NCBI GenBank assembly: GCA_048213135.1
Contig: PS015010.1
Coordinates: 1,922,001-1,986,000 of the forward strand
DNA from: Reclinomonas americana ATCC 50394
Taxonomy: Eukaryota
Reading direction: 5' to 3'
DNA length: 64,000 nt
Part shown: positions 1-64,000 of the stretch, one piece after another
Numbering within the stretch: the stretch's first letter is position 1
Layout of the letters: each line of letters begins with the position of its first letter
Position numbers and translations under genes: made by a program
Notes under the pieces: model-generated
What the model was told of the DNA's origin: nothing
The model's database searches: none
Seen by the model: the letters and a program-made list of their open reading frames with translations, nothing else

Positions 1-903
1 CTCAATTATCAACCCAATAAATTCGCACTCAGTCTCCAGCAAAAACAAACACACACGATCGGTGTGATTGTTCCCAATCTCGATTACGTATTGTCCACCA
101 TGGTTAAGGGTATCGATGAGGTTGCGCTGGAAGCCGGTTACACCGTAATGGTTTGCCAGAGTAATGAATCGTTCGGCCGGGAGATCGTCAATACAAGACG
201 TTTATCCGATAGCCTGGTGGATGGTTTCATCGTTTCCGTGTCAAGTGAAACCAAAGTATTCGATCACCTGAAAAAGATACAACAGAAGAACATGCCCATG
301 GTTTTGTTCGACAGGCTTACACCCGATTTAGTAGCGCCTGGTGTTGAACTCGACAATACCGACGGTGGCTTCCAGGCGACAGAACACCTGATAGAACAAG
401 GCTACCGCCGCATTGCGATACTGGCCGGGCCAAAAAATCTTGGCATCAGTAATGACAGGATGGAAGGTTACCTGAAAGCACTGAAGAAATACAAGATCCG
501 CATCGATCCCGATCTTATTATTCATTGCGACTTCAACCAGCAATACGCTTACCTGGCTACACAGGAACTGTTGTCCATGAAAAAGAGGCCCGATGCTATT
601 TTCACCATCAGTGACCGTATGGCGATTGGCGCCATGCTGGCGATCAAAGAGAAAGGATTAAAAATGCCCGCCGATATTGGCCTGGTAGGATTCAACAATG
701 AACCTGTTACCAGCCTGGTGAGCCCGTCTATCTCCAGTGTTGACCAGCCTGCCTTCGAACTGGGCAAGATAGCGGCGAAACTGTTCGTGGAAATGATGCA
801 CAATAACGATGACATGAGTCATATCAAGGAAATCCTGAAACCTAAATTATTCATCAGGGAATCTTCACAAAGGATACCCGTTAAAAACGGAAGGACAAAA
901 TAA
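1..903 (+). CDS. LacI-family transcriptional regulator (5' end outside window)
   Basis: Frame is open from base 1 (LNYQPNKFALSLQQKQTHTIGV, the LacI hinge helix). It continues into a periplasmic-binding-protein-like sensor domain (VDGFI, HLIEQGYRRIA, RPDAIF, P-DI-LVGFNN, IRESS). Confidence 0.92.
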   Translation, partial: LNYQPNKFALSLQQKQTHTIGVIVPNLDYVLSTMVKGIDEVALEAGYTVMVCQSNESFGREIVNTRRLSDSLVDGFIVSVSSETKVFDHLKKIQQKNMPMVLFDRLTPDLVAPGVELDNTDGGFQATEHLIEQGYRRIAILAGPKNLGISNDRMEGYLKALKKYKIRIDPDLIIHCDFNQQYAYLATQELLSMKKRPDAIFTISDRMAIGAMLAIKEKGLKMPADIGLVGFNNEPVTSLVSPSISSVDQPAFELGKIAAKLFVEMMHNNDDMSHIKEILKPKLFIRESSQRIPVKNGRTK

Positions 904-909
904 CCACGC

Positions 910-3192
910 ATGAAAAAAATCTTCTTCCTGGCCTGTGGCCTCTTCGTCAGTCTTGCCTGCCTCTGTAATACCATACTGGTAAAAAATATAGAAGAACTGA
1001 AAAAAGCCAACAGCACGGCCGCTCCGGGCGATATTGTTGTATTGCAGAACGGGAACTGGAGCAACGTCCGCATACTGCTTACCGCCAGCGGTACCGCTGA
1101 CCAGCCCATCACTTTTAAAGCACAAACACCGGGTAAGGTATTCATCACCGGCAATTCTTTTCTCAAAATTGGCGGTAATTACCTGGTTGTTGAAGGGCTT
1201 TATTTCCGTGATGGTTTTGCGGGGGACAATCCCGTGATCGATTTTCGTGTCGACAAAAAACAACTCGCCAATAATTGCCGGGTGACTAATACGGTTATCG
1301 AGTCTTTCAATAATCCCAAACGGATGGATGAGAATTACTGGATACAATTCTACGGCAAACGCAACCGGATCGACCATTGCAGCTTCAGCGGCAAACTCAA
1401 CATGGGCGTACTTCTTGCTGTAATTCTCGACGACGAGCGCAGCCGGGAAAATTTCCACTCCATCGATCACAACTATTTTGGTCAACGCCTGCCGCTGGCA
1501 TCCAATTCAGGAGAGATCATGCGTGTAGGCGTGTCGCAGCATTGCGAATTCAATTCCAATACACAGATCACGGATAATTATTTCGAGCACTGCGATGGCG
1601 AGACAGAGATCGTGTCCATCAAATCCTGCAGTAATGTAGTGCGCAACAACCTGTTCAAAGAATGCCAGGGCGGTGTAGTGCTGCGGCACGGCAACTATAA
1701 TACAGTTGAGAACAACATCTTCCTGGGTAATAATAAAGAAGGTACCGGCGGCGTGAGGGTCATCAATAAAGGGCAGTGGGTGGTGAACAACCTGTTTTAT
1801 GAATGCCGCGGTGTTGGGTTCCGTTCACCTTTAAGTATTATGAATGGCGTTCCTAATTCGCCTGCACACCGTTATGTAGCGGTTACTGAAGCCGTGATCG
1901 CCAACAACAGTTTTGTGAATTGTACACCCATCAGTCTTTGCGAAGGCAGCGATACGGAAAGAAGTGTGATCCCTTCGAGAGTGTTCTTCGGTAAAAATAT
2001 TTTCTACAACACCCGCGACAGTAAAATATACAACGCCTATGACGATATCAGCGGTATTGACTTCGCCACCAATATCGTAAGCAGCCGGGTTGGCCAGGAA
2101 CTGAACAGTGGTTTTACCAAAGCAGAACTCAGCCTCTCCAAAGAAGGTATCCCTTCTGCGTCTCCTTATAAAGGCATGGGCAACCATATATATGACTCCG
2201 TAAAACAAGTGGCAGCTACAAGACTTAGCGGCGGCCTCCCATCAATGCCCGGCTTTACAGGAAAAGAACAATTGCTCAGTATAGAGAATAATGCTTACTG
2301 GCAATGTGGCGCCAGCTTTTCTAAAAGCAGGAAAACAAAAGAAACGCCGAAGGTTCAAACAGTTTACTGTGCTGACGGACCTGCTTTACAGAAGGCGGTG
2401 AATACCAGTAACTACCAGGATATTAAAATCATATGGCTCACAGGAACCGAATATGTTCTTACCGAGCCACTCAATATCAGTGGTGATATCCGCATCCGCT
2501 GGAAAGAGAAAAAAGGAGAAACAAGATTAACCATGACAACTCCTGCACCCTATTGCATACAGGTTTCGGGCAGGGCAAGGTTCACGCTGGAAGGCATTCC
2601 TTTCAACCTGTCCGGCAACCAGGCACAGCGTTTTATAACAACAGACACCAGTGGCAGCAGCAGTCACAGCAATATTATCATCAAAAACTGCCGCTTCCTG
2701 AACTTTGAAGGAACTTTTCTTTATGCATCCAAATCAACTGCCTCAGACAGTATTGTTATCCGCAATAACGTGTTCAGCAACAACAAAGGAAAATTGTTCG
2801 ATTTTTATAACGAGAATGACAAGAAAGGTTACTATAATGTGGAGCAGTTAATCATTGAAGCCAACAGGTTTGAAGCACAGCAGGGACAACTGCTTACCAT
2901 GTTGCGGGGCGGCAATGACGAAAGCACGATGGGACCTTTGCTGGCATTCAGGAACAACAAGATAGATAATTGCAACAGCGGCACGGAAAGTCTCATCCTG
3001 CTAAATGGCACACAAAGATCATTCATCGAAAAAAACAATTTCACCCGCTCCAACACGGGTGGAACCTCACTGGAATTTACAGATGCCGTAAGGGCCGTGC
3101 ATACCTATCAGAATAACAGCATTAGCCAGTCAGGGAAAGTGATCCGGAATAAATTTGTTGATGATAAAAACAATGTCTACAGCGATAAATAA
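910..3192 (+). CDS. Polysaccharide lyase family 6 (chondroitinase B/alginate lyase-like), two beta-helix domains, N-terminal signal peptide
   Basis: PGDIVVLQNG, NSGEIMRVG, EIVSIKS (catalytic Lys) and LRHG (Arg) PL6 motifs. A second Asn-rich beta-helix ends in RGGNDESTMGP. Confidence 0.88.
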   Translation: MKKIFFLACGLFVSLACLCNTILVKNIEELKKANSTAAPGDIVVLQNGNWSNVRILLTASGTADQPITFKAQTPGKVFITGNSFLKIGGNYLVVEGLYFRDGFAGDNPVIDFRVDKKQLANNCRVTNTVIESFNNPKRMDENYWIQFYGKRNRIDHCSFSGKLNMGVLLAVILDDERSRENFHSIDHNYFGQRLPLASNSGEIMRVGVSQHCEFNSNTQITDNYFEHCDGETEIVSIKSCSNVVRNNLFKECQGGVVLRHGNYNTVENNIFLGNNKEGTGGVRVINKGQWVVNNLFYECRGVGFRSPLSIMNGVPNSPAHRYVAVTEAVIANNSFVNCTPISLCEGSDTERSVIPSRVFFGKNIFYNTRDSKIYNAYDDISGIDFATNIVSSRVGQELNSGFTKAELSLSKEGIPSASPYKGMGNHIYDSVKQVAATRLSGGLPSMPGFTGKEQLLSIENNAYWQCGASFSKSRKTKETPKVQTVYCADGPALQKAVNTSNYQDIKIIWLTGTEYVLTEPLNISGDIRIRWKEKKGETRLTMTTPAPYCIQVSGRARFTLEGIPFNLSGNQAQRFITTDTSGSSSHSNIIIKNCRFLNFEGTFLYASKSTASDSIVIRNNVFSNNKGKLFDFYNENDKKGYYNVEQLIIEANRFEAQQGQLLTMLRGGNDESTMGPLLAFRNNKIDNCNSGTESLILLNGTQRSFIEKNNFTRSNTGGTSLEFTDAVRAVHTYQNNSISQSGKVIRNKFVDDKNNVYSDK

Positions 3193-3217
3193 TATTAACC
3201 AGTATAAAACAACCATC

Positions 3218-4048
3218 ATGAAGATCATACACCAGGTACACCCCGAAGATTTTGCGAAATACAATACACAGCAGATCAGGGATAAATTTCTTTTGAATAC
3301 TTTATTGTCAGCCGACCAGATTGAATGCGCTTACACCCATTATGACAGAATGATCGTTGGTGCTGCATTTCCTGTTAGCACTACCCTTGCACTGGGTAAT
3401 TACGAGCAACTGAAATCTTCCTATTTCCTGGAGCGCCGCGAGATTGGCATTGTCAATATTGCCGGCAATGGCAGCGTTACCGTTGATGGCGAGCAATTTG
3501 ATATGGGAAAGAAAGATTGTCTCTATATCGGTAAAGGCAAACAGGCGATCAGTTTCAGCAGCAGTGACAGCAATGAGCCTGCCAAATTCATTTTCTTCTC
3601 CTGCCCTGCTCACGCTGAACATCCCACCAGGCTCATGAAACCCGCGGAAGCGCTTCCCGCCGAACTGGGCAGTCTCGATAACAATAATGAAAGGGTGATC
3701 AATAAATACATCCACATGGACGGTATCAAAAGTTGTCAACTCGTAATGGGCATCACGTCATTCAAAAAAGGCAGCATCTGGAATACCATGCCTCCGCACC
3801 TGCATGACCGCAGGATGGAATCTTATTTCTATTTTGACCTGCCAAAAGACCAGCGCATCATCCATTTCATGGGTGAGCCCAACGAGACAAGACATATTTT
3901 CCTCAACAATGAAGAAGCCATTCTTTCCCCCAGCTGGAGCATTCACAGCGGTGTAGCCACTGCCAGCTATTCTTTCATCTGGGCTATGGCCGGTGAGAAT
4001 ATGGCCTTCACTGATATGGACGCTGTACCTTTATCTTCACTTCAATAA
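3218..4048 (+). CDS. kduI: 5-dehydro-4-deoxy-D-glucuronate isomerase
   Basis: YTHYDRMIVG, FLERREIG, WNTMPPHLHDRRME, SPSWSIHSG, WAMAGEN motifs. ATG at 3218 preferred over the extended ORF start. Confidence 0.95.
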   Translation: MKIIHQVHPEDFAKYNTQQIRDKFLLNTLLSADQIECAYTHYDRMIVGAAFPVSTTLALGNYEQLKSSYFLERREIGIVNIAGNGSVTVDGEQFDMGKKDCLYIGKGKQAISFSSSDSNEPAKFIFFSCPAHAEHPTRLMKPAEALPAELGSLDNNNERVINKYIHMDGIKSCQLVMGITSFKKGSIWNTMPPHLHDRRMESYFYFDLPKDQRIIHFMGEPNETRHIFLNNEEAILSPSWSIHSGVATASYSFIWAMAGENMAFTDMDAVPLSSLQ

Positions 4049-4058
4049 ACAACCAGCT

Positions 4059-4820
4059 ATGATCAATTTCAGGGTCGATAATAAAACAGCCGTGGTTACC
4101 GGGAGCAGCCGTGGTATTGGTTTTGCAGCCGCGGTAGCCCTTGCCGAATCGGGCGCCGATATCATTGGCGTAAGCAGTAAACCCGAAGCGCCCGGATCCG
4201 AACTGGAAAAAGCGGTAACCGCTGCAGGGCGTAAATACTACGCTTACCAGTGTGACCTCACCAACAGGGATTCCATTTATGCTTTCGTAAAAAAAGTACA
4301 GGAAGAACATCCCCGTATCGATATCCTCATCAACAATGCAGGTCATATCCTCAGGGCACCTGTAGCGGAACACCCGGATGAATACTGGGATACCATCATC
4401 GATATCAATCTCAATGCCCAGTTCATCCTTACACGCGAACTCGGCAAACGTATGATTGAGCAGGGTTATGGCAAGATCGTATTTACCTGTTCCCTCCTTT
4501 CTTTCCAGGGTGGTATTAATGTACCGGGATATGCAGCCAGCAAGGGCGCTATTTCTTCCCTGCTGAAAGCTTTCGCCAATGAATGGGCGAAGTCCGGCAT
4601 TACCGTTAATGGTGTAGCGCCGGGTTATATCGCCACGGATAATACCCAACAGTTACGGGCAGACGAAAACCGGAACACCGCCATACTCGCCCGGATACCT
4701 GCCAATCGCTGGGGTACTCCGGAAGACCTGGCCGGGGCATTTGTATTCCTTTCCTCACCGGCATCTGACTATATGAACGGAAGTATCATTACTGTTGATG
4801 GCGGATGGATGGGGAGGTAA
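4059..4820 (+). CDS. kduD: 2-dehydro-3-deoxy-D-gluconate 5-dehydrogenase (SDR)
   Basis: TGSSRGIG, NNAG, YAASK, FQGGINVPGY, APGYIATDNT, VDGGW motifs; directly follows kduI. Confidence 0.9.
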   Translation: MINFRVDNKTAVVTGSSRGIGFAAAVALAESGADIIGVSSKPEAPGSELEKAVTAAGRKYYAYQCDLTNRDSIYAFVKKVQEEHPRIDILINNAGHILRAPVAEHPDEYWDTIIDINLNAQFILTRELGKRMIEQGYGKIVFTCSLLSFQGGINVPGYAASKGAISSLLKAFANEWAKSGITVNGVAPGYIATDNTQQLRADENRNTAILARIPANRWGTPEDLAGAFVFLSSPASDYMNGSIITVDGGWMGR

Positions 4821-4896
4821 TTGTTAATTACGAATTACTAATTATGAATTGAAGAAGACTGAACCTTGCAGGTATTTTATAAATACATTACTGGTT

Positions 4897-6150
4897 ATGA
4901 AAAAATACTCAATTGGTGTACGAACTTTTCTGGCTTCCGTAATCATGATAACGTTACTGCCGGTGCTGTTTTCTTTTTACAGCAGTAAAGACAAACCCGT
5001 TGCAAAGGTATTTAAGCTGGCAGAGCAACAATACAGCAGGATGCTGGAGGTGTCCAAAGATTACAGTAAATATCCCCGTGGAGGCGCACCCGACGGCAGT
5101 TTGCGGTATGTATCCATTAAAGACTGGACCGGAGGTTTCTGGCCGGGGTCACTGTGGTATGTATATGAATACAATCACAAAGAGCAATGGAAAGAGGCAG
5201 CAATCAAATGGACGGAATCGCTGGAAGCCAATCAATACAATACCGATCATCACGACATCGGGTTCATGATGAACTGCAGCTATGGCAATGCTTACCGGAT
5301 CACCGGGAATGAAAAATACAAGGCCATCCTGGTACAATCCGCCCGGTCACTCTGCAAAAGATTTTCCCCGGTTACAGGCGCTATTCAATCCTGGGGAGAG
5401 AAAAAATCACCCGGCGGAAAAAACACCTGGCAATTCCCTGTGATCATCGACAATATGATGAACCTGGAACTGCTGTTCCTGGCGACGCAATTCAGTGGCG
5501 ACAGTTCTTTCTACCGCATCGCCGTACAACACGCGGAAACGACCATGAAGAACCAACTGCGGCCGGACTATAGCTGTTACCATGTAGTAAATTACGACAA
5601 GGGAACAGGTAAGGTACTGCATCAACAGACCGCACAAGGCTATGCGGACAACAGTACCTGGTCACGCGGACAGGCCTGGGGCGTATACGGGTTTACGCTA
5701 TGTTACCGGGCTACACATGACAAACGCTACCTGGAAACCGCACAGCATATGGCTGACTTTTTCCTCGATCATCCCAATCTGCCTGCTGATAAAATACCCT
5801 ACTGGGATTTCAATGCCAACCAGCCCGGCTATCAGCCCGACTGGAATTACGATGCAGCAAAATTCACACCGCCGCCCAGGGATGCCGCTGCCGCATCCAT
5901 CATCTGCTCCGCCTTGTTTGAATTAAGCGGCTACAGTGAAAAGCGGCTGGCAAAAAAATACCGGAAAGCTGCTTTCGCCATGCTCCATTCCCTGAGCAGC
6001 GATGCTTACCTGGCATCGCCGGGCACCAATAGTAATTTTCTCCTGAAACATGGTGTAGGTAATATTCCCGGCGGAACGGAGATCGATGTCCCGCTGGTTT
6101 ATGCCGATTATTATTTCCTGGAAGCGTTACTGCGTTCACAAAAGAAATAA
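4897..6150 (+). CDS. Glycoside hydrolase family 88 unsaturated glucuronyl hydrolase, secreted
   Basis: WTGGFWPG, HDIGF, IIDNMMNLE, WSRGQAW, YWDF, YADYYFLEAL motifs; N-terminal hydrophobic signal. Confidence 0.92.
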   Translation: MKKYSIGVRTFLASVIMITLLPVLFSFYSSKDKPVAKVFKLAEQQYSRMLEVSKDYSKYPRGGAPDGSLRYVSIKDWTGGFWPGSLWYVYEYNHKEQWKEAAIKWTESLEANQYNTDHHDIGFMMNCSYGNAYRITGNEKYKAILVQSARSLCKRFSPVTGAIQSWGEKKSPGGKNTWQFPVIIDNMMNLELLFLATQFSGDSSFYRIAVQHAETTMKNQLRPDYSCYHVVNYDKGTGKVLHQQTAQGYADNSTWSRGQAWGVYGFTLCYRATHDKRYLETAQHMADFFLDHPNLPADKIPYWDFNANQPGYQPDWNYDAAKFTPPPRDAAAASIICSALFELSGYSEKRLAKKYRKAAFAMLHSLSSDAYLASPGTNSNFLLKHGVGNIPGGTEIDVPLVYADYYFLEALLRSQKK

Positions 6151-6157
6151 TTCCTCA

Positions 6158-8368
6158 TTACGACGAAGCTTGCCCGGCGGTGTTGATCCTGTCCAGCATT
6201 TTACTTTCTTCCTTAAGAATGGCATGGATAAGGTTGAACTGGTCTGTAATACTTTTCAGTTCGGATAATTGCTTGCTGATATCTGTCTCCGCGATGCCTG
6301 TCTTCACCTGCTCTTTTCTTTGCTCCAGCAATCCCTGCAACCGTTTACTGAAAGGGAAGCCGGATATCTCTTCCAGGGGAGCTGCACCTGCCGCCAGTTC
6401 CAGCAACTGGTCAAACTGCCGGTTGATGAGTTGTACAGACGGGATCAGTTCTTTCACTTCCATTACTGTTGTGAACTGCCCGGCGTAATAACCGATGGAC
6501 GCCACATACGACGTAAGCGTGTGGTTGGCCACAGTAAACTGGTGATAATCCTGTATGGCGTGTTGCCGGCTTTTGGGGTCATTCATCATCCGTTGCAACG
6601 CTTCGGATAAATTAGCCAGCGCTACAAATGCCCCTTTTCTCGCTACTTTATACTGGAGTTCGGTAGGCGGCGTTCCTGTAAAATATCCCGCCGCACTGTT
6701 AAAGTATTCCTTGTTGGCTTTAATAGCAGCAATGGCGAGATCTTTTATAGAAGCCGATTCCCAGCTTGGCAAAATAAAATAAGAACACACCAGGGCTATA
6801 CCGCCACCTATCAGGGTATCGATCACCCTGTCCTGGAAAAGCCCGGCCAGTGTGCCTTGCAGGAAATAAAAACTCAGCAGAACATATATCGTGATGAAAG
6901 CGCTGCTTACTAAATACTGGATACGGAGGAAACTGTAGGCAACCGCCATGGATACCAGCATCAATACAAAAATGGCAGTATGATTTTGGGTCAGGTGAAG
7001 AAGACTGAAACCGGCAATACCACCGGCAATCGTACCGAAAACTCTTTCCACATTGCGTTTCCGGCTGGTGCCAAACGCCGGCTTCATAATGGAGGCGATA
7101 CTGAGCAATATCCAGTAACCATGCCCCAGGGGATAATACAATGAAACGATATACCCGATGATAAGCGCTGCCGTCACCCTGATCGCATGCCGGAAATGAA
7201 CGGAACGAAGCGTCAGGTTAGACAGGAAGAGCCGGAAATTAAATTGCTGGTGTGTAATAAAATGGCGGGTACTCACTTTATTGGAACGATCCACTTTTTG
7301 TTTGCGGTTGAGGTAAACGCCTATCCTGTCGACACGTTGCGACAAGCGCTGCAAATTGAACAACACATGCCGCAGCGTAATAAAGGCTTCGATATTCGAC
7401 GCGTTGAGTTTTTCTTTTCTCAGTTCAAAGAACAACTCTTTTGATTTTTTTATTTCCGCTGAATAATGCTCTGCCGGCGGCACATAGAGGCCAGCTTGTA
7501 TATTGATACCTGCCAGTTCCAGCGCATGCGCCAGGTTCTTGATGGTGAAATGGTACTGGTCCAGTATCGCGGTATCATCAAAGTCTTTGTGTAAACGGGA
7601 ATAATCCTGCTGCGTGGTCATTACCTGTTCAAAAATATCGATACTGTCCAGGAAGATCATCATCAGCCTCCGGCTCCTGTCGGTCGACTCTTTTACAAAT
7701 GCCCGGGTCTTGAACATCAGCTCCCTTATCTCTTCCTGTAACTTGTGTATGGCAATCTGTTGCTGGAGTAATCTTTTGTATACCTCATCCTCTTTAGCAT
7801 ACTTGGTATACAATTCCCCCTTGGTTTGCAGGTAACCGCTGATCATGGTCAGCGATTCGCCTATCATCTGTTCTACTGTTTTATAAGGACGGAGTTGATA
7901 GGAAGTAAGACTGAACAATGCATACCAGCTTCCGCCAATACAATAGTACAGTGCCTGCTGCCAGGGGTTCTGCGCTATATGGGCGCCACCCAGTATAAAG
8001 GCGATAAGCGCCATCAGGCCGATATTGTTGGCCCTGTTACCAAATACACCGCCCATCGACAGGATGATTCCCAGGAATAATAATTCAACCCCGGCCACTA
8101 ACGGGTGAGGATAACTGAACCCGGCCAGCAAGATCATCATACTGTTGAGCAAAATAGCCGCGATCAATCCATTGGTGCGGTGAAGGGGAGGCCCGGGGCT
8201 GTCGGAAAGACTCACGAACATAGCCCCCAGCGGTATACCAATGGCGGTACTGAGCATATCGTACCGGTACAGGATAATACCCGGCACAAGCACTGCTACG
8301 GTAACATTGATACCGGTAGACAGGTGCTGGCCTGTGATGAACTTGGTAAAGGAACGCTGGTAATTCAT
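6158..8368 (-). CDS. FUSC/YccS-family membrane transporter
   Basis: Two TM bundles; FRHAIRV, HGYWILL, MKPAF, ERVFGT and DRVIDTLIG motifs. Confidence 0.88.
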   Translation of the reverse strand: MNYQRSFTKFITGQHLSTGINVTVAVLVPGIILYRYDMLSTAIGIPLGAMFVSLSDSPGPPLHRTNGLIAAILLNSMMILLAGFSYPHPLVAGVELLFLGIILSMGGVFGNRANNIGLMALIAFILGGAHIAQNPWQQALYYCIGGSWYALFSLTSYQLRPYKTVEQMIGESLTMISGYLQTKGELYTKYAKEDEVYKRLLQQQIAIHKLQEEIRELMFKTRAFVKESTDRSRRLMMIFLDSIDIFEQVMTTQQDYSRLHKDFDDTAILDQYHFTIKNLAHALELAGINIQAGLYVPPAEHYSAEIKKSKELFFELRKEKLNASNIEAFITLRHVLFNLQRLSQRVDRIGVYLNRKQKVDRSNKVSTRHFITHQQFNFRLFLSNLTLRSVHFRHAIRVTAALIIGYIVSLYYPLGHGYWILLSIASIMKPAFGTSRKRNVERVFGTIAGGIAGFSLLHLTQNHTAIFVLMLVSMAVAYSFLRIQYLVSSAFITIYVLLSFYFLQGTLAGLFQDRVIDTLIGGGIALVCSYFILPSWESASIKDLAIAAIKANKEYFNSAAGYFTGTPPTELQYKVARKGAFVALANLSEALQRMMNDPKSRQHAIQDYHQFTVANHTLTSYVASIGYYAGQFTTVMEVKELIPSVQLINRQFDQLLELAAGAAPLEEISGFPFSKRLQGLLEQRKEQVKTGIAETDISKQLSELKSITDQFNLIHAILKEESKMLDRINTAGQASS

Positions 8369-8383
8369 CCGTCAGAATATATG

Positions 8384-8391
8384 CAAAGATA
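8384..8391 (-). promoter_or_regulatory. Candidate Bacteroidota sigma-ABfr -7 element (TATCTTTG) for the FUSC gene
   Basis: Exact TAnnTTTG match 15 bp upstream of the ATG; no clear -33 TTTG. Confidence 0.5.
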
Positions 8392-8413
8392 ACACCTATC
8401 TGTTACGGGTTGT

Positions 8414-9007
8414 TTAACCATTATGTCTTGCCTTTAGTACCGCCTCTACATCATCCAGCCGGCATCCTTTCGCCCGGAGCAGCACCAGGTAATGAAACAG
8501 CAGGTCTGCCGCTTCATTGAGGAACCGTTCCCGGTTGTCATCCTTGGCCTCAATCACCAATTCTACGGCTTCTTCACCTACTTTTTGCGCAACCGCGTTT
8601 ATCCCTTTCCGGAACAGGCTGCTGGTATAGGAATTATCCCTGTCATTATTCTTCCGGTCTTCAATCGTCGATTCCAGGGTATGCAGAAAATCTAAGCCGT
8701 TGGTCTGCCCGAAACAGGTGTCAGCCCCGGTATGACAAACAGGGCCGGCAGGTTCCGCCAGTACCAGCAGGGCATCAGCATCACAATCAGGAAATATGCT
8801 GACAAGCCGGAGATAATTCCCGCTGGTTTCTCCTTTCATCCAGGGCGACTGACGGCTGCGGCTGAAGAAGCAAACGCGTTCTTCTTTTATAGTCCGTTCA
8901 TACGCCTGTTCGTTCATATACCCGAGCATCAGCACACGGCGGGTTTTTGCATCCTGCACAATAACCGGCACCAGGCCGTCGGTGTATTTATTGAATTGAA
9001 TAGTCAT
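8414..9007 (-). CDS. hisIE: Bifunctional phosphoribosyl-AMP cyclohydrolase / phosphoribosyl-ATP pyrophosphatase
   Basis: FFSRSR, KGETSG, DCDAD, CHTG, QKVGEEAVE, EAADLLFH motifs. Confidence 0.96.
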   Translation of the reverse strand: MTIQFNKYTDGLVPVIVQDAKTRRVLMLGYMNEQAYERTIKEERVCFFSRSRQSPWMKGETSGNYLRLVSIFPDCDADALLVLAEPAGPVCHTGADTCFGQTNGLDFLHTLESTIEDRKNNDRDNSYTSSLFRKGINAVAQKVGEEAVELVIEAKDDNRERFLNEAADLLFHYLVLLRAKGCRLDDVEAVLKARHNG

Positions 9008-9780
9008 TATTGTTGTTTTGATGTGCGCACTATTATTCCTTTACCAGACAAATATTGTTTCAACAGGGGTATAGCAACTGAGCGATCGTGGAATATTCCC
9101 GCAGCCAGCGCCGCTCCCGCTGATGTACTTTCAAACAGCGAGTAAAAGTGTTTTTCCTCTCCCGCTCCCCCTGATGCGATTACCGGCACAGGCACACGAG
9201 CGGCAATATCCTTTGTTATATCCAATGCAAAACCAGAACGGGTGCCGTCACTGTCCATCGAGGTCAGTAGTATTTCACCTGCTCCCAGTTGAACAGCTTT
9301 CTCTGCCCATGCGGTTGCAGTAATACCGGTAGCTGTGCGCCCGCCATGCAGGTAAACATACCATTGCCTGTCCTCTTCTTTCTTTACATCAATGGCCACT
9401 ACCACGCACTGGCTCCCGAAGCGGTTGCTGATATCGCTGATGAGCGAAGGCCGCAAAAATGCTGCTGTATTAACAGACACTTTATCAGCACCGTTTCGTA
9501 TCAGCATCGCCACATCGTCTGCACTGGAAATACCACCTCCCACAGTAAACGGTATATCTATGCAGGATGCAATGCGGCTCACCAGGTCAGGCCAGGTTTT
9601 CCTGTTCTCCACGGAAGCAGTAATATCAAGAAACACGAGTTCGTCAACACCCTGTTTCGCATACAGGGTAGCCAGTTCAACCGGGTCCCCCGCGTCTTTC
9701 AACTGTTCAAAACGTACGCCCTTAACAGTTCTTCCGTCTTTTATATCCAGGCAGGCGATTATTCTTTTTGCAAGTGACAT
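9007..9780 (-). CDS. hisF: Imidazole glycerol phosphate synthase cyclase subunit
   Basis: KRIIACLD, DELVFLDITAS, PFTVGGGI, GAGEILLTSMDSDGT, IASGGAG motifs. Confidence 0.97.
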   Translation of the reverse strand: MSLAKRIIACLDIKDGRTVKGVRFEQLKDAGDPVELATLYAKQGVDELVFLDITASVENRKTWPDLVSRIASCIDIPFTVGGGISSADDVAMLIRNGADKVSVNTAAFLRPSLISDISNRFGSQCVVVAIDVKKEEDRQWYVYLHGGRTATGITATAWAEKAVQLGAGEILLTSMDSDGTRSGFALDITKDIAARVPVPVIASGGAGEEKHFYSLFESTSAGAALAAGIFHDRSVAIPLLKQYLSGKGIIVRTSKQQ

Positions 9781-9789
9781 GACTGATCG

Positions 9790-10500
9790 TTAAAAAGTAA
9801 ACGAAAGTTTTCCTTCCAGCAGGGCTTTTCCAACAATGGCGCCGGCACAGCCTGCCTGCCGGAGCGCAACCAGGTCAGCTTCCGTGCTTACACCGCCACT
9901 GGCGAACAGTTGTATCCCCTGGAATTGCTCCAGCACCGACCTGTACAGGGATAAGGAGGGGCCCTGTAACATACCATCCTTTTCAATATCGGTACAGAAA
10001 ATACGGGTAAGTCCCATGCTGATTACAGATCCGATAAAGTCGTAAATATTGATCCCGGAATCAACCTTCCAGCCCTGCAGCCTGACGGTACCCTCCTTTA
10101 CATCGGCACCGATAAAAAAATTATCGCCTCCAAATTCGTCTGCCCATGCTTGTACTGTTGCAGGCTCCCGCACTGCCAGGCTGCCGATGGTTACCATGGA
10201 AGCGCCTGCCTTTAAAATAGTATCAACATCAGTTCTGCTGCATACACCACCACCGTAGTCGATGACTAATGATGTTTGTGATGCTATCTTTTCCAACAAG
10301 TTTACGCAACGCAATTCCCGGTAGCGGGCGCCGTCGAGGTCAACAAGATGAAGTCGTGTAAACCCCGCATTTTCCAGCCGCATAGCGAGTTCTACAGGAT
10401 CAGTCGCATAGATCTTTTCTTTTTCGAAATCGCCCTGCGTTAACCGGACGCACCGGCCACCGGCGATGTCTATTGCGGGTATAATAAACGAGGTATCCAT
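9790..10500 (-). CDS. hisA: ProFAR isomerase
   Basis: IIPAIDI, VRLTQGD, LHLVDLDGA, TDIEKDGMLQG, ASGGV motifs. Confidence 0.96.
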   Translation of the reverse strand: MDTSFIIPAIDIAGGRCVRLTQGDFEKEKIYATDPVELAMRLENAGFTRLHLVDLDGARYRELRCVNLLEKIASQTSLVIDYGGGVCSRTDVDTILKAGASMVTIGSLAVREPATVQAWADEFGGDNFFIGADVKEGTVRLQGWKVDSGINIYDFIGSVISMGLTRIFCTDIEKDGMLQGPSLSLYRSVLEQFQGIQLFASGGVSTEADLVALRQAGCAGAIVGKALLEGKLSFTF

Positions 10501-10503
10501 TAA

Positions 10504-11079
10504 TCAGGATTTTAAAAAATTCAGTAAAAATTGTTCGCCAGTTTTCCCTGATTTTTCAGGATGAAATTGTGCACCATAAAAATTATCTTTTCTCAACACA
10601 GCACTGAAAGGGAGAATATAATCCGTAACCGCTACTGTATCGTTGCAACAGGAAGCATAATAGCTGTGAACGAAATAAAAAAAATCTTCATCACCGCCCT
10701 GCCCTTCTCCCACCGAAGGCTTCACCGTATTCCAGCCCACATGCGGCACTTTTTGTTCTGCTGACCTGAACCGTTTTACTCCCGTATCAAAAATGCCAAG
10801 CCCTTTACAATTGCCTTCTTCCGTTGATCTGCAAAGGAGTTGCATACCCAGGCAGATGCCTAAAACCGGCTGCCGCAATTCCCTGATCACCGTATCCAGC
10901 TTGTTATTTTGCAGGTACTCCATAGCCGCCGCGGCATGCCCCACTCCCGGGAAGATGACTTTATCGGCAGACCGCAACGATTCCGGGTTACCGGTTATTA
11001 CAGACGGCACACCCAGCCTGTTCAGCGCATGTTGCACACTGCAGGTATTCCCTTCTCCATATTCTATTATCGCTATCAT
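10504..11079 (-). CDS. hisH: Imidazole glycerol phosphate synthase glutaminase subunit
   Basis: FPGVG, GICLGMQ, VPHVGWN, YFVHSY, QFHPEKS motifs. Confidence 0.97.
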   Translation of the reverse strand: MIAIIEYGEGNTCSVQHALNRLGVPSVITGNPESLRSADKVIFPGVGHAAAAMEYLQNNKLDTVIRELRQPVLGICLGMQLLCRSTEEGNCKGLGIFDTGVKRFRSAEQKVPHVGWNTVKPSVGEGQGGDEDFFYFVHSYYASCCNDTVAVTDYILPFSAVLRKDNFYGAQFHPEKSGKTGEQFLLNFLKS

Positions 11080-11080
11080 T

Positions 11081-12220
11081 TTATAATATTCCTTTTGTGG
11101 TAGGCAGGTTGTTGTTGTCCCAATCCTTACGAATGGCCATTTTTATTGATCTCGCAAATGCTTTGAACACCGATTCAATTTTGTGGTGATCATTATCGCC
11201 CCAGGCTTTGATATCGATGTTACACCTGGCTGCATCACTGAATGACCGGAAGAAATGAACATACATATCTGTAGGCACATCACCTGTTTTCTCTTTTTTA
11301 AATTGCACCTCCCAGTTCAACCAGTTTCTTCCGCCAAAGTCAATGGCCACCTGTGCCAGGCAATCGTCCATCGGCAATAAAAAGCCATACCTTTCTATTC
11401 CCCGTTTATCGCCCAGCGCAATGGCGAATGCTTCACCCAGCGCAATGGCTATATCTTCGATGGTATGATGTTCATCAATATGAAGATCTCCCTCAGCAGA
11501 CAACACTATGTCTACTCCCGAATGACGGGCAAGCTGTTCCAGCATATGATCCAGGAAACCCAGACCGGTAGCGATGCTTGCCTTCCCTGTTCCGTCGAGA
11601 TCCAGTTTGATATCTATTTTCGTTTCATTTGTATAACGGCGATGAATAACCGATCTTTCTTTCCGCCGGAGATAATCCCAGATGTCTGACCAGTTGGTCG
11701 TTTCCAATTCAATCGTATTATTTTTCAGATCAGCGAGACTGTCATCAAGCAAAGCGGGATCATTATTCAGCCAGAGCCCTTTGCAGCCCAGGTTTTTCGC
11801 CAGCTGCATATCCGTAAGCCTGTCACCGATAACGAATGATGATGCGATGTCGTACTGTTCGTTATCCAGATAGTCTGTCAGCATAGCCGTGCCGGGCTTA
11901 CGTGTAGGGGCATTATCTGAAGGGTAGGTTTTATCGATGAAAACTTTGCTGAAGAAGATACCTTCCCCTTCAAGGCTTGTCATGACCAGTTCGTGCACCG
12001 GCCAGAAACTGTCTTCCGGAAAAGCAGCTGTTCCCAGCCCATCCTGGTTCGTCACCATTACCAGTTCATAATCCAACAGAGAACCTATCAGCCGCATGTA
12101 CCGGAACATTCCCGGGTAGAAAGCAAGCTTGGCAAAACTGTCGAGCTGGTAAGTGGGTGGAGCTTCTTTTATTAATGTTCCATCCCTGTCAATAAAGAGT
12201 AGCTTTTTTTTAGCGTTCAT
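11081..12220 (-). CDS. hisB: Bifunctional histidinol-phosphatase / imidazoleglycerol-phosphate dehydratase
   Basis: N-terminal HAD domain (FIDRDGT, TNQDG, RKP, IGDR) fused to IGPD (DHML, HHTIED, PMDD, HHKIES). Confidence 0.97.
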   Translation of the reverse strand: MNAKKKLLFIDRDGTLIKEAPPTYQLDSFAKLAFYPGMFRYMRLIGSLLDYELVMVTNQDGLGTAAFPEDSFWPVHELVMTSLEGEGIFFSKVFIDKTYPSDNAPTRKPGTAMLTDYLDNEQYDIASSFVIGDRLTDMQLAKNLGCKGLWLNNDPALLDDSLADLKNNTIELETTNWSDIWDYLRRKERSVIHRRYTNETKIDIKLDLDGTGKASIATGLGFLDHMLEQLARHSGVDIVLSAEGDLHIDEHHTIEDIAIALGEAFAIALGDKRGIERYGFLLPMDDCLAQVAIDFGGRNWLNWEVQFKKEKTGDVPTDMYVHFFRSFSDAARCNIDIKAWGDNDHHKIESVFKAFARSIKMAIRKDWDNNNLPTTKGIL

Positions 12221-13271
12221 ATGTCTGCAGGATTTTTATGAGTTGTTGATTTTGTGATGCTGTTCCGATGGTAATGCGAAGGCAATTTTCACACCCTGTT
12301 TCCCGGTTCCTGTTGCGCACTACTATTCCTTTATCGCAGAGATAACGGTAAAGCTGGTCCGCGTCATTTACTTTAACCAGCAGGAAATTGGCGTTGGAAG
12401 GAAATACCTGCCGGACAAAAGGCAGTACAGTCAATTGCCGGGCAACTATTTCCCGCTGTTCAATAACGGCACCGATATCATTGCGGATGTAACCGGTATT
12501 TTCCAATGCTTCCAGCGCTGCCTGCTGCGATGCACCGCTGATATTATAAGGCGGCTTCACTTTGTTAAAAAGGCTGATGATATTTTCCGATGCAAAAGCC
12601 ATACCCAGCCGCAATGCCGCCATACCCCAGGCTTTTGATAAAGTTTGTAAGATCACCAGGTTGGGGTACTGCCCGAGGCCGGAGAGCCTGCTGCTGCCGG
12701 GTGAAAAATCCGCATAGGCCTCATCGATCACAACAATACCCGGGAAATTCCTGAGCAGGAAATCCATATCTTCCCCGGGCATATTATTACCGGTAGGATT
12801 ATTGGGTGAACACAGGAATAACAATTTTACACCTGCTTCCGCAGCTTGCATGATGCCCGCTGTATCAGGCCGGAACCCGCTGAGCAGCGGTACTTCAACT
12901 ACTTCCACATTATTGATCCGGGCACATACTCCGTACATTCCATACGTCGGCGGACAAATCATCACTTTATCCTGCCCGGGCTCACAGAAAATACGAAAGA
13001 GCAGATCAATCGCCTCATCACTGCCGTTACCGATGAACACCTGGCCGGCGGACACTTGCTTCAGTTCCTTTATCTTTTCTTTCAGTTGAGATTGCATTGG
13101 ATCCGGGTACCGTGCATAGCTGTTCTCACCGGCCTTTTCAGCAAAAGCATTTTCATTCGCATCCAGGAAAAGGGAAGCTGTACCAGTGAATTCACTTCTT
13201 GCCGAACTGTATGGCTCCAGTTGAAGAATATTTTTCCTGGCCAGCGCCAGCACATCTTTTATCATGTTCAT
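12210..13271 (-). CDS. hisC: Histidinol-phosphate aminotransferase
   Basis: LDANEN, YPDP, GNGSDE, CSPNNPTG, DEAY, TLSKAWG motifs; ATG overlaps the hisD stop (TGATG). Confidence 0.96.
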   Translation of the reverse strand: MNMIKDVLALARKNILQLEPYSSARSEFTGTASLFLDANENAFAEKAGENSYARYPDPMQSQLKEKIKELKQVSAGQVFIGNGSDEAIDLLFRIFCEPGQDKVMICPPTYGMYGVCARINNVEVVEVPLLSGFRPDTAGIMQAAEAGVKLLFLCSPNNPTGNNMPGEDMDFLLRNFPGIVVIDEAYADFSPGSSRLSGLGQYPNLVILQTLSKAWGMAALRLGMAFASENIISLFNKVKPPYNISGASQQAALEALENTGYIRNDIGAVIEQREIVARQLTVLPFVRQVFPSNANFLLVKVNDADQLYRYLCDKGIVVRNRNRETGCENCLRITIGTASQNQQLIKILQTYER

Positions 13272-14557
13272 CAATTGAATGAGTTTAACCTTATACTTAC
13301 CGCTTTGGCATGCGCCTCCAATCCTTCGGCAATGGCCATCTGCTGAACTGCATCGCCAATAGCGGCAAGCCCTGCTTTACTGATCTGCTGAAAACTGACC
13401 GTTTTCATAAAACTGTCAACAGATATCCCGCTCACCGTTCTTGCCGTACCGCCTGTTGGCAGTGTATGGTTCGTTCCTGAAGCGTAGTCTCCCGCGCTTT
13501 CCGGGCTGTAATGCCCCAGGAATACCGATCCGGCATTGATCACTTTCGCCGCCAGTTCATCAGCATTATCCGCCGCAATGATAAGATGCTCCGGCGCATA
13601 GGCATTGAGCAACGTAAAAGCAGCTCCTGCATCATTGATCACAACCGCCTTACTGTTACGCAGGGCTTCGCGGGCAACGGCAGATCTTGACAACAGGGGT
13701 AATTGTTTTTCGAGCGCCTGTAAAACTTCACGGGCTATATGTTCTTCCGGTGTAACCAGCAATACCTGGCTGTCGGCACCATGTTCCGCCTGGCTGAGCA
13801 GGTCGGCTGCCACAAAACCCGGGTCTGCTGCCGCATCCGCGTAAACGGCTACTTCACTGGGACCGGCCAGCATATCGATGGCAATACCCTGCTGGTTCAC
13901 TAAGCGCTTTGCTTCCGTAACATAGGCATTGCCGGGGCCGAATATTTTATCTACTGCCGGTATACTTTCTGTTCCGTAAGCCATTGCGGCAATGGCCTGC
14001 GCACCGCCAACAGCAAATACACAGTCAATACCCATCAGACCTGCCACATACAGTACTAACGTATTGGGATAGCCGCTTTTTCCGGCGGGACTGCATATAC
14101 TTACCTGGCTGCAACCCGCCAGCTTTGCCGGAATACCCAGCATCAGGAGTGTAGAGAACAAAGGCGCTGTTCCCCCGGGTATGTATAACCCTGCCGAAGA
14201 AATGGGAATTGATCTCCTCCAGCAGGTGACGCCAGGCCGTGTGTTGATCCGTTCTTCGCCGCGAAGCTGCGCTTTGTGAAAAGCTGTGATATTTTCAAAC
14301 GCCAGGCCGATCGATTCTTTCAGTAATGTACTCACCTGCGACGAAGCGGCAGCGATCACTTCCTTAGGAACAAGAAACGAAGCGGGACTAACGCCATCAA
14401 AACGTTCCGTATACCTGCGCAGGGCTTCGTCACCGTTCGTCTGTATATCCCGGAGTATACCGGATACCGTTGCTGTTATCCCCTGGTCAGCAGGGGCCGG
14501 CCGTTGCAGGAGGTCTCTCCATGATTGTTGTGCCGGTTCAATTATCAGTTGCATCAT
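13271..14557 (-). CDS. hisD: Histidinol dehydrogenase
   Basis: GLYIPGG, GGAQAIAA, GPGNAYV, AGPSE, SQAEH, APEHL, GDYASGTNHTLPT motifs. Confidence 0.97.
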   Translation of the reverse strand: MMQLIIEPAQQSWRDLLQRPAPADQGITATVSGILRDIQTNGDEALRRYTERFDGVSPASFLVPKEVIAAASSQVSTLLKESIGLAFENITAFHKAQLRGEERINTRPGVTCWRRSIPISSAGLYIPGGTAPLFSTLLMLGIPAKLAGCSQVSICSPAGKSGYPNTLVLYVAGLMGIDCVFAVGGAQAIAAMAYGTESIPAVDKIFGPGNAYVTEAKRLVNQQGIAIDMLAGPSEVAVYADAAADPGFVAADLLSQAEHGADSQVLLVTPEEHIAREVLQALEKQLPLLSRSAVAREALRNSKAVVINDAGAAFTLLNAYAPEHLIIAADNADELAAKVINAGSVFLGHYSPESAGDYASGTNHTLPTGGTARTVSGISVDSFMKTVSFQQISKAGLAAIGDAVQQMAIAEGLEAHAKAVSIRLNSFN

Positions 14558-14558
14558 A

Positions 14559-15410
14559 TCAGGCGATCATTTTTTCGATGGGTACTACCAGTATCCCTTC
14601 GGCTTCAAAATTTTTTAACTTTTCAATCACTTCCCAAAAATCGTTTTCATTCACCACGCTCTGAACACTGCTCCAGCCGGGCTCTGCCAGCGGAACAATG
14701 GTTGGGCTTTTCATGCCGGGCAGCACGGAAGCGATATTGTCCAATTGGTAATCGGGTGCGTTGAGTAAAATATATTTCTTGCTGGCGGCGGCTTTTACCG
14801 CCCTTATGCGCATCAGCAATTTATCCAGCACCTGCTTTTTCTCTTCATTCAATGCCGCATTCCCGATCAGTACCGCTTCCGACTGCAGCACCTGCTCCAC
14901 TTCGCGGAGCCCATTGGTAAAAAGGGTGCTGCCGCTGCTGACGAGGTCGCAGATGGCATCGGCAAGACCAATACCAGGCGCTATTTCTACCGATCCACTG
15001 ATCTCATGTATTTCCGCATTTACCTGGCTGGCTTTCAGAAAACGCGTGAGCAATACCGGGTAGGAAGTGGCTATGCGTATACCTTCCAGGTCCTTTACTT
15101 CCCTGTAATCCTTATCCTTGGGCAGCGCAATGCTCAGCCTGCACTTTCCGAAACCCAGTCTTTGCAGAACAGGTATCTCCTTCCCTTTTTCGAGCAGCAC
15201 ATTTTCGCCTACGATCCCCGTATCCACAACGGCGTCGTACACATACTGCGGAATATCATCGTCCCGGAGAAAGTAAACCTCCAGCGGAAAATTCCCCGCT
15301 GTTACCCGCAGTTCCTTATTCCCGTTGGGAATATCGATACCGCATTCCTTCAGCAACCGCATTGAATTTTCATACAGTCTTCCAGATTTTTGAACCGCGA
15401 TCCTTAGCAT
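14559..15410 (-). CDS. hisG: ATP phosphoribosyltransferase (long form)
   Basis: QKSGRL, RDDDIP, IATSYP, GSVEIAP, DLVSSGSTL, PGMKSPT motifs. Confidence 0.97.
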   Translation of the reverse strand: MLRIAVQKSGRLYENSMRLLKECGIDIPNGNKELRVTAGNFPLEVYFLRDDDIPQYVYDAVVDTGIVGENVLLEKGKEIPVLQRLGFGKCRLSIALPKDKDYREVKDLEGIRIATSYPVLLTRFLKASQVNAEIHEISGSVEIAPGIGLADAICDLVSSGSTLFTNGLREVEQVLQSEAVLIGNAALNEEKKQVLDKLLMRIRAVKAAASKKYILLNAPDYQLDNIASVLPGMKSPTIVPLAEPGWSSVQSVVNENDFWEVIEKLKNFEAEGILVVPIEKMIA

Positions 15411-15429
15411 AACAATGATTGAGTGGGTG

Positions 15430-15461
15430 AAAAAAAAAAGGGCTTACCGAAGTAAGCCCTT
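15430..15461 (-). terminator. his attenuator terminator hairpin
   Basis: AAGGGCTTAC-TTCG-GTAAGCCC followed by T10, ending 19 bp before the hisG ATG; perfect stem with a cUUCGg loop. Confidence 0.9.
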
Positions 15462-15488
15462 GATTAAAATATGGTCGTTATCCATACA

Positions 15489-15548
15489 TCAATTCAGCCT
15501 ACCTGGAGGTAAGTGTGCGTGATGATGTGTATGGATGAATTGTTTCAT
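15489..15548 (-). CDS. hisL: His operon leader peptide MKQFIHTHHHAHLPPGRLN
   Basis: 19-aa ORF with 5 His in 7 codons just upstream of the terminator. ATCCATACA in the His codons can pair with TGTATGGAT at/after the stop. Absent from the ORF track. Confidence 0.88.
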   Translation of the reverse strand: MKQFIHTHHHAHLPPGRLN

Positions 15549-15624
15549 TTTCTGGAGCAAAGAAAACAATGTTTATTAAAATAGCCAAATAAAAATTGAT
15601 AGTAGTACACCAGTTTCATTTTTG

Positions 15625-15688
15625 GTCATTCCGACGCGGGCGGAATCTCATTTCTGTGATGAGAGATACCTCGTTACCCCGGTATGAC
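15625..15688. repeat. REP-like imperfect palindrome
   Basis: GTCATTCCG..GGAATCTC-spacer-GAGATACC..CGGTATGAC, with one mismatch in each arm segment. Resembles GTCATTCCG-type interspersed palindromes of Bacteroidota (recalled, not searched). Confidence 0.65.
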
Positions 15689-15880
15689 ACAAAGGAACAC
15701 CCATTTATTGCCTTGCTCATCTTCCGCGATCCCATGCAATTCATTGCTCGGGAATCGCCAGTTGCCCTGGAAAGGTTCGATGGGAAACTGTGCAAGTACC
15801 TGTTCGGCTAACAGCAATGCAACAATCAGCAGGAATTTACAGGGAGAAAAAAGGGAATAACTATGGAGTCGCCGGTACAT
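15674..15880 (-). pseudogene. Truncated remnant of a secreted beta-propeller (Reg_prop-type) sensor
   Basis: Signal peptide (FLLIVALLLAEQVLAQ) plus one Reg_prop-like blade FPSNELHGIAEDEQGNKWV; the frame stops inside the REP arm. Confidence 0.5.
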
Positions 15881-16080
15881 GGTCAGGAGTAATTCAGGAT
15901 CATAAACATAAGAAAGTTATTGTTATCGCCATTACAGGCAATGAAATCCACTGCCGGTAGGGTAAAATTTGCACAACTGTGACGGGCATTCCACTATTAC
16001 AGCTACCCGGGTTCAACATATACCTTCAATTATATCTGGAACGCTCTTTGTTCCTTTTTAAGTAAAACAAGGAGGTAGTT

Positions 16081-16665
16081 ATGAAACCGATACAAATTAT
16101 ATCCGCTGCCATTTTCAGTGTTCTTGTAATAGCCGGTTGTTCCGCACCAGTACATGTTCAAAAAGACGACAATGTTAACCTGTCCAGTTATAAGACCTAT
16201 TCCTGGGTAGACACCCGGTACAGTGAAAATGACAACAGTAAACGTCCGCCTGCTTATGCCGATATCAGCGTTCGCAATGCTGCGAATGCCGAACTGCAAA
16301 AAGCAGGATGGAGAGAAGTATCAGATAACGCGGATGCGTATATCAGTTATGATGTAATGGTAGAACGCAACACCGCAAGGCAGTCTGACCCCGTTTATTC
16401 CCAGTCTTTTACCCGCACCTATTACAACCCGCGATTAAGGAGGTGGAGCACGATCTATTACCCATCGCAATTCCTGGGTTACAACAGTTATGATGTGCCC
16501 ATCCGTGAAGGCACGATTACGATAACGATCACAGATGCTAACACAGACAAGGTGATCTGGCAGGCATGGACAACCGATGAGTTGAATTATTCAAGGATCA
16601 CATCGGAGGAAATACAGTCAAGCGTAAAGAATATCTTCAGCAAGTTTGACGTAGCCTCCAGGTAA
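16081..16665 (+). CDS. DUF4136-like lipoprotein
   Basis: Lipobox IAGC; YKTYSW, EGTITITITD and VIWQAW motifs. Confidence 0.8.
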   Translation: MKPIQIISAAIFSVLVIAGCSAPVHVQKDDNVNLSSYKTYSWVDTRYSENDNSKRPPAYADISVRNAANAELQKAGWREVSDNADAYISYDVMVERNTARQSDPVYSQSFTRTYYNPRLRRWSTIYYPSQFLGYNSYDVPIREGTITITITDANTDKVIWQAWTTDELNYSRITSEEIQSSVKNIFSKFDVASR

Positions 16666-16690
16666 ACGCAGTCATTTTCATACACAGCAT

Positions 16691-16722
16691 AAAGCCGGTT
16701 CGGATGGGTCCGACCGGCTTTT
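16691..16722 (+). terminator. Intrinsic terminator after DUF4136
   Basis: AAAGCCGG(T)TCGGA-TGGG-TCCGACCGGCTTTT hairpin. Confidence 0.75.
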
Positions 16723-16766
16723 ATGTTGCTCAAACCGCCCCTGACCGTTCATTTCCGGCAATTTCC

Positions 16767-16792
16767 CGCAACCGTTACCGGAACCGTTGCCG
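16767..16792. promoter_or_regulatory. Tandem pseudo-palindromic operator candidates (CGCAACCGTTACCG / CGGAACCGTTGCCG)
   Basis: Two overlapping 14-mers at 12-bp period upstream of the second PL6 gene; central AACCGTT resembles LacI-family operators. Confidence 0.4.
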
Positions 16793-17035
16793 CTTTGAAA
16801 TATTACAATATACAGGGCTGTAGCACCTGCTTTATTGAACAGCATCGCCTGACAACGGCAATATTTTCAAAATCATCTAAGTCCCTGTTACGGTCCTCAC
16901 TGTACCGAATACGGTAATTTCCTTCCTGCAATTGCTTGCTATGCTCATGCGAATCCCTCCTGCCCGTACCCGGGGCCTTCCTCCACGCACCAGTGACCAG
17001 TTGTTACATGACTTCAAAAACTAAAAAAGTACAAC

Positions 17036-20000
17036 ATGCTCCTGCGTTCACTTATCCTGGTTTGTCTTTCTGTAACATCATTTATTGGCAGTTATGGCCA
17101 GACAGCCATACAGACTTCCTTTGAAACCGCACAGGGATATACCACCGGTAATCTTCATAACCAGAACGGCTGGACGCTGACAACCGGTACGGCAGCAGTG
17201 AGTACAGCTAAGGTCCATACCGGCACACAATCCATTAACCTGTCAGCCAGCGGAACAGCCCTGCTGCTGAACCATATAGCTTACAGTGGTACTGTGCCTG
17301 GCATCACGGGGGAAGTATATGCCGACTTTTGGGTGAACCCCTCCAGCTTTACCACCAAAGGCATATCCATCAATGGGTATGACCTGTATGGAGGAAGTGC
17401 CAAACGCATTTTTGTTATTGAATTTGGAACAGATAATAATATCAAAGCCTACAACGGTTCTTCGGCTGTTAATGTAACACCCTACACCTTTAACCAGTGG
17501 GTTCGTATTTCCATTAAGATGGACTTTGCAACAGAAAAATATAAGGTAGCCGTGAATGGCAATGTGTTTGCCACGGAGATGGCTTTCCGCGAAACCTATA
17601 CGCCTACTGCCAGCGGTACCCGCCAGGCCGGTATTAAAGAATTTCACTCACTCCGCTTTAATCACAGCAATGATACGCAGATGGCAACAACAGATGCCGC
17701 TTTCGATGACATCTATGTAGGTACTGCAGCCATACCGGATGTCGTATTTGGCGCTTCCTCCAATATACGCACCATCACGGTTACACAACCGCAGTATGGC
17801 AGCATCGCGTTATCGCCAGGCGCTCCTTATACCGTGGGACAAACCGTAACCGCTACCCTTACCCTGCCGCAGGGATATATGAACAATGGCTGGACAGGCG
17901 ATCTTTCAGGTACCGAACTGGTGAAAGTATTCACAGTGAATAACAATATGACCATTGGGGCCAGCACCGGCATCGACATCAGTAACCCGCCTCCCCAGCA
18001 CCTGGTCAGCGTTACACAGCCTGCCAACGGAAGCATTACCCTGTCCCCCGCCTCCGCCGATGGTATGTACTACCAGGAAACGCAGGTAACCGCAACCGTT
18101 AGTTTTGAAGCCTGTTACCAGTTCAACGGCTGGACAGGTTCCCTCTCTGGTACGCAGCTTACCAAAACCTTTACCATACAGGGGCCGATGACAATTGGCG
18201 CCGACATCAGCTTCAACAATACACCCGCCACCAAACGCAGCGTAACAACTGTTACTGAATTTAAGAACGCGCTGGCCGCTATGAACCCCGGAGATACTGT
18301 TGAAGTGGAAAACGGGACTTATAACCTCAGCAGCCTCAGCATTACACGGTCGGGCTGTGCCGCAAGGCCGATCGTGATCATGGCTAAAAATAAAGGGCAG
18401 GCTATCCTGAATGGCGCTACCGCGCTGGTTTTGAAAAATCTGAAATACACTACCCTGAAAGGATTCGCCTTCCAGAGCAGCAGCATCGGCACAGGCATCA
18501 AACTGGAAAATTGCAGTAAAGTACGTATCACAGAGAATAGTTTCGCCATCACGGAGACCAGTTCCTGCACCTGGGTATATATCGGCGATACATTTGGCAG
18601 CACCGACCCGCTGAAGAGTGGTTACAACCGTGTTGACCACAATACTTTTGACGGCAAGACACAAGCGGGCAACTACATCCGCATGGATGGTAATATCGAC
18701 CAGCAGAGCCGCTATGACACCATTGACCACAATCATTTTAAAAACAATGGTCCCAGGGCCGATAATGAAAAAGAGAGTATACGCGTTGGTGTGAGTACCC
18801 TGTCAAAAAGCAGTGGTTTTACCATTATCGAGTACAACCTGTTTGAAGACTGCGACGGCGACCCCGAGATCGTGTCCATCAAATCCTGCGACAATATCGT
18901 TCGTTACAATACGTTTGTACGTTGCCTTGGTACACTCTGTCTGCGCCAGGGTTTCCGCAGCGTAGTAGAAGGAAACTACTTCTTCGGAGATAATAAGACG
19001 GCCGTATTCAATGGCGGCACCATCGGGTGTGGCGGTGTACGTGTGTATGCGAAAGATCATAAGATCATCAATAACTATTTCCAGGGATTGACCGGCGCCA
19101 AATGGGACGCGGCCATTACCATTACCAATGGCGATGTGAACAACAACTCCGCCAGCCTCGCGGATCACTACCTGCCCGAGAACCTCGTAGTAGCTTTCAA
19201 TACGATGGTCAACAACAAATCCAATATCGAGATCGGGTTTGACAACAACGGCAATTATCCTTTATACCCGATCAACTGCCTTATTACAAACAATATTGTA
19301 TCAGAGAATACCACGCCCATCATTAAATCTTACAGCAGTTCCGCGCTGGCCGGCGTTGCATTCGCCAATAATATCATGTACCCCACTGGTACTTCATCGC
19401 TGGGTATCACCGCCAGCAGCAGTCAGGTTACCATTGCTGATCCTAAACTGGTGCAACCGTCCTGTATAGCACCTGCGGATTGCGCCGGCAGTAATGCTTA
19501 CCGCGTATTACGCCTGAGCGCTGCCAGCCCGGCCGTCAACAATTCCACCGGCAGTTATGCCGACGTAGTGCTTGACAATGAAAAACAGGTGCGCAGCGGT
19601 ATTAAAGACATAGGTGCAGATGAGTTCATTCCCGGGTCACCTGTTGTGGTAAACTACACCGCTATGGATGCCACTCATGTTGGACCCAATGCCATCGACC
19701 AGGAATACAGCTACCTGCTGTCGGGCGCACTGGCAGTACAATGGCTGCAATTCAGTGCCGTACTCAAACAAGGCGCTTCACACCTGCAATGGAAAGTAAA
19801 CGAAGACGATAAAACAAAAGAATATGTAATTGAATGGTCGGCAGATGGCATACAATTTTCCGCCCTGGGTATGGTGACTGCGGGTGGTATCTCCGGCACG
19901 GCACGATCATACGAATATATACATGCCCGGCCTGTTACCGGTAAAAATTATTACCGCGTCAGGTCGGCAGACAGGAATGGCGCCAGCAGTCTCTCTTCCA

Positions 20001-20272
20001 TAGTTGTGGTGGATGTACAGAACGGCATCACCGTGAGTGCTTATCCTAACCCCGCGAAAGAAAGCATCGTTGTGAAGTTTTTCGGGTTACCGGCAGCAGG
20101 CGCCAGCATCAGGCTCATCAACAGCCAGGGCCTGGTGGTAAAGACCATACACAATTTATCCGCCGGTTCCGTTGCCATCCCGATAACAGACCTTTCCGCA
20201 GGTATCTACCAACTGGAGATATGGAGATCGGGGCAGAAAATATTCAGCCAACGTCAGTTGATCACACATTAA
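17036..20272 (+). CDS. Multidomain PL6 (chondroitinase B-like) lyase with T9SS type A C-terminal sorting domain
   Basis: Signal peptide ending in GQ; jelly-roll-like N-domain; two InlB-B-like repeats (GY-F-GWTG-LSG); PL6 core (PGDTVEV, EKESIRVG, EIVSIKS, LRQG, DIGADE); LAVQWLQFSA linker plus YPNP..L-AGIY-L tail. Confidence 0.87.
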   Translation: MLLRSLILVCLSVTSFIGSYGQTAIQTSFETAQGYTTGNLHNQNGWTLTTGTAAVSTAKVHTGTQSINLSASGTALLLNHIAYSGTVPGITGEVYADFWVNPSSFTTKGISINGYDLYGGSAKRIFVIEFGTDNNIKAYNGSSAVNVTPYTFNQWVRISIKMDFATEKYKVAVNGNVFATEMAFRETYTPTASGTRQAGIKEFHSLRFNHSNDTQMATTDAAFDDIYVGTAAIPDVVFGASSNIRTITVTQPQYGSIALSPGAPYTVGQTVTATLTLPQGYMNNGWTGDLSGTELVKVFTVNNNMTIGASTGIDISNPPPQHLVSVTQPANGSITLSPASADGMYYQETQVTATVSFEACYQFNGWTGSLSGTQLTKTFTIQGPMTIGADISFNNTPATKRSVTTVTEFKNALAAMNPGDTVEVENGTYNLSSLSITRSGCAARPIVIMAKNKGQAILNGATALVLKNLKYTTLKGFAFQSSSIGTGIKLENCSKVRITENSFAITETSSCTWVYIGDTFGSTDPLKSGYNRVDHNTFDGKTQAGNYIRMDGNIDQQSRYDTIDHNHFKNNGPRADNEKESIRVGVSTLSKSSGFTIIEYNLFEDCDGDPEIVSIKSCDNIVRYNTFVRCLGTLCLRQGFRSVVEGNYFFGDNKTAVFNGGTIGCGGVRVYAKDHKIINNYFQGLTGAKWDAAITITNGDVNNNSASLADHYLPENLVVAFNTMVNNKSNIEIGFDNNGNYPLYPINCLITNNIVSENTTPIIKSYSSSALAGVAFANNIMYPTGTSSLGITASSSQVTIADPKLVQPSCIAPADCAGSNAYRVLRLSAASPAVNNSTGSYADVVLDNEKQVRSGIKDIGADEFIPGSPVVVNYTAMDATHVGPNAIDQEYSYLLSGALAVQWLQFSAVLKQGASHLQWKVNEDDKTKEYVIEWSADGIQFSALGMVTAGGISGTARSYEYIHARPVTGKNYYRVRSADRNGASSLSSIVVVDVQNGITVSAYPNPAKESIVVKFFGLPAAGASIRLINSQGLVVKTIHNLSAGSVAIPITDLSAGIYQLEIWRSGQKIFSQRQLITH

Positions 20273-20300
20273 TACCAATACAGTTATCAAAACATCCAGC

Positions 20301-23012
20301 ATGAGAACGATTGTCATCTTTTTGATTGCCTGCTTTTTAACAACAGCAGGTCGTGCGCAGATCACTTACTATTGGGTAGGTGGCACCGCTGCAGCCAGTA
20401 ATTTCACCACAAACAGCAACTGGAATACCGTGAAAGGGAGCAATTCCGCTGCAACACAACGCACCGCTGCGGCGAATACCGATATCCTGGTCTTTGACGG
20501 GTCGGATTATGGAGGCGGCGTCACCACGGGTACTGCCACCGCCAACATCACTTCCACTACCTGTGGCCAGTTGCGTTTACAGAACGCTGCCAATGTCAAC
20601 ATCCAGCGTAACGGAACCGGCAGCGGCACGCTTACCATTGCAGGTGGTACCGGCGATGATCTTAGTGTAACCGTTACCGATAGTCTTACATTATCCAGTA
20701 ACGATCCTGCCGGTTCGGCCATCATTCTTATCCAGTCGGGCAATACAGGCAATATTGCCGGTAAGGTGAACATCACAAATGGCGGGTGCCGTATCGGGTG
20801 TATGACGGCTGCGGGTGTACAGGTAGAGTATGGCGCCATCGTGTATACCAATGTAACCGCATCGGGGGCATATCCTTTCGGAGGATCCGCGGCACAGGCG
20901 GCTGACAAAGCCATTACCTTCAAATCCGGTTCCACAGCGATCCTCAAAGGAGGTAACAGCCTGTTTGGTAACACCAGCACTTTCAACCCGGTGGTATTCC
21001 AGACCGGCAGCACCGCGGTTTTTGAAGCCGCCAACCCGGTGGGCATGTTCAACAACCGCACTTATGCCAATGTGATTGTCCGCCCTTTGTCAAGCGCACC
21101 GGCTACGCCTGTTACCGTTACGGTTGACGGCACTTTCTACAATATAGATACACTGACCATCGCTCCGCTGGCCACTTTCAACCTGCGTGCTTCCGGCACT
21201 TCACCGGTTGCAGGCGATATCATCAATAACGGTACTTTCGGATCGGCTACGCCTATTCTCACGTCTAACCTGGTAATGGATGGTATTGTTCCCCAGCAGA
21301 TCAAAGGATCGGGCACCTTCACCGACCTGGGTGGGCTTTCCGTCGCAACAGGCGCCAGTGTTACATTGCAGCATTCACTTGTTCTTAATGGCTCCACTAC
21401 TTCATCAGTTACAGGCGCACTCAACCTGCAACAGTATACACTTACCGGCAGCGCCAATTTCCAGTTTCGCGGCGCAGCGGTTACTACCTATACGGCCAAT
21501 ACCATTGCAGGCGATTACAGCGTTACCAGCGTATCGAACGTAAGCGGTATCGCCATTGGATTGCTGGTAACCGGACCTGGCATCGCTGCTGATACTTATA
21601 TCATCGGCACCAATACAGCCGGGATGAGTTACACACTCTCCAAACCAGCCACAGCAACCGCTACAGGCGTAACCTTAACTTCCACCGGTAATCCCGCTAC
21701 CTGCGAGATCGCCAACAGTGGTGGTGTTGACGCGTCTGTTGCCACTACCGGCTCCACCCGCAGTTTCGGGTCTACCACCAACTATATTTTCAACAGCGCC
21801 ACCACAACGCCCTTCAGCGACATTTCAAATCCCAATTCCTCGGCGGGTTGCCGCAACGTTACCGTTAACGCGGCTGTTACCACCAACAGGCTGATCACTG
21901 TAGCCGGCGCCCTTACACTCAACAATAATAAACTTACTGTAAGGGCTACCGACACGGTACGCATCCTCACTTCAGGAAGTATTGGCGGCACCATCAACAG
22001 CAACAGCTACATTGTTACCGAAGAACTGGGACATGACCTGGGCATGGTGAGAATAGATACATTCAGCGCTCCAATTACCTTCCCGGTTGGCACGCCGTCT
22101 TATTACATGCCTGTGCTGGTAAGCCCTTTGACAGCTTCCACTTTCGCGGTAGGCGTATACCAGGGTGTTACTGAAGATGGCAGCCCGGATGGAACCCCAT
22201 TCAGCGCGGCGAAAAAGATGTCGGTCGTAGATGCGACCTGGTATATCAACAGGCTGACCAGCAATACGGATCTCGCTACCATTAACGTCAGCTGGCCGCA
22301 GGTATTGGAGGGCTCCGATTTTACGGCTTATCCTGATGCCAACGTAGGCATATCGCGGTATAATGGCAGCGCATGGACCGTGACCGGCGGTGTAGGTGAC
22401 AACACGAATAATAATGCCAGTGCGGATTTCAGCAATTTCTCTCCCTTTGGCGTGGGTAAGGCCGGAAGCGTGTTACCTGTTCAGTTGGTGGCCTTCGACG
22501 CCACAGCACAAAACCAGTCGGTTGTACTGAGCTGGGAGATCAGCGATGAAAGCGGGATCAGCAGGTATATTCCTGAAAAATCCGCAGACGGACGCAACTT
22601 CACCCCGGTAACAGAACTAACGGCTTCCAATAAACGAAATTATACATTTACCGATACCTATCCCCTGGCAGGCATCTCCTATTACCGGTTAAAGATAGCC
22701 GGAACGGGCAACTACACTTATTCACAGGTGGTAAAGGTGGGCAGTTCCACCAGTGCGCCCGGAATAAAGATCACACCGAATATCATTACAGGCCGCGAAA
22801 TTGTGGTAAGGATGAACAAATGGGAAAAAGGACCAGTCGCCTTCCGCGTGATCAACAATGCAGGACAGGTAGTTAGTTCGCAAGCGTTTACCTACGACGG
22901 TTACAGTGGCCTGGCCAGGCTTGCCTTACCGGCAGGACTTGCCCCCGGACTATACCGGTTACAGTTCACTGGAACGTCAAACCAGGCGCAGGGAAATTTC
23001 GTAATTCAATAA
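20301..23012 (+). CDS. T9SS-secreted beta-strand-rich hypothetical (adhesin-like) protein
   Basis: Signal peptide RAQ, YYWVGG..NW N-terminus, Thr/Gly/Asn-rich passenger, FSPFG, LPVQLVAF linker, ITPN...LAPGLYRL C-terminal sorting domain. Confidence 0.78.
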   Translation: MRTIVIFLIACFLTTAGRAQITYYWVGGTAAASNFTTNSNWNTVKGSNSAATQRTAAANTDILVFDGSDYGGGVTTGTATANITSTTCGQLRLQNAANVNIQRNGTGSGTLTIAGGTGDDLSVTVTDSLTLSSNDPAGSAIILIQSGNTGNIAGKVNITNGGCRIGCMTAAGVQVEYGAIVYTNVTASGAYPFGGSAAQAADKAITFKSGSTAILKGGNSLFGNTSTFNPVVFQTGSTAVFEAANPVGMFNNRTYANVIVRPLSSAPATPVTVTVDGTFYNIDTLTIAPLATFNLRASGTSPVAGDIINNGTFGSATPILTSNLVMDGIVPQQIKGSGTFTDLGGLSVATGASVTLQHSLVLNGSTTSSVTGALNLQQYTLTGSANFQFRGAAVTTYTANTIAGDYSVTSVSNVSGIAIGLLVTGPGIAADTYIIGTNTAGMSYTLSKPATATATGVTLTSTGNPATCEIANSGGVDASVATTGSTRSFGSTTNYIFNSATTTPFSDISNPNSSAGCRNVTVNAAVTTNRLITVAGALTLNNNKLTVRATDTVRILTSGSIGGTINSNSYIVTEELGHDLGMVRIDTFSAPITFPVGTPSYYMPVLVSPLTASTFAVGVYQGVTEDGSPDGTPFSAAKKMSVVDATWYINRLTSNTDLATINVSWPQVLEGSDFTAYPDANVGISRYNGSAWTVTGGVGDNTNNNASADFSNFSPFGVGKAGSVLPVQLVAFDATAQNQSVVLSWEISDESGISRYIPEKSADGRNFTPVTELTASNKRNYTFTDTYPLAGISYYRLKIAGTGNYTYSQVVKVGSSTSAPGIKITPNIITGREIVVRMNKWEKGPVAFRVINNAGQVVSSQAFTYDGYSGLARLALPAGLAPGLYRLQFTGTSNQAQGNFVIQ

Positions 23013-23068
23013 TCAAAGCGGTACGGTTATTGTTTTGTAATACAAGGATTCGGATTTTATCATGTGCG

Positions 23069-23098
23069 AACGCCCGGGCATATTGCCGGGCGTTTTTT
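23069..23098. terminator. Terminator between convergent T9SS gene and eCIS operon
   Basis: AACGCCCGG-loop-CCGGGCGTT followed by TTTT. Confidence 0.75.
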
Positions 23099-23120
23099 CT
23101 ATTTATCAGGAAGGGGCATC

Positions 23121-24563
23121 TTAACCCAGGAAAGGCTTACCTTCTTTACTCAGTTCCCGCTTGATTCCCTGGAGTACATCGTACAGGTAGATCACCAGGC
23201 CATCGTCTTCTTCCGCAACAAGTATTTCCTTTGTACCGTTACTACCGGCGTGGCCGTTGCTGCTCATGGTTACCGGGTGCTGTTTTGTTCTGCGTCCCAC
23301 AGCTTTCAAACAGGCATAGTGCACCGCATTAATAATATTGCCGCCGGCCAGTTCATATCCTTTTACCAGGTCAGGAATATCGGCATATTCCCGTTCGGGT
23401 ATTTTGTTGTGATCACGGGGAGGCAGGTTCTTTTCCCATACAGCTTTTTGCGGGAATGAACTTTTCCAGATCATTGCTCTTTCGGCGGCGTCGGGGAACG
23501 GGAATTTGAGGATGGCATTGAACCGTCGCATGAAAGCATCATCAATATTGTTCTTCATATTCGTGGCCAGGATGATAAGGCCATTATAATTTTCGATACG
23601 CTGCAACAGGTACGACACTTCCTGGTTAGCATACTTATCATGCGCATCCCTTACATTGGTCCGTTTACCAAACAGCGCATCCGCCTCATCGAAAAACAAT
23701 ATCCATCCTTTATCTTCCGCTCTTGCAAAAAGCAATTCCAGGTTTTTCTCCGTTTCACCGATGTATTTCGATACGATCATCGACAAGTCGACTTTGTATA
23801 CATCCCTGCCGATTTCATTGCCCAGTAACCCGGCAGTGAGGGTTTTACCCGTACCCGGTGGACCATGAAACAGCGCCCGGAAGCCTTTTTTCAGCCTGTC
23901 CTGCATTCCCCATTTACTCATTAACTCCTCATTGTAATGCAGCCAGCTGGCGATCTCTCCTATCTGTTTCTGTAACTCGTCATTGATCACCAATGCATCC
24001 CATCCTCTTTTTTCCACGATATGCTGTGCAGGAAAATTGATACTGAAATGCGGAGGCGTTGGTTTTCCCAGCGTGAACGTATCTATATAATCCTGTGACA
24101 GAATAACACGTCCGCTCATGGCAGGTTCTCCTGCCGGTAATTCTTCCAGCCACGCGATCTTTTTCTGAGCAAACAAATGACGGGAACCAAACAGCTGCTG
24201 TATATCCATCCGCGATTCCAGTGTATTGCCGGAAAGCAGGAACAGTATGGTTTCACCCGTAGGCAGGAAGGTCCGGGAATTTTTCCCCCGCATGCCTCCC
24301 AGTTTGGGAAAATTGCCCGATTCCGGCAGGCGGAATTCAACTACCCTGTCAAACAGGTCGGGTTGCAAGTGCGGCACCAGGGCCACCAGCAGCAAAATGG
24401 CTTCATCTTTACTCAGTTGATGCTTAACGACAAAGTTTTTCAGTGGCAACGTCCACTCCTCCAGTTGCGGGATAACCGGCTCCGGCACCTGTTCTTCAGT
24501 AGGAAAATAATGCGACAGTTTATAGATGATCAATTCTTCGAGGTATTTGAATTCCCGGATCAT
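23121..24563 (-). CDS. eCIS AAA+ ATPase (Afp15/Pvc15-like)
   Basis: GPPGTGKT, VDLSMIVSKYIGETEKNL, LFFDEADALFGKR, DKYANQEVSYLLQR, DDAFMRRF; N-domain with LLVALVPH and PTGET. Confidence 0.93.
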   Translation of the reverse strand: MIREFKYLEELIIYKLSHYFPTEEQVPEPVIPQLEEWTLPLKNFVVKHQLSKDEAILLLVALVPHLQPDLFDRVVEFRLPESGNFPKLGGMRGKNSRTFLPTGETILFLLSGNTLESRMDIQQLFGSRHLFAQKKIAWLEELPAGEPAMSGRVILSQDYIDTFTLGKPTPPHFSINFPAQHIVEKRGWDALVINDELQKQIGEIASWLHYNEELMSKWGMQDRLKKGFRALFHGPPGTGKTLTAGLLGNEIGRDVYKVDLSMIVSKYIGETEKNLELLFARAEDKGWILFFDEADALFGKRTNVRDAHDKYANQEVSYLLQRIENYNGLIILATNMKNNIDDAFMRRFNAILKFPFPDAAERAMIWKSSFPQKAVWEKNLPPRDHNKIPEREYADIPDLVKGYELAGGNIINAVHYACLKAVGRRTKQHPVTMSSNGHAGSNGTKEILVAEEDDGLVIYLYDVLQGIKRELSKEGKPFLG

Positions 24564-24601
24564 GGTATCTTTTTTACTCGTTACAGAAATTATTTCGGCG
24601 C

Positions 24602-25291
24602 TTACTTATCATCGTTCTTCTTTTTCCCGGCGTGCCCCTGCTGCACCACATGTGTCAATTCATGCGCCAGCAGGTGTTTGCCCTCGCTGCTGCCGGGGTC
24701 ATATTTATGTTCATTGAAATACACATCACTGCCATGAGTAAATGCCTGTGCCGACAGTTCCTTGTTCATACTTACCGATTCCGCGTCGGTATGCACTTTC
24801 ACCTGGCTGAAGTCGGCATGAAAAGAATTCCCCATTTCGGCAAGTGTTGAAGAAGACAGCGATTCTCCTTTTCCCGAACTGTTCTGTATCCGGCTGCCCA
24901 GGGCCGGGGATGCCGTTTGACCACCACTGTCATTTTTCCGCTGCACTTCCGGCTTCTCCTGTATTTCCTTGTCGCGAAGCATACGGGCATCGTTGGTTCC
25001 CGCTTTTTCATCCTCTTTATCTGTAGCCAGCCTTTGAATACTGTTGTCTTCTTCTTTTTGCTGTATACCTGCAACACCCGACGCCTGGCTCACTACCTTA
25101 TCCGCCATCTGGTCGGCTTCTTTTTCATACGCGTCACCGGGCTGACCAATCTCCAGCTTGGTTTGGAAGAAGGCACCGTTCTCTTTCCTTGTTTCCTTAC
25201 TGAAAAAAGGCGAGCCCTGTTCTTCCTGCTCTTCCCGGTCGCTGTGCGCTTTACCCGGGTTCTGCGATTCGTAACTGCTGCTTCTCATCAT
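24602..25291 (-). CDS. Minimal DUF4157 (eCIS core, HExxH) protein without payload
   Basis: QTKLEIGQPGDAYEKEAD, DFSQVKVHTD, AQAFTHGSDVYF, LLAHELTHVVQQ; ends 10 aa after QQ. Confidence 0.88.
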   Translation of the reverse strand: MMRSSSYESQNPGKAHSDREEQEEQGSPFFSKETRKENGAFFQTKLEIGQPGDAYEKEADQMADKVVSQASGVAGIQQKEEDNSIQRLATDKEDEKAGTNDARMLRDKEIQEKPEVQRKNDSGGQTASPALGSRIQNSSGKGESLSSSTLAEMGNSFHADFSQVKVHTDAESVSMNKELSAQAFTHGSDVYFNEHKYDPGSSEGKHLLAHELTHVVQQGHAGKKKNDDK

Positions 25292-25320
25292 GTGTTCAGT
25301 TTTATGGTGGTCAATAATTT

Positions 25321-26094
25321 TTATTTAACGGTTTTTTCCACGAATTCCAATGCCAGGTTATAGTAGTCTTCTGCTCCGTGCGAATGTTTATCAAAGTTGA
25401 AGATATCGGTACCTGCTTCCTGCGCTTTGGCCAGTTGTATGTTGGAACGTATATGCGTGCGGAACACTTTATCACCAAAGGCAGTTTCCAGTTCCTGTGA
25501 TACATTCCTGTTCATGGTTCTGCGTTCGTCGTAGCGGGTAAGTACAAAACCAATAATGTCCAGTTTTTTATTGAGTTTACTTTTAATGTTATTGAAGTGC
25601 TGCATAAAACTCATCAGCCCTTTCATGGGCAGGAACTCGGCCTGCAGCGGCATGAGTACATAATCGCTGGCAACCAGCGCGTTCACCGTAAGCATACCTA
25701 CTGCGGGCGGGCAATCGATGAGGATATAATCATATTTTCCTTTCAGTGGTTCCAGCATCCAGGTCAGCATCTGTTCCCTGCCATACACACTTACCAGTTC
25801 CAGTTCGGCCCCTGCCAGTTCAATGGAGGAAGGCACAATAGCGAGACCGCTTGCTGTTGTTATTACCGCTTCGCGAAGATCCCCGCTTTCACCACTGATC
25901 TCTTTTTTCAATACCGAATACAGGTTCAATGCAGGTTCCTCGGCAATGCCCAGTGATTGCGACAGGTTGGCCTGCGGGTCGGCATCAACCAGCAAAACTG
26001 TCTTTCCCTGTTGTCGGAGAGCACCAGCCAGGTTAAGGGCTGTGGTGGTTTTACCCGAACCTCCTTTTTGTATGGCTATAGATACGACTGGCAT
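25321..26094 (-). CDS. ParA/Soj-family ATPase (no adjacent parB)
   Basis: Deviant Walker A QKGGSGKTT, DADPQANL, IDCPP, P-QAEF, basic DERR and IRSN residues. Confidence 0.93.
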   Translation of the reverse strand: MPVVSIAIQKGGSGKTTTALNLAGALRQQGKTVLLVDADPQANLSQSLGIAEEPALNLYSVLKKEISGESGDLREAVITTASGLAIVPSSIELAGAELELVSVYGREQMLTWMLEPLKGKYDYILIDCPPAVGMLTVNALVASDYVLMPLQAEFLPMKGLMSFMQHFNNIKSKLNKKLDIIGFVLTRYDERRTMNRNVSQELETAFGDKVFRTHIRSNIQLAKAQEAGTDIFNFDKHSHGAEDYYNLALEFVEKTVK

Positions 26095-26103
26095 AAGCGG
26101 TGA

Positions 26104-27471
26104 TCAGGATTTATCGTTAATGTAAAAAGCAGCTTTCTCCCAGCTTTGTGTTCCGATGAAAGCGCCCAGTTTCTGCCCCAGTTCATTCCCTCTTTTAAAA
26201 TGTATGCCGCCATATACGCCCGACATACCGGCCTGCTCTGCCGCGTCTGTAAACGTTGGCCAGTCGAGTTTTACATCCACACAGGGCACATGGCAGCCCG
26301 GCTCTGTTTTTGAAGAACCTTTGGCAACGGTAAAGCAACCGCCGAATTCATCGCTTCCTGTAAAATGTTTCAGCACGGTTGCGGCGGCGCGGGCAAATGT
26401 ACTTTGAGCGGATACATGCTCAGGATGAGGCGGCGTTGGCAGGTAGGACTGCCATTGCTTTCCTTTGATCGTTTTTGTTCCCTTGCAGGGGCCTGCCCAT
26501 GATTGCACATCATCGTGCTCAAAGAGATAACGTATGGCCGATACAGGACGAACCGAATTGTAGTGATGTTTAGATTCCCAGCAGGCGATTGACGCGTCGA
26601 GCAACGCGTTGCTTAATGCAAAAAATAATTTGATGCAGGGTGTATTTCTTTTTTCGTGACGCAGTACATAGCGGGCAATCTCGCACCAATGACCGGGAGA
26701 AGTAACAGTACCCGGACCGTCGTACCAATATTCCGCGATCGTTTTCTGCTCATCGGTAAGGCAGGCACTGATGTCGAGTATCTCCTGTGCCTGTTCCCTG
26801 AAACCCGCGTCGTGCCTGTTGTATGGCGCTTCCGGCCTGAACTGCCAGTTGTGGTGAAGAGCGAAAGCCCTGACAAGGCCCCAGTGCGGCGTAAGGAATT
26901 CCTGCTGGCAGGCAAGCCCGGGTTTTACCTCTGTTTTTAAAGGCTGCCATTTGCTGATGTTGCGTATTGTGTCGGCCGTATTCACCGGCTGGTAACCCGT
27001 GTAATCGCTCCAGTACGGCATATGCAATGTTCCATAAGCGTTACTGCCATCACCGTTACGGTATTCAATTATACAGCGTGCCGACATATTGCCAATACCC
27101 GCAGGACGATGAATATCGAGTGAAGTATCGTGCGGATCATAACCCAGCCGGCACATAAAATCATGGAACATATTTTTATTTTCGGCGGGCAGTTTCAGGC
27201 AGAAAAGTTCTGCCAGTACACGATAAGCAGCATAGCTAAACGCTTTGCGCACATTTTCCTTACTGCAATGATCACCCTCTGCTTTGATGTACATGGCGGT
27301 TGTTGTGCTGGCAGCCCGGTCGTTGTATACGCTCCACGCATCATACATGGCGGTATGCACCATTGCGAGTGCCCGGGCGGCAATTGGTGCAGGGGTATGG
27401 GTGAGCCGGATGGCGTCGAGTGCCAGCTGGTTCCAGTGTATACTAATGGGCCGCGATGGATCGTATGACAT
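26104..27471 (-). CDS. Vanadium-dependent haloperoxidase/PAP2-fold protein with degenerate active site
   Basis: ARALAMVHTAMYDAW, FLTPHWG, WESKHHYNSVRP, PPHPEHVSAQS (for PxYPSGHS), MSGVYGGIHF (for SRxxGGIHF). Confidence 0.85.
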   Translation of the reverse strand: MSYDPSRPISIHWNQLALDAIRLTHTPAPIAARALAMVHTAMYDAWSVYNDRAASTTTAMYIKAEGDHCSKENVRKAFSYAAYRVLAELFCLKLPAENKNMFHDFMCRLGYDPHDTSLDIHRPAGIGNMSARCIIEYRNGDGSNAYGTLHMPYWSDYTGYQPVNTADTIRNISKWQPLKTEVKPGLACQQEFLTPHWGLVRAFALHHNWQFRPEAPYNRHDAGFREQAQEILDISACLTDEQKTIAEYWYDGPGTVTSPGHWCEIARYVLRHEKRNTPCIKLFFALSNALLDASIACWESKHHYNSVRPVSAIRYLFEHDDVQSWAGPCKGTKTIKGKQWQSYLPTPPHPEHVSAQSTFARAAATVLKHFTGSDEFGGCFTVAKGSSKTEPGCHVPCVDVKLDWPTFTDAAEQAGMSGVYGGIHFKRGNELGQKLGAFIGTQSWEKAAFYINDKS

Positions 27472-27484
27472 ATCAATGGTATTT

Positions 27485-27785
27485 TTATTTGTTATCAACA
27501 GGAAGCAACTTACCGTACCGGTTTATTTTAAGGTCATTCCGGGCCGAAGCTTCGGCTTCTTTTTTAGCAGCTTCTTTTTGGGGTCCTTCGGGAATATTAG
27601 AATAGATGTCGATATCGGGATCATTTTTCTTGTTGTAGTATATTCTGGCCCACGATTTCGCCCTCATCAGGAGGTATGCTTTTATTTTTTCGTCTACTTG
27701 TTCTGCCGTCATCGGTTTCTGATTATCCGTTGCTTCGCCCCAATGCTGGTCTCTCCAGAGTATTTCCGTTTTTCCGCCATTTTTT
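27485..27785 (-). pseudogene. Out-of-frame C-terminal tail of the upstream DUF4157 effector
   Basis: Removing one A from the A6 run at 27780-27785 joins ...GYHSISIIFY to KNGGKTEILWRDQHWG..., giving a 739-aa ORF that ends 13 bp before the next ATG. Confidence 0.7.
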
Positions 27786-29705
27786 ATAGAATATAATGGA
27801 GATGGAATGATAGCCATTTCCGAGCGAGAACAGGAAAGGATGAACGCCGTCCTCTTCTTTCTGCACAATGGCGTTCATTTCTCCGGCAATGGATGAACCC
27901 AGGGTAAGGTCGGAGTTGTTTTCTGGAATACTCATTTCTTTGGGGTAGGTCGCCGCGATCTGCCCGGTCACATTGATGAATTTCTTTTTCTTCATTTCAT
28001 CGATGGTACCGAAAGCCGTATCCTTCATATCGGAGGTATCGATGGTATTGATGCCATATAAGTTCTGCACACCCCTGTTGAAAGTACCGATGCAGGCGCC
28101 GGCACACGAAGAGGCAAACATATTATGACCCTGCAGTTTGGAAAATGAGTCCGGGTGTTTCACACGGTATTCCGCGATCAGCGCTTTCAGTTCCGCCAGT
28201 TTGGGATCCGATTTTTTAGTCATGGTCGTTTCACTGCCTTCCGGGAATATTGCGTTGAACTTGGTGAGTACCCAGGGTTCTGTGAAACTTGTGGCGGAAA
28301 CACTGATCTCGTACACATTCGTTTTCTTTTTATCGATGATCTTATCGACAGGAGCTCCTGTCGTGCCGAGGATATCGATCCTCGCCAGGTCTTGTATCAT
28401 CGTGTTCTGGTTCACTTCACCCCTTACATTGATCACCCTGCCTTTACCGGTTTTTACGGGGCTGTCGATGAGTTCCTGCGACATGGCTTTCTCTGCCGGC
28501 GCTGGTGTTGAACAGCCCGAACACCGTTGCAGCCTGAGTTTTGATTTCATGGCCGGCCGGCTCTCTTTCGTCATTTCACCCGTATTCATTCCGTGCATGC
28601 GGGCGACAGCATCAACAGCAGAATTATCCGCATCCTCTTCCAGCACATTCGTTTGGCTTTGATCGGCAGTTTTGGTTTGCTCCTGCGTAGCGCCACCCTG
28701 CTGCTGCAAAGTATGTGCAAGTTCATGGGCCATTAAAGCATCCCCTACAGGGTCACCGGGCTTGTATTCGCCACTGGCAAACGCAACATGGTTACCTACG
28801 GTAAAGGCGCGGGCATTCATGCCGGCGGATAACTGAGCGGCATTACTGTCCGTATGTATCTCAACTCCTGTAAAACCCGTTCCGAATGCATCTTCCATCT
28901 TCGACCTTGTTCCTGCTTCGAGCGGGCTTCCTTTTCCGAGACTTTGCATTACCGCCTGGGGTGATTGGGCCTGGGCGGTTGCACCCGGTTCGGATTTAAA
29001 GAACATATTGCCAATGCCGGACGCCACATCACTGATCATAGAACCGATACCTGCCGCAGCGCCGGTGAACAGGCTTGAGACTGATGACATGTCGCCACCG
29101 TTCTGCACCCATTGAAGCGCTGCCGTGTATACGCGTACCTTCATGGCCTGGATGAGTCCTTCTGCATTTGTCGCCAGGGCCGCTCCTGGCGCATACCGAA
29201 TGACGAGCGCCTGTATCTGTGCTGCACTGCTGTTCTGGTGTTTTTCAAAAGAAGCACGTATATACGGACAACTGTCTGCTGAAAAAGGTGTGCCCGACAA
29301 AGCCTGGTTTACGGTGGTGCAAACTTCTTCTTTCAGCCGGTTCAGGAATTCCGTTTTGCGCATCTGTCCTTTTTCCGGCGTTTCGGTATCTTCAACAATA
29401 CAGTGCGCTCCTGCAGGTGCAGCCGCAACTGGTCCCGGGGTATCCTGTGCAGCGGGTGGAGTTGGTACATCAGCCGTTCCTTCTTCTGCTCTTTGAATAC
29501 CCGGGGCATCCTTTTTTTGTACCTCTTCGTCTTCCTTCTCACACTGATCGCATTTCCTCTGAACCGTCACCGGTTTGTTTACCGTTCCGGAATTTTTCCC
29601 TCCGCCATTACCGGTAAAAAAAGAATGTTGCCCTCCCTGTTTATTAAAGAAGGGAACATGATCCTGCGCATCCTCGGTTAGTATGTTATTTTTCCTGGCT
29701 TTCAT
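27723..29705 (-). CDS. DUF4157 effector with putative papain-like C-terminal payload (apparently frameshifted)
   Basis: VQRKCDQC; helical domain shared with the 32914 gene; ALMAHELAHTLQQ; LEEDAD; LRLQRC; payload with ACIGTFN and GYHS. Confidence 0.8.
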   Translation of the reverse strand: MKARKNNILTEDAQDHVPFFNKQGGQHSFFTGNGGGKNSGTVNKPVTVQRKCDQCEKEDEEVQKKDAPGIQRAEEGTADVPTPPAAQDTPGPVAAAPAGAHCIVEDTETPEKGQMRKTEFLNRLKEEVCTTVNQALSGTPFSADSCPYIRASFEKHQNSSAAQIQALVIRYAPGAALATNAEGLIQAMKVRVYTAALQWVQNGGDMSSVSSLFTGAAAGIGSMISDVASGIGNMFFKSEPGATAQAQSPQAVMQSLGKGSPLEAGTRSKMEDAFGTGFTGVEIHTDSNAAQLSAGMNARAFTVGNHVAFASGEYKPGDPVGDALMAHELAHTLQQQGGATQEQTKTADQSQTNVLEEDADNSAVDAVARMHGMNTGEMTKESRPAMKSKLRLQRCSGCSTPAPAEKAMSQELIDSPVKTGKGRVINVRGEVNQNTMIQDLARIDILGTTGAPVDKIIDKKKTNVYEISVSATSFTEPWVLTKFNAIFPEGSETTMTKKSDPKLAELKALIAEYRVKHPDSFSKLQGHNMFASSCAGACIGTFNRGVQNLYGINTIDTSDMKDTAFGTIDEMKKKKFINVTGQIAATYPKEMSIPENNSDLTLGSSIAGEMNAIVQKEEDGVHPFLFSLGNGYHSISIIFYKKWRKNGNTLERPALGRSNG

Positions 29706-30841
29706 AACATGGGCTGATCATTTCTTTTACTGAAAAGAATATGAAAGACGCCGTTGTGTTTTTCAACAAGCTCGTATTGATCTCCATGGCTTTTAAGCAG
29801 GCCGATCACACCAGCCATTTTTTCCGCCAGCGGCCGGTCCATAATGTTCTTTTTCCTGGATGAAATGGTATAGAATATTTGCTCCGTTTCTCCATGTTGC
29901 TGTCCGCATGAAACAGAAAAACCTTTCTTCGTCGTGTACACATTTACATTCTTATCATCGTTGGCAGTTTTACCGGCTGTTTCCAGCAACTCTAATCCTT
30001 CTGCCAACTGACGTATATGTAATGGGAGCAACAATTCTTTTTGCCCATTTTTCCTGAACCGGTAAATACTCACGGCCGCAGCAAGCAGCATTACCACCAG
30101 GATGACCGAGTGCCAGCCATATGCAGGCAGCCAGCCCATCCTGCTCATGGCGAGTGTAACAGCGGTGAGCAGGATGGTTGTCCATTGTGCTTCCGATAAC
30201 CCGTTCCACAACGGCCGTTCGGGATCGCCGCGAAAGTATTCGAGTACAAAACGCATTAACCCGTAAATAACCGTATATATGATGAGCACCGTACCGGGCT
30301 GCACCTGCATGAAGAGCAAAGCAACCCCGGTAAAAACAGTGACGAACACATAGGCCGATTCAATAAGCTGCACCGGTAAAAGCGGAATATTTTTATAGAA
30401 CCAGGTAAACCCGGCATCAACATGCTGCTGCCCGTATACCACCCCATGCCGGTGAGGGCGGCCATGGCAGCAACCCACCGAATAACAACCGATACGGCCG
30501 AACGCCAGGAAGACGCCGATACCCAGCAAAGTAATATCCAGGTAAGGTAAAACAGGTTGTCCCATAGCATACAGTACCAGTGCGCAACTGAGCATGATAC
30601 CGATCTCGTGGTGATAATAAACGATGGTTTCTTCGCCTGTGATCCACCTGGCGGCGAAAGCGAGGATAAAGAAAACAGCGGCGGCGGTGCCCGCCATGGC
30701 CAGGATGACCAAAGGATTAAGTTGTAATTGTGTACACAGGAATACACCCAACCCCAGGCCGAGGATATAGCCCAGCACGCCGAAGAAATGGAAGGAATGT
30801 ACCCGGGCATTCAAAATACGGATATACAAACGAGGTTTCAT
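29702..30841 (-). CDS. Prolipoprotein diacylglyceryl transferase (Lgt)-like membrane protein with C-terminal soluble extension
   Basis: Multiple TM helices; FGRIGCYSVGCCHG, LPVQLIES and YGLMRFVLEYFRGD match Lgt-family motifs. Stop overlaps the next start codon. Confidence 0.8.
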   Translation of the reverse strand: MKPRLYIRILNARVHSFHFFGVLGYILGLGLGVFLCTQLQLNPLVILAMAGTAAAVFFILAFAARWITGEETIVYYHHEIGIMLSCALVLYAMGQPVLPYLDITLLGIGVFLAFGRIGCYSVGCCHGRPHRHGVVYGQQHVDAGFTWFYKNIPLLPVQLIESAYVFVTVFTGVALLFMQVQPGTVLIIYTVIYGLMRFVLEYFRGDPERPLWNGLSEAQWTTILLTAVTLAMSRMGWLPAYGWHSVILVVMLLAAAVSIYRFRKNGQKELLLPLHIRQLAEGLELLETAGKTANDDKNVNVYTTKKGFSVSCGQQHGETEQIFYTISSRKKNIMDRPLAEKMAGVIGLLKSHGDQYELVEKHNGVFHILFSKRNDQPML

Positions 30842-30855
30842 AGTTACGTTTTCGT

Positions 30856-31341
30856 TTACACTATATCGTTAGTTTTCAGCAGGTCGCTGATTATACCCAG
30901 TAACCATTGATACAGGTCATTGGGGTCAGCTTCCATCGCTTTTTCAAGTTCTGCTCTTAATTCCAGGAGGGCGGCATTTGCTTTACCGTTCTCCCCTGTT
31001 TTATAGTAGTACCTCGACAACACGATCAGTACATTGGCTTTTCTTTCAACAGCAGCAAAGCCCTCCTCTGTTAATTTTGCCAGCAAGGATTCGCAGCGTT
31101 CAACAGGCTCATCCCTTTCTATTGCAGAATAGAATGCCAGTTCCAGCGCCCGTCTTCTTGTTTCCTGCTGCAGCTGCGGTTTACCGGGTGTAAGAGCGAT
31201 GTACTTATCCTGTATCGCTTTATACTCGTGCTGCAGTTTTTCCATACTCCAATAAGGTGTTTGGGCATATACTTTTTCCAGTTCCCTGGCCAGGGCCCTT
31301 GATATTTCCTTTTCGTCTGCCGAAAGATTCTCAAAATCCAT
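30856..31341 (-). CDS. Helical hypothetical protein, candidate immunity protein
   Basis: 161 aa, predicted all-alpha, no signal peptide, 22 bp downstream of a DUF4157 toxin gene. Confidence 0.6.
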   Translation of the reverse strand: MDFENLSADEKEISRALARELEKVYAQTPYWSMEKLQHEYKAIQDKYIALTPGKPQLQQETRRRALELAFYSAIERDEPVERCESLLAKLTEEGFAAVERKANVLIVLSRYYYKTGENGKANAALLELRAELEKAMEADPNDLYQWLLGIISDLLKTNDIV

Positions 31342-31363
31342 ATGTATTCAATTGTCTTTTTAA

Positions 31364-32914
31364 TTACCTGTGATTCCAGTAGGCGCAATCCATAAAGCCC
31401 CGGGTTTTGGGTATGCGGCTGGGCCATTGTCCGCCATTTGCCCTGCAGGCAGCGGCACAGCTTACACAACGGCCTTCACCCCAGACAGATCCATCTTCAT
31501 CGGCCAGAGAAGTAAGCATACAGGCCAGCATTTCTTCATGGCAGGGGTCCGGCCGTCTCGGACTGTCACTTTCGAGCAGTACACTGCTGCCGATCACCAG
31601 CGTACCCACACCAAGGGTACTCCATATTCCAGCTCCCGCGCCCGTCCCAACAGCTGCGCCCGTTCCTACCGCGGCTCCTGTACCCAGTACGGCGCCGCCT
31701 TCGAGCGCCACTGCAGCGGCAGGCGCTGCCACACAACGCTGCAATCTTAATCCCGATTTAAGTCCTTTCATTTTTGCTTTATCCTTCAAGCCTTTTTTCC
31801 CCTGCATCGACAGCACCGCATTCACGGCTGCGGAGTCGGCATCCTCTTCCAGTTGTCCATAGCCTGCATTGCCCGCAGACTTTTCATCGATCCCTCCTTC
31901 CTGTTGCTGTGTATGCGCCAGTTCATGCGCAATGAGCGCATCACCCACCACATTACCCGGCTGGTATTCCCCTTCCGCAAACGCGATATGATTACCAACT
32001 GTAAAAGCTCTTGCATTCATGCCGGATGACAACTGTGCCGCTTTTGCATCGTTATGTATCTCTACGCCTGCGAAACTTGTCCCGAAAGCCGTTTCCATTT
32101 TTGAACGGGTACCACCTTCCATCGGTGTGCCTTTGCCCAGGCTGCTCATCACTGACTGAGGCGATTGCGACACTGCTGGACTACCGGTATCAGATTTAAA
32201 AAACATGCCGCTTAATCCCGACCATATACTTCCGCCTCCGCCGGTATTGTTACCTGCACCGCCTGCGCCTGCTCCTCCTCCTCCCATACCTATCATCGAC
32301 GCCAGTTTGTTCATGATCCATTGCCGGGCGGCTATAAATACCCTTCCTTTTACCATTTGAATCACGGCTTCCGCTGTCGTTGCACCGGCTGTTCCGGGAG
32401 CATACCTCCTGATGAGGGATTCAATATCTGCAGCACTGCTGCCTTCGTACCTGGCAAAAGCGCTTTGCAGGTAAGGACAATTGTCTGCAGTAAAAGGGGT
32501 GGCTCTCAAAGCCAGGTTCACACTGTCCCTCACTTCCATTTTCAGTCTTGCCATGAACTGGCTTTTACGCATCTGACCGGCTTCGGGCGCTGCTGTATCC
32601 TCAACAATAAAATGCCTTGCCGCCTGGCCCGCTTGTTGTTGCTGCTGTTGTGCTGGCGGGTTTGCAGGAGGAGCAGTTGTTTTGGCTTGTTGCTGCGATG
32701 GCGCCGCTTCTTTTTTTTGCACTTTATCTTCCTGCTCGCATTCCTTACATTTTTTTTGGATCACCGGTTTTGCCCCGCTTTTTTTACTTCCACTTTCCGT
32801 CTTATTGAAAAAAGTATCCCCGCCACCGAAAAAATGCTGGTCACTCTCCTTAGAAGGGAGACTGGTAGTAACCGGTGGCACTTTTTTTTCTTTATCGAGG
32901 GGTTGTTTTTTCAT
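31364..32914 (-). CDS. DUF4157 effector with Gly-zipper and Cys-rich C-terminal payload
   Basis: IQKKCKEC; ALIAHELAHTQQQ; LEEDAD; LRLQRC; GTGAAV-type repeats; C-terminal C..C..CVSCAAAC..GQWP..C. Confidence 0.85.
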   Translation of the reverse strand: MKKQPLDKEKKVPPVTTSLPSKESDQHFFGGGDTFFNKTESGSKKSGAKPVIQKKCKECEQEDKVQKKEAAPSQQQAKTTAPPANPPAQQQQQQAGQAARHFIVEDTAAPEAGQMRKSQFMARLKMEVRDSVNLALRATPFTADNCPYLQSAFARYEGSSAADIESLIRRYAPGTAGATTAEAVIQMVKGRVFIAARQWIMNKLASMIGMGGGGAGAGGAGNNTGGGGSIWSGLSGMFFKSDTGSPAVSQSPQSVMSSLGKGTPMEGGTRSKMETAFGTSFAGVEIHNDAKAAQLSSGMNARAFTVGNHIAFAEGEYQPGNVVGDALIAHELAHTQQQEGGIDEKSAGNAGYGQLEEDADSAAVNAVLSMQGKKGLKDKAKMKGLKSGLRLQRCVAAPAAAVALEGGAVLGTGAAVGTGAAVGTGAGAGIWSTLGVGTLVIGSSVLLESDSPRRPDPCHEEMLACMLTSLADEDGSVWGEGRCVSCAAACRANGGQWPSRIPKTRGFMDCAYWNHR

Positions 32915-32953
32915 ATTTTACCAGGGCCGGTAAAGTGACCCCGTGCTTTTATT

Positions 32954-34297
32954 TTACTGCGTTATTTTAATGATATGAAATGCCTGCGGGCCGGCTATTG
33001 CCATATATATATAACCGGCATTATCTACCCGAGAGGTCCTGGCGGATTGCAACACAAACCTCTGCCTGCTTTCTTCCGCCGGCAGTTCAGCCAGTTCTTT
33101 TTTATCGTTATTATACGTCCAGAATCGCCTGTCCTTCCCTTCAAATGTTTCGATGACGAAGTCCTGCCGGTCGGTCAGCCGATTCAGCCTGCCCATCCGG
33201 ATACCGGGTCTGCTGAGATGAATTTTTGTGACACCGTTTATCTTTCCATCGGTGGCGGATCTGTAAATGAGCAGGTCCTGCGTGTTCTCATTATACTGGC
33301 TGATGAATAAGATACCGTCTTCTGCAGGAACAACATTATTTACCGGGAATGTCCATTCCTGTTGCAATGCCGGTGTGAGGCAGGAAAGAGAAAGCCCGTT
33401 TGCTCCATACAGGTTCATCCGCCGGTCTGTTGCAACAGGAAACGTGAGCATTTCATAGATACCGGGATTGGCATATTGTATCTCTTCTTTTCCTGTTACC
33501 GGATCATACTGTACAAAAGCCCGGTTGTTCTTTTCTTTGATAAAGCTGACATAACCTATCTGCATTTGTTCGCTGATGAATAAGGGAATGCCTGTTTTGT
33601 CAACAACAGCCCATTTATCCGCAGCTCCTGTTTTGGTATTCACTTTCAGCACCGCTGTTTTTCCGGGTTCTTCATACTGGATATAAAGAAAGCCTGCCTG
33701 CTCTTTTATGATACCGGTATACTTACCGGCTGGCAGTTGTTCCTGTATTTCCCAATTCACATGCCCCGTCGTATCTACACACCGCAACCTGTTGGTGACC
33801 GGCTTACCGGCAGAGACCAGTTTTTCCAGCAGGAAAAGTGTATTGTCGTCTGTAACCAGGAAATCGGTCACTTCATATTCTGCTGACAGATCAGCCTCCA
33901 GCAGAACAACAACATCTGTGCAACGCCGGTTTACCGCATCGTATATAATGAACCTTGTACCCATTGTTTTTCCTGCGGAAAAGGCGGGGTCATCGGCAAG
34001 AAGAACAACCTTATTGCCTGTTCCGGAAACACGAAAGCGGTAAGGCACTGTCATCATCCCCGGTTGCGCCTGGTTATTACCCTGGATGCTTGTTGTGGGT
34101 TGCCCGGTCTGGACTTTCGTAAGTCCACCCGGCGTATCCCAGTCAAGGTGAAACAATTCCCCGATCCTGAATCCTTCCTTCTCTGTTAATAATGTCGTTG
34201 TCATTTCTTCCTTTTGGTTATATATCTTTTTCGTGTTCCTGTTTTTACAGCTGTGGCTTGTGCTAAATAAAAATACCAAAAACAAGCAGTATCTCAC
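32954..34297 (-). CDS. Putative lipoprotein, beta-propeller-like, candidate immunity/accessory protein
   Basis: GTG start 3 bp after the effector stop; short hydrophobic stretch plus SHSC-K lipobox-like site; beta-rich repeats (VDNAGYIY, TDRRMNLY). Confidence 0.55.
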   Translation of the reverse strand: MRYCLFLVFLFSTSHSCKNRNTKKIYNQKEEMTTTLLTEKEGFRIGELFHLDWDTPGGLTKVQTGQPTTSIQGNNQAQPGMMTVPYRFRVSGTGNKVVLLADDPAFSAGKTMGTRFIIYDAVNRRCTDVVVLLEADLSAEYEVTDFLVTDDNTLFLLEKLVSAGKPVTNRLRCVDTTGHVNWEIQEQLPAGKYTGIIKEQAGFLYIQYEEPGKTAVLKVNTKTGAADKWAVVDKTGIPLFISEQMQIGYVSFIKEKNNRAFVQYDPVTGKEEIQYANPGIYEMLTFPVATDRRMNLYGANGLSLSCLTPALQQEWTFPVNNVVPAEDGILFISQYNENTQDLLIYRSATDGKINGVTKIHLSRPGIRMGRLNRLTDRQDFVIETFEGKDRRFWTYNNDKKELAELPAEESRQRFVLQSARTSRVDNAGYIYMAIAGPQAFHIIKITQ

Positions 34298-34300
34298 AGC

Positions 34301-37300
34301 TTACCAGTTAGGGGTTGCATATTCAATTACAAATGCAGGCTCGCCCCCGGCCACCCAATAATCGTTCAGTTCTTCAATGGTGGTTATTTTAACCTGGTCA
34401 ATGGTTCCGCCTGCTGTAAAAGCCGTATTGGGCGGTGGCCAGAAACTGTATATCTCCGTTCTTCCCACTCCATCCAGGGTGCCTTTTGCCAGTGCTATGT
34501 GACCTGCCCCGTCAAAGAAAACGATGTCACCTGCCACAGGTCTTGAAGCCGGGCTTGCCGGGTTGTACGGTATACGGTTGTTGAAACTCAGTTCGTTCAC
34601 CAGGAAAGCAAACCAGTCCGGCGCGCCTGATGTGTATATCGCATGTATCCTGGACCAGCTTAAAGCCCCGCTGCGGAATGCAGCAAGCATCACCATTTCC
34701 CAGCAGTTGATCACAGTTAATGCGCTCAGCGTAGGCGTGGGTCCCTGTGCCGGCGCACTCGCCCATACCTGGAATGTGGTGCCGGAACCGCGTCCGGATG
34801 GCCGCCATCTTGCGGTATCTCCTACCATTGACCCCATCTCATTGGCCACTCCCAGTTGTGTATGTGCTCGGGTGATCCAGGCAGGGGGCCTGTGGTCAGC
34901 GGAAGTATCGAATGTACCATCGCGTATATCCCTTTCCATAATGGCACAGGCGATAACATCTTCTCCGGCGGGGAAAGCATTCGATGCTTTAAAGAGGTTA
35001 CAAAGCCAGGCATAGTCCACATTGGATACCGATGCCTCTTCCAGCACCCATTGTATGGCAGTGAGCATATCGAAATGCAGGTCGTCCAATGCGGTTTTTA
35101 TGGTCGTGTTATCACAAACGCCGACAAAGAAATCACGCCAACCAACTGTTTTCAGTTTATCGCGGTTGGTCTGATCAGCAGCAGTAATCAGACTCTGGAT
35201 ATCACTGTATGCCAGTGAACTCGGCGACGCCTCTTCTTCTATCCATTCCATTTGTGTGATCAGATCAAAACCCAAATCCTTCACTGCCGTGATGATGGTG
35301 CTGTTGGTACAAACACCGACAAAGAAATCACGCCAGTCATTTGTTTTCAATTTATCCCGGTTGGGCTGGTCAGCAGACGTGATTAATGCCTGGATATCGC
35401 TGTACGCCAGCGAACTTGCCGCCGCTTCTTCTTTTACCCAATTCATTTGTGTTTCCAGATCAAAATGAAGATCCGTTACGGCTGTGATGATGGTGCTGTT
35501 CGTACAAACGCCGACAAAGAAATCACGCCAGTCATTTGTTTTTAACTTATCGCGGTTGGGCTGATCGGCTGCTGTGATCAAAGGCTGGATATCACTGTAA
35601 TCCAGCGAACTTGCCGATGCCTCTTCGTTTATCCACTCCAACTGTGTAACCAAATCAAAATGAAGGTCGGTTACAGCTGTTATGATGGTACTGTTGTCGC
35701 AGACGCTGGTAAAGAAACTCTTTCCGACTTCCGCACTTACCTTCAGCGCATCCCTCTCGGTTTGCGGGGTATTGGTATCAGTTATCATAGCACTGATATC
35801 GGAGTAACTGATGCTACTGTCACTATAGGCGGCGGCTTTAACCCATTTCAATTTCTCTTCGAGTGTTGGATGGAGTATGTTCACCGCCTGCACCATTTGT
35901 CCGACATCAAGAGCGCTGGCCATTCTTGTTCTGTAGGTAGGATCTGTAAGCACGGTTGTACGCTCTGTGTCCGTTAATAACCTCAGCTGGGCGATCACAT
36001 CCTCCTCGGGAACATCGAAACTGTCGAGCATTTCATTCAGGCTCGTTAAATGATCGGTGCCATCCTGTTTTTGTATATCCGGCGCATCTTTCTTCTGCAC
36101 CGACGAAGCCCCTTGTTGTATGGTATGCGTTAATTCGTGCGCCAGCAGGTGCTGACCGGTTTTGCTTTCGGGGTCATATTCACCGTTCCTGAAATAAATA
36201 TCATTGCCATGGGTAAACGCCAGCGCATGAATGTCCGAGCTCATTTGTGAAGCGTCGGAACCGGTATGTATTTTCACATCACTGAAGTCAGCACCCATGT
36301 GCTCTTCCATGTTTCCGCGAACATTATCCGGCAACTGGTCGCCGCTGCCTTTTGATGACTGGATACGGCTCTCCACCGATGCCGGTACTTCACTGCCGGT
36401 GTTTTCAGACTTCTCCTGTACTACGCCATCTTCAGCCTGTCTTTGTACCGACCCGCTTCCGCCACTGAAAGCCGTGAGGAACAGGTCATACTTAGCCATC
36501 GGGCGAACGTTTTCTATCACCTCACTGAATAGTCCGCTGTTGCCGTCAATGCTGTGTACATTGTCACCATCGATCTTTACAACAATGCAATGGTGCTGGT
36601 TAGGATCATGTATATACCCGATATCACCTGCCTGCGGCGAGGTGGTGGGTTTGAGTTTTCCAAAAGCCGACACACCTTTGCCCATTTGCCAGTTGCCTAT
36701 ATCCAGCCCAGCTTTTTTGTGTGCCCATACGGAAAAAATACCGCACCAGGATGGCATATCGGCTCCGGCGGTTTCAATGATACTGTCGTCCCATACACCG
36801 GGCGCCGCTTTATGAAAATATTCCAGCAGGTATTGCGCACCCACTCTTTTGCCGCTGCCATCCGCATGTTTGGCTTCTACTTTACCGATCTGTGATTTCG
36901 CGGCAGCTACCACCGCTTCCCTGGAACCATTGCCGGAACTGCCACCGGCTCGTTGTACTATCGCCGACAGTTTCGTAAACACCCGGTCGCCTTCTTCACA
37001 TTCGCGGCACCGTCTTTGCACAAGAACTTCTGTCGTACCTGATGTATTCGTTGCTGAATTATTATTATCCTGCCCGTTATCCCCCGCATCATCTGCAGGT
37101 GGTGATTCAGGAGGGATATCACCCGCTCCTGCACGCCTGATCTCCATTACAGGCTCGGATTGTTCGTCCTCTTCTTTTTGAATATCTTTTTCCGCTGTCT
37201 TTGGCTGGAAAGTATCACAGGTGTTGCACTGCTGCTGAACCGTTGTTGCAGCGTCTGTTGTTTTGGCTGCAGCTACAGGCTCCGCCAATTGCTGTACTAC

Positions 37301-37816
37301 TTTATCAGCCATGGCATCGGCTTCCTGCTCATACGGGTCGCCGGCTTCGCCAACGCTGAGTTTGGCCTGTATGGGAAGATGTTGCCCTTCTGTACCCGGC
37401 TCTTCTGATTTTTCCTGCACCAGTTTGTCTTCCTGCTGTTCTTCTTCTTTTTCGCAGTGATCGCATTTGGCCTGGATTAAGTCTGCACCGGGATCTGTAT
37501 TATTTTCTTCACTACCCTGTTCTGTGCATTCCTTTTGCTGTACCACATCCGTTTCTCCCTCGGAAATATCTTTTTTATCCGGCTGTTCTTCTTTTTCACA
37601 CGGGTCGCATTTGGCCTGGATTGTTGTTGGGGTGGTATGACTGAAGAAACCGGGTTCAGATTTAGCCTGTACCGGCGGCTCTCCCGATTTCATGAAGAAA
37701 GGTTGTTCCTGTTCTACGGTTGAAGACAAAGCGAGGCCTCCCTCCTTGCTAAAGAAAGACGCTTTGCTTTTCGCAACAGTCGTTGCGGCCGATTTTTGAT
37801 CTGTGGCTCTCATCAC
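34301..37816 (-). CDS. Large DUF4157 effector: Q[RK]/CxxC leader, CHAP-like amidase, DUF4157, 65-aa helical repeats, C-terminal NlpC/P60-like domain
   Basis: IQAKLSVG..DPYEQEAD; PSWCGIF..PQAGDI..HHCIV..IDGNS; LLAHELTHTIQQ; INCWEM..GDIVFF..GHIALA. Confidence 0.87.
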   Translation of the reverse strand: MMRATDQKSAATTVAKSKASFFSKEGGLALSSTVEQEQPFFMKSGEPPVQAKSEPGFFSHTTPTTIQAKCDPCEKEEQPDKKDISEGETDVVQQKECTEQGSEENNTDPGADLIQAKCDHCEKEEEQQEDKLVQEKSEEPGTEGQHLPIQAKLSVGEAGDPYEQEADAMADKVVQQLAEPVAAAKTTDAATTVQQQCNTCDTFQPKTAEKDIQKEEDEQSEPVMEIRRAGAGDIPPESPPADDAGDNGQDNNNSATNTSGTTEVLVQRRCRECEEGDRVFTKLSAIVQRAGGSSGNGSREAVVAAAKSQIGKVEAKHADGSGKRVGAQYLLEYFHKAAPGVWDDSIIETAGADMPSWCGIFSVWAHKKAGLDIGNWQMGKGVSAFGKLKPTTSPQAGDIGYIHDPNQHHCIVVKIDGDNVHSIDGNSGLFSEVIENVRPMAKYDLFLTAFSGGSGSVQRQAEDGVVQEKSENTGSEVPASVESRIQSSKGSGDQLPDNVRGNMEEHMGADFSDVKIHTGSDASQMSSDIHALAFTHGNDIYFRNGEYDPESKTGQHLLAHELTHTIQQGASSVQKKDAPDIQKQDGTDHLTSLNEMLDSFDVPEEDVIAQLRLLTDTERTTVLTDPTYRTRMASALDVGQMVQAVNILHPTLEEKLKWVKAAAYSDSSISYSDISAMITDTNTPQTERDALKVSAEVGKSFFTSVCDNSTIITAVTDLHFDLVTQLEWINEEASASSLDYSDIQPLITAADQPNRDKLKTNDWRDFFVGVCTNSTIITAVTDLHFDLETQMNWVKEEAAASSLAYSDIQALITSADQPNRDKLKTNDWRDFFVGVCTNSTIITAVKDLGFDLITQMEWIEEEASPSSLAYSDIQSLITAADQTNRDKLKTVGWRDFFVGVCDNTTIKTALDDLHFDMLTAIQWVLEEASVSNVDYAWLCNLFKASNAFPAGEDVIACAIMERDIRDGTFDTSADHRPPAWITRAHTQLGVANEMGSMVGDTARWRPSGRGSGTTFQVWASAPAQGPTPTLSALTVINCWEMVMLAAFRSGALSWSRIHAIYTSGAPDWFAFLVNELSFNNRIPYNPASPASRPVAGDIVFFDGAGHIALAKGTLDGVGRTEIYSFWPPPNTAFTAGGTIDQVKITTIEELNDYWVAGGEPAFVIEYATPNW
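35010..35920 (-). repeat. Intragenic 195-bp (65-aa) tandem repeats, about 3.5 conserved copies plus 1 degenerate
   Basis: AAAGAAA-anchored units at 35126, 35321, 35516 and 35711; unit FFVGVCTNSTIITAVTDLHFDL..W..EEA..SSL.YSDIQ.LIT.ADQ.NRDKLKT.DWRD. Confidence 0.92.
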
Positions 37817-37843
37817 CGGTTATTCAATTCATCGGTTTACATA

Positions 37844-39319
37844 TTATCGCCACTCCACCCTGATGAGTTCATTCAGCCAGGGCAGTTTGACGATGCTGAT
37901 ATTCCAGGGCAGGTGATCCAGCAGCATATCAATGGCGCTTTTTTCCACCTGGAAATAAATACCCCCGTTATGCAGGTAAGTCTTACCCCGCCGTTGCAGA
38001 AAGCCTTCCCGAAGGCCGCCGGGCGTTGTACTCTTAAGAATACTCCACTGGGCGATTGCCGCGTTCAGCATATCATTGGCTTCCGTCGTTTCACCTGCTT
38101 CCAGTAAAGTGTCCGTACTCAGTGGCTCTTCAATAGGCCAGGCACACAATATTTTGGGTACAGCGAGTAAGTGTTCTTCGTAGGTATCACTGCCCGTAAC
38201 CGCATAGTTCAGCAGCAATATTGCTTTCTCCTGCGCCAGCCTGTTCGTGAACCGGCCATCAGTAAGCAACCCCGAGTTCCTGAACAGGGACCGTAAAAAA
38301 GGATGCAACAACAGCAAGCCCGCATGCTCAACAAAAAGTCCTTCAGGAGGAAGATGAAAAACGGTTGGAGCAAAAGGTTCTGTGGTTGCTTCTGATCTAT
38401 CAGTAACTGTTTTTACCCGTTGCTGATCTTTTATCTTTTCGATATGCTTGTCACCGGGTTTGTATTCCGGGATAGTTTCAATTCTGATTGACATTTTACC
38501 CAACAGGGAAACCAGCAGCGGTGGATGTTGTTTTTTATCCTTTACCTGTTCCCTGTTGATATGACCATCACGGAGATCAGCTTCCAGCAGTTGCTGCACC
38601 AACAGGTCCGGACCCGGTTGATTCGTTGCGGCCGCTGCCTGTCTTACCAGTTTCAGCCACACAGCAGGAGCTGTCGTAACCGGGACAACAGTTTGCCGGT
38701 AAAAAGTCAAAAGCTGATCAATAATAGCGGGCAATTGCTTCTGGTCATGCGCAGTCAGTATTTCCACCAGTTTAACCAGGAAGGCGGCATCATGACTGAG
38801 TGCGATCCTGCGGGCAATGCTTTCCTTCCGGCCGACCAGCTGGCGTAATTGTCCGACCATTTTAAAATCCGTTGCCAGTATTTCCAATACCTGCATTTTC
38901 CAGTCCTCATCAATGGCTGTTATGTTCCAGGGCAATACACCGTGTTCCATATAATGCAGCCATTGTTCGCAGGCGTTATGGGCCAATGATGTTGTTTTAA
39001 TGCCGGGCAAGTGTTGCTTACCATTTATGGGAGGGGCTTTTACCGACAGTTGTTCTTTTATCTTTTCCCTTAACAATTGTTCGATGGCATCGCAACTCAT
39101 TTCACGTTTGCTTTTATCCCATTCCAGTAGCCCCAGGTCAATCTCCAGTTTGTCGAGTTGTAATACCTCTCCTTCAACAGACAACTCGTTAAAAATTTTC
39201 TCCAGCACAGGCAATACTTCCCTGTAATAATATTTACTTGCTTCATGTTGCAGGACGAACAGTTCATCACGGCTGGCGGATGATATCTCAAAAAGCTGTT
39301 TCCTGATCACATGCTGCAT
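37844..39319 (-). CDS. CIS tape-measure protein (Afp14-like)
   Basis: N-terminal HVIRK..LDKLEIDLG and YMEHGVLPW; C-terminal AGLLLLHPFL, LREGFLQRRG, DMLLDHLPW..KLPW..VEW. Confidence 0.85.
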   Translation of the reverse strand: MQHVIRKQLFEISSASRDELFVLQHEASKYYYREVLPVLEKIFNELSVEGEVLQLDKLEIDLGLLEWDKSKREMSCDAIEQLLREKIKEQLSVKAPPINGKQHLPGIKTTSLAHNACEQWLHYMEHGVLPWNITAIDEDWKMQVLEILATDFKMVGQLRQLVGRKESIARRIALSHDAAFLVKLVEILTAHDQKQLPAIIDQLLTFYRQTVVPVTTAPAVWLKLVRQAAAATNQPGPDLLVQQLLEADLRDGHINREQVKDKKQHPPLLVSLLGKMSIRIETIPEYKPGDKHIEKIKDQQRVKTVTDRSEATTEPFAPTVFHLPPEGLFVEHAGLLLLHPFLRSLFRNSGLLTDGRFTNRLAQEKAILLLNYAVTGSDTYEEHLLAVPKILCAWPIEEPLSTDTLLEAGETTEANDMLNAAIAQWSILKSTTPGGLREGFLQRRGKTYLHNGGIYFQVEKSAIDMLLDHLPWNISIVKLPWLNELIRVEWR

Positions 39320-39331
39320 CTTGTTATGGAA

Positions 39332-42300
39332 TTATTTTTTCTTTTTGTTCGCCGACAATAATTGTTTCACAGCTTCTGTATCCATCCCGGGTTCATACTT
39401 TTCTATTTCAGCGGCATCCCAGTAGTTGCTGATGTGCTGCACATCGATGCCCGCCTTTACAAGCCTGGTCACCGTTTTTTGTAACTGCGCCAGTTTTGTG
39501 GGGTCTTTACCGTTAAAACTGACTTTATCGAGGTAATAGCAGATCGCCGCCTGCAACAGGTCGAGCTGCTGATGACTGTTCAGTATTTTGGCACCTCTTA
39601 CCGCGGGTTTTTTATTCTGTATGATCTCCACCGCCAGTTTATCGATCGCGTCTGCCGAAGGCTCATTGCCAGACAGTAGCGCCTGCATCTTCGATGCTGA
39701 AGGATTGCCTTTAGAGTGTTCGAGCACCTGCGCCGCCAGCTTCTGGTAACGCTTCATCCGCGTGTTGATCACCTGTGCCCGCTGCCGCTGATCAGGCACT
39801 TTCGCTTCCGCGACAGGTGTCACTTTAACATCAACTGCTTTATCTTCTTTCTTTTCAACCGGCATTTTCTTAATCTCTGCTACTACCGGTTGCGCCGGGG
39901 GCAGTTGTACTTTTCTTTTTACCTGGGGCAATGTTGAACCCGGTGCCGGAAGTGGCACGGGTACAGTACCCCGGTCACAATAGCGGGGCAGGCAGTATAT
40001 ATCATGTACCTGGTTGACAAAACCGTTGGGGTTCTCTTTCAGCGATGGCCTTCCATTTTTAAAACAATCATTTACAGGTACCAGTGCAGGTTCCTTGCAA
40101 GGCTGGCAGTCGGTACATTCATCCAGGCAATCGTATGTCCTGTCGAAGAGCAGGTGCAGGAAATCACAGCGGTCAAATCTGTCGCCACAAGCTGTTGTAC
40201 CCGTAAGCCACTGGTTCCATTTTTTGAACATAAATTCAAACTCACAGAAATCCCTCGGTTTAAGCCAGAGGATGCGCAGGAGTACATGCGCAGGCGCTTC
40301 GCGGTAGAGGTAGTTCTCAATAACACTTCGGCTGCCTGCATCGCGAAAACGGGCACTCCAGGCGGGCAAGGCAATAGTAACGATGAAAGAATAAGGATCG
40401 GCGCCGGGTTCAAAGCAAACGCTTCCGGGCAACGAAGAGCAGGGATCATCGTCATCGATCTTATAGGGTGGAAAACTGCAACCTGCGGTACATAGCTTCG
40501 CATCTTTACGGCAATCACAATCTCTGTCACAATGCGGTCTCAATAATATATGCTCGGCCAGGTGCAAACCTTCACTGTTGACCAGTTGCCGGGCTGTATC
40601 CACGGCAATACACACTTCCTTTGTTGTATCATAACATTGCGGATTAACAGCAATGATATCACTTACCCACTGACCGGCCGTTGCCGTTGTACCCTGCTCT
40701 CCCCTTACGGTTACCAGCCTGGATTGCTGAATATGCAACGCGATACCGAAAGAATGACATTCGCAATCGAATACCGGGTGATAGAAACTTTTTTGCGCCA
40801 GTAATTGCAATGCTTTTTCGTATGCTTCCAGGGCCAGGCTGCAGGACGGATAACAACAGTTTCCTTTCCAGGCGATATGACAATAACCTTCTCCGGCTCC
40901 GGGTTTTTCATCGCAGCCACAGGGTTTATTCAGGCCCGCGTCTTCCATACAACTGTTGAAGCCGGGCAGCTTGATCTCGATACAATATTTATAAACCGGC
41001 TTTTCATTTTCACCGGCACCGGGATTCAGCTGTACCCTTACGATAGGATAATGACAGGCCCAGTTTTTTAAGATAAACAACCATTCTGTTTTCCATTTGG
41101 CGATCTCCTGATCATCTTTCAGGATCCGTTGCTCTACAGATGAAATGTGTATACCGTCTGTACCAGTACCTGCGGAAAGATGACCGTCTTTGGTATAATC
41201 AACCGTTGTATCGGTAGTCATGATCGTTTCGGCAAGACGTATATAGATGTCGCAGAAATCTCTTTCCGTAATCTTCCCGGGTTGCACATTGGCAAATGGT
41301 TTCCCGGAAAAATCATTCAGCACGATCACGTTGCCGGATGGCGAAACTGAGTAAGACTTGTTTTTGCTGTACACCTGCATATTATCGTACAGTAACTGTA
41401 TTGCTTCGTCCCGTTGTTTTTCAGTATCGTATTTGCAGGGATGATCCAGCAACCCGCTGCCACAGGTTACATAAAAAGAATAGCAGCAGTCTGTCCTGCG
41501 CAGGTAATTTCTGAAAGCATTGCCGGATTGCACGGCACAAATAAATTTCTCTATTCCTTCCTTACCCCATGCCTGTTCTTTGGTGGTAAACCAGTCAATA
41601 CTTTGCGCCAGCACTTCGCGGATGAATATGCGATATGCGTAAACGGACACACAATCGGCAGCGGACGCGTTCTCCTGTCCCGCACAGCCACAATCAACAT
41701 AGTAGTTACCGGTATATTTGAGGAGTCTTACGAAATAAAGGAAATCTTCCATAGCGGCGCCCGGGGTTTCGTGGTATCCCGTGCTTTGCCAGTGCCCCTG
41801 CACATTTTTGAGTTTGGGTGAATCGTTAACCGGCAGCGTAAAGTAATACACCCATTTACCTGGCTTTCCTTTGCAATCACCGACCTTAGGTTCATATGTT
41901 TTACAGAACAGGCAGGCAAATTTTTCAGAATCGCTGTCGATGACTTTTATAGGATAGGTCGCCAGGTAACCGGCAAGGTTTGTCATCCACGTTGCACCGA
42001 ATTTATCCAGCAGCCATTTCAAGGTTGCGGCAGGTACGTATACAACTGCATCACTGGCCATGCAATCTCCCGTTACGGGAACCTCAACAGGCACCAGGCT
42101 GATTTGTTTTCCGTAGGAAGATACTTCAGCAGCCATCGTAAGGATATGCAGGTAATGGTCCTGGAATGCTTTATATGCTTCCTCTTCCGAACCATATGCC
42201 TGCACACTCCCGAACAGCACCAGTTCTTTCCCGGCAGCATCATGCTGATTGTGCAGTTTTACCTGGTAACGGTAACGCAGGTTATTATCCCTGTCAATGA

Positions 42301-45300
42301 CCTCGCTGAAAATATCACCGCCAAGACATACCTGCGGTATTTTCCTGATCATATTTTTCGACAGGGAAGCAACAATCTTACGCTGGTCCCAGGCTGTATC
42401 TTCGGCGGCAAAAGGCTGTGTAAAAAAGGCCGGAACCCTGTTCTTGTTCACCAGTTTGTATACATAAGTGCCTTGCTGGTTCACACCATCTACAGCAACC
42501 CAGGTGGCCAGTTCACGGGGATCTTTCACTGCCGCCAGTTTAGCAATCTGCTGCTGTTGTTCCCATTCCGTACGTATGGCAGGCAGACGGGTATCTTTTT
42601 CCGCAATCTCCATAGCTACAGCAGGCAATTGTTTGTCTTTCAATGGAACGATCTGCAGTTGTTTGGCGTTCTCTTTAAGTCCGAGATTGAGTATGCCGCC
42701 ATGAAAAGCAGATGACGCCGCAGTGGCTTCATCGAAAGATTTATATTCGGGTACGCTGTAAAACTCAAATGCATGCGCTGCTTCATACCCCAGCCGGTAG
42801 CGGAATTTCCAGGAAGCGGGTGTTTTTACCAGGCCAAGTGTATACAGGTGCCGGGCAATGGTACCTGACATATGCGCAATGGCTTTTTCCGTTTCTTCCC
42901 TTGTTGTATAAAACGCTGCGGATGCAGCCACATCAACACCATCCTGCTGCAGTACTGCCTGGTAACGACGGTTTTCCTTATCGAGTTTGATAATAAAATT
43001 CGCCCGGTCTGCCGCCGCGGTCAGCACATCGGCACAATGTTCCCTGGCCTGTTCGCCGGTCTCAAAATCAACTGAAGGCGATATCTTAAAAGAGTTAGTG
43101 TCTTTGTCAAGTACATCATACGTGAACATCCCGGGTTTACCGATGATGGTATCGCTGATATCAATATTAAAACCGGCCAGGTCGATGAAACGATGAGTAT
43201 CGCTATTGCGTTTATCATGATGAAAAACAAGACCGCCATCCTTTTCAGCAGCCTGCCAGGCCTTGGGTATATTGATCTTGGGCAGCAATTTCTTTATGCC
43301 GTCCTGTGCCTGTTTTTCTGTATGCCATACATCAGCTGCCAAACGGATTATTTTACCGTCGCTGTTGCTGAGTTCTCCTTTCCAGTTCCAGGAATATTCC
43401 AGCACCGTATTGGCAGGCGCCTGCTGCGAGGTGCCCTGGCTCAGGTAAGCCACGAGTTCATCTGCGCTATTCGAATTGGAAAAGGTGACAGCATGTACAG
43501 CCGGTTGCGTTGCGCCGTAATGCAATTGCAACTGGTATTGTTTTTTATCGGGCTGATAAACAACTTTATAATTACCAGCATCCTTCATGGCGCTGACCAT
43601 GTCTGCGGCGGCTTGTAACGCGTCTGCCTGCAGGTCATACTTTTCATAAATACAGAAGGCCGCGATTCCCGCTTTGCTGAGATCCAGTATAAACTGTTCG
43701 TCGTACAGGTCAACGGTAAAGTGGCAGAGATAATCTTTTTTGAGAGACGACATTCCCGCCAGTGCTTTGATCTTTTTTTCAAAGCCCGATATATTGTCAT
43801 TATTCCAGCCACCTTCGAGATAATCATACCCCCTTCCCCGGTTGCGGCTGATGTCATCGTATTGGGTAAGGAAGCGCTCCATATTCCCGACGGCTGTTCT
43901 TTCCGAACCGCTTTTCCAGTTGAGCAGGGCAAAGTCGGTGAATTTTTCCGCGAAACGGGATAAAAGATGCGACAGGAATTTTTTCCGCCTGCTGATATAC
44001 AGTTCATCGCTCTCTACCAGCATGCCCAGGTAATCGGTGTAGGAAGCGATGTTAAGTTCGATATTAAAAGAATAGCCGCTGCCATTCATAAGGAAAGAGC
44101 GGTAGTTGCCGTCAAACAAGCCTGTATACTGAACGGAAGCGGCCTGCTGCAGGGCTTCTGTTTCTGTAGCACACATTTTTGCGCCCAGCAGGACATAACC
44201 GGCTTCTGCGGGAGATAACGTAAAGAGCCAGCAATCATCGAATGTGCGCCATGCTTTCGTGGTGATCTCCTTTTCATCTTCCAGTCCGTCCCGTAACAGG
44301 GCTGTTGCTTCTTCCAGTGATGTTAGTGAATTGAATTGATAAGGCGTGAAGGAACGCAGCAGTTCTTCTCCCATTCTTAACGTGGTATTGACCAGTTCCC
44401 AATCCTCGCGGGATACGGGAAAGACCAGTACGGTACCATTTACGCCCAGTGCGGTATCGCTTCCCGCAGATCCGAAACGCAGGAGCTTCTCCATCTCCGG
44501 TACTGTTTTCAGCGTATTGAGGAAATAGGTATGCTGATCTTTAATACCGGCAGGGCTTTTAAGGGCGAACAATTGCCTTATATGTTTCAACTGGGAAAGA
44601 TAGTTAGCCAGCATCTGGTCGAAGAACAACAGGTATCCTTTCAATTGCAGGGCCTGCGCTTTACGTTCATCAGAAGCATCGTCGGGCAGTTCTCCTTCGC
44701 CTATTCCATACACCCTCGGAAAATCGTGCTGTATTGAGTAGTAATCTTCCAGGTCGGAGTGATAGATACCGTTGGGTATGGGATTATCGAGATAAGGCGA
44801 AGGCAGCGCATATTTTACTTTACCGTTGTGCGAAAAATTAAGTGCCAGCAGCGTTTCGAATTTTTGCGTATCCACATTTACCGGCAGCCCATTCCGGGTA
44901 AACTCTATACCTGAGCAGGCAATGGAAAAAGAAGGAATATGATTTTTGGGCAGATTAAATTTCCAGTGTGATCTTTTTGTCTTGTCATCACCCGGGCAAT
45001 CTTTACCACAACTTTTCAGTTCAAGACGACTGATCTTTTTCACACCTTCCACGTCAAATATGACATTGTATACGTCTGAAGTATGTATCTCTTTTTTCAG
45101 TTGCAGGTTCTCCAGTTCATCGGTATCAACAAAACCGTGGCTTTCCGGGCTGTAAGGCCGCCCGGCAAAAATATCTTCGATGGCCTTGCCCTTATCCAGC
45201 AATTGCGGAAGTGTATAGAATTTAGGTGCCGGCGACAGGAACTCCCGCAGGTGTGTGGCAATGTCGAGATAAACATTTTCCGCATCGGCTGTGTCTTCCA

Positions 45301-46012
45301 GTTCCACGGAAAGGCAAACACCGGTATCCATTTTGCAGAGGATGTAGATGTCCTCAAAATCTTCGCAAAGGTTGCGATGCTGCATAAGCGCATCCTTTAC
45401 AAGTTTGATGATATCGTCTGTATATTTTTTCTTTTCCGCCTGTGTCCTGAAATCTTTATCGGGGTCTTTTTCTGTCTCAATATATACATGATACAATCCG
45501 TTGAGAAAACTAACGCAGGTGTCCTGTGACAGTGGACTGGTTGCGGCCTGCGGGTTGGGAACTGTGCCGGGAATATGATCGCCCGGCTGGTTGGGGATTA
45601 CAACGGCGGCCCGCCTGCAAATGTCTTTTATATCGATAGCCGGTTCAAGCCAGGCATTTCTTACCCCCGGAATATCGATAAGCAGTTTGCGGTAATCGGC
45701 AATGGTAAGCGGGTTGCAACTGAGTATCTGTGCCGGTGTAAAAAAGTTATCATCGGGTGATGCGTCTGCGGGGTCACGGGCGAGTATATCTTCAACAGGA
45801 AGATTGGTACGGTATCCCAGGTCGAGCAACGCATAACAAAGCACTTCCAGGATGGTGATGCCCGGATCGTGCACATTATGATCGGTCCATATCTTACCCG
45901 ATAACCGGCCCAGGTAATCGATGCCCTCGCTTCTGAGTTTTTCAAAATCGAGGTAGGCCGGGAAGCCGGAGTTGTTTTTGCTGATGGTAATATGTTTTTG
46001 CTCAGTGGCCAT
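39332..46012 (-). CDS. Giant baseplate wedge protein (Afp12-like), Cys-rich, 2226 aa
   Basis: WTDHNVHDPGITILE, DYRKLLID, RNLCEDF, QLKGYLLFFDQ, FLSHLLSRFAE, HLAEHILLRP, DPYSF, PAHV motifs. Confidence 0.88.
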   Translation of the reverse strand: MATEQKHITISKNNSGFPAYLDFEKLRSEGIDYLGRLSGKIWTDHNVHDPGITILEVLCYALLDLGYRTNLPVEDILARDPADASPDDNFFTPAQILSCNPLTIADYRKLLIDIPGVRNAWLEPAIDIKDICRRAAVVIPNQPGDHIPGTVPNPQAATSPLSQDTCVSFLNGLYHVYIETEKDPDKDFRTQAEKKKYTDDIIKLVKDALMQHRNLCEDFEDIYILCKMDTGVCLSVELEDTADAENVYLDIATHLREFLSPAPKFYTLPQLLDKGKAIEDIFAGRPYSPESHGFVDTDELENLQLKKEIHTSDVYNVIFDVEGVKKISRLELKSCGKDCPGDDKTKRSHWKFNLPKNHIPSFSIACSGIEFTRNGLPVNVDTQKFETLLALNFSHNGKVKYALPSPYLDNPIPNGIYHSDLEDYYSIQHDFPRVYGIGEGELPDDASDERKAQALQLKGYLLFFDQMLANYLSQLKHIRQLFALKSPAGIKDQHTYFLNTLKTVPEMEKLLRFGSAGSDTALGVNGTVLVFPVSREDWELVNTTLRMGEELLRSFTPYQFNSLTSLEEATALLRDGLEDEKEITTKAWRTFDDCWLFTLSPAEAGYVLLGAKMCATETEALQQAASVQYTGLFDGNYRSFLMNGSGYSFNIELNIASYTDYLGMLVESDELYISRRKKFLSHLLSRFAEKFTDFALLNWKSGSERTAVGNMERFLTQYDDISRNRGRGYDYLEGGWNNDNISGFEKKIKALAGMSSLKKDYLCHFTVDLYDEQFILDLSKAGIAAFCIYEKYDLQADALQAAADMVSAMKDAGNYKVVYQPDKKQYQLQLHYGATQPAVHAVTFSNSNSADELVAYLSQGTSQQAPANTVLEYSWNWKGELSNSDGKIIRLAADVWHTEKQAQDGIKKLLPKINIPKAWQAAEKDGGLVFHHDKRNSDTHRFIDLAGFNIDISDTIIGKPGMFTYDVLDKDTNSFKISPSVDFETGEQAREHCADVLTAAADRANFIIKLDKENRRYQAVLQQDGVDVAASAAFYTTREETEKAIAHMSGTIARHLYTLGLVKTPASWKFRYRLGYEAAHAFEFYSVPEYKSFDEATAASSAFHGGILNLGLKENAKQLQIVPLKDKQLPAVAMEIAEKDTRLPAIRTEWEQQQQIAKLAAVKDPRELATWVAVDGVNQQGTYVYKLVNKNRVPAFFTQPFAAEDTAWDQRKIVASLSKNMIRKIPQVCLGGDIFSEVIDRDNNLRYRYQVKLHNQHDAAGKELVLFGSVQAYGSEEEAYKAFQDHYLHILTMAAEVSSYGKQISLVPVEVPVTGDCMASDAVVYVPAATLKWLLDKFGATWMTNLAGYLATYPIKVIDSDSEKFACLFCKTYEPKVGDCKGKPGKWVYYFTLPVNDSPKLKNVQGHWQSTGYHETPGAAMEDFLYFVRLLKYTGNYYVDCGCAGQENASAADCVSVYAYRIFIREVLAQSIDWFTTKEQAWGKEGIEKFICAVQSGNAFRNYLRRTDCCYSFYVTCGSGLLDHPCKYDTEKQRDEAIQLLYDNMQVYSKNKSYSVSPSGNVIVLNDFSGKPFANVQPGKITERDFCDIYIRLAETIMTTDTTVDYTKDGHLSAGTGTDGIHISSVEQRILKDDQEIAKWKTEWLFILKNWACHYPIVRVQLNPGAGENEKPVYKYCIEIKLPGFNSCMEDAGLNKPCGCDEKPGAGEGYCHIAWKGNCCYPSCSLALEAYEKALQLLAQKSFYHPVFDCECHSFGIALHIQQSRLVTVRGEQGTTATAGQWVSDIIAVNPQCYDTTKEVCIAVDTARQLVNSEGLHLAEHILLRPHCDRDCDCRKDAKLCTAGCSFPPYKIDDDDPCSSLPGSVCFEPGADPYSFIVTIALPAWSARFRDAGSRSVIENYLYREAPAHVLLRILWLKPRDFCEFEFMFKKWNQWLTGTTACGDRFDRCDFLHLLFDRTYDCLDECTDCQPCKEPALVPVNDCFKNGRPSLKENPNGFVNQVHDIYCLPRYCDRGTVPVPLPAPGSTLPQVKRKVQLPPAQPVVAEIKKMPVEKKEDKAVDVKVTPVAEAKVPDQRQRAQVINTRMKRYQKLAAQVLEHSKGNPSASKMQALLSGNEPSADAIDKLAVEIIQNKKPAVRGAKILNSHQQLDLLQAAICYYLDKVSFNGKDPTKLAQLQKTVTRLVKAGIDVQHISNYWDAAEIEKYEPGMDTEAVKQLLSANKKKK

Positions 46013-46021
46013 AATTCATCT

Positions 46022-49000
46022 TTAATCTTTTCCGGTGTCTTTACAATAATCCGTAACAGGGATAGCCGTATGATCACAACATGACCCGGTACCCTGCCCG
46101 GTGGCGTCTTTACATTCGCACCATTGCTCACAGTCCTGCTGGTCGATACATACATCGATATTACCGGCTACGAGTATGCTTCGGGGCGTGATGGGAACAA
46201 CCTCATTTGCATCACCGCTGGTACTGATGTTCTTACCGCTTTCGGTGTGCACCATTTTCAGGTCGGTGATATAATCGATATACCCTCTCGATTCCAGGAA
46301 GCGGATCATATCTGAACGGTTAACAGACTGCCCGAATGCCAGTTTATCATATTCGCCAATGGCCCAGGGTGCGAGGAATTCACTGATGTCTTTTTTCAGT
46401 TCTTCCTTGTAATACACTTCATCTTTGCCCGGTAATAATTTCACACGCAGACAGAAGTCCACTTTTTCATAACGGGGGTTCATGATGCGTAACCTGACAA
46501 AAGGAGAAACTACTTTTTTTAACCCCGCTTCAATGGCTTCCAACAGGCTTACCGGCGCTTTGGGTTCAAAGGAGCGTGCCGCTTTCAACTGGTTGAGATC
46601 GGGAATAACCGCTAACAGTACATATCCCGGTGCAACAGGAAAATCGTTGACGTACCTGTTGGCATTGAGCGCATAACTATGGTTGATGCATTTTACTTTG
46701 TATACCTGCGGGAACAGTTCAAGAACGATGCGTTCATAATCGAATTTTTGGATGGCCCTGTTCTTATGCCGCAGCAATTCGCTTACGCGGATATAAAAAT
46801 GCTGTTCCGCTTCCGGCACCCTGCCTCCAAAGGAGTCATAGGGCTGTTCCGTCTTTTTCACCAGCGCATCGGCCTCTTTCAGTTTAGCCACAGAACCCGC
46901 TGGCAGCGGGGCCGCCAAGCGAAGCAGGTCATTTTCCGGCGCAGCGGTAAAAGTTGCTTTAACCGCCTGGGTATGTACACCAATGATCTCGCTTACCGAC
47001 CGGCTGTTGCCAGGTATAGCCGCCCTGATCCAATGCAGCCCTTTGGGAAGGATGCTGTTCTCATTCGTCATGTTAGCCGGCAATGCCAGTTTCACAATGC
47101 CCGAAGTGGTCAATCCGTTGGTATCATCATCCAGCACTTCAAAACCGGTACGTAATAATTTCCAGATGTTGTTCTCCAGGTAATACCATTGCAGTTCTTC
47201 CCGCTCCGATTCGGAATCGGCTGTTGCTTCTGCCAACTGGAAAAGAATATTCAGGTTGCTGCCGGGTTTGCAGTCTTTCAAACCCAGGAACAGGTTGCCC
47301 TCGTCGCAAAATACGGGGAAAAGTGAGGGTTGCAGCTCCAGTTCTTCGGCTTTGTATGTGCCTGTGTAAGGGTAGAGATGTACCAAGTCGATGTCGGCAG
47401 CTACAGCTGTGGCTTTATAGTCGAGCGAAATATTTTTGATGATGGGCGTCCAGGGTTCGTTGGGGATCAGTACAGAAAGTTTATCAACCAGTTTCCCGGT
47501 AAATACATCAAAGAAACTTAAGGTGGTTTCAATCTCGGTGAGTTTATTCCTCAGGTTCTGGGCTCTTGTTTTTGCAGTCTGGCTGTTGGATACCGCGCTG
47601 GCCAGTGGCGTGGAAATGGAAGGGGTGAATTCCGCTGCGGTGATGGTAACGCCTCCCGGGCTTCCGCCAAGACGTGCGTTATCCGTTGCTGATTTGACTG
47701 CGTCTACATTCGTTTTCGTATTTGTTGTTGCGGTTACGGCATCCGTTGCCAACTGATCCAGTTGTACCAGTTTGGGTGCAATACCTTCAAATACAATGAC
47801 AGTATTACCGGCTGATAAATAAGTGGCGTCTTCCAGGAAGCTGTTCGGGAATTTACCAAGCGCCATCATTTGCCGGGCAAGAATGTACGCGTAGTCTTTA
47901 TGCAGGAAATCCTGGTTTTGCAGGTTCAGCCTGATGAAACCATTGAGTGTGGATGGATTCAACTGTTCCTGCTTGGCCTGGTCGATCCGGAAAGCGGGAC
48001 TGCTGCCGTTGATATAGGCATTGGCAATATGAATCGTCTGCTCGGCCGGGTTAAGGGGGTTACAAAATCCCGCGGCTGTATCCTTCCTGAAAAGCGGCCT
48101 GTTGAAATCGTGCGTCTCCGGGTTTTGTATAAGGTTATTGGGAACCGGTGGATTGGGAACGGTGTAGTCTTTTTCCTTTTTCCATTTGCCGTCTTCGAGC
48201 AGGGCCACATTCACCTGGAAGTCATTTTCATTCAGACCATACTTGGTTTGGTCAGCTTTGTTTACCCAGTACGCTTTATAGTACTCATTAAAACTAACGG
48301 GCTTGTCTTTCCAGGAAAGATTGATATACACATCATCCCATTTTTTTCCGAATACTTCTTTACTGCCGATATAAAAACTGGGACCGGCCAGGTTTTTAGG
48401 CACTCCGGGTTTAACAGGATTAACCAGGTCGAAACCGATAACGCTGGGCCGGGTGCCGAAAGGATATATGGGAGATGCCGTATCCTGCAGGCTCTCATCA
48501 TTCTGTACAATAAAATCCTTTAAGCCGCATACTTCCACATTGATCTTTGTTGATGCCGGAAGCACTTTTACATTCCTGAAAAAATGATAAAGAGAAACAG
48601 GTTGTGTTGTCTTTTCCGGTTGCCTTTCGCAACACTGCAGTTGTGCAGACGCCGCCAGGGAATGCAGTATTTTTATCTTATCATCCAGTTCTATTTTCGC
48701 TACGGGTAAAGTGGTATTGAAGTCTTCCTTCAGGTTTTCGGCGTTGTAAAAAGTCACCGGCTTATGTTCAGGTTGCAATACCGCGGTTATGGCCAGTGTA
48801 AACAGGCGGGTGGCCGGGTTGTAATTCTGAATGGAGGCCACCACGCTGCCGGCGGCATCCTCATAGGGAGATATCCATTTATCCTCGCCGCTGAAAACGA
48901 CGTTCAGCGGTTTCCGTGGCTTAACAATATCGTCCAGTGCTTTTTTCTCTTCGGCACTCAATGGTGCTTTCATGGTACCCCACTCCTGCTGGGTGAACAG

Positions 49001-50671
49001 GGCGTCGTATTTCTTCTCTTTCGTTTCACAGTAACAGGTATTACCGTCTTTATCATTACGTGTATGCGTAACCGTCAGCCATCCGTCGACGATATCCTGT
49101 AGTTTTTTACTGATCCCGGCTTCCACGGCGGCGGCAAGTATGTCCCTGCTGATATAAAAATAGCTGCTGTTTAAAGCTGTCGCTACCTGTGTCACCAGCA
49201 GTTCCGCTCCGACAAAGGGTGGATATTCCACTTTTTTTGTCTTATTCTTTCCGGGACCTCTACGCTGGTCATCACAGCAGGTATTCTGCGTCCCCGGTTT
49301 GGGCAGCAGGGACTGGCAATAGTTACTATCGAGCTGGCACGACAGGGAGATGTTGATCTCCCGTTTACCTCCATTCAGCAGCAGTACCGGGGAGGCCAGC
49401 AGGAAACCCAGCCTGGCGCCGGGGTATGGAAGAATAAATTTGTTTTCCGGGTCGGCATACTTGCTCCATTTAGCGCCCAGTGCGGCACGGGACGGCAGCA
49501 CGTCATCGGCAAATGCCTTTTCGATTCCATCGGCCTTTGTAACATCAGGGGCCATATAAACGCCTTCAAGTAAAGCGGCATCACCTGTAACCTGGTTGTT
49601 CAGGAAAAGTATTTTCTGCTCAGCAATCTTTGTCTTATTAACAACGATTTCATCATCGGTGGCGAATAATACTTCCGCTTTGTTGTTGTCTTTACCATCT
49701 TTAAACAACAGGCCTTTTTTCAGCAGGTATTTTTCCAGCTGCTGCTGTATCTCAAACACCAGGTGTACTTTATCGGGTACCGCCGGGCCGGGTTTGAGCA
49801 GCAATACCTGTTTATAGAAAAAGTCAAGGTGTTTACGGGTATAGCTGTTGAGGTCGCCCTGCAGGTAGCGGAACAATTGGAGGAAGGCAAAAAGCAACGC
49901 CAGGTGTGGTGTGTGTCTTTCTTTCAGTTCTTCTTTCAGTGGCAGCAGGCTTTGCTGTATGCTGAGTTCGGCGGAAGTAGAAAAGATGCGGATCACATCC
50001 AGGAAGGATTGCACCAGTTGAAAGACTTTACCGTACAACACCTGCAGCCTCTTTCTTTTCGTATTGCCCCAGGTTTTAAAATCATCATCTGTTTCCCTGA
50101 GATCACTGCTGACGAGGCCCCAGGTCTTATTATCAAAAAGCGGGTTGAAATTAAAATTCCGGGTACAGAACCATTTGGTGCCGTCATTGGCGTAACGAAT
50201 AAATTCTTTTACAGGGTCAGACAACTTATCCCTTACCAGTTGTTCCATCGCCGTTTCCAACGGAAGCGCTGATCCCTGTATGAGTTGCTGCCAGCCATTG
50301 ATCTTTAGTATGATACCGTTATAGGTATAACTCAGCAGGAGTTGCAATCCCGCTGCGGAAGGCTTCTTGTCAAATTTCTTTTTATAACCCAGGAGTTTTT
50401 TCTCAACCGCCGCCCTGTCGTACCGGATGATGGAAGCAATACTGAAAGGCAAACTCTTACGAAAAAAAGGCTGCCAGTCGCTCACCTGTAATTGTTCGTC
50501 GTAATAATTGACATGGCGGGATAACTGGATGAAGAAATCCAGCAGGTCGGCGAGTGACCGTGCATCCACGCTTGCCGTACCCGACAGCAGGTCTTCATTC
50601 AGCCGTTGCCGCTGGCTTACGCCGGGATCAGACTGGAAAGGATGAATCAATTGTTGACAATCCGGTATCAT
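46022..50671 (-). CDS. Baseplate J/gp47-like protein (Afp11-like), 1549 aa
   Basis: SQRQR, DWQPFF, PHLALLFAF, HLDFFYKQVL, SFGG..E..FYIRVSELLRHKNRAI..DYERIVLELFP motifs. Confidence 0.9.
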   Translation of the reverse strand: MIPDCQQLIHPFQSDPGVSQRQRLNEDLLSGTASVDARSLADLLDFFIQLSRHVNYYDEQLQVSDWQPFFRKSLPFSIASIIRYDRAAVEKKLLGYKKKFDKKPSAAGLQLLLSYTYNGIILKINGWQQLIQGSALPLETAMEQLVRDKLSDPVKEFIRYANDGTKWFCTRNFNFNPLFDNKTWGLVSSDLRETDDDFKTWGNTKRKRLQVLYGKVFQLVQSFLDVIRIFSTSAELSIQQSLLPLKEELKERHTPHLALLFAFLQLFRYLQGDLNSYTRKHLDFFYKQVLLLKPGPAVPDKVHLVFEIQQQLEKYLLKKGLLFKDGKDNNKAEVLFATDDEIVVNKTKIAEQKILFLNNQVTGDAALLEGVYMAPDVTKADGIEKAFADDVLPSRAALGAKWSKYADPENKFILPYPGARLGFLLASPVLLLNGGKREINISLSCQLDSNYCQSLLPKPGTQNTCCDDQRRGPGKNKTKKVEYPPFVGAELLVTQVATALNSSYFYISRDILAAAVEAGISKKLQDIVDGWLTVTHTRNDKDGNTCYCETKEKKYDALFTQQEWGTMKAPLSAEEKKALDDIVKPRKPLNVVFSGEDKWISPYEDAAGSVVASIQNYNPATRLFTLAITAVLQPEHKPVTFYNAENLKEDFNTTLPVAKIELDDKIKILHSLAASAQLQCCERQPEKTTQPVSLYHFFRNVKVLPASTKINVEVCGLKDFIVQNDESLQDTASPIYPFGTRPSVIGFDLVNPVKPGVPKNLAGPSFYIGSKEVFGKKWDDVYINLSWKDKPVSFNEYYKAYWVNKADQTKYGLNENDFQVNVALLEDGKWKKEKDYTVPNPPVPNNLIQNPETHDFNRPLFRKDTAAGFCNPLNPAEQTIHIANAYINGSSPAFRIDQAKQEQLNPSTLNGFIRLNLQNQDFLHKDYAYILARQMMALGKFPNSFLEDATYLSAGNTVIVFEGIAPKLVQLDQLATDAVTATTNTKTNVDAVKSATDNARLGGSPGGVTITAAEFTPSISTPLASAVSNSQTAKTRAQNLRNKLTEIETTLSFFDVFTGKLVDKLSVLIPNEPWTPIIKNISLDYKATAVAADIDLVHLYPYTGTYKAEELELQPSLFPVFCDEGNLFLGLKDCKPGSNLNILFQLAEATADSESEREELQWYYLENNIWKLLRTGFEVLDDDTNGLTTSGIVKLALPANMTNENSILPKGLHWIRAAIPGNSRSVSEIIGVHTQAVKATFTAAPENDLLRLAAPLPAGSVAKLKEADALVKKTEQPYDSFGGRVPEAEQHFYIRVSELLRHKNRAIQKFDYERIVLELFPQVYKVKCINHSYALNANRYVNDFPVAPGYVLLAVIPDLNQLKAARSFEPKAPVSLLEAIEAGLKKVVSPFVRLRIMNPRYEKVDFCLRVKLLPGKDEVYYKEELKKDISEFLAPWAIGEYDKLAFGQSVNRSDMIRFLESRGYIDYITDLKMVHTESGKNISTSGDANEVVPITPRSILVAGNIDVCIDQQDCEQWCECKDATGQGTGSCCDHTAIPVTDYCKDTGKD

Positions 50672-50688
50672 AAATTATTATCCCTGTT

Positions 50689-51111
50689 TTATACCTGTCT
50701 TAAGGCTTCATTTTTATAATAGTCGTACACATAATTGAATCTCGAGTTCGTTCCGGGTATGGTATACTCCACGATAATGGTAAATTTCCCTTCCAGCAGG
50801 TCGGGAGAATCGTCGCCGGCAACATCTATCCGCTCCGCCGTTATCCTCGGTTCATAATACAGGATGGCGTTACTTACTCTTTCTTTGATATAACCAATGG
50901 TAGAACTGCTCAGCGATTCAAAAAGGAACTCTTCCAGGTTGCAGCCATACTTGGGTTGCATCACTCTTTCGCCAAGCGTTGTTGACAGCAGGATGTTAAG
51001 GCTTTGATTGATGTCTTCCACGTTGCTTACCATTTCCACTGAGCCGGTATCCTTGCTGAATGCCGGCGGGAAAGACCAGCCTGTCCCTAAAAAGTTTTGC
51101 GTATTGCTCAT
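50689..51111 (-). CDS. gp25/GPW-like baseplate protein (Afp9-like)
   Basis: FLGTGWSFPP, GERVMQPKYG, YEPRI motifs. Confidence 0.93.
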   Translation of the reverse strand: MSNTQNFLGTGWSFPPAFSKDTGSVEMVSNVEDINQSLNILLSTTLGERVMQPKYGCNLEEFLFESLSSSTIGYIKERVSNAILYYEPRITAERIDVAGDDSPDLLEGKFTIIVEYTIPGTNSRFNYVYDYYKNEALRQV

Positions 51112-51127
51112 AATCAACCTGTTTATT

Positions 51128-51421
51128 TTAACCACCGATCTGCACTGTAGGCAGGCCGGCTATTATTACACCTCCGTGTGAAGTAAGGTCACCCTGCCGG
51201 GCCGCGGGTTTCCCACCTATAAATACAGTGGATGAACCTTTCGCGATCGTATCGGGAGGGCCTACGCATACCAGCATATCACCCACCACTGCAGCCGGCA
51301 GGCCTCCTATCAGAACGGTAGCCACGCATGGGCCGGATACGGGTCCGCCTACATGCGGCACGGGTCCCGGGTTCACCATCGGGCAGGTATGCATATCGCT
51401 TAGTCTTGCTGCTGAAGGCAT
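51128..51421 (-). CDS. PAAR spike-tip protein (Afp10-like)
   Basis: AARLSDMHTCP, PHVGGP, GKPAARQGD, HGG motifs. Confidence 0.95.
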   Translation of the reverse strand: MPSAARLSDMHTCPMVNPGPVPHVGGPVSGPCVATVLIGGLPAAVVGDMLVCVGPPDTIAKGSSTVFIGGKPAARQGDLTSHGGVIIAGLPTVQIGG

Positions 51422-51426
51422 GATCG

Positions 51427-53202
51427 TTAATTTATTTTTACAAGAGACCCCTGTATTTCGGTAATGCCCGATGAAGTCAGTTTGGTCATCGCTCCCTGGA
51501 GCGCCAGGCTGCCGTCTGCTTTTACCGACAGGTTCAAACCTCCGATCGTCAGCGTGGCGCCTGCCTTAAGCGACAGGTTAATGCCCGCTTCAATGTCCAC
51601 ATTCTTCGGGCTGCTCAGCTTTACACCGGCAGGATCCATCGTTACTTTATTCTGGTTCTGGTCTTTTATTTCGATTGTCTTTCCCTGCTCATCGAGTTTA
51701 ATACTGTTACCGGCAGGTGTGTCAATTGTGATGGTTTTTGTCTGGTCATGAAAATGAACACGCATTTTACTGCGGGTAAATATTCCTTTTTCATGGTTCT
51801 CGTCTTTACCCGGCAGCGGCGCGGGTTTGGCACTGCTGTTGAGTTGTCCCAGTACGATGGCATCATTCGGGTCATCGTTAATAAACCCTACGATCACTTC
51901 ATCATCTATTTCGGGACGGAAGAAAGTGCCGCGCTGGTTACCTGCATCCAGGCAGGCTACCCTTGACCAGGTGCCCTGCGCATTGTTATCGATCACGGGT
52001 ATCTTTACGAGTATGCGATCCTCGCCATTGGGATCGTTTGCAAGCTGTACCACTTTTCCTATCTGCAAACCATGTATGCCACCCATCAACCCCGCGCTGA
52101 GCGGGTCGGCGATATCTTTATATACTGCCGCGTACCGCTCGGCATCAAGACCAAACTGTATGTGTGTTTCCCATAATCCTTTTCCCACTTCATGCGTTAC
52201 GGCTGTAACAAAAGCATTGCCTTTATACCGGTCGCCAACGCCTTCCAGTTTGACCATATCGCCTGGTTTTACACCCGAGAAGCCGGTGATCCTCGCCCTG
52301 CCCTTTATCTTGGCCATGCGGCTGCGCAGGAGAGCGCCATCGGTCCACGACTGAAGTTCCTGTTCGGTTACATAACCACTGTGGCGCATATCGTAATGTT
52401 CCAAGCCAATCGCTTCTGCCAGTTTACTGCCTTCGAGGTTCCCATGTTGTTTGAAGGCCGACGCTTCGGAAGTTTCCGCGTCAAACAATTGCTGGTTGGC
52501 ATAATCCCATGAAAATGCTTTTACACTTTTCCACTGAAAACGGGCATCCATTTCAGCTTCAAACTCCATGATGGAACTGCCATACGTAAGCTGTAAAACC
52601 GGCGCTGCGGACGTATCGGGTTTGGCCATCTTTACTTTTCCATCTTCCACATTCACCAGCATGCCATTGGCTTCAGCCCGCAGCAGCAGGAAGTCCCAGT
52701 CGCTGATATGATGCTGTACCATTTCTTTGTGTAACACGGCTGTTGTTTCCGCATCCGCACTAAGACCCGGGTACCTGCCAACAAGGTCATCTGCCACCTG
52801 GTTGTCCTTTACATTTTCATGATACCTGCTTTTACGGCCGATGGTCATCTTCACGGCTTCATCACGACACTCCACATGCAGCTCTGTATTACCATTTTCT
52901 TTTACCCTGATGGCCTGTCGGGTGATGATGCCTTTGAAGACCTGCTGGTTGTTGCCGTCGTATCCCACTTTCACCACTACTTTTTTTCCGGGTATGAGAT
53001 CATCTGTATTACTGATGTCGAAACTTTGTTCTGCGGCTTCACCATCGCGGAATGACATCTTCACCACAGGTATGCGGTTGATCTCTTTCACCACAACAAG
53101 TGATAACAATTCATACGCCGGGTTCAGCGCCTGTCCTTCGACCTGCACATCATAACTGGCAACATCATGCGCCGATGGGTTGGGTATGATGAGTTCTTCC
53201 AT
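51427..53202 (-). CDS. VgrG-like spike protein (Afp8-like)
   Basis: SDWDFLLLRAEANG; OB-fold F-PEIDDEVIVGF-NDDP..LGQL; beta-helix C-terminus ending GSLVKIN. Confidence 0.93.
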   Translation of the reverse strand: MEELIIPNPSAHDVASYDVQVEGQALNPAYELLSLVVVKEINRIPVVKMSFRDGEAAEQSFDISNTDDLIPGKKVVVKVGYDGNNQQVFKGIITRQAIRVKENGNTELHVECRDEAVKMTIGRKSRYHENVKDNQVADDLVGRYPGLSADAETTAVLHKEMVQHHISDWDFLLLRAEANGMLVNVEDGKVKMAKPDTSAAPVLQLTYGSSIMEFEAEMDARFQWKSVKAFSWDYANQQLFDAETSEASAFKQHGNLEGSKLAEAIGLEHYDMRHSGYVTEQELQSWTDGALLRSRMAKIKGRARITGFSGVKPGDMVKLEGVGDRYKGNAFVTAVTHEVGKGLWETHIQFGLDAERYAAVYKDIADPLSAGLMGGIHGLQIGKVVQLANDPNGEDRILVKIPVIDNNAQGTWSRVACLDAGNQRGTFFRPEIDDEVIVGFINDDPNDAIVLGQLNSSAKPAPLPGKDENHEKGIFTRSKMRVHFHDQTKTITIDTPAGNSIKLDEQGKTIEIKDQNQNKVTMDPAGVKLSSPKNVDIEAGINLSLKAGATLTIGGLNLSVKADGSLALQGAMTKLTSSGITEIQGSLVKIN

Positions 53203-53203
53203 A

Positions 53204-53914
53204 TCAGGCTTCGTTTTTATCGAATGGCGGGAAATACAGGTCAGTTCCGGGTTTCACCTGCCGCAGCGTGGTGAGCCCATTGGCTTTTCCTACTTCCATA
53301 AAATATTTTGGATCCTTATAGATTGAATTGGTGAGCAGGTCGAGCCGGTCACTCTGTTTAAACTTCCGGTAATGGGTAAGGTCAGGGGAAGAAGCTTTCG
53401 ATTCTGCCAGCAGTACTTCCCTTGATTTGTGGGCCAGGAAGGTAGCGCTTACTTTTACCCGCAACGGAGACCCATCGGGTTCAAACAAATTATAATTGAG
53501 TTCAAGATTGGAAAGCACACCTTTGAAATTCATGTCGGTACCCCAGAATACGATCAGGAAACGCGGCCGGTGAATATTGCCATCAAAATTGTAACAGCAG
53601 TTCTTCAGGTCCTCTACCTGGTCGTGTACTTTTCTTTTGATATAGTCCTTCTTATCACCACCATAACCTTCTACAATATGGGTTCCGTCAAGAATGAATT
53701 CCAGTCTCAGCTCTTCGGGTTCGGTCGATTTATATTTCACTTCAGCACCGGGTTTGCCGTGCCCGCCTGAACTGTCGGCATTCACCTTGAAGGTTTGCGT
53801 AAAAGATTCAGGATTGATGGGTGTAGCAAATTCCTTGCTCTTATCCTCTCCCGAAAAATCCCTGTTCTCGAACGAACGGATCACCAGCTTTTCCAGTTTT
53901 TTTCTATCGCTCAT
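53204..53914 (-). CDS. CIS tube initiator / LysM-like protein (Afp7-like)
   Basis: INPES, HRPRFLIVFWG, LFEPDGSPLR, SSPDLTH, DRLD..IY.D..Y..V..ANGL motifs. Confidence 0.88.
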   Translation of the reverse strand: MSDRKKLEKLVIRSFENRDFSGEDKSKEFATPINPESFTQTFKVNADSSGGHGKPGAEVKYKSTEPEELRLEFILDGTHIVEGYGGDKKDYIKRKVHDQVEDLKNCCYNFDGNIHRPRFLIVFWGTDMNFKGVLSNLELNYNLFEPDGSPLRVKVSATFLAHKSREVLLAESKASSPDLTHYRKFKQSDRLDLLTNSIYKDPKYFMEVGKANGLTTLRQVKPGTDLYFPPFDKNEA

Positions 53915-54077
53915 GTTTCTCTTTTAAGATTTCGAGTACTTTTTCAACACAGGCACGGATCATCTCCTCGCCGGGAGCCGAATTATTACCTGATGCCTGT
54001 CCCTGTGCCGCCGCCTTGGTATTGTTCTCATTGGCAACGGTGGCTTTTATGACCAGTTCTCTTACTTCTACCGGCAT
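53904..54077 (-). CDS. Small Afp6/DUF5908-like protein (57 aa, not in ORF track)
   Basis: MPVEVRELVIKA...CVEKVLEILKEKHER; fills the gap between tube 2 and the tube initiator. Confidence 0.8.
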   Translation of the reverse strand: MPVEVRELVIKATVANENNTKAAAQGQASGNNSAPGEEMIRACVEKVLEILKEKHER

Positions 54078-54091
54078 AGCTTTATGTTTTA

Positions 54092-54622
54092 TTACGTATT
54101 GAAAGGATTCACTTCAGAAGACACCAGGCGGTTGTAATTCAGCTCAAGCGTTTCGATCAGCACTTCCCCTCTTTCCGCGTTGAGTTCGCCAATCTTCCAG
54201 CTTCGCGGCCATACATTGTTCACGGTCCAGGTCATCAGCGGCCGCTGGTCATCTTCACCGAGCAACTGGATGATAACGGTATCAATCACTTTGAAAGGTG
54301 AAGTCTCCTCAGGTTTTACCGGTGGTTTTTTCTTGGCTTCCAGTTCGAAAGGCTGATCTTCAAACGTGTTTTTCAACCAGGCCGTAACAGCCGAAGTATT
54401 GGGACCAAGCAGGCCACGCTTCAGCACCAGCGGACCGAATTTGCGCCGGGTAGGCAGCACATGCTCGAAGCGGTTCTCCCCTCCTTCCTTTATCGTTTCA
54501 AATTCCAGGGTGGAATCCAGGCCGGTTACGGACTGGAACTTTACATCCACAGAATCCCTGTCGTTCGGCGAAAAGTGAACGGAAAAGTGGAAGCCTACCA
54601 CCTGGTAAAATTTATCGCTCAT
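54092..54622 (-). CDS. Phage tail tube protein (gp19-like, Afp5)
   Basis: VGFHFSV, FQSVTGL, EGGENRF, LVLKRGL, IETLEL motifs. Confidence 0.92.
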   Translation of the reverse strand: MSDKFYQVVGFHFSVHFSPNDRDSVDVKFQSVTGLDSTLEFETIKEGGENRFEHVLPTRRKFGPLVLKRGLLGPNTSAVTAWLKNTFEDQPFELEAKKKPPVKPEETSPFKVIDTVIIQLLGEDDQRPLMTWTVNNVWPRSWKIGELNAERGEVLIETLELNYNRLVSSEVNPFNT

Positions 54623-54633
54623 AGGACGGCGTT

Positions 54634-55095
54634 TTATTTGGCGTCAACAATGGACAATCCCTCATGCACCAGTTCCATGGTTTCAATGGCCACTTCATTG
54701 GCATCGGCCTTGAGGTCGGTGGACTGTATTTTAGAAGGCCATGCTTTGGTGAGCGCCCAGGTAATAATGGGCTGGTGTTCCTCATCCAGCAGGCGTATGG
54801 TTACGTCTCTCCTGAATTTGGCCTTGCCTTCCTGGAACATCATGGTATTGCGCCATTGCTCGAAGAACTGGAAGTCGCCGAGGAAGGTGCCGCGTTTCAG
54901 TGTGATATTGCTGTACTTGGTGAGACCAGGTTGTTTGGTCTTGTTATAGGTAGGACTGCTTCCTTCCCTGTATTCGATGACCTCTGTTTCGAAGTCAAGC
55001 CCGCTCACTTCCGTAAAACCAATACGGGTGCCTCCCCAGTCGAGCTGGAAATGGAATTTCGGGAGCGGGTAATTCTTTTTGGGATCGTCTGCCAT
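54634..55095 (-). CDS. Major tail tube protein (gp19-like, Afp1)
   Basis: YPLPKFHF, FTEVSGL, EYREG, PGLTKYSNITLKRG, AWPSK, IETMEL motifs. Confidence 0.95.
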   Translation of the reverse strand: MADDPKKNYPLPKFHFQLDWGGTRIGFTEVSGLDFETEVIEYREGSSPTYNKTKQPGLTKYSNITLKRGTFLGDFQFFEQWRNTMMFQEGKAKFRRDVTIRLLDEEHQPIITWALTKAWPSKIQSTDLKADANEVAIETMELVHEGLSIVDAK

Positions 55096-55147
55096 GACAT
55101 TTATTTTAATGTTGAAGAAATGTTGTTAGTAATACAATTCGGTTGAT

Positions 55148-56098
55148 TTATTTACACCTTGTTTTGGGATCCACTTCTTTGATCGCCAGTTCAAGACTTT
55201 GTTTGCAGGCCTGCAGTGATTCTTTCTTTTTATTCAGCGCCAGCAGGTCCTTGGCCAGTTGTTTGGCATCGGCATCGTCTTTCTGGTATTTGTCGTAAGT
55301 GTCCGCATAGTAAGGATCATTGCAGATGGGCATTTTCAGCATCGGTTTCAGTTTGCAATCTTCATCAGCGCAATCATCACCGCTGTTCTGGATACCCTGT
55401 TTCACTTCAGGCTTTTTCTTTTCCTGTTCGCCGCAGGCTTCATCGCAGTTGAGTACATCTTTCCATTGGTTCACTACCGTTTGCAGACCATAGTCAGGAC
55501 CGATATTAAGATCCACTTTTTCCGCAAGTGCCAGCGCCGCTATCACCAATTTGAGCAGCTCATCCCTGGAAGCTATTGCCGCTGCGAGTTTTACGCCATA
55601 GTCCTCGATGAGTTTCATCAATCCAGCGCCAGGGGTCAATCCCGGGCTGTTGAGGCATTTGATGCAATCGAGCAGGGCATCATATTTTTCCTTGAGTTTG
55701 TCGAGTTGCAGGTAATACTCCCTGATCATACAGAAAAGTATTTTCACTGCATCAACAGTGTACTGGGTATTGATGCCTACTTTCTCCACCTGGCAGCAGA
55801 GTATGTCGAGCTGATCGCAGATGGCTTTTTGCAGTTCACCGGCTTTTGTCAGTTCGTCGTACCATTTTTTGAATTGGTCGCGGCGCTCAGATACGTAAGT
55901 AAATTCCGCTGATTTTTGCCGGGCCTCTTCTTCAGCCTGCTGGTAGGCTTTGTTCACTTCTTTCAGTTCCGCTGTCCAGTTGTCGTAACAGCAGTCAACA
56001 GGCGGATTCTCTCCATCCGGATTGGCGCAGCAATCCTTTATTTTTTTATCCCATTCGGCATTGAGGGGTTCATAAATATCTTGTAACATGATTTTCAT
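55148..56098 (-). CDS. Cys-rich coiled-coil hypothetical protein, candidate tube-lumen cargo
   Basis: 316 aa, 17 Cys including three CC pairs, heptad-like helices; located between sheath and tube. Confidence 0.6.
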   Translation of the reverse strand: MKIMLQDIYEPLNAEWDKKIKDCCANPDGENPPVDCCYDNWTAELKEVNKAYQQAEEEARQKSAEFTYVSERRDQFKKWYDELTKAGELQKAICDQLDILCCQVEKVGINTQYTVDAVKILFCMIREYYLQLDKLKEKYDALLDCIKCLNSPGLTPGAGLMKLIEDYGVKLAAAIASRDELLKLVIAALALAEKVDLNIGPDYGLQTVVNQWKDVLNCDEACGEQEKKKPEVKQGIQNSGDDCADEDCKLKPMLKMPICNDPYYADTYDKYQKDDADAKQLAKDLLALNKKKESLQACKQSLELAIKEVDPKTRCK

Positions 56099-56114
56099 TT
56101 TTGGGGTTTAGAAA

Positions 56115-57155
56115 TTAATCCGCCTGGCTGGGGTTATCGTTACAACCGCAGTCGTCGCCACCGCAGAAGGTCTGTTTCACATCGCCGCATATCTCGCAAA
56201 TTTTGCATTCGCAATCGTGCAGCCTGGGTTTACAGTTGTCTTCTTCGTTGGAAACACATCCGCATTTCGGACAGCACAGGTACCTGGTGGTATCATACAG
56301 GGCTTCAAAATTGCTGCGTGAAGTGTAAAGCGTGGCAACAGCTTTCGCTTTATCCTGCACTGATTTCACCAGCGATTCCTGCAGTTTTTTCAGATCGGAT
56401 TCCCTTGTTTTCATCACATCCTGCAAATGGGTATCAAATGCTTTTGACTTTTCCCCGAAATTTTTCTGGAGCTGATCCAGTGTGCCGATATTGGAGAATA
56501 CCTGTATGCCGATTATCTCCGACGATGACCGGAAGATGGAGTTGATGTCCACATCCAACCCTTTCTTCGGCATGCAGATCAGTTCGCAGATCGTTTTATC
56601 GATGTCCTTGCATTTGTCAGGATAATCTTTGGGTGGTTCACCCGGCCCTTCATCACCACATTTGGCAGGCGGCTTACCGGTGAGTATGGTCCATTCCGAC
56701 TGGTAGCAACTGTCTGTTTTACTGCCATCCAGTGCACAGGCTGCATTGCGCAGGTCATTCAGTTTTCCTTTGGCGGCCTTTACTGCTTTAAATACATCTT
56801 TCAGTTTTGTTGACAGGTCCGTTCCCCATTTGATGTATTCGCCTACATTGGTTTTGATCGATTCCGTGGTTTGCATGAGTTCGGTTCCCAGGATGATCTC
56901 TGTATTGCGGTAACGCTGGTAGTTACCTTCGGTCCATACAAACATGCATTTTTTACGTTTGTACAGGATGTTTTCGCCATTGTAAGCCTGCTCTGCTTTG
57001 CCCACTTCCCCGGAAGCGACATAAACGGCATTGCAGTAAGCCTGCCTTTCGGTATTGATGGCTTTCTGTGCAGGGTAATTGGTTTCCACGCATTCATGGG
57101 CATGGCAACCGCAATCCTTCTCTCTTTGTTCAGCCTTTATTGATGATATTGACAT
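56115..57155 (-). CDS. Cys-rich coiled-coil hypothetical protein, candidate tube-lumen cargo
   Basis: 346 aa, 23 Cys, of which 12 are in the last ~55 aa; located between sheath and tube. Confidence 0.6.
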   Translation of the reverse strand: MSISSIKAEQREKDCGCHAHECVETNYPAQKAINTERQAYCNAVYVASGEVGKAEQAYNGENILYKRKKCMFVWTEGNYQRYRNTEIILGTELMQTTESIKTNVGEYIKWGTDLSTKLKDVFKAVKAAKGKLNDLRNAACALDGSKTDSCYQSEWTILTGKPPAKCGDEGPGEPPKDYPDKCKDIDKTICELICMPKKGLDVDINSIFRSSSEIIGIQVFSNIGTLDQLQKNFGEKSKAFDTHLQDVMKTRESDLKKLQESLVKSVQDKAKAVATLYTSRSNFEALYDTTRYLCCPKCGCVSNEEDNCKPRLHDCECKICEICGDVKQTFCGGDDCGCNDNPSQAD

Positions 57156-57181
57156 GATGGTAGGATTTAGTGTTTAAAAGA

Positions 57182-58579
57182 TTATGACTCGCTCAGCATT
57201 TTGTGCATGAAACGCAGGATGATGAATTCAGCAGGACGAACAACAGCCATACCGATCTCCACGATCATACGGCCTTCCCATATGTCCTGCTCTGTCATGG
57301 TTTCACCAAGACCCACATGAACAAAGAAGGCTTCTTTGGTGGAAGCGCCCATCAACGCCCCGGCCTTCCATTGCTGCGTGAGGTAATTCTCGATCATTGA
57401 TTTTACCCTTACCCAGGTATTGCGGTCGTTGGGTTCAAACACAAACTGCTCCGTCGCGTTCTTGATCGATTCTTCGGCCATGTTGAAGAACCTGCGCACT
57501 GGTACATAGCGCCATTCATTGTCGTTGCCCGCCAGGGTACGGGCGCCCCAGATGATGGCAGGACCGCGGCCCGGGAAAGAACGGATGACATTAATGGATT
57601 TACCGGAAGTAACATCCACATTCAGTTCTGCCTGTTGCTTGCCGGTAATGATGATCTCTGGTTTTACCGCGTAATCGATACCCACATTCGCGGGGGCTTT
57701 CCAAACACCGCGGGTATTGTCTACTGTAGCATACTGGCCTACAACGCCGGATGAGGCAGGTAATACGAGTTCAATATTGGTAATGGCATTCTTAGCCATA
57801 AAATAATAAGCGTTGTTCTTGGTCTTCAGTTCCGTGAGTGTGGTAGCTCCGGCAACACCATTGATCTTTACCTGCCCCTCGTCTGCATATACATAATCAA
57901 GACGGGTATGGATGCGGGGGTAATACACTGCACCATACTTGGCGGTGTCGATAGTGCCAAAATCGAAATTGCGCAACACTTCCACATTGTTCACGGTCGT
58001 GTCGGGATCCATCCATACGTCCATCACCGCAAAACGATCTTTCAGGTCGGCACACTGGTCAAGCGCTTCCTTGTACAAAGCATAATAGTTGCCTGAAGCG
58101 CTCAGGTTCAGACCATCGGGGAAAAGGATAAGGGTTACCTCGTTCACTTTGGCTACTTCTTCCAGGCCTTTTGTAAGGTCACCGTCCATGATCAACCCAC
58201 CGGTATCTGTATAATTTCCTACCGATGTAATGTAGCAGGGGCCGCCGCCGTTGATGAAGAACAACTGCAGCGAATAGTACATGAGGAATTTTGAAGCTGT
58301 TGCCGGATTGGCCTTACCCTGCACTTCTATGCGGGAAGGATTGGTCAGGTTGAAAGTAACTTCCAGGCTGACTTCTGGCAATGCGCTGCCATAGTATTGT
58401 TCATACTCCAGCATAGAGCTGATGCGGTGCGGCTTCAGCAGCAGGTCGCCGTCTTCTTTCAGCTTTGCTTTTTCCGTATAACCGATAAAAGCAGGAATGG
58501 CTGTTTCCACTGAAGCAATGGAAGGGGGCAGCTTGGGAATTTCTTCGATATACACCCCCGGGGTTTTGTATTCTGGCAT
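57182..58579 (-). CDS. Contractile tail sheath protein
   Basis: YKTPGVYIEEI, TAIPAFIGYT, FFINGGG, RGVWKAPAN, IWGARTL, WRYVPVRR, FVFEPN, AVVRPAEFI motifs. Confidence 0.97.
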   Translation of the reverse strand: MPEYKTPGVYIEEIPKLPPSIASVETAIPAFIGYTEKAKLKEDGDLLLKPHRISSMLEYEQYYGSALPEVSLEVTFNLTNPSRIEVQGKANPATASKFLMYYSLQLFFINGGGPCYITSVGNYTDTGGLIMDGDLTKGLEEVAKVNEVTLILFPDGLNLSASGNYYALYKEALDQCADLKDRFAVMDVWMDPDTTVNNVEVLRNFDFGTIDTAKYGAVYYPRIHTRLDYVYADEGQVKINGVAGATTLTELKTKNNAYYFMAKNAITNIELVLPASSGVVGQYATVDNTRGVWKAPANVGIDYAVKPEIIITGKQQAELNVDVTSGKSINVIRSFPGRGPAIIWGARTLAGNDNEWRYVPVRRFFNMAEESIKNATEQFVFEPNDRNTWVRVKSMIENYLTQQWKAGALMGASTKEAFFVHVGLGETMTEQDIWEGRMIVEIGMAVVRPAEFIILRFMHKMLSES

Positions 58580-58638
58580 GACGTAAGTTTTAATTTTTAT
58601 GTATGAATATTTTTATTGTGATTGGTGTATGATCGTAT

Positions 58639-59964
58639 CTATGGCCCCAGTGGGAACATGTCGGATTCAGGAACCATGATGTCGGCAAAAACACGGGCAC
58701 CTTCTTTCTTCAGTTCCGCGAATAATTTAGGATTGGGCAGGTAGTCCAGTGTGGTATCCGCCTTCCTGAAAAGTACCGGCGTATAACTGAGTACCCTTGG
58801 GATCTTGGTAAAAGGTTTCCCGCTGTTATCGAGCAGGAATTCCGGGAACAACCCATTCTTGATGTCTTTACCCTTGTCGTTGATATACCGCCAGAAAGGC
58901 ACACGGCTCCTGATCCACAATTCAAATACCGGGTGCGGCGTATTCACCGTACGGTCGGCATTGAGACGGGTGATGATCCTGTTGTTGCCGGGTTCGGTAA
59001 GCTGGAAGGCGGCATTCGTTACCCTGTTCTTTACCTGAACGGCACCCCATACATCGCGGATATTTGTTTCCAGGTCACGCAGGAAAACAACTTTATGTTT
59101 CCTGTTGAATCCCCCGTTGCCAGTAACTTCCAGCGTATACAGGAGGTCGTTACCCGGCGTTGTTTCAGGCAATGTTCTCAGTTTGCGCAGATCGAAAGAA
59201 ACCGGGCGGCGGGTAAATACACCTGTAGCCGTACGGGCATTGACCGTTTCGATAACCGCATTGGTACTGTCTTTCAAAACAAAACTGGCATCGTTTACAT
59301 TGTCCTCTTTACGGAACGTGTAATAGAAATCCGGTTTCAGCAGCATGCGGTCTGTTTCACCTGCATAGCCACCCGCAGGCAGGGTAAGCCATTGCGCCGT
59401 ATCTGTCTCATCCGTATAAAAAGAACGGATGGTACTGGCACCAAACCTCGCAAGCTCTCCCTGCTCGTAAGGATAGGCACCATTGAAAGGAGCAATAGCT
59501 TCCGCCAGCCATGGGAATGTTCTGCCTCCCTGAAGATTTTCATTGGTGAAATAATACGCAGCAGAAAGCTGGCTCACCATTCTTGAGCCGGTGACAAGAT
59601 CAATGTCCTTTCCTTTGCGCATCATCAGTACAGGCAGACTGAATGCTTCGGGTAACGGGGCTACGGGTATAAAGCCGGTGAGTGATCCCGGTAACGCAAC
59701 CGGCTTCACCGCGATAGCCACCTTAAATCCCGAATAAGTTTTCAGCAATCGTAACCGGTGATTGTTATACAATCCGGTTGCTTCGCCGGGAATTTTCCAG
59801 TCCAGGTCGGCCCCGATGTTTCTTTCATTACGGGCAAACCGGTCCTGGAGAAATGCTGTGCGCCCAGGTGCCGGCAAATCAAAAACCACCGCACCGTCAT
59901 AATTGGTACAGTAGAATTCATGCAGCAGGCGAACTTCAAATAATATTTTATAGATGGTACTCAT
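58639..59964 (-). CDS. Conserved eCIS protein, candidate cap adaptor
   Basis: YKILFEVRLLHEFY N-terminus, WRY and LPNP C-terminal motifs; coupled to the cap gene by a TGATG overlap. Confidence 0.6.
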   Translation of the reverse strand: MSTIYKILFEVRLLHEFYCTNYDGAVVFDLPAPGRTAFLQDRFARNERNIGADLDWKIPGEATGLYNNHRLRLLKTYSGFKVAIAVKPVALPGSLTGFIPVAPLPEAFSLPVLMMRKGKDIDLVTGSRMVSQLSAAYYFTNENLQGGRTFPWLAEAIAPFNGAYPYEQGELARFGASTIRSFYTDETDTAQWLTLPAGGYAGETDRMLLKPDFYYTFRKEDNVNDASFVLKDSTNAVIETVNARTATGVFTRRPVSFDLRKLRTLPETTPGNDLLYTLEVTGNGGFNRKHKVVFLRDLETNIRDVWGAVQVKNRVTNAAFQLTEPGNNRIITRLNADRTVNTPHPVFELWIRSRVPFWRYINDKGKDIKNGLFPEFLLDNSGKPFTKIPRVLSYTPVLFRKADTTLDYLPNPKLFAELKKEGARVFADIMVPESDMFPLGP

Positions 59965-60605
59965 CAGCAATCGTCGGATACTTTGGTGAGATGTGTTTCT
60001 ATTTCTTCGATCAGCGGCACTTCCCTTACCTGTTTACGTCCGGTTATGGCCACCAGCCTCAGTTTGTACATCACGGAGGGCATCTGTTTTCCGCCCAGCG
60101 TGCCCCACAGGTGATTGATCTGTTCGAACGTAAGGGTATAGAGTTCCACTTTTATGAACAGCTTATTCAGTTCATCATCACTGAATTTGGTAAGGTCGGC
60201 ACCGGAAGAAGTGGCGAGTGAAAAAGAATTTTTGCCCTGGAAGAATTTGATCACGTGCGATAATTTCTTAAGCGACTCCAGGTAATTCTCATTCACATTG
60301 GCCTTGGTTGTTGAATTGCAGGAAGAGATGAGCAGGTAAAGATTAAGATAAGCCGGCGGATTCTCGTATACGCCTGTATTACCCGACCCGCGCCTGACGG
60401 CGGAAATATTTTTGAGTGTACTCTCTTCTTCTATATTGGCAAGTGTGAGTACGATCTTATCGTCGAAATTGATACCGCTGCCCGAGGATTCGAACAGGCC
60501 GATATTATCTATGATCACAATGTCGTCGGCAGTATTATAACCTTCCGTTACTTTCAGATAGGTCACCAGTTCTGTTCGAATCAGAGATATAGCTTCATTG
60601 ATCAT
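59964..60605 (-). CDS. DUF4255 / Pvc16-like cap (tail terminator) protein
   Basis: LANIEEE, PPAYLNLYLL, FFQ, EQINHLWGTLGGKQMPSVMYKLR motifs; first gene of the cluster. Confidence 0.9.
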   Translation of the reverse strand: MINEAISLIRTELVTYLKVTEGYNTADDIVIIDNIGLFESSGSGINFDDKIVLTLANIEEESTLKNISAVRRGSGNTGVYENPPAYLNLYLLISSCNSTTKANVNENYLESLKKLSHVIKFFQGKNSFSLATSSGADLTKFSDDELNKLFIKVELYTLTFEQINHLWGTLGGKQMPSVMYKLRLVAITGRKQVREVPLIEEIETHLTKVSDDC

Positions 60606-60804
60606 AAGCCGTCATTGGTTTACAAGCGGTTGATATGAATACGGTTCTTTCATTCGGGGTAATACTTACCCGTCATGCCTTTGGGCACTTGCTGTCATTT
60701 TTTTTCACCGGCGTTAACCGGTACGCTGCAGGTTAATTAGAGAGTAAAGCTCCGCCTGAAGGGGTAAAATGTCCCTTTCAAACGTGTTCGTTTGATTCTT
60801 CCAT

Positions 60805-60840
60805 AAGATGTTGCATCCTTCCCGCAGATGTTACCGCTAA
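60805..60840 (-). promoter_or_regulatory. Candidate ops-like element in the eCIS leader
   Basis: TTAGCGGTAACATCTGCGGGAAGGATGCAACATCTT, about 200 bp upstream of the first gene; its GCGGTA core is shared with ops (GGCGGTAG). Confidence 0.35.
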
Positions 60841-61268
60841 ATCGCAATAAATTTCTGCGCAGCAATAAAAAGGGAATGCTACAAAAAAACAGAGGAGAGA
60901 ACTTTGTCCTTTCGTTGAAATTGGTCCCTGCTTATAGTCAGTACAGATTCTACAAAACGGTGCAATGGGTTGGAACACCGGGAAACCCCTACAGGACACG
61001 GTTCCGGGAGATGGAGAATAATGGTCGGAATGGTACGGCCTTATTATTTAACCGGATCGCTGTAAGTTAACCCGGTATAAAGAAAGTGTTTTCATTCGGG
61101 ATTTGCAATACCACAAAGCGGGAATCTGGAAAAAATCTGAAATCATACAGGAATTATGTTCATGGCAGCCCGGCTTCCAGGAGCAACAGGCATTGTAGCA
61201 TTTTTTTAAGAAAGCAGCCCGTAATTCCGGAAATTAATAATGATAATACTAACCGGCGTTTGTATTAT

Positions 61269-61309
61269 ACAATGATCTTTCACAAGGATTAACGGTGAAA
61301 GATCATTGT
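61269..61309. terminator. Perfect 15-bp inverted repeat after the lipoprotein gene
   Basis: ACAATGATCTTTCAC-11 nt-GTGAAAGATCATTGT; no clear U-tract. Confidence 0.55.
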
Positions 61310-61353
61310 CGTATTAATGGTTAAACAGCGGCACTTTAGCGCCCCGCTGATCA

Positions 61354-62520
61354 TCATGGCCGGTATAAAACCAGTTTCACTTTATTGACCCCAACGTCAT
61401 TAATGAGTATGGCCGGGTAAGAATTAGTGGAAACGATCTCCCGGATTTCAGGATTGTCCATACCCAGTTTATCGATAAATCTTGTAATGGTACCGCCTTC
61501 ATCATAAGTTTCATACAGCGACATAGGCTGAACAAGGTTATTCACTGCGCCACCGAAAAGGATATGAGCCGGGTTAAGGGGATCTACCCAGATGCCATAG
61601 ATGTAAGAGTAGGGAAAATTAACCCCGTCTGACCTGAATATGAATTTTGCCGAAGAGCCGGTTATCTTCGAAAGTCCGCCTTCCTGGCCCAGGTAGAAAC
61701 TGCCGGGTACAAAGCTGTAAACCTGCAGCTCATTGGGCCGGCGGTTCTCCCAGGTATTGCGGTCCACTATCTTCCTGAAGCCTGAGAGCATTACCGGGTC
61801 TTTACCAATATCATAACGGGCAAACCAGGCATCATCCAGCGGGCTTTCCGCTCCCTGGAATACCTGGTCAGCATTACCCGGTAAAAAACCAATCACGGAT
61901 TTGTATCCTTCAAAAGATCCCGGTTCATTATTCATCCTTTTCCAGGTCAGGCCTCCGTCAACCGAAACAGCAATCATGGTTCCTCCTTCCAGGTTGGCAT
62001 AAATATGGTTGGGGTTACCGGGCCTTACTGCAAGGCAGGCATAGTTTTCATAACGACGGCTTACGGAATCGAATACGGGTGCTGTTGCTGCCTGCCAGTT
62101 GGAACCACCATTGCCCGAGATATACAGGGTTTTGTCTGAAGGCGCACCATTCGTTAGTGTTCCGGCATAGAATTTATTGGCGATGGTTGGATGTTTGAAA
62201 AGGCAGGATATTTTCCTCCCTCCCAAACCCGCCCTGGACCATTGTTTGGTGGCCAGTTCGTTTTTCCAGACACCGTCGCTGGTGGCTACATACACAAAGC
62301 CATTGTTGTAAACAGCCGACTGGAATTCAGATTCGCTCCTGGAAGAACTCAACGTCGCGGGAATAAATCCCTGGTCGATAAAAGTGCCGCCTGCCGCTGC
62401 TGCGGTTACGGAAGTTCGCATTGGTTTGCCTTCTGCTGTGGCCGGGTCGGTTTTTTCATTACAGCTGATCAATGCAGCCGGGGATAGAAAAGCGAGTGCG
62501 ACAAATAGATTTCTTTTCAT
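61354..62520 (-). CDS. Lipoprotein with Asp-box (BNR) beta-propeller
   Basis: Lipobox LISC; Asp-box-like YISGNGGSNW, VSVDGGLTW and TYDEGGT. Confidence 0.78.
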   Translation of the reverse strand: MKRNLFVALAFLSPAALISCNEKTDPATAEGKPMRTSVTAAAAGGTFIDQGFIPATLSSSRSESEFQSAVYNNGFVYVATSDGVWKNELATKQWSRAGLGGRKISCLFKHPTIANKFYAGTLTNGAPSDKTLYISGNGGSNWQAATAPVFDSVSRRYENYACLAVRPGNPNHIYANLEGGTMIAVSVDGGLTWKRMNNEPGSFEGYKSVIGFLPGNADQVFQGAESPLDDAWFARYDIGKDPVMLSGFRKIVDRNTWENRRPNELQVYSFVPGSFYLGQEGGLSKITGSSAKFIFRSDGVNFPYSYIYGIWVDPLNPAHILFGGAVNNLVQPMSLYETYDEGGTITRFIDKLGMDNPEIREIVSTNSYPAILINDVGVNKVKLVLYRP

Positions 62521-62616
62521 AAGTACTTACAATTTTTACAAAGGAGATCTTCATGATCTTCCCGCGCAAATATTTGGCTTTAAGTACTGTGATGTTATCC
62601 CGCAAAGACGTGATTT

Positions 62617-62973
62617 TTATTTTACTCCCGGATCCAATTGCAAAAAGTCCCCGTCGATGATCAGCAACTTAACTCCTTCTTCCGTGAAAGAACGATGCGA
62701 ACTGAGGTCGTCACTTACTACGTAACTCATGCCCGCAGATAGCTGAAAAACTTCACCTGTTTGCAATTCGCTGCTGAATGCGCCTTCGAGGCAATGGACA
62801 ATATGCCCTTTTTCGCACCAGTGGTTGGCCAGGTAGCCTTTACTGTATTCCACAATCCGTATCCGCAGGCCCGGGTGCTGTATCGTTCGCCACAGGGCCA
62901 TACCGGTATCGCCTTTATGCTCTGTAGTTGCTATTGTATTCCAGTCGATCGCCTGGAAGGGGATATTGCTCAT
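62617..62973 (-). CDS. DHCW-motif cupin-fold protein
   Basis: EHKGDTG, YSKGYLANHWCEKGH, SSHRS motifs; start set at MSNIPF, preceded by a TATGTTTG -7-like box at 62997-63004. Confidence 0.82.
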   Translation of the reverse strand: MSNIPFQAIDWNTIATTEHKGDTGMALWRTIQHPGLRIRIVEYSKGYLANHWCEKGHIVHCLEGAFSSELQTGEVFQLSAGMSYVVSDDLSSHRSFTEEGVKLLIIDGDFLQLDPGVK

Positions 62974-63004
62974 GTTGCTTTCTTCTGAATATTTACCAAA
63001 CATA

Positions 63005-63126
63005 CAAAAAGATGGCAGCCTTTCCGGCACTGCCACCCTGTTAACCACCCAATTGTAAACCATGCTCAGTGATATCATACACAGTTTTTAAAAAATGGTG
63101 GCAGCTTTGGGTATCTGCTGCCACCC
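63005..63126 (-). terminator. Two related tandem terminator hairpins
   Basis: GGTGGCAGC-loop-GCTGCCACC (63097-63125) and GGTGGCAG-loop-CTGCCATC (63011-63037), each followed by a T-run on the minus strand. Confidence 0.65.
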
Positions 63127-63182
63127 TCGATTCCTGTTCTGGAAAGAAAGCAATCGGCCCTGCTTATGAGAAGATGATCGTT

Positions 63183-64000
63183 CTATTTATGCAACCACGA
63201 GCCAAATTTGCTGAGTAGTTTTTTGGCCTTTTCCTCCTGTTCCTGTTTTGCCTTTTGTTCCTGGGCTGCTTTTGCCGCCTGGGATCGCTGGTACAGAACT
63301 GAGTTGTTCTTATTGACAATAATTCCGCGGGATTTTATCACTCCTTCGGCCTGTTTTGAATTGTACACTTTTTTCTGCCCGAATGTATTCGTGGTAGTGA
63401 CCCTGACATGATAGATCGCTATTGAAGTGCCGCTGCCGCCCGATATTGTACCGCTCCCCCCCTGTTCATCCTCAGCTCCTTCTTCGCCACCCATATCTCC
63501 GCTTGGTGCTTTATCTGTAGCTACAGATACTTTTATTGAACTTTTAGATGAGGTCTTTGATCTCCAGTTGACATCACTTCTTATATCCGCCTTGGTATTG
63601 TCAGGGCTTTGTGTTTCATCTACGATCTCATCGATTATGATCTCAACTTCGGCATGAAATTCAGAGTTATTCAGAAAATCGTCGAATTCGGCGCTCAGCT
63701 GGGTTGGCAATGAACCGCCTCCCATGAATTGCTTCAATATCTTGTCTCTCCAACCCCTGCGCCGGCCGTCGGTACTTTCAAAATCCGATGCCGATTTTCC
63801 ACCGACAGATTTTGGCTTACCCCCTTCATTATAAGTAAAAGAAGTTGCATCCTTAACTATCGATTCGATGAACATTACGATCCCAGATGCATCCAGGGTC
63901 TCATTTGTTACGGGGTCGGTTTGTGGCACAAGTTGTTCATTGTCTGCCAGCTTTCGTTCGCCGGGAACCATACCGTCATAGTCAACAAAGCGTACGGGAT
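63183..64000 (-). CDS. C-terminal end of an Rhs repeat-associated core protein with a ~262-aa variable domain (5' end outside window)
   Basis: Frame is open to the window edge and reads xPVRFVDYDG|MVPG, matching the Rhs-core PxxxxDPxG boundary. Confidence 0.7.
   Translation of the reverse strand, partial: PVRFVDYDGMVPGERKLADNEQLVPQTDPVTNETLDASGIVMFIESIVKDATSFTYNEGGKPKSVGGKSASDFESTDGRRRGWRDKILKQFMGGGSLPTQLSAEFDDFLNNSEFHAEVEIIIDEIVDETQSPDNTKADIRSDVNWRSKTSSKSSIKVSVATDKAPSGDMGGEEGAEDEQGGSGTISGGSGTSIAIYHVRVTTTNTFGQKKVYNSKQAEGVIKSRGIIVNKNNSVLYQRSQAAKAAQEQKAKQEQEEKAKKLLSKFGSWLHK

Follow-up and report, generated by a model that had tools for sequence, protein, structure and literature searches.

Proteins with a DUF4157 domain are a known class of tube-loaded cargo and effectors of contractile injection systems (CIS), as described in extracts of PMC8894135 (AlgoCIS Cgo1/2) and of the PROCIS preprint. 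The Afp13 fibre is commonly missing from such loci, according to Table 1 of PMC8213781 and the introduction of PMC12923769, and the eCIS core set of PMC6899500 is without lysis genes. An excerpt of PMC4728403 places the catalytic residues of E. coli Lgt in the periplasmic half and describes a positively charged cytoplasmic face.

The window analysed here (the whole stretch of DNA, 64,000 nt) carries at 23121-60605, on the minus strand, a complete Afp/PVC-type CIS gene set. It is a chromosomal system of a Bacteroidota bacterium, and the host was probably Chitinophagales-like. The observations of an earlier note on this DNA were confirmed and its interpretation was partly supported. The co-occurrence of an Lgt-like enzyme with an invariant cargo cysteine hints that injected cargo may be lipid-modified. 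The explanation preferred here, taken as a whole (a conserved CIS sub-lineage, an Lgt-like enzyme acting on the cargo cysteine, and positioning by ParA), is given a probability of about 0.55.

Gene content and conservation of the locus

Twenty-four real genes and one overlapping ORF (27485-27868) were found, all on the minus strand and running from 60605 to 23121 (Table 1). Intergenic gaps within this run ranged from -8 to 59 bp, with one exception of 177 bp at g7/g8; together with the Pfam and PDB matches, they bear out the complete contractile tail set reported earlier as a single same-strand run with short gaps. Pfam, run over all 25 ORFs, identified the Pvc16_N cap, the sheath, two gp19 tubes, CIS_tube, VgrG, PAAR, gp25, Baseplate_J and CIS_TMP, and further four eCIS_core/DUF4157 proteins, LGT, DUF6851 with VCPO_2nd, ParA (AAA_31) and an AAA ATPase. 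The accessory stretch between tape measure and ATPase, previously put at about 13 kb, measured 13.2 kb (24602-37816). The locus is flanked by a his operon, a gene whose chondroitinase-B-like product bears a T9SS sorting tail, and hypothetical genes. These flanking genes had no counterpart beside the CIS of relatives, and the borders at 23121 and 60605 given by the earlier note are therefore correct.

The nearest relatives of the giant baseplate proteins were those of the Anabaena tCIS, with AlgoCIS second. PDB phmmer searches matched g12 to tCIS All3317 (7b5h, E 1.5e-161), AlgoCIS (7aeb, 4.5e-95), Pvc11 (1.3e-35) and Afp11 (2.3e-20), and g13 to tCIS All3315 (2e-154), Alg12 (1.4e-99) and Pvc12 (8.6e-25). 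About 1700 aa of g13 past the conserved N-terminal part were without a recognised domain; a Pfam search of residues 520-2226 at E<=1 was empty except for one chance-level match. Cap counterparts were present at the matching position in five relatives (42-50% identity), and the sheath was 59-87% identical across five genomes. Orthologues of g2 were found in five relatives (26-45% identity); this protein had no match in Pfam, NCBIfam, PHROG or PDB sequence searches, and its AF2 model (pLDDT 50.9) was too low in confidence for use. The Cys-rich g4, with no family match in Pfam, NCBIfam or PHROGs and none in the PDB, had four orthologues with 15-24 cysteines, six Cys columns being invariant.

Neither Pfam (25 ORFs) nor NCBIfam (10 proteins) nor PHROGs (10 unexplained ORFs) gave a match to a fibre, holin or endolysin family, and a second Pfam pass at E<=1 on nine cut-out gene pieces added none. 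The sole lysis-like signal was two sub-threshold, CHAP-like stretches in the DUF4157 protein g15 (E 0.0011, and E 0.016 at the C-terminus). That such genes are not recognisable thus agrees with the earlier note, but their absence is not distinctive: lack of a fibre is usual in such loci and lysis genes lie outside the eCIS core set, as far as the parts of PMC8213781, PMC12923769 and PMC6899500 cited here go.

The locus belongs to a distinct conserved CIS sub-lineage and is not a chance neighbourhood, as the earlier note had proposed in calling it a distinct subtype. The order Cis12-TMP-DUF4157s-Lgt-(VHPO)-ParA-(DUF4157)-AAA recurred across several Bacteroidota families (by record title Saprospiraceae, Chitinophagaceae, Cyclobacteriaceae, Flavobacteriaceae, Prolixibacteraceae and Lewinellaceae), and whole-locus gene order was kept in five genomes (by title members of the Saprospiraceae, Chitinophagaceae and Flavobacteriaceae). 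The sub-lineage is characterised by giant Cis11 and Cis12 proteins with no separate fibre gene between them, two helical proteins rich in Cys that are encoded between sheath and tube, and a conserved block from the tape measure to the AAA+ ATPase. Aquimarina mytili carries a further CIS adjacent to the first, in which Cis11/Cis12 are short and Lgt, VHPO and ParA are missing. Of the 42 loci found with the Lgt-like gene as bait, 15 had ParA, 9 the VHPO-like gene, 22 AAA and 14 TMP, and a g24-like gene followed ParA in most ParA loci (exceptions L002 and L019). The block of CIS, ParA, VHPO-like and Lgt-like genes thus recurs in relatives; since the accessory genes are conserved with the CIS, the non-conservation that the earlier note had named as speaking against its reading was not found.

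Table 1. Features of the CIS locus, in order of transcription (window coordinates).
Feature	Position	Strand	Description	Basis
g1	59964..60605	-	cap / tail terminator (Afp16-like), 213 aa	Pvc16_N E 9.2e-30
g2	58639..59970	-	conserved lineage protein between cap and sheath, 443 aa	
g3	57182..58579	-	sheath, 465 aa	Phage_sheath_1C E 9.9e-15
g4	56115..57155	-	helical, Cys-rich (23 Cys), 346 aa	sequence
g5	55148..56098	-	helical, Cys-rich (17 Cys), 316 aa	sequence
g6	54634..55095	-	inner tube, 153 aa	Phage_T4_gp19 E 1.1e-44
g7	54092..54622	-	second tube protein, 176 aa	Phage_T4_gp19 E 5.3e-32
g8	53204..53914	-	tube initiator (Afp7-like), 236 aa	CIS_tube E 2e-46
g9	51427..53202	-	VgrG spike, 591 aa	Phage_base_V E 1.2e-18, Phage_GPD E 3.1e-13
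g10	51128..51421	-	PAAR tip, 97 aa	PAAR_motif E 1.4e-26
g11	50689..51135	-	gp25-like sheath initiator, 148 aa	GPW_gp25 E 6.7e-23
g12	46022..50671	-	giant Afp11/Cis11 baseplate protein, 1549 aa	Baseplate_J (weak Pfam match), PDB phmmer
g13	39332..46012	-	giant Afp12/Cis12 baseplate protein, 2226 aa	PDB phmmer
g14	37844..39319	-	tape measure, 491 aa	CIS_TMP E 1.7e-99
g15	34301..37816	-	DUF4157 cargo, 1171 aa	eCIS_core E 9.1e-31
g16	32954..34297	-	lipoprotein-like signal (MRYCLFLVFLFSTSHSC...), 447 aa	sequence
g17	31364..32914	-	DUF4157 cargo, junction motif SGLRLQRC (Cys394), 516 aa	eCIS_core E 3.7e-28
g18	30856..31341	-	helical, 161 aa	sequence
g19	29702..30841	-	Lgt-like integral membrane enzyme, 379 aa	Pfam LGT E 1.1e-18
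g20	27723..29705	-	DUF4157 cargo, junction motif SKLRLQRC, 660 aa as read	eCIS_core E 2.6e-28
g21	27485..27868	-	overlapping ORF, 127 aa	frame arithmetic
g22	26104..27498	-	vanadium-haloperoxidase/PAP2-fold protein, 464 aa	DUF6851 E 4.2e-38, VCPO_2nd E 7.5e-29
g23	25321..26094	-	ParA/Soj-type ATPase, Walker A KGGSGKTT, 257 aa	AAA_31 E 5.8e-54
g24	24602..25291	-	small DUF4157 protein without Cys, 229 aa	eCIS_core E 9.6e-30
g25	23121..24563	-	AAA+ ATPase (Afp15/Alg15-like)	AAA E 3e-27
hairpin	23068..23095		between convergent genes	10-pair stem, 7 GC pairs

The Lgt-like gene and the cargo junction motif

Prolipoprotein diacylglyceryl transferase (Lgt) has a CIS-specific paralogue in the Lgt-like gene, which occurs in addition to a housekeeping Lgt. 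In all five genomes checked, another Lgt scored better (E 1e-35 to 1e-62) than the CIS-linked copy (1e-16 to 1e-20), and g19 scored far below the NCBIfam equivalog cut-offs. In the AF2 model of g19 (pLDDT 85.7), the Lgt core is extended by an eighth helix and, over residues ~265-379, by a C-terminal alpha/beta domain. The best structural match was E. coli Lgt (Foldseek E 2.6e-5; VIA Z 16.7, rmsd 3.9, 229 aligned, with the runner-up at Z 6.6), and, as model residues 1-243 align with residues 9-286 of that enzyme, helix 242-264 is extra. The conserved loops read GR.GC..VGCCHG and RGDPER. Over 22 Lgt-like members the N-tail had on average 3.3 K+R residues, loop 4-5 had 3.4 and loop 6-7 had 2.2, and the four short opposite loops totalled 1.0; the pattern was repeated in 15 more members, eight of them from other phyla by record title. 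The canonical pattern of an acidic N-tail with K/R-rich alternate loops and tail was seen in six housekeeping Lgts (four of the five genomes). In the Lgt-like protein the loop charges were reversed, which predicts a cytoplasm-facing active site.

Linkage of the Lgt-like gene to a CIS was observed in 38 of the 42 loci, from several phyla and within two different CIS architectures. DUF4157 or CIS genes lay inside the fetched flanks at 35 loci, and three adjoined DUF6519 genes with a tube-gene match about 28-31 kb away (contig and strand were shared at one locus and assumed to be so at two). The remaining four sit on contigs of 2.6-13 kb. None of 300 other sampled Bacteroidota genomes carried the Lgt-like gene (E<=1e-30), and 43 of these carried DUF4157 (E<=0.001).

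In the DUF4157 cargo that carries it, the motif ...GLxLQRC sits at the junction between the conserved N-terminal module and the variable toxin, and its cysteine is invariant; in g17, Cys394 was invariant in alignment A2 and divergence started right behind it. The strict motif was present in 27 of the 72 DUF4157 ORFs of Lgt loci compared to none of the 610 other ORFs there, and in none of 29 DUF4157 cargo genes from Lgt-less genomes. Both g15 and g24 are without it. The Lgt-like gene was usually the direct neighbour of a motif-bearing cargo gene, which lay immediately upstream in 13 loci from at least five phyla by record title. Among the 80 loci of an independent metagenome set, strict motif and Lgt-like gene co-occurred (counts 15/4/2/59, Fisher p 7e-11), as did the broader motif (18/7/0/55, p 1.4e-12), p-values that overstate independence as the loci are related. 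The first data set was the post hoc source of the patterns; the strict one was fixed before the metagenome test and the broader one was widened after inspection of the metagenome set.

Under the broader pattern, seven motif-bearing metagenome loci had no Lgt-like gene in the flank, and L116 looks like an eighth. Flanks of these motif-only loci were mostly short or one-sided; those of L116 and L165 were two-sided, and the L165 motif looks like a chance match. Of 35 Lgt loci that had a DUF4157 gene, seven showed no motif in the fetched flank, and the three DUF6519-type loci had the enzyme but neither DUF4157 cargo of the window type nor, over 10 kb, a convincing motif (one, L016, held a DUF4157-like ORF without the motif). 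Motif and enzyme may simply be co-inherited.

Possible roles of the accessory proteins

The earlier note had counted the four DUF4157 proteins among the accessories; they instead fall in the cargo and effector class described in the extracts of PMC8894135 and the PROCIS preprint, by analogy with which each would comprise a loading region, the DUF4157 domain and a variable toxin domain. The ATPase g25 is the probable loader, by analogy with Alg15 in the same preprint extracts, and would feed this cargo into the tube. The active site of the Lgt-like enzyme would face the cytoplasm and act on the junction cysteine, most simply by attaching diacylglyceryl or another lipid; this might tether the effector domain to a membrane of the producer, deliver it in lipidated form, or both. 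From the sequences, the Lgt-like enzyme probably lipidates the motif-bearing DUF4157 cargo. A canonical lipobox has small residues at -1 and -2, which the cargo L-Q-R-C motif does not fit. Nor is it obvious how cargo with a lipid attached would pass the narrow tube. Post-translational processing of cargo, suggested earlier in general terms, has gained a concrete candidate in this enzyme and its co-occurring motif; the modification itself is what we infer.

A distinctly less probable reading is that the Lgt-like protein serves as a membrane dock, its C-terminal domain tethering cargo or baseplate to the cytoplasmic membrane, in tCIS- or T6SS-like anchoring or as a loading platform. In that case the junction cysteine would not be lipidated and would serve for recognition, or as a zinc 'cysteine switch' of the HExxH domain next to it. 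The motif does lie 50-90 residues behind HExxH in the same chain, the Lgt-like protein is the sole polytopic membrane protein of the locus, it has an extra helix and, on the side of its N-terminus, a soluble C-terminal domain, and the nearest solved baseplate relatives are from the membrane-anchored tCIS. However, the Arg-, Cys- and His-containing Lgt-core motifs were invariant across phyla, which speaks for an active enzyme more than for a plain anchor, the DUF4157 proteins of Lgt-less loci work without the junction cysteine (0/29), and no transmembrane Cis13-like fibre is present in the locus.

It is unlikely that the locus is an ordinary released eCIS whose extra genes are effectors, immunity genes or passengers, with ParA, VHPO-like and Lgt-like genes carried by descent in one lineage. 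Loci without a fibre are common, the VHPO-like copy here is degenerate, the block also holds variable genes (g16, g18, further small neighbours), and ParA and VHPO-like genes were limited to Bacteroidota loci (0/80 metagenome loci). Identity in related loci was, however, higher for ParA (50-77%, 15 loci) and the VHPO-like protein (44-70%) than for the tape measure (27-47%), with position kept, and the Lgt-like gene was CIS-linked in two architectures from several phyla and found in 0/300 sampled genomes.

The window VHPO-like copy (PDB match 9l8x, E 7.3e-62; no signal peptide) has lost two active-site residues, SGH reading SAQ and SR...H reading SG...H; in this strain it is probably without catalytic activity. 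The earlier description as a degenerate haloperoxidase holds for this copy but not for the family, as CIS-linked orthologues kept SGH in 8/9 and the Arg in 9/9 cases; the VHPO/PAP2-fold protein might serve this sub-lineage. ParA-type ATPases position other large cargoes. By analogy, g23 (PDB matches 8ray ParA, E 1.6e-46, and Thermus Soj, 4.1e-41) might space or position assemblies in the cytoplasm; the earlier proposal of a system positioned inside the cell was overstated, its basis being solely the presence of ParA and a membrane protein.

An outward-facing enzyme with a periplasmic role, such as lipidating immunity lipoproteins (g16) or weakening the envelope for release, is improbable: canonical Lgt acts on the periplasmic side (as in the PMC4728403 excerpt), g16 has a lipoprotein-like signal and the locus has no holin or endolysin, but the charge distribution is opposite to that of the housekeeping Lgt of the same genomes, such an Lgt is already present in 5/5 genomes checked, and the cytoplasmic cargo motif is conserved while the lipoprotein-like neighbours are not.

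Neither g16 nor g18 matched a family in Pfam, NCBIfam or PHROGs; g16 had no homologue in related loci and g18 was not conserved among relatives. It is possible that g16 is an immunity protein for g15, which carries four QxKCxxCE motifs at its N-terminus, internal repeats, and HELTH at residue 560. An atlas search with g5 gave, as a lead only, a single unnamed Bacteroidota cluster (score 0.82). The start of g20 and the end of g19 share 4 bp, and the base at 27780, in an A-run, was missing from 4/4 sequencing runs compared; without this extra base g20 would enter the frame of g21, which is therefore probably its displaced C-terminal end and not a separate gene. Contigs of two RNA libraries (one study) ended at 23063-23091, and a DNA-like run continued through. 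The strong hairpin at this position is probably the end of the transcription unit, at which the RNA contig breaks weakly hint.

The contractile injection system locus and its known relatives

The core set of an Afp/PVC-type contractile injection system (CIS; eCIS superfamily, lineage I) was complete in a single locus, with sheath, tube, tube initiator, VgrG, PAAR, gp25, Afp11, Afp12, tape measure, AAA+ ATPase and cap recognised by Pfam and PDB comparisons. The 24 genes and one overlapping ORF of the locus, numbered g1 to g25 in transcription order, were separated by gaps of -8 to 59 bp, with a single exception of 177 bp. The 1549-aa protein (g12) and the 2226-aa protein (g13) were identified as Afp11/Cis11 and Afp12/Cis12, respectively, by comparison with the sequences of solved PDB structures. 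The Pfam, PDB and gap analyses confirmed the observation of the earlier note that a complete contractile system lies in one same-strand run.

Features of the CIS locus and its surroundings (window positions)
Feature	Position	Strand	Basis or description
CIS locus	23121-60605	(-)	24 genes and one overlapping ORF
Cap		(-)	Pfam Pvc16_N
Sheath		(-)	Pfam
Two tube proteins		(-)	Pfam gp19
CIS tube initiator		(-)	Pfam
VgrG		(-)	Pfam
PAAR		(-)	Pfam
gp25		(-)	Pfam
1549-aa protein		(-)	Weak Pfam Baseplate_J match
CIS tape measure		(-)	Pfam, E 1.7e-99
Four DUF4157 proteins		(-)	Pfam eCIS_core/DUF4157
LGT-family protein		(-)	Pfam
DUF6851 and VCPO_2nd protein		(-)	Pfam
ParA ATPase		(-)	Pfam
AAA ATPase		(-)	Pfam
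g4 and g5	55148-57155	(-)	Between the sheath and tube genes
g16	32954-34297	(-)	447 aa, lipoprotein-like signal peptide
127-aa ORF	27485-27868	(-)	Overlapping ORF
Base absent from compared runs	27780		In an A-run
Span of RNA contigs	23063-42898		Libraries X16 and X17
Strong hairpin	23068-23095		RNA contigs break here
Genes beside the island	17036-23012		1078-aa chondroitinase-B-like protein with T9SS sorting domain; 903-aa protein with signal peptide, no family

The flanks were ordinary chromosome, with a his operon and a secreted chondroitinase-B-like protein, whose T9SS sorting domain points to a Bacteroidota host. As the flanking genes had no counterpart beside the CIS of relatives, the island borders proposed in the earlier note were judged to be right.

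Among solved systems, the two giant baseplate proteins both matched the Anabaena thylakoid-anchored CIS (tCIS; PDB 7b5h; PMC8894136) best, with E 1.5e-161 for Cis11 and 2e-154 for Cis12. In the accessible part of its description, the presumed cargo of tCIS consists of DUF4157 proteins and its Cis12 is extended, features with likely counterparts in the window locus, and no Lgt-like, ParA or VHPO-like genes are mentioned (PMC8894136). The window Cis12 was about 900 aa longer than that of tCIS, and matched the tCIS protein All3315 in three stretches, the best of which covered residues 6-495. Between Cis11 and Cis12, tCIS encodes a fibre-like protein, Cis13, that ends in a transmembrane helix, whereas no gene was present at this place in the window locus, which consequently has no Cis13-type fibre with a transmembrane helix. 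PAAR was the only window structural protein with a hydrophobic segment. The tCIS is also associated with thylakoids, which the host of the window lacks.

AlgoCIS of Algoriphagus machipongonensis (PDB 7aeb), which shares the phylum of the window, gave weaker baseplate matches than tCIS (E 4.5e-95 and 1.4e-99). According to the accessible text it is classed with subtype Ib and has a long Alg11 'cage' protein, as does the window locus (PMC8894135). AlgoCIS has an Alg19 fibre and a cap adaptor, and its particles are released; the portions of PMC8894135 and 10.64898/2026.05.27.728243 that were available describe no Lgt-like, ParA or VHPO-like genes for it. AFP/PVC shares the core parts Afp1-16 with the window locus, with baseplate matches that rank after those of AlgoCIS, but has an Afp13 fibre, which was not recognised in the window locus, a different gene order and much smaller baseplate proteins; the cargo of the window locus is of the DUF4157 type.

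Searches of Pfam, NCBIfam and PHROGs gave no fibre, holin or endolysin family in the locus. There was no ORF between g12 and g13, which are 9 bp apart, or between g13 and the tape measure gene g14. The missing fibre and lysis genes had been regarded as a special feature, which was not borne out, as afp13 is absent from many validated eCIS loci (PMC8213781, Table 1), and fibres are unidentified in most eCIS operons according to the accessible text of PMC12923769. Binding functions could be carried by about 1700 residues of Cis12 and by the unexplained proteins g2, g4 and g5. Both g4 and g5 were helical, with 23 and 17 cysteines, respectively; they were conserved in relatives (15-24 Cys each) and belonged to no known family. 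PDB sequence searches with g2, g4 and g5 gave no match, and NCBIfam and PHROGs searches with these three proteins, g16, g18 and the flanking ORFs gave chance-level, coiled-coil-type matches only. An atlas search with g5 returned an unnamed cluster (0.82) and helical look-alikes with TM scores under 0.5. The AF2 model of g2, from six sequences, had a pLDDT of 50.9.

Conservation of the accessory block and linkage of the Lgt-like gene

Species-representative genomes were scanned with the alignment of the Lgt-like family, which yielded 42 loci, and the window proteins were compared with these by tblastn. DUF4157 or CIS genes were present in 35 of the 42 loci, the AAA ATPase in 22, ParA in 15, the tape measure in 14 and the VHPO-like gene in 9. 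The gene order was constant among the loci: Cis12, tape measure, DUF4157 genes, Lgt-like gene, (VHPO-like gene), ParA, (small DUF4157 gene), AAA. The accessory genes were thus conserved with the CIS in relatives, and the block is not a chance neighbourhood. Loci with ParA were labelled Saprospiraceae, Chitinophagaceae and other Chitinophagales, Cyclobacteriaceae, Flavobacteriaceae (Aquimarina, Aggregatimonas), Prolixibacteraceae and Lewinellaceae. In the upstream halves of five genomes the cap-to-Cis12 order was that of the window, with a sheath identity of 59-87%; g2 was detected in all five. Three of the genomes had both g4 and g5, whereas the remaining two each had one of the pair, g4 in one case and g5 in the other.

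Aquimarina mytili (G004; loci L047/L048 and L050/L051) carried two CIS loci back to back. One resembled the window locus in type and carried the Lgt-like, VHPO-like and ParA genes; the second had none of these three, and had short Cis11 and Cis12 genes with a 1.5-kb gap between them, which leaves room for a fibre gene. As these two unlike CIS lie in one genome, the accessory block goes with the CIS type and not with the host. What stands of the earlier interpretation as a separate CIS subtype is a distinct, conserved sub-lineage with a lineage-specific block; the emphasis on DUF4157 genes, which belong to an ordinary cargo class, and on the missing fibre and lysis genes does not.

When 8000 candidates were scored against the Lgt-like protein (g19, 379 aa), 787 relatives reached E<=0.001, and the best 120 of these 787 were 44-94% identical and all contained PF01790. 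The gene was linked to a CIS in 38 of the 42 loci, and the other four loci were on contigs of 2.6-13 kb. At E<=1e-30 the family was absent from 300 other sampled Bacteroidota genomes, 43 of which contained DUF4157 at E<=0.001. Given this linkage and the absence from the 300 genomes, the Lgt-like gene was considered rare and CIS-restricted. The loci retrieved were not confined to Bacteroidota labels, and included Desulfobacteraceae, Anaerolineae, Acidobacteriota, Isosphaeraceae, a cyanobacterium and Gemmatimonadaceae. In all five carrier genomes checked, a better-scoring housekeeping Lgt was present besides the Lgt-like copy. The possibility that the Lgt-like gene is an immunity gene was rejected, as it is conserved across phyla with invariant catalytic-type motifs.

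In three of the retrieved loci (L013, L016 and L021) no CIS match occurred within 10 kb of the Lgt-like gene, which was adjoined by large genes fusing glycosyltransferase family 2 and methyltransferase domains. A tube-gene match was located about 28-31 kb away, on the same contig and strand for L021 and on a contig assumed to be the same for L013 and L016. DUF4157 cargo of the window's type was absent within 10 kb in all three, and the one DUF4157-like ORF, in L016, had no junction motif. A DUF6519 gene was near the Lgt-like gene in L013 and L021; the accessible text of PMC12923769 treats this domain as an eCIS marker. The three loci represent a different CIS architecture, with DUF6519 baseplate-type genes in L013 and L021, that also carries the Lgt-like gene.

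The small genes adjoining the Lgt-like gene were not one family, and no conserved small partner was found among the neighbouring small genes of the loci. In L014, L018, L019 and L020 the gene immediately following the Lgt-like gene encoded a conserved protein, about 205-226 aa long and containing several CxxC/CC clusters, that was absent from the window. In another locus, from a MAG (L043, G002), the cap, tube, Cis7, VgrG and ParA genes appeared split into adjoining frames, probably through sequencing errors in the assembly.

The Lgt-like protein and the cysteine junction of the cargo

The Lgt-like protein scored far below the NCBIfam equivalog cut-offs for Lgt (73.3 bits against 334 for NF000778, and 46.3 against 118.9 for TIGR00544). 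Its AlphaFold model, from 22 sequences, had a mean pLDDT of 85.7 and consisted of eight long helices followed by an alpha/beta domain (residues ~265-379). Of the structures searched, E. coli Lgt alone matched clearly (Foldseek E 2.6e-5; VIA Z 16.7, rmsd 3.9, 229 aligned residues; next best Z 6.6), and in comparison with it the model contained the seven-helix Lgt fold plus one helix. As residues 1-243 of the model already span residues 9-286 of E. coli Lgt, the helix at 242-264 is the extra, eighth one. The fold is thus shared with E. coli Lgt (PDB 5azb/5azc; PMC4728403), as are motifs like its GR.G... and Y/F-G..RF..E..R..D motifs, matched to R143/R239 by eye; the Lgt-like protein differs in the extra helix, the C-terminal domain, a Cys-rich GC..VGCCHG motif and the absence of the periplasmic head domain. 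A PDB profile search with the family alignment (A1) gave no match, and searches with the C-terminal domain gave weak matches only (2qzi, Z 6.2; the T3SS chaperone InvB, Foldseek E 0.2), from which no fold could be named.

The motifs GR.GC..VGCCHG, YYHHE and YG..RF..E..RGDPER were invariant in the family, as were R116, R197, E201, R204 and H77/H78; the likeness of these residues to Arg143, Arg239 and His103 (HGGL) was judged by eye from the motifs. The distribution of charges was the reverse of that in housekeeping Lgt. On average, the N-tail carried 3.3 K/R without any acidic residue, K/R counts in the two motif-bearing loops were 3.4 and 2.2, and the four short loops on the opposite face had 1.0 K/R in total. 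The same pattern was present in 15 further members, eight of them labelled as other phyla, whereas the canonical pattern was found in six housekeeping Lgts taken from four of the five carrier genomes. In E. coli Lgt the key residues are in the periplasmic half and the cytoplasmic face is positive (accessible text of PMC4728403). Because the loop charges are reversed, the positive-inside rule predicts that both ends, the C-terminal domain and the catalytic half of the Lgt-like protein are in the cytoplasm, in place of the periplasmic-side active site (N-out, C-in) of the housekeeping enzyme.

All four DUF4157 proteins of the window (g15, g17, g20 and g24) had the domain and its HExxH motif. A variable C-domain was visible in the cargo alignment (A2), and g24 stops at the DUF4157 domain. 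The AlgoCIS cargo proteins Cgo1/2 have the same plan of disordered N-region, DUF4157 and variable C-domain, and AlgoCIS is the only system for which a tube-lumen location and dependence on the AAA+ loader, Alg15, which is required for loading, are known for DUF4157 cargo (PMC8894135 and 10.64898/2026.05.27.728243, in their accessible parts). The earlier view of these genes as unusual accessories was not upheld: by their domain plan they belong to an ordinary cargo class.

A common N-terminal module of 400 residues with 50% identity was shared by g17 and g20, ending in ...GLRLQRC (g17) or ...KLRLQRC (g20) about 60 residues past HExxH. A strict pattern for this ending, G[LVI]x[LIM][QRSN][RSM]C, occurred in 27 of the 72 DUF4157 ORFs of the Lgt-baited loci, and in none of the 610 other ORFs (>=150 aa) of these loci. 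In 13 loci a motif-bearing cargo gene immediately preceded the Lgt-like gene and in 3 it immediately followed it, and 7 of the 35 Lgt-like loci with a DUF4157 gene had no motif. In an alignment of 20 motif-bearing proteins the Cys was invariant and was followed by complete divergence, and the motif therefore marks the junction of a delivery module and a variable toxin domain. In Bacteroidota genomes that lack the Lgt-like enzyme, the motif was absent from all 29 DUF4157 genes compared.

An out-of-sample set of 80 metagenome loci was fetched with the cargo alignment. With the strict pattern, 15 loci had both motif and enzyme, 4 the motif only, 2 the enzyme only and 59 neither (Fisher p 7e-11, which overstates independence as the loci are related). 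The misses included the variants GFRLQRC and GYQLQRC, and a broader four-residue pattern gave counts of 18, 7, 0 and 55 (p 1.4e-12, again overstated by the relatedness of the loci). Both patterns were post hoc, being made after data had been seen, the broader one after both sets. The seven motif-bearing loci had no enzyme in their often short flanks, and L116, another retrieved locus, is probably an eighth.

A second motif was of a different kind. The disordered N-terminal regions of many DUF4157 cargo proteins, including g15, g17 and g20, contained a repeated motif of the form [IV]Q[RAK]KCxxCE[EKQ]EE (QxKCxxCEEE for short), which occurred in 37 of the 72 DUF4157 ORFs of the Lgt-baited loci and in 7 of the 29 controls. 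This motif is general to DUF4157 cargo and is not tied to the Lgt-like enzyme.

What is new is that an Lgt paralogue specific to CIS, and apparently inverted, is paired with an invariant Cys at a module boundary of the cargo. One tentative reading, to which we assign a probability of roughly one in four, is that the topology-inverted paralogue would attach a lipid to CIS cargo in the cytoplasm, at the invariant Cys of its ...GLxLQR-C junction, and that the DUF4157 metallopeptidase domain just upstream would cut before the modified Cys, as signal peptidase II does for lipoproteins. The injected toxin would then be lipidated at its N-terminus and might insert into target membranes; in the Bacteroidota sub-lineage, the ParA ATPase would additionally space the assemblies in the cell. 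A complex prediction for the Lgt-like protein with residues 340-410 of g17, run without controls, scored 0.00 and spoke neither for nor against an interaction. The preparation of CIS cargo is poorly understood, and an Lgt relative that tracks one Cys offers a concrete hypothesis, testable by mass spectrometry and mutants. We know of no other case of an Lgt-fold enzyme that works on cytoplasmic substrates, and, if the reading is true, this would be the first.

The 1171-aa cargo protein had two sub-threshold CHAP-like stretches. The g16 gene began 3 bp after the gene for this cargo and had no homologue in related loci. As an inference only, a cell-wall-targeting effector and its periplasmic immunity protein would fit this pair.

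ParA, the VHPO-like protein and expression

The ParA protein (g23) had the deviant Walker A motif KGGSGKTT with the signature Lys, and resembled chromosomal ParA/Soj over its full length (E 1.6e-46, 8ray), with a weaker match to McdA (E 1.5e-17). Across the 15 loci its identity was 50-77%. In contrast to ParA/Soj, and to cargo-positioning types such as McdA, its gene is part of a CIS operon, where neither ParB nor another partner was identified; Pfam gave no ParB-like family in the locus. A plasmid remnant was rejected as its origin, as the flanks are chromosomal and the gene has a fixed place within the operon in 15 loci. ParA within the operon is a second open lead: its fixation there suggests that CIS machines may be actively positioned, which to our knowledge has not been described. 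Together with cargo modification, positioning would bear on the loading of engineered cargo into CIS particles. A role of ParA with a CIS was not found in print, nor did the literature searched (including PMC8213781, PMC6899500 and PMC11297309, each in its accessible part) yield a paper that connects CIS to Lgt, to lipidated cargo, to haloperoxidases or to positioning by ParA; dbeCIS and the Pfam-enrichment supplement of PMC8213781 may list these domains.

The similarity of the VHPO-like protein (g22) to vanadium haloperoxidases of bacteria extended over the whole chain (E 7.3e-62), and no signal peptide was present. The active-site motifs of the VHPO/PAP2 group are K-x6-RP, S-G-H and S-R-x5-H. 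The window copy shared K...RP and the His of SR....H with vanadium haloperoxidases (9l8x, 9ptr, NapH1/NapH3) and the PAP2 phosphatase motif set, but had SAQ in place of SGH and SG in place of SR (Arg to Gly), and unlike the haloperoxidases it is predicted to be cytoplasmic and is CIS-linked. Among the nine CIS-linked orthologues, S-G-H was kept in eight and the Arg in all nine. The description as a degenerate haloperoxidase thus applies to the window copy, which is likely to be inactive, and not to the family, which is probably enzymatic. The ParA and VHPO-like genes were confined to the Bacteroidota sub-lineage, and neither was found in the 80 metagenome loci.

Two metatranscriptome libraries of one study (X16 and X17) contained contigs of ~90-95% identity to the 3' part of the locus, in pieces of up to 7.7 kb. 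The RNA contigs stop at the strong hairpin, and a DNA-like run extends past it. They hint weakly at expression and at a 3' end by the hairpin; contigs can prove neither transcription nor a single transcript. Promoter and terminator scans, which do not model Bacteroidota promoters, gave results at chance level.

One base of the window was absent from all four compared runs, including a near-identical DNA run. When this base is omitted, g20 (660 aa) continues in the frame of the 127-aa ORF (g21), which is therefore probably the terminal part of g20. Either a frameshift or an error of the assembly is thus present in the window at this position.

Follow-up and report, generated by a model that had tools for sequence, protein, structure and literature searches.

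Within the locus of an extracellular contractile injection system (eCIS), a phage-tail-like apparatus, we found a gene for a membrane protein of the Lgt family placed between two genes for DUF4157 cargo proteins, and both cargo proteins carry the motif LRLQRC where their conserved part ends and their payloads begin. At slightly less than even confidence, we propose that the Lgt-like gene encodes an eCIS-associated, dedicated paralog of prolipoprotein diacylglyceryl transferase that acts on the invariant Cys of the motif. Because this divergent relative of Lgt is kept beside a cargo subclass with one invariant Cys in a lipobox-like motif, the injected toxins may receive a lipid tag in the producing cell, ahead of injection.

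Gene content of the eCIS locus

The window, that is the whole 64-kb stretch of DNA analysed, contains an eCIS locus on the minus strand. Through Pfam searches, the eCIS genes and the DUF4157 genes were found to cluster at 23121-60605, including sheath, tube, spike, tape measure, a Pvc16-like protein, an AAA ATPase and DUF4157 genes. Besides the cargo and enzyme genes described below, the region contained the following features.

23121..24563, minus strand: eCIS AAA ATPase (PF00004)
24602..25291, minus strand: short DUF4157 protein of 229 aa, stopping 16 aa past HExxH, without the Cys motif (internal contrast)
30856..31341, minus strand: 161-aa ORF in the interval between cargo A and the Lgt-like gene, a variable accessory gene
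34301..37816, minus strand: DUF4157 protein of 1171 aa without the Cys motif (internal contrast)
37844..60605, minus strand: eCIS structural genes (tape measure, baseplate-size ORFs, VgrG-like spike, tube, sheath and Pvc16_N)

The Pfam families in 37844..60605 were CIS_TMP, Phage_base_V/GPD, CIS_tube, Phage_T4_gp19 (two genes), Phage_sheath_1C and Pvc16_N. Homologs of the AAA ATPase were present in 26 of the loci fetched from other records. The 161-aa ORF matched no Pfam, NCBIfam or PHROG family, and no homolog of it, of payload A or of payload B was found among the other fetched loci; it possibly encodes immunity to payload A.

Cargo proteins and the cysteine motif

27723..29705, minus strand: DUF4157 cargo B, 660 aa, with the module of cargo A and a different 265-aa payload (PF13699, 98.5 bits)
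28521..28538, minus strand: LRLQRC of cargo B, Cys codon 28521-28523, followed by SGC (from translation)
31364..32914, minus strand: DUF4157 cargo A, 516 aa, with N-terminal region, DUF4157, linker with terminal Cys motif, and payload (PF13699, 97.9 bits)
31733..31750, minus strand: LRLQRC of cargo A, a lipobox-like junction motif, Cys codon 31733-31735 (from translation)

Both cargo proteins contained the PF13699 (eCIS_core/DUF4157) domain with HExxH. They were 47% identical, alignable up to the Cys and unalignable beyond it; coordinates, translation and alignment all agreed with the first-pass annotation, which had described two paralogous DUF4157 proteins diverging right after LRLQRC and two farther ones (24602-25291 and 34301-37816) without the motif. 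The minus strand of 28509-28538 translates to LRLQRCSGCS. In cargo A the motif Cys is residue 394, and the payload behind it is 122 aa long, Gly/Ala-rich, hydrophobic and Cys-rich. Searching PDB sequences with cargo A yielded no informative match.

That LRLQRC is the same in both cargo proteins of the window is a simple consequence of their being paralogs, and it is at the family-wide level that the conservation of the Cys goes beyond chance. This Cys, on whose conservation the first-pass annotation had staked its lipidation proposal, was invariant in 27/27 aligned type-1 linkers; among 79 unique full-length linker domains, 77 had it. Six false motif matches were dropped from the linker alignment by eye, and the final motif counts were taken from profile-based searches. 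The two linkers without Cys (ending QRK) both came from genomes without the Lgt-like enzyme. The consensus that closes the linker behind HExxH was [ST]-G-L-x-[LI]-[QS]-[RS]-C, and a second, unrelated linker type likewise ended in GLSLRRC.

Of a canonical lipoprotein substrate ([LVI][ASTVI][GAS]C with a Sec/Tat signal peptide), the cargo proteins showed the Leu/Ile at -3 and the Cys. Position -3 was L, I, V or F in 77/77 Cys linkers and position -2 was mostly Gln. At -1 we found Arg in 65 of the 77, Ser in 11 and Gly in one, against the G/A/S of canonical lipoboxes as given in the accessible text of PMC12462473, which counts against lipidation. The N-termini of cargo A and cargo B were hydrophilic with no signal peptide. 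There was also no membrane-embedded hydrophobic segment ahead of the motif, so its presentation to the lateral cleft would have to differ.

Linkage of the enzyme and the motif across genomes

With the Lgt-like profile 42 loci were fetched, and the gene was present in 41 of them, in records from Bacteroidota, Acidobacteriota, Planctomycetota, Cyanobacteria, Desulfobacterota, Gemmatimonadota, Chloroflexota and others. A Cys-motif DUF4157 gene stood on the same strand in 31 of the 41 loci, with 359-5331 bp separating its Cys codon from the enzyme gene, and ten loci had no motif gene within the fetched flank. Five of these ten exception genomes were searched whole, and four of the five encoded two to three Cys-motif genes elsewhere; in the fifth no Cys-motif DUF4157 gene was found. 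The ten exception loci and this one genome speak against the lipidation model. Starting from the linker alignment alone, 33 metagenome loci were fetched and 22 carried the Lgt-like gene on the contig. Among the eleven enzyme-less loci, two had no motif and most others were short or cut contigs. Co-occurrence of this Lgt clade with Cys-motif DUF4157 genes, put forward in the first-pass annotation as a prediction, was thus borne out in both sets, and the linkage, which appears in either search direction, extends over at least 8 phyla.

Among 401 randomly sampled genomes of the phylum, the Lgt-like clade was found in the seed genome only, making the sample too sparse for a 2x2 statistic. Nine other genomes of the 401 had DUF4157 matches, none with the terminal Cys motif. 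Cultured carriers among the records included Aquimarina mytili, Mariniflexile fucanivorans and Deminuibacter soli.

Family, signature and fold of the Lgt-like enzyme

29702..30841, minus strand: Lgt-like membrane protein, 379 aa, with eight predicted TM helices and a C-terminal soluble domain (PF01790)
29705..30049, minus strand: C-terminal soluble alpha/beta domain, residues about 265-379 (~115 aa), past the extra eighth TM helix
30461..30499, minus strand: variant signature motif GRIGCYSVGCCHG, residues 115-127, aligned with canonical GRxGNFxNxExxG

The gene lies between the two cargo genes, and its TGA stop shares bases with the ATG start codon of cargo B (ATGA at 29702-29705), as annotated before. 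The protein matched PF01790 (LGT) with 67.9 bits against a gathering cut-off of 24.9 bits, residues 8-232 covering profile positions 5-237 of 240. The motifs and the soluble tail of the earlier description were all recovered, namely GRIGCYSVGCCHG, LPVQLIES in place of HPxQL, RFVLEYFRGDPERP and a tail of ~115 aa.

From the Lgt signature G142-R-L-G-N146-F-I-N-G-E151-L-W-G154, the Lgt-like protein keeps the G, R, G and the last G. Residues G115, R116, G118, C119, G123, C124, C125 and G127 were invariant in 24/24 family members, and hhalign placed C119 on the canonical Asn (E. coli N146) and C124 on the canonical Glu (E. coli E151). The invariant Cys adjoin a nearly invariant His, forming a C-x4-CCH cluster. 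The equivalents of E. coli H103, G142, R143, G145, R239 and E243 were kept, invariant or nearly invariant in the family alignment; H78, R197 and E201, all invariant, align with the HGGL His and the TM6 Arg/Glu pair (R239, E243), and the HGGL position itself reads HHEI. According to the accessible text of PMC4728403, these same E. coli residues bind and activate the lipid donor, E151 binds phosphatidylglycerol, and E151A/Q is inactive. With Cys at the N146 and E151 equivalents, the enzyme may use another donor lipid or another chemistry. Counting against lipidation are the Cys at the N146 and E151 equivalents and the Leu aligned with the HPxQL His.

The AF2 model of the Lgt-like protein had a pLDDT of 86. 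In a Foldseek search of the PDB, E. coli Lgt (5azb) was the only match with E<=0.001 (E 1.6e-4, probability 1.00, TM 0.55 on target, 14% identity); phmmer against PDB sequences matched no Lgt, and the fold search alone found it. The C-terminal domain was conserved across the Lgt-like family and gave a pLDDT of 88 when folded alone. No convincing structural relative of this domain was found, the best being 2qzi, an uncharacterized protein of which 93 residues aligned at Z 6.4 and an rmsd of 4.3 A. Type III secretion chaperones ExsC/InvB and phage neck/terminator proteins matched at noise level only. The enzyme and both payloads had no PHROG match. A complex prediction of enzyme and linker, run without alignments and with a poorly folded partner, scored 0.00, a value that speaks neither for nor against an interaction.

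The altered signature might also belong to a catalytically diverged membrane dock, which would bind the Cys-motif linker without transferring any lipid. The contact could, for instance, be a metal site that both proteins share or a disulfide linking the C-x4-CCH cluster to the cargo Cys, and the cargo would in this way be kept at the inner membrane, either to be loaded or for self-protection. The change of two signature residues to invariant Cys beside a nearly invariant His fits this reading, as do the inactivation of E. coli Lgt by E151 substitutions and the resemblance of the added C-terminal domain to a binding module, and the tight pairing of enzyme and motif is accounted for equally well. 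A mere dock is hard to reconcile with lipid-donor residues that all stay invariant or nearly invariant, and the Leu at -3 and the Cys at 0 of the cargo mimic a lipobox. We consider this reading unlikely.

Membrane topology

As described in the accessible text of PMC4728403, canonical Lgt has seven TM helices, a periplasmic N-terminus and catalytic half, and a positively charged cytoplasmic side. The model of the Lgt-like protein had eight helices, and the charge pattern was reversed against that of canonical proteins. In 24 sequences of the Lgt-like family, K+R averaged 15.9 per protein on the side of the catalytic loops and both termini versus 1.6 on the opposite side; canonical Lgt from the same genomes (5 sequences) had K+R of 4.0, 2.8 and 3.0 in three short loops and 0.6 in the N-terminus. 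The eighth helix brings the C-terminal domain back to the catalytic side in the AF2 model. In three longer homologs, a soluble domain of ~300 aa that contains a CxxCxxCC motif stood at the N-terminus, and a signal peptide was lacking.

The loop charges, the eighth helix and the Cys-rich N-terminal fusions, which are new in this analysis, indicate at the sequence level that the protein is inverted in the membrane and turns its catalytic face to the cytoplasm, the compartment of eCIS cargo. Such an inversion would account for the access of the enzyme to cytoplasmic cargo, about which the first-pass annotation was silent. The fusion evidence comes from three proteins and the remainder is charge statistics.

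Proposed mechanism

In the lipidation model, the Cys motif would close a conserved module (N-terminal region, DUF4157 HExxH domain and linker) and open a variable toxin payload. The enzyme would sit in the inner membrane opposite to the housekeeping Lgt, its catalytic cavity and C-terminal domain facing the cytoplasm, and the cargo without signal peptide would be recruited to it, perhaps via the C-terminal domain. A lipid, most simply diacylglyceryl from phospholipid as in Lgt, would then be placed on the Cys thiol. We might speculate that the DUF4157 metallopeptidase-like domain cuts upstream of the Cys, like signal peptidase II, and that the resulting payload would carry a lipidated N-terminal Cys.

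The interpretation in the first-pass annotation is supported in part. It had supposed the opposite order, with cleavage exposing a Cys for lipidation, and this part was unsupported: since canonical Lgt uses an internal Cys ahead of cleavage, lipidation before cleavage is, by analogy, more likely than the reverse. The complete scheme, in which a flipped Lgt paralog lipidates injected toxins in the cytoplasm, DUF4157 is the built-in counterpart of signal peptidase II, and diacylglyceryl-Cys payloads insert themselves into target membranes, seems to us possible, on the doubtful side.

Alternative explanations of the pairing

The Cys motif may instead follow the logic of the DUF4157 protease, either marking where the protein cuts itself or serving as a zinc ligand of the cysteine-switch kind, with the enzyme acting elsewhere, on another eCIS component or on membrane lipids for particle release. 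The motif lies ~57-88 residues past HExxH and directly after an LExDAD element, which could give a third zinc ligand; a related LExEAD element also occurs in DUF4157 proteins without Cys, and polymorphic toxins usually have conserved junction motifs. A lead for this reading is the cysteine-switch latency of matrix metalloproteases, where a conserved Cys near HExxH recalls the cargo; in those enzymes the N-terminal prodomain supplies the Cys, and a lipid transferase plays no part. The two-way co-occurrence of the Cys form and the enzyme is left unaccounted for, and so is the origin of both Cys-less linkers from enzyme-less genomes. No other conserved partner of the Cys motif was found, the window genes with homologs in several loci, besides motif cargo and enzyme, being the ATPase, a ParA-like gene and a VCPO-like gene. 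We judge this explanation improbable.

A membrane protein encoded between toxin genes could confer immunity to a payload directed at lipids or membranes; immunity genes normally vary together with the payload, whereas here the enzyme is conserved and the payloads behind the Cys differ, which makes this very improbable.

The Lgt-like gene is distinct from the housekeeping lgt, because it falls far under the NCBIfam equivalog cut-offs (46.3 vs 118.9 bits for TIGR00544 and 73.3 vs 334 bits for NF000778) and a canonical lgt (125-219 bits, PF01790) stands alongside the Lgt-like gene (69-79 bits) in 5/5 carrier genomes. A 256-bit match in one genome of the 401-genome sample was another Lgt subfamily, with no Cys cluster and non-eCIS surroundings. 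At 32954-34297 there is a 447-aa ORF with an N-terminal lipoprotein-like signal peptide ending in SHSC. The first-pass annotation had allowed that the gene is simply the housekeeping lgt or serves this lipoprotein, as the Pfam LGT match and the signal peptide might suggest; with the values above, the single occurrence of the clade among the 401 genomes and just one weak homolog of the 447-aa protein among the other fetched loci, this can be dismissed.

Comparison with known systems

The Lgt-like enzyme has the Pfam family, the fold and the equivalents of H103/G142/R143/G145/R239/E243 in common with E. coli Lgt (5azb), and the Leu at -3 and the invariant Cys of the lipobox are matched by the cargo motif. 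It differs in having eight TM helices instead of seven, the extra C-terminal domain, a shortened head region, reversed loop charges, Cys at N146/E151 and Leu for the HPxQL His. Its gene coexists with the canonical lgt, and its cargo partner has no signal peptide, a Cys hundreds of residues into the protein and mostly Arg at -1.

The canonical lipoprotein pathway comprises Lgt, signal peptidase II and N-acyltransferase. The proposed logic would be alike, with thiol lipidation at a lipobox-type Cys and then cleavage just before it; in contrast, the proposed events would be cytoplasmic and Sec-independent, and the protease would be the substrate's own DUF4157 domain.

Cargo of the AlgoCIS Cgo1/Cgo2 type shares with the window a disordered N-terminal loading region, DUF4157, a variable C-terminal effector and an eCIS locus with AAA ATPase, while the window subclass adds the conserved Cys-motif linker and the partner enzyme; for this and other DUF4157 cargo, the accessible texts give no settled DUF4157 function (10.64898/2026.05.27.728243, PMC11297309). 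In these same texts Lgt is unmentioned, 'lipoprotein' is absent from PMC11297309, and the single mentions of 'lipid' and 'cysteine' in 10.64898/2026.05.27.728243 are unconnected to cargo modification. Skillet-1 lipocone proteins, for which the accessible text of PMC12419801 predicts lipidation of a lipobox-like Gly-Ser motif, are likewise dedicated lipid-handling membrane enzymes paired by neighbourhood with a non-canonical lipobox-like motif, also by prediction; they differ in an unrelated superfamily, Ser for Cys, exported substrates and no injection system. The main text of PMC8213781, as far as accessible, did not contain LGT or PF01790, and its supplementary domain tables might list PF01790 as eCIS-enriched. 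Our literature search found no publication on the pairing of the Lgt-like enzyme with the DUF4157 Cys motif, on DUF4157 with diacylglyceryl, or joining extracellular contractile injection with a lipobox; 'diacylglyceryl transferase' with contractile injection returned a general review only.

Implications

To our knowledge, Lgt lipidation is known only for exported proteins, at the outer face of the cytoplasmic membrane, and DUF4157, the commonest marker of eCIS cargo, is enigmatic. If the lipidation model is true, an Lgt turned round in the membrane and dedicated to its own substrate would represent a new branch of lipoprotein biogenesis, a Sec-independent and cytoplasm-facing pathway that would give DUF4157 a function and its Cys-motif subclass a concrete role. 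The linker and enzyme would form a portable tag for engineers of eCIS protein-delivery particles, and the cultured carriers make the idea directly testable. It would also account for how some injected payloads get to target membranes.

The eCIS locus and its cargo genes

Pfam searches of the window identified the structural eCIS genes Pvc16_N, sheath, CIS tube protein, VgrG-like spike, CIS tape-measure protein and two gp19-type tube proteins, together with an AAA ATPase, and assigned the eCIS_core/DUF4157 domain to four proteins. The genes concerned here are as follows.

32954-34297, minus strand: 447-aa ORF with a lipoprotein-type signal peptide (..LFSTSHSC), no Pfam family
31364-32914, minus strand: cargo A, DUF4157 protein of 516 aa (Pfam, alignment with B)
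29702-30841, minus strand: 379-aa ORF, Lgt-like enzyme
27723-29705, minus strand: cargo B, DUF4157 protein of 660 aa (Pfam, alignment with A)
26104-27498, minus strand: VCPO/PAP2-like protein (DUF6851 + VCPO_2nd + VCPO_N), downstream of B
25321-26094, minus strand: ParA-like ATPase, downstream of B

In pairwise alignment A and B showed 47% identity; the alignable N-terminus extends to ..LKSGLRLQRC in A and ..MKSKLRLQRC in B, and the proteins are unrelated beyond the Cys. The first-pass annotation had placed LRLQRC in both genes, and the translation agrees with its positions exactly. It had also described the other two DUF4157 proteins of the window as lacking the motif, with which both alignment and motif search agree. 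The N-termini of A and B are hydrophilic and carry no signal peptide. Between the two genes lie a 161-aa ORF and the 379-aa ORF, the stop of the latter overlapping the start of B (ATGA).

Directly behind its Cys, payload A (31364-31732, minus) has a Gly/Ala-rich hydrophobic stretch in which GTGAAV recurs, and then a tail rich in Cys; it looks like a membrane-inserting peptide. A similar payload start behind LQRC was observed in one fetched locus (L015, about 8900-9499; LQRCVAAAAAPEVALLIGG...), and these two hydrophobic starts fit membrane-directed payloads. At least one copy of Q-[KRA]-[KR]-C-x-x-C-E-x-E occurs near the N-terminus of each large DUF4157 protein in the window (31364-32914, 27723-29705 and 34301-37816, minus; for example IQKKCKECEQED, VQRKCDQCEKED and IQAKCDPCEKEE); this is a conserved Cys feature in addition to the LRLQRC motif.

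The Lgt-like enzyme

The 379-aa protein passed the Pfam LGT threshold (67.9 bits) and stayed far below both NCBIfam equivalog cut-offs (73.3 vs 334 bits and 46.3 vs 118.9 bits). A search with it scored 8,000 candidates and gave 787 matches at E<=0.001, of which the best 120 were mostly full-length, about 350-420 aa. Invariant in 24 aligned members were G115, R116, G118, C119, G123, C124, C125 and G127 in the signature region, P156-x-Q-L-x-E-S, R197, E201, R204, G205, D206, R209 and P210, and likewise a C-terminal block. In the AlphaFold model (pLDDT 86), eight long helices precede an alpha/beta domain at the C-terminus, and the model's sole Foldseek match in PDB at E<=0.001 was E. coli Lgt (5azb).

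Profile-profile alignment of the family with the canonical Lgt of the same genomes (probability 87.9%) matched H78 to the His of the HGGL motif, R116 to R143, R197 to R239, E201 to E243, C119 to N146, C124 to E151 and G127 to G154, and placed L154 at the His of HPxQL. According to PMC4728403, which supplies the residue numbering and roles, mutants of R143, E151 and H103 are inactive in E. coli Lgt. Since the N146 and E151 positions are altered, the donor or chemistry may differ from that of E. coli Lgt. The best-scoring, canonical-scoring Lgt of two Chitinophagaceae genomes (L046 and L047, from G003 and G005; about 390-430 aa) reads GRIGCQVSGDGDWG, with Cys at the N146 position, and a 257-aa paralog in a further genome (L050, from G004) has GRLGCFLAG and adjoins an ORF judged by eye to be radical-SAM. 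An Asn-to-Cys change at this site thus also occurs outside the eCIS clade.

Pairing of enzyme and Cys motif

With the enzyme alignment as seed, the scan of species-representative genomes yielded 42 loci, 41 of which held the Lgt-like gene. Their record titles cover Bacteroidota families, Solibacteraceae, Thermoanaerobaculia, Isosphaeraceae, a cyanobacterium, Desulfobacteraceae, Gemmatimonadaceae, Anaerolineae and others. A same-strand DUF4157 gene whose linker ends in the Cys motif, 57-88 residues beyond HExxH, was present in 31 of the 41, with 359-5,331 bp from enzyme gene to Cys codon. The nearest DUF4157 ORF was of the Cys type in 26 of the 33 loci having any; overall, 39 of 74 DUF4157 ORFs were of this type. 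Of the ten exception loci, five (L007, L024, L029, L031, L040) come from short or cut contigs; the other five were searched genome-wide. In four of these genomes, 3, 3, 3 and 2 full-length linkers with the Cys motif were found away from the locus, those of one genome 18-22 kb off on the enzyme gene's own contig; the search found no Cys-motif linker in the L030 genome. In three of these five loci, L013, L016 and L021 (around 6400-13500 each), the neighbours of the enzyme gene are glycosyltransferase-2/methyltransferase fusion genes instead of cargo, and the genomes encode their Cys-motif cargo at other places. A DUF6519 protein, the only large ORF scanned among these flanks, also lies beside the Lgt-like gene in L013.

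For metagenome contigs the only query was an alignment of 27 linkers, reaching from HExxH to Cys+4, in which the Cys is invariant. In 22 of the 33 loci obtained, the contig also encodes the Lgt-like protein; near-duplicates (L080/L081/L088, L086/L087) leave fewer independent cases. Two of the 11 loci without the enzyme have no motif, and the remainder are mostly 2-8 kb contigs or have the cargo gene touching the contig end. In L083 (13.6 kb) and L109 (11 kb), no enzyme gene was found in 9 kb of downstream sequence. The co-occurrence that the first-pass annotation had proposed to check was thus found from both seeds. In L082, the DUF4157 protein adjoining the Lgt-like gene (1-1212, plus) has ..VRMQRL.., with Leu replacing the Cys, and the gene on the enzyme's opposite side has a normal GLRLQRC.

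Across the fetched loci the ATPase recurred in 26, the ParA-like gene in 15 and the VCPO/PAP2-like gene in 9, the last two usually directly after the Lgt-like gene. As a phosphatase-like neighbour of a putative phospholipid-using transferase, the VCPO/PAP2 enzyme may belong to the same module. No homologs of the 161-aa ORF, payload A or payload B were found in the other fetched loci.

The Cys motif and linker types

Among 79 unique full-length linker domains from all sequence gathered, 77 have the Cys, whose conservation the first-pass annotation had made a point of its proposal. In these 77, position -7 is S/T/G, -6 is G (74), -5 is L (73), -3 is L (65), I (9), V (2) or F (1), -2 is mainly Q (56), S (12), R (4) or H (3), -1 is R (65), S (11) or G (1), and +1 is mostly G/S/A. 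The two Cys-less domains (..LPVQRK.. and ..LPIQRK..) come from two sampled genomes without the enzyme. By the lipobox definition in the abstract of PMC12462473, the cargo motif has Leu at -3 and the Cys in common with the canonical lipobox but differs by Arg at -1.

A second, sequence-unrelated linker type, 86-88 residues after HExxH (..LSRKEMAQLE..KGVDKVQKKDSGLSLRRC), was found in seven loci (L014, L018, L019, L020, L025, L026, L039) and has the same end, ..(S/G)-L-S-L-R-R-C. The C-terminal domain of the enzyme is 143-153 aa in the five such loci with a complete enzyme vs 109-138 aa in the other 18, which hints that domain and linker vary together.

Membrane topology

eCIS cargo lacks a signal peptide, as seen for A and B. 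It is loaded in the cytoplasm, according to PMC11297309 and the AlgoCIS preprint (10.64898/2026.05.27.728243). E. coli Lgt acts on the periplasmic side; in PMC4728403 the periplasmic half is described as containing both its signature motif and its catalytic cavity, with positive charge on the cytoplasmic side. We calculated mean K+R per segment for 24 family members, with helices from the predicted model. The values were 3.8 for the N-terminus, 4.4 and 3.3 for the catalytic loops and 3.0 after helix 8, and 0.2, 0.6, 0.3 and 0.5 for short loops 1-2, 3-4, 5-6 and 7-8, which gives 15.9 on the side of the termini and catalytic loops vs 1.6 on the opposite side. In canonical Lgt of the same genomes (n=5), the counts were 4.0, 2.8 and 3.0 for the homologous short loops, 3.8 for the C-terminus and 0.6 for the N-terminus, in agreement with the known orientation. 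Helix 8 (residues 242-264) brings the C-terminal domain to the catalytic-loop side in the predicted model. In three longer homologs (P0121, P0122, P0123; 678-693 aa), helix 1 is preceded by about 300 soluble residues that include a CxxCxxCC metal-binding domain (PF03692); a signal peptide is absent, and this domain should stay cytoplasmic. The enzyme has a Cys cluster of its own, C-x4-CCH.

Loop charges, eighth helix and PF03692 fusions together suggest a flipped paralog, whose catalytic face would, following the positive-inside rule, be cytoplasmic. Such an inverted topology, as the sequences suggest it, is newly proposed here.

Interpretation

Enzyme and Cys motif are very probably functionally coupled. 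That the coupling consists of lipid transfer to the Cys is a tentative proposal, though the likeliest of the readings considered. The Lgt-like protein might instead be a non-catalytic dock acting through its Cys3-His cluster, which we consider unlikely. That the Cys is protease-related and the enzyme's target something else is improbable, and a role as immunity protein very improbable.

That the gene is the housekeeping lgt, or serves the local lipoprotein, can practically be dismissed. The equivalog scores are far below cut-off, and in a PF01790 search of five genomes with the Lgt-like gene all five also had a canonical copy (125-219 bits vs 69-79 bits for the Lgt-like gene). In the phylum sample of 401 genomes the clade occurred in the seed genome only; a match in G309 (256 bits) was rejected as a member because the Cys cluster is missing and the gene context unrelated. 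Among the other loci the 447-aa signal-peptide protein has a single, weak homolog, and it is thus not the enzyme's conserved partner. Both were alternatives raised by the first-pass annotation.

The full-text literature search found neither DUF4157 jointly with diacylglyceryl nor eCIS jointly with lipobox; "contractile injection" together with "diacylglyceryl transferase" gave a general review. The word "Lgt" is absent from three main texts, those of PMC8213781, PMC11297309 and the AlgoCIS engineering preprint (2026), and "lipoprotein" from those of the first two; their supplementary tables might list PF01790 as an eCIS-enriched domain.

The simplest reading is a dedicated transferase. It would account for the pairing of the genes, for a Cys that is invariant and has Leu at -3, for the retained lipid-donor-binding Arg/Glu/His set, for the proposed cytoplasmic orientation, for an additional domain on the catalytic-loop side, and for an enzyme that stays conserved although payloads differ. 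The DUF4157 domain might, speculatively, cut before the lipidated Cys. Such a transferase would lipidate the junction Cys of the Cys-motif subclass of eCIS cargo.
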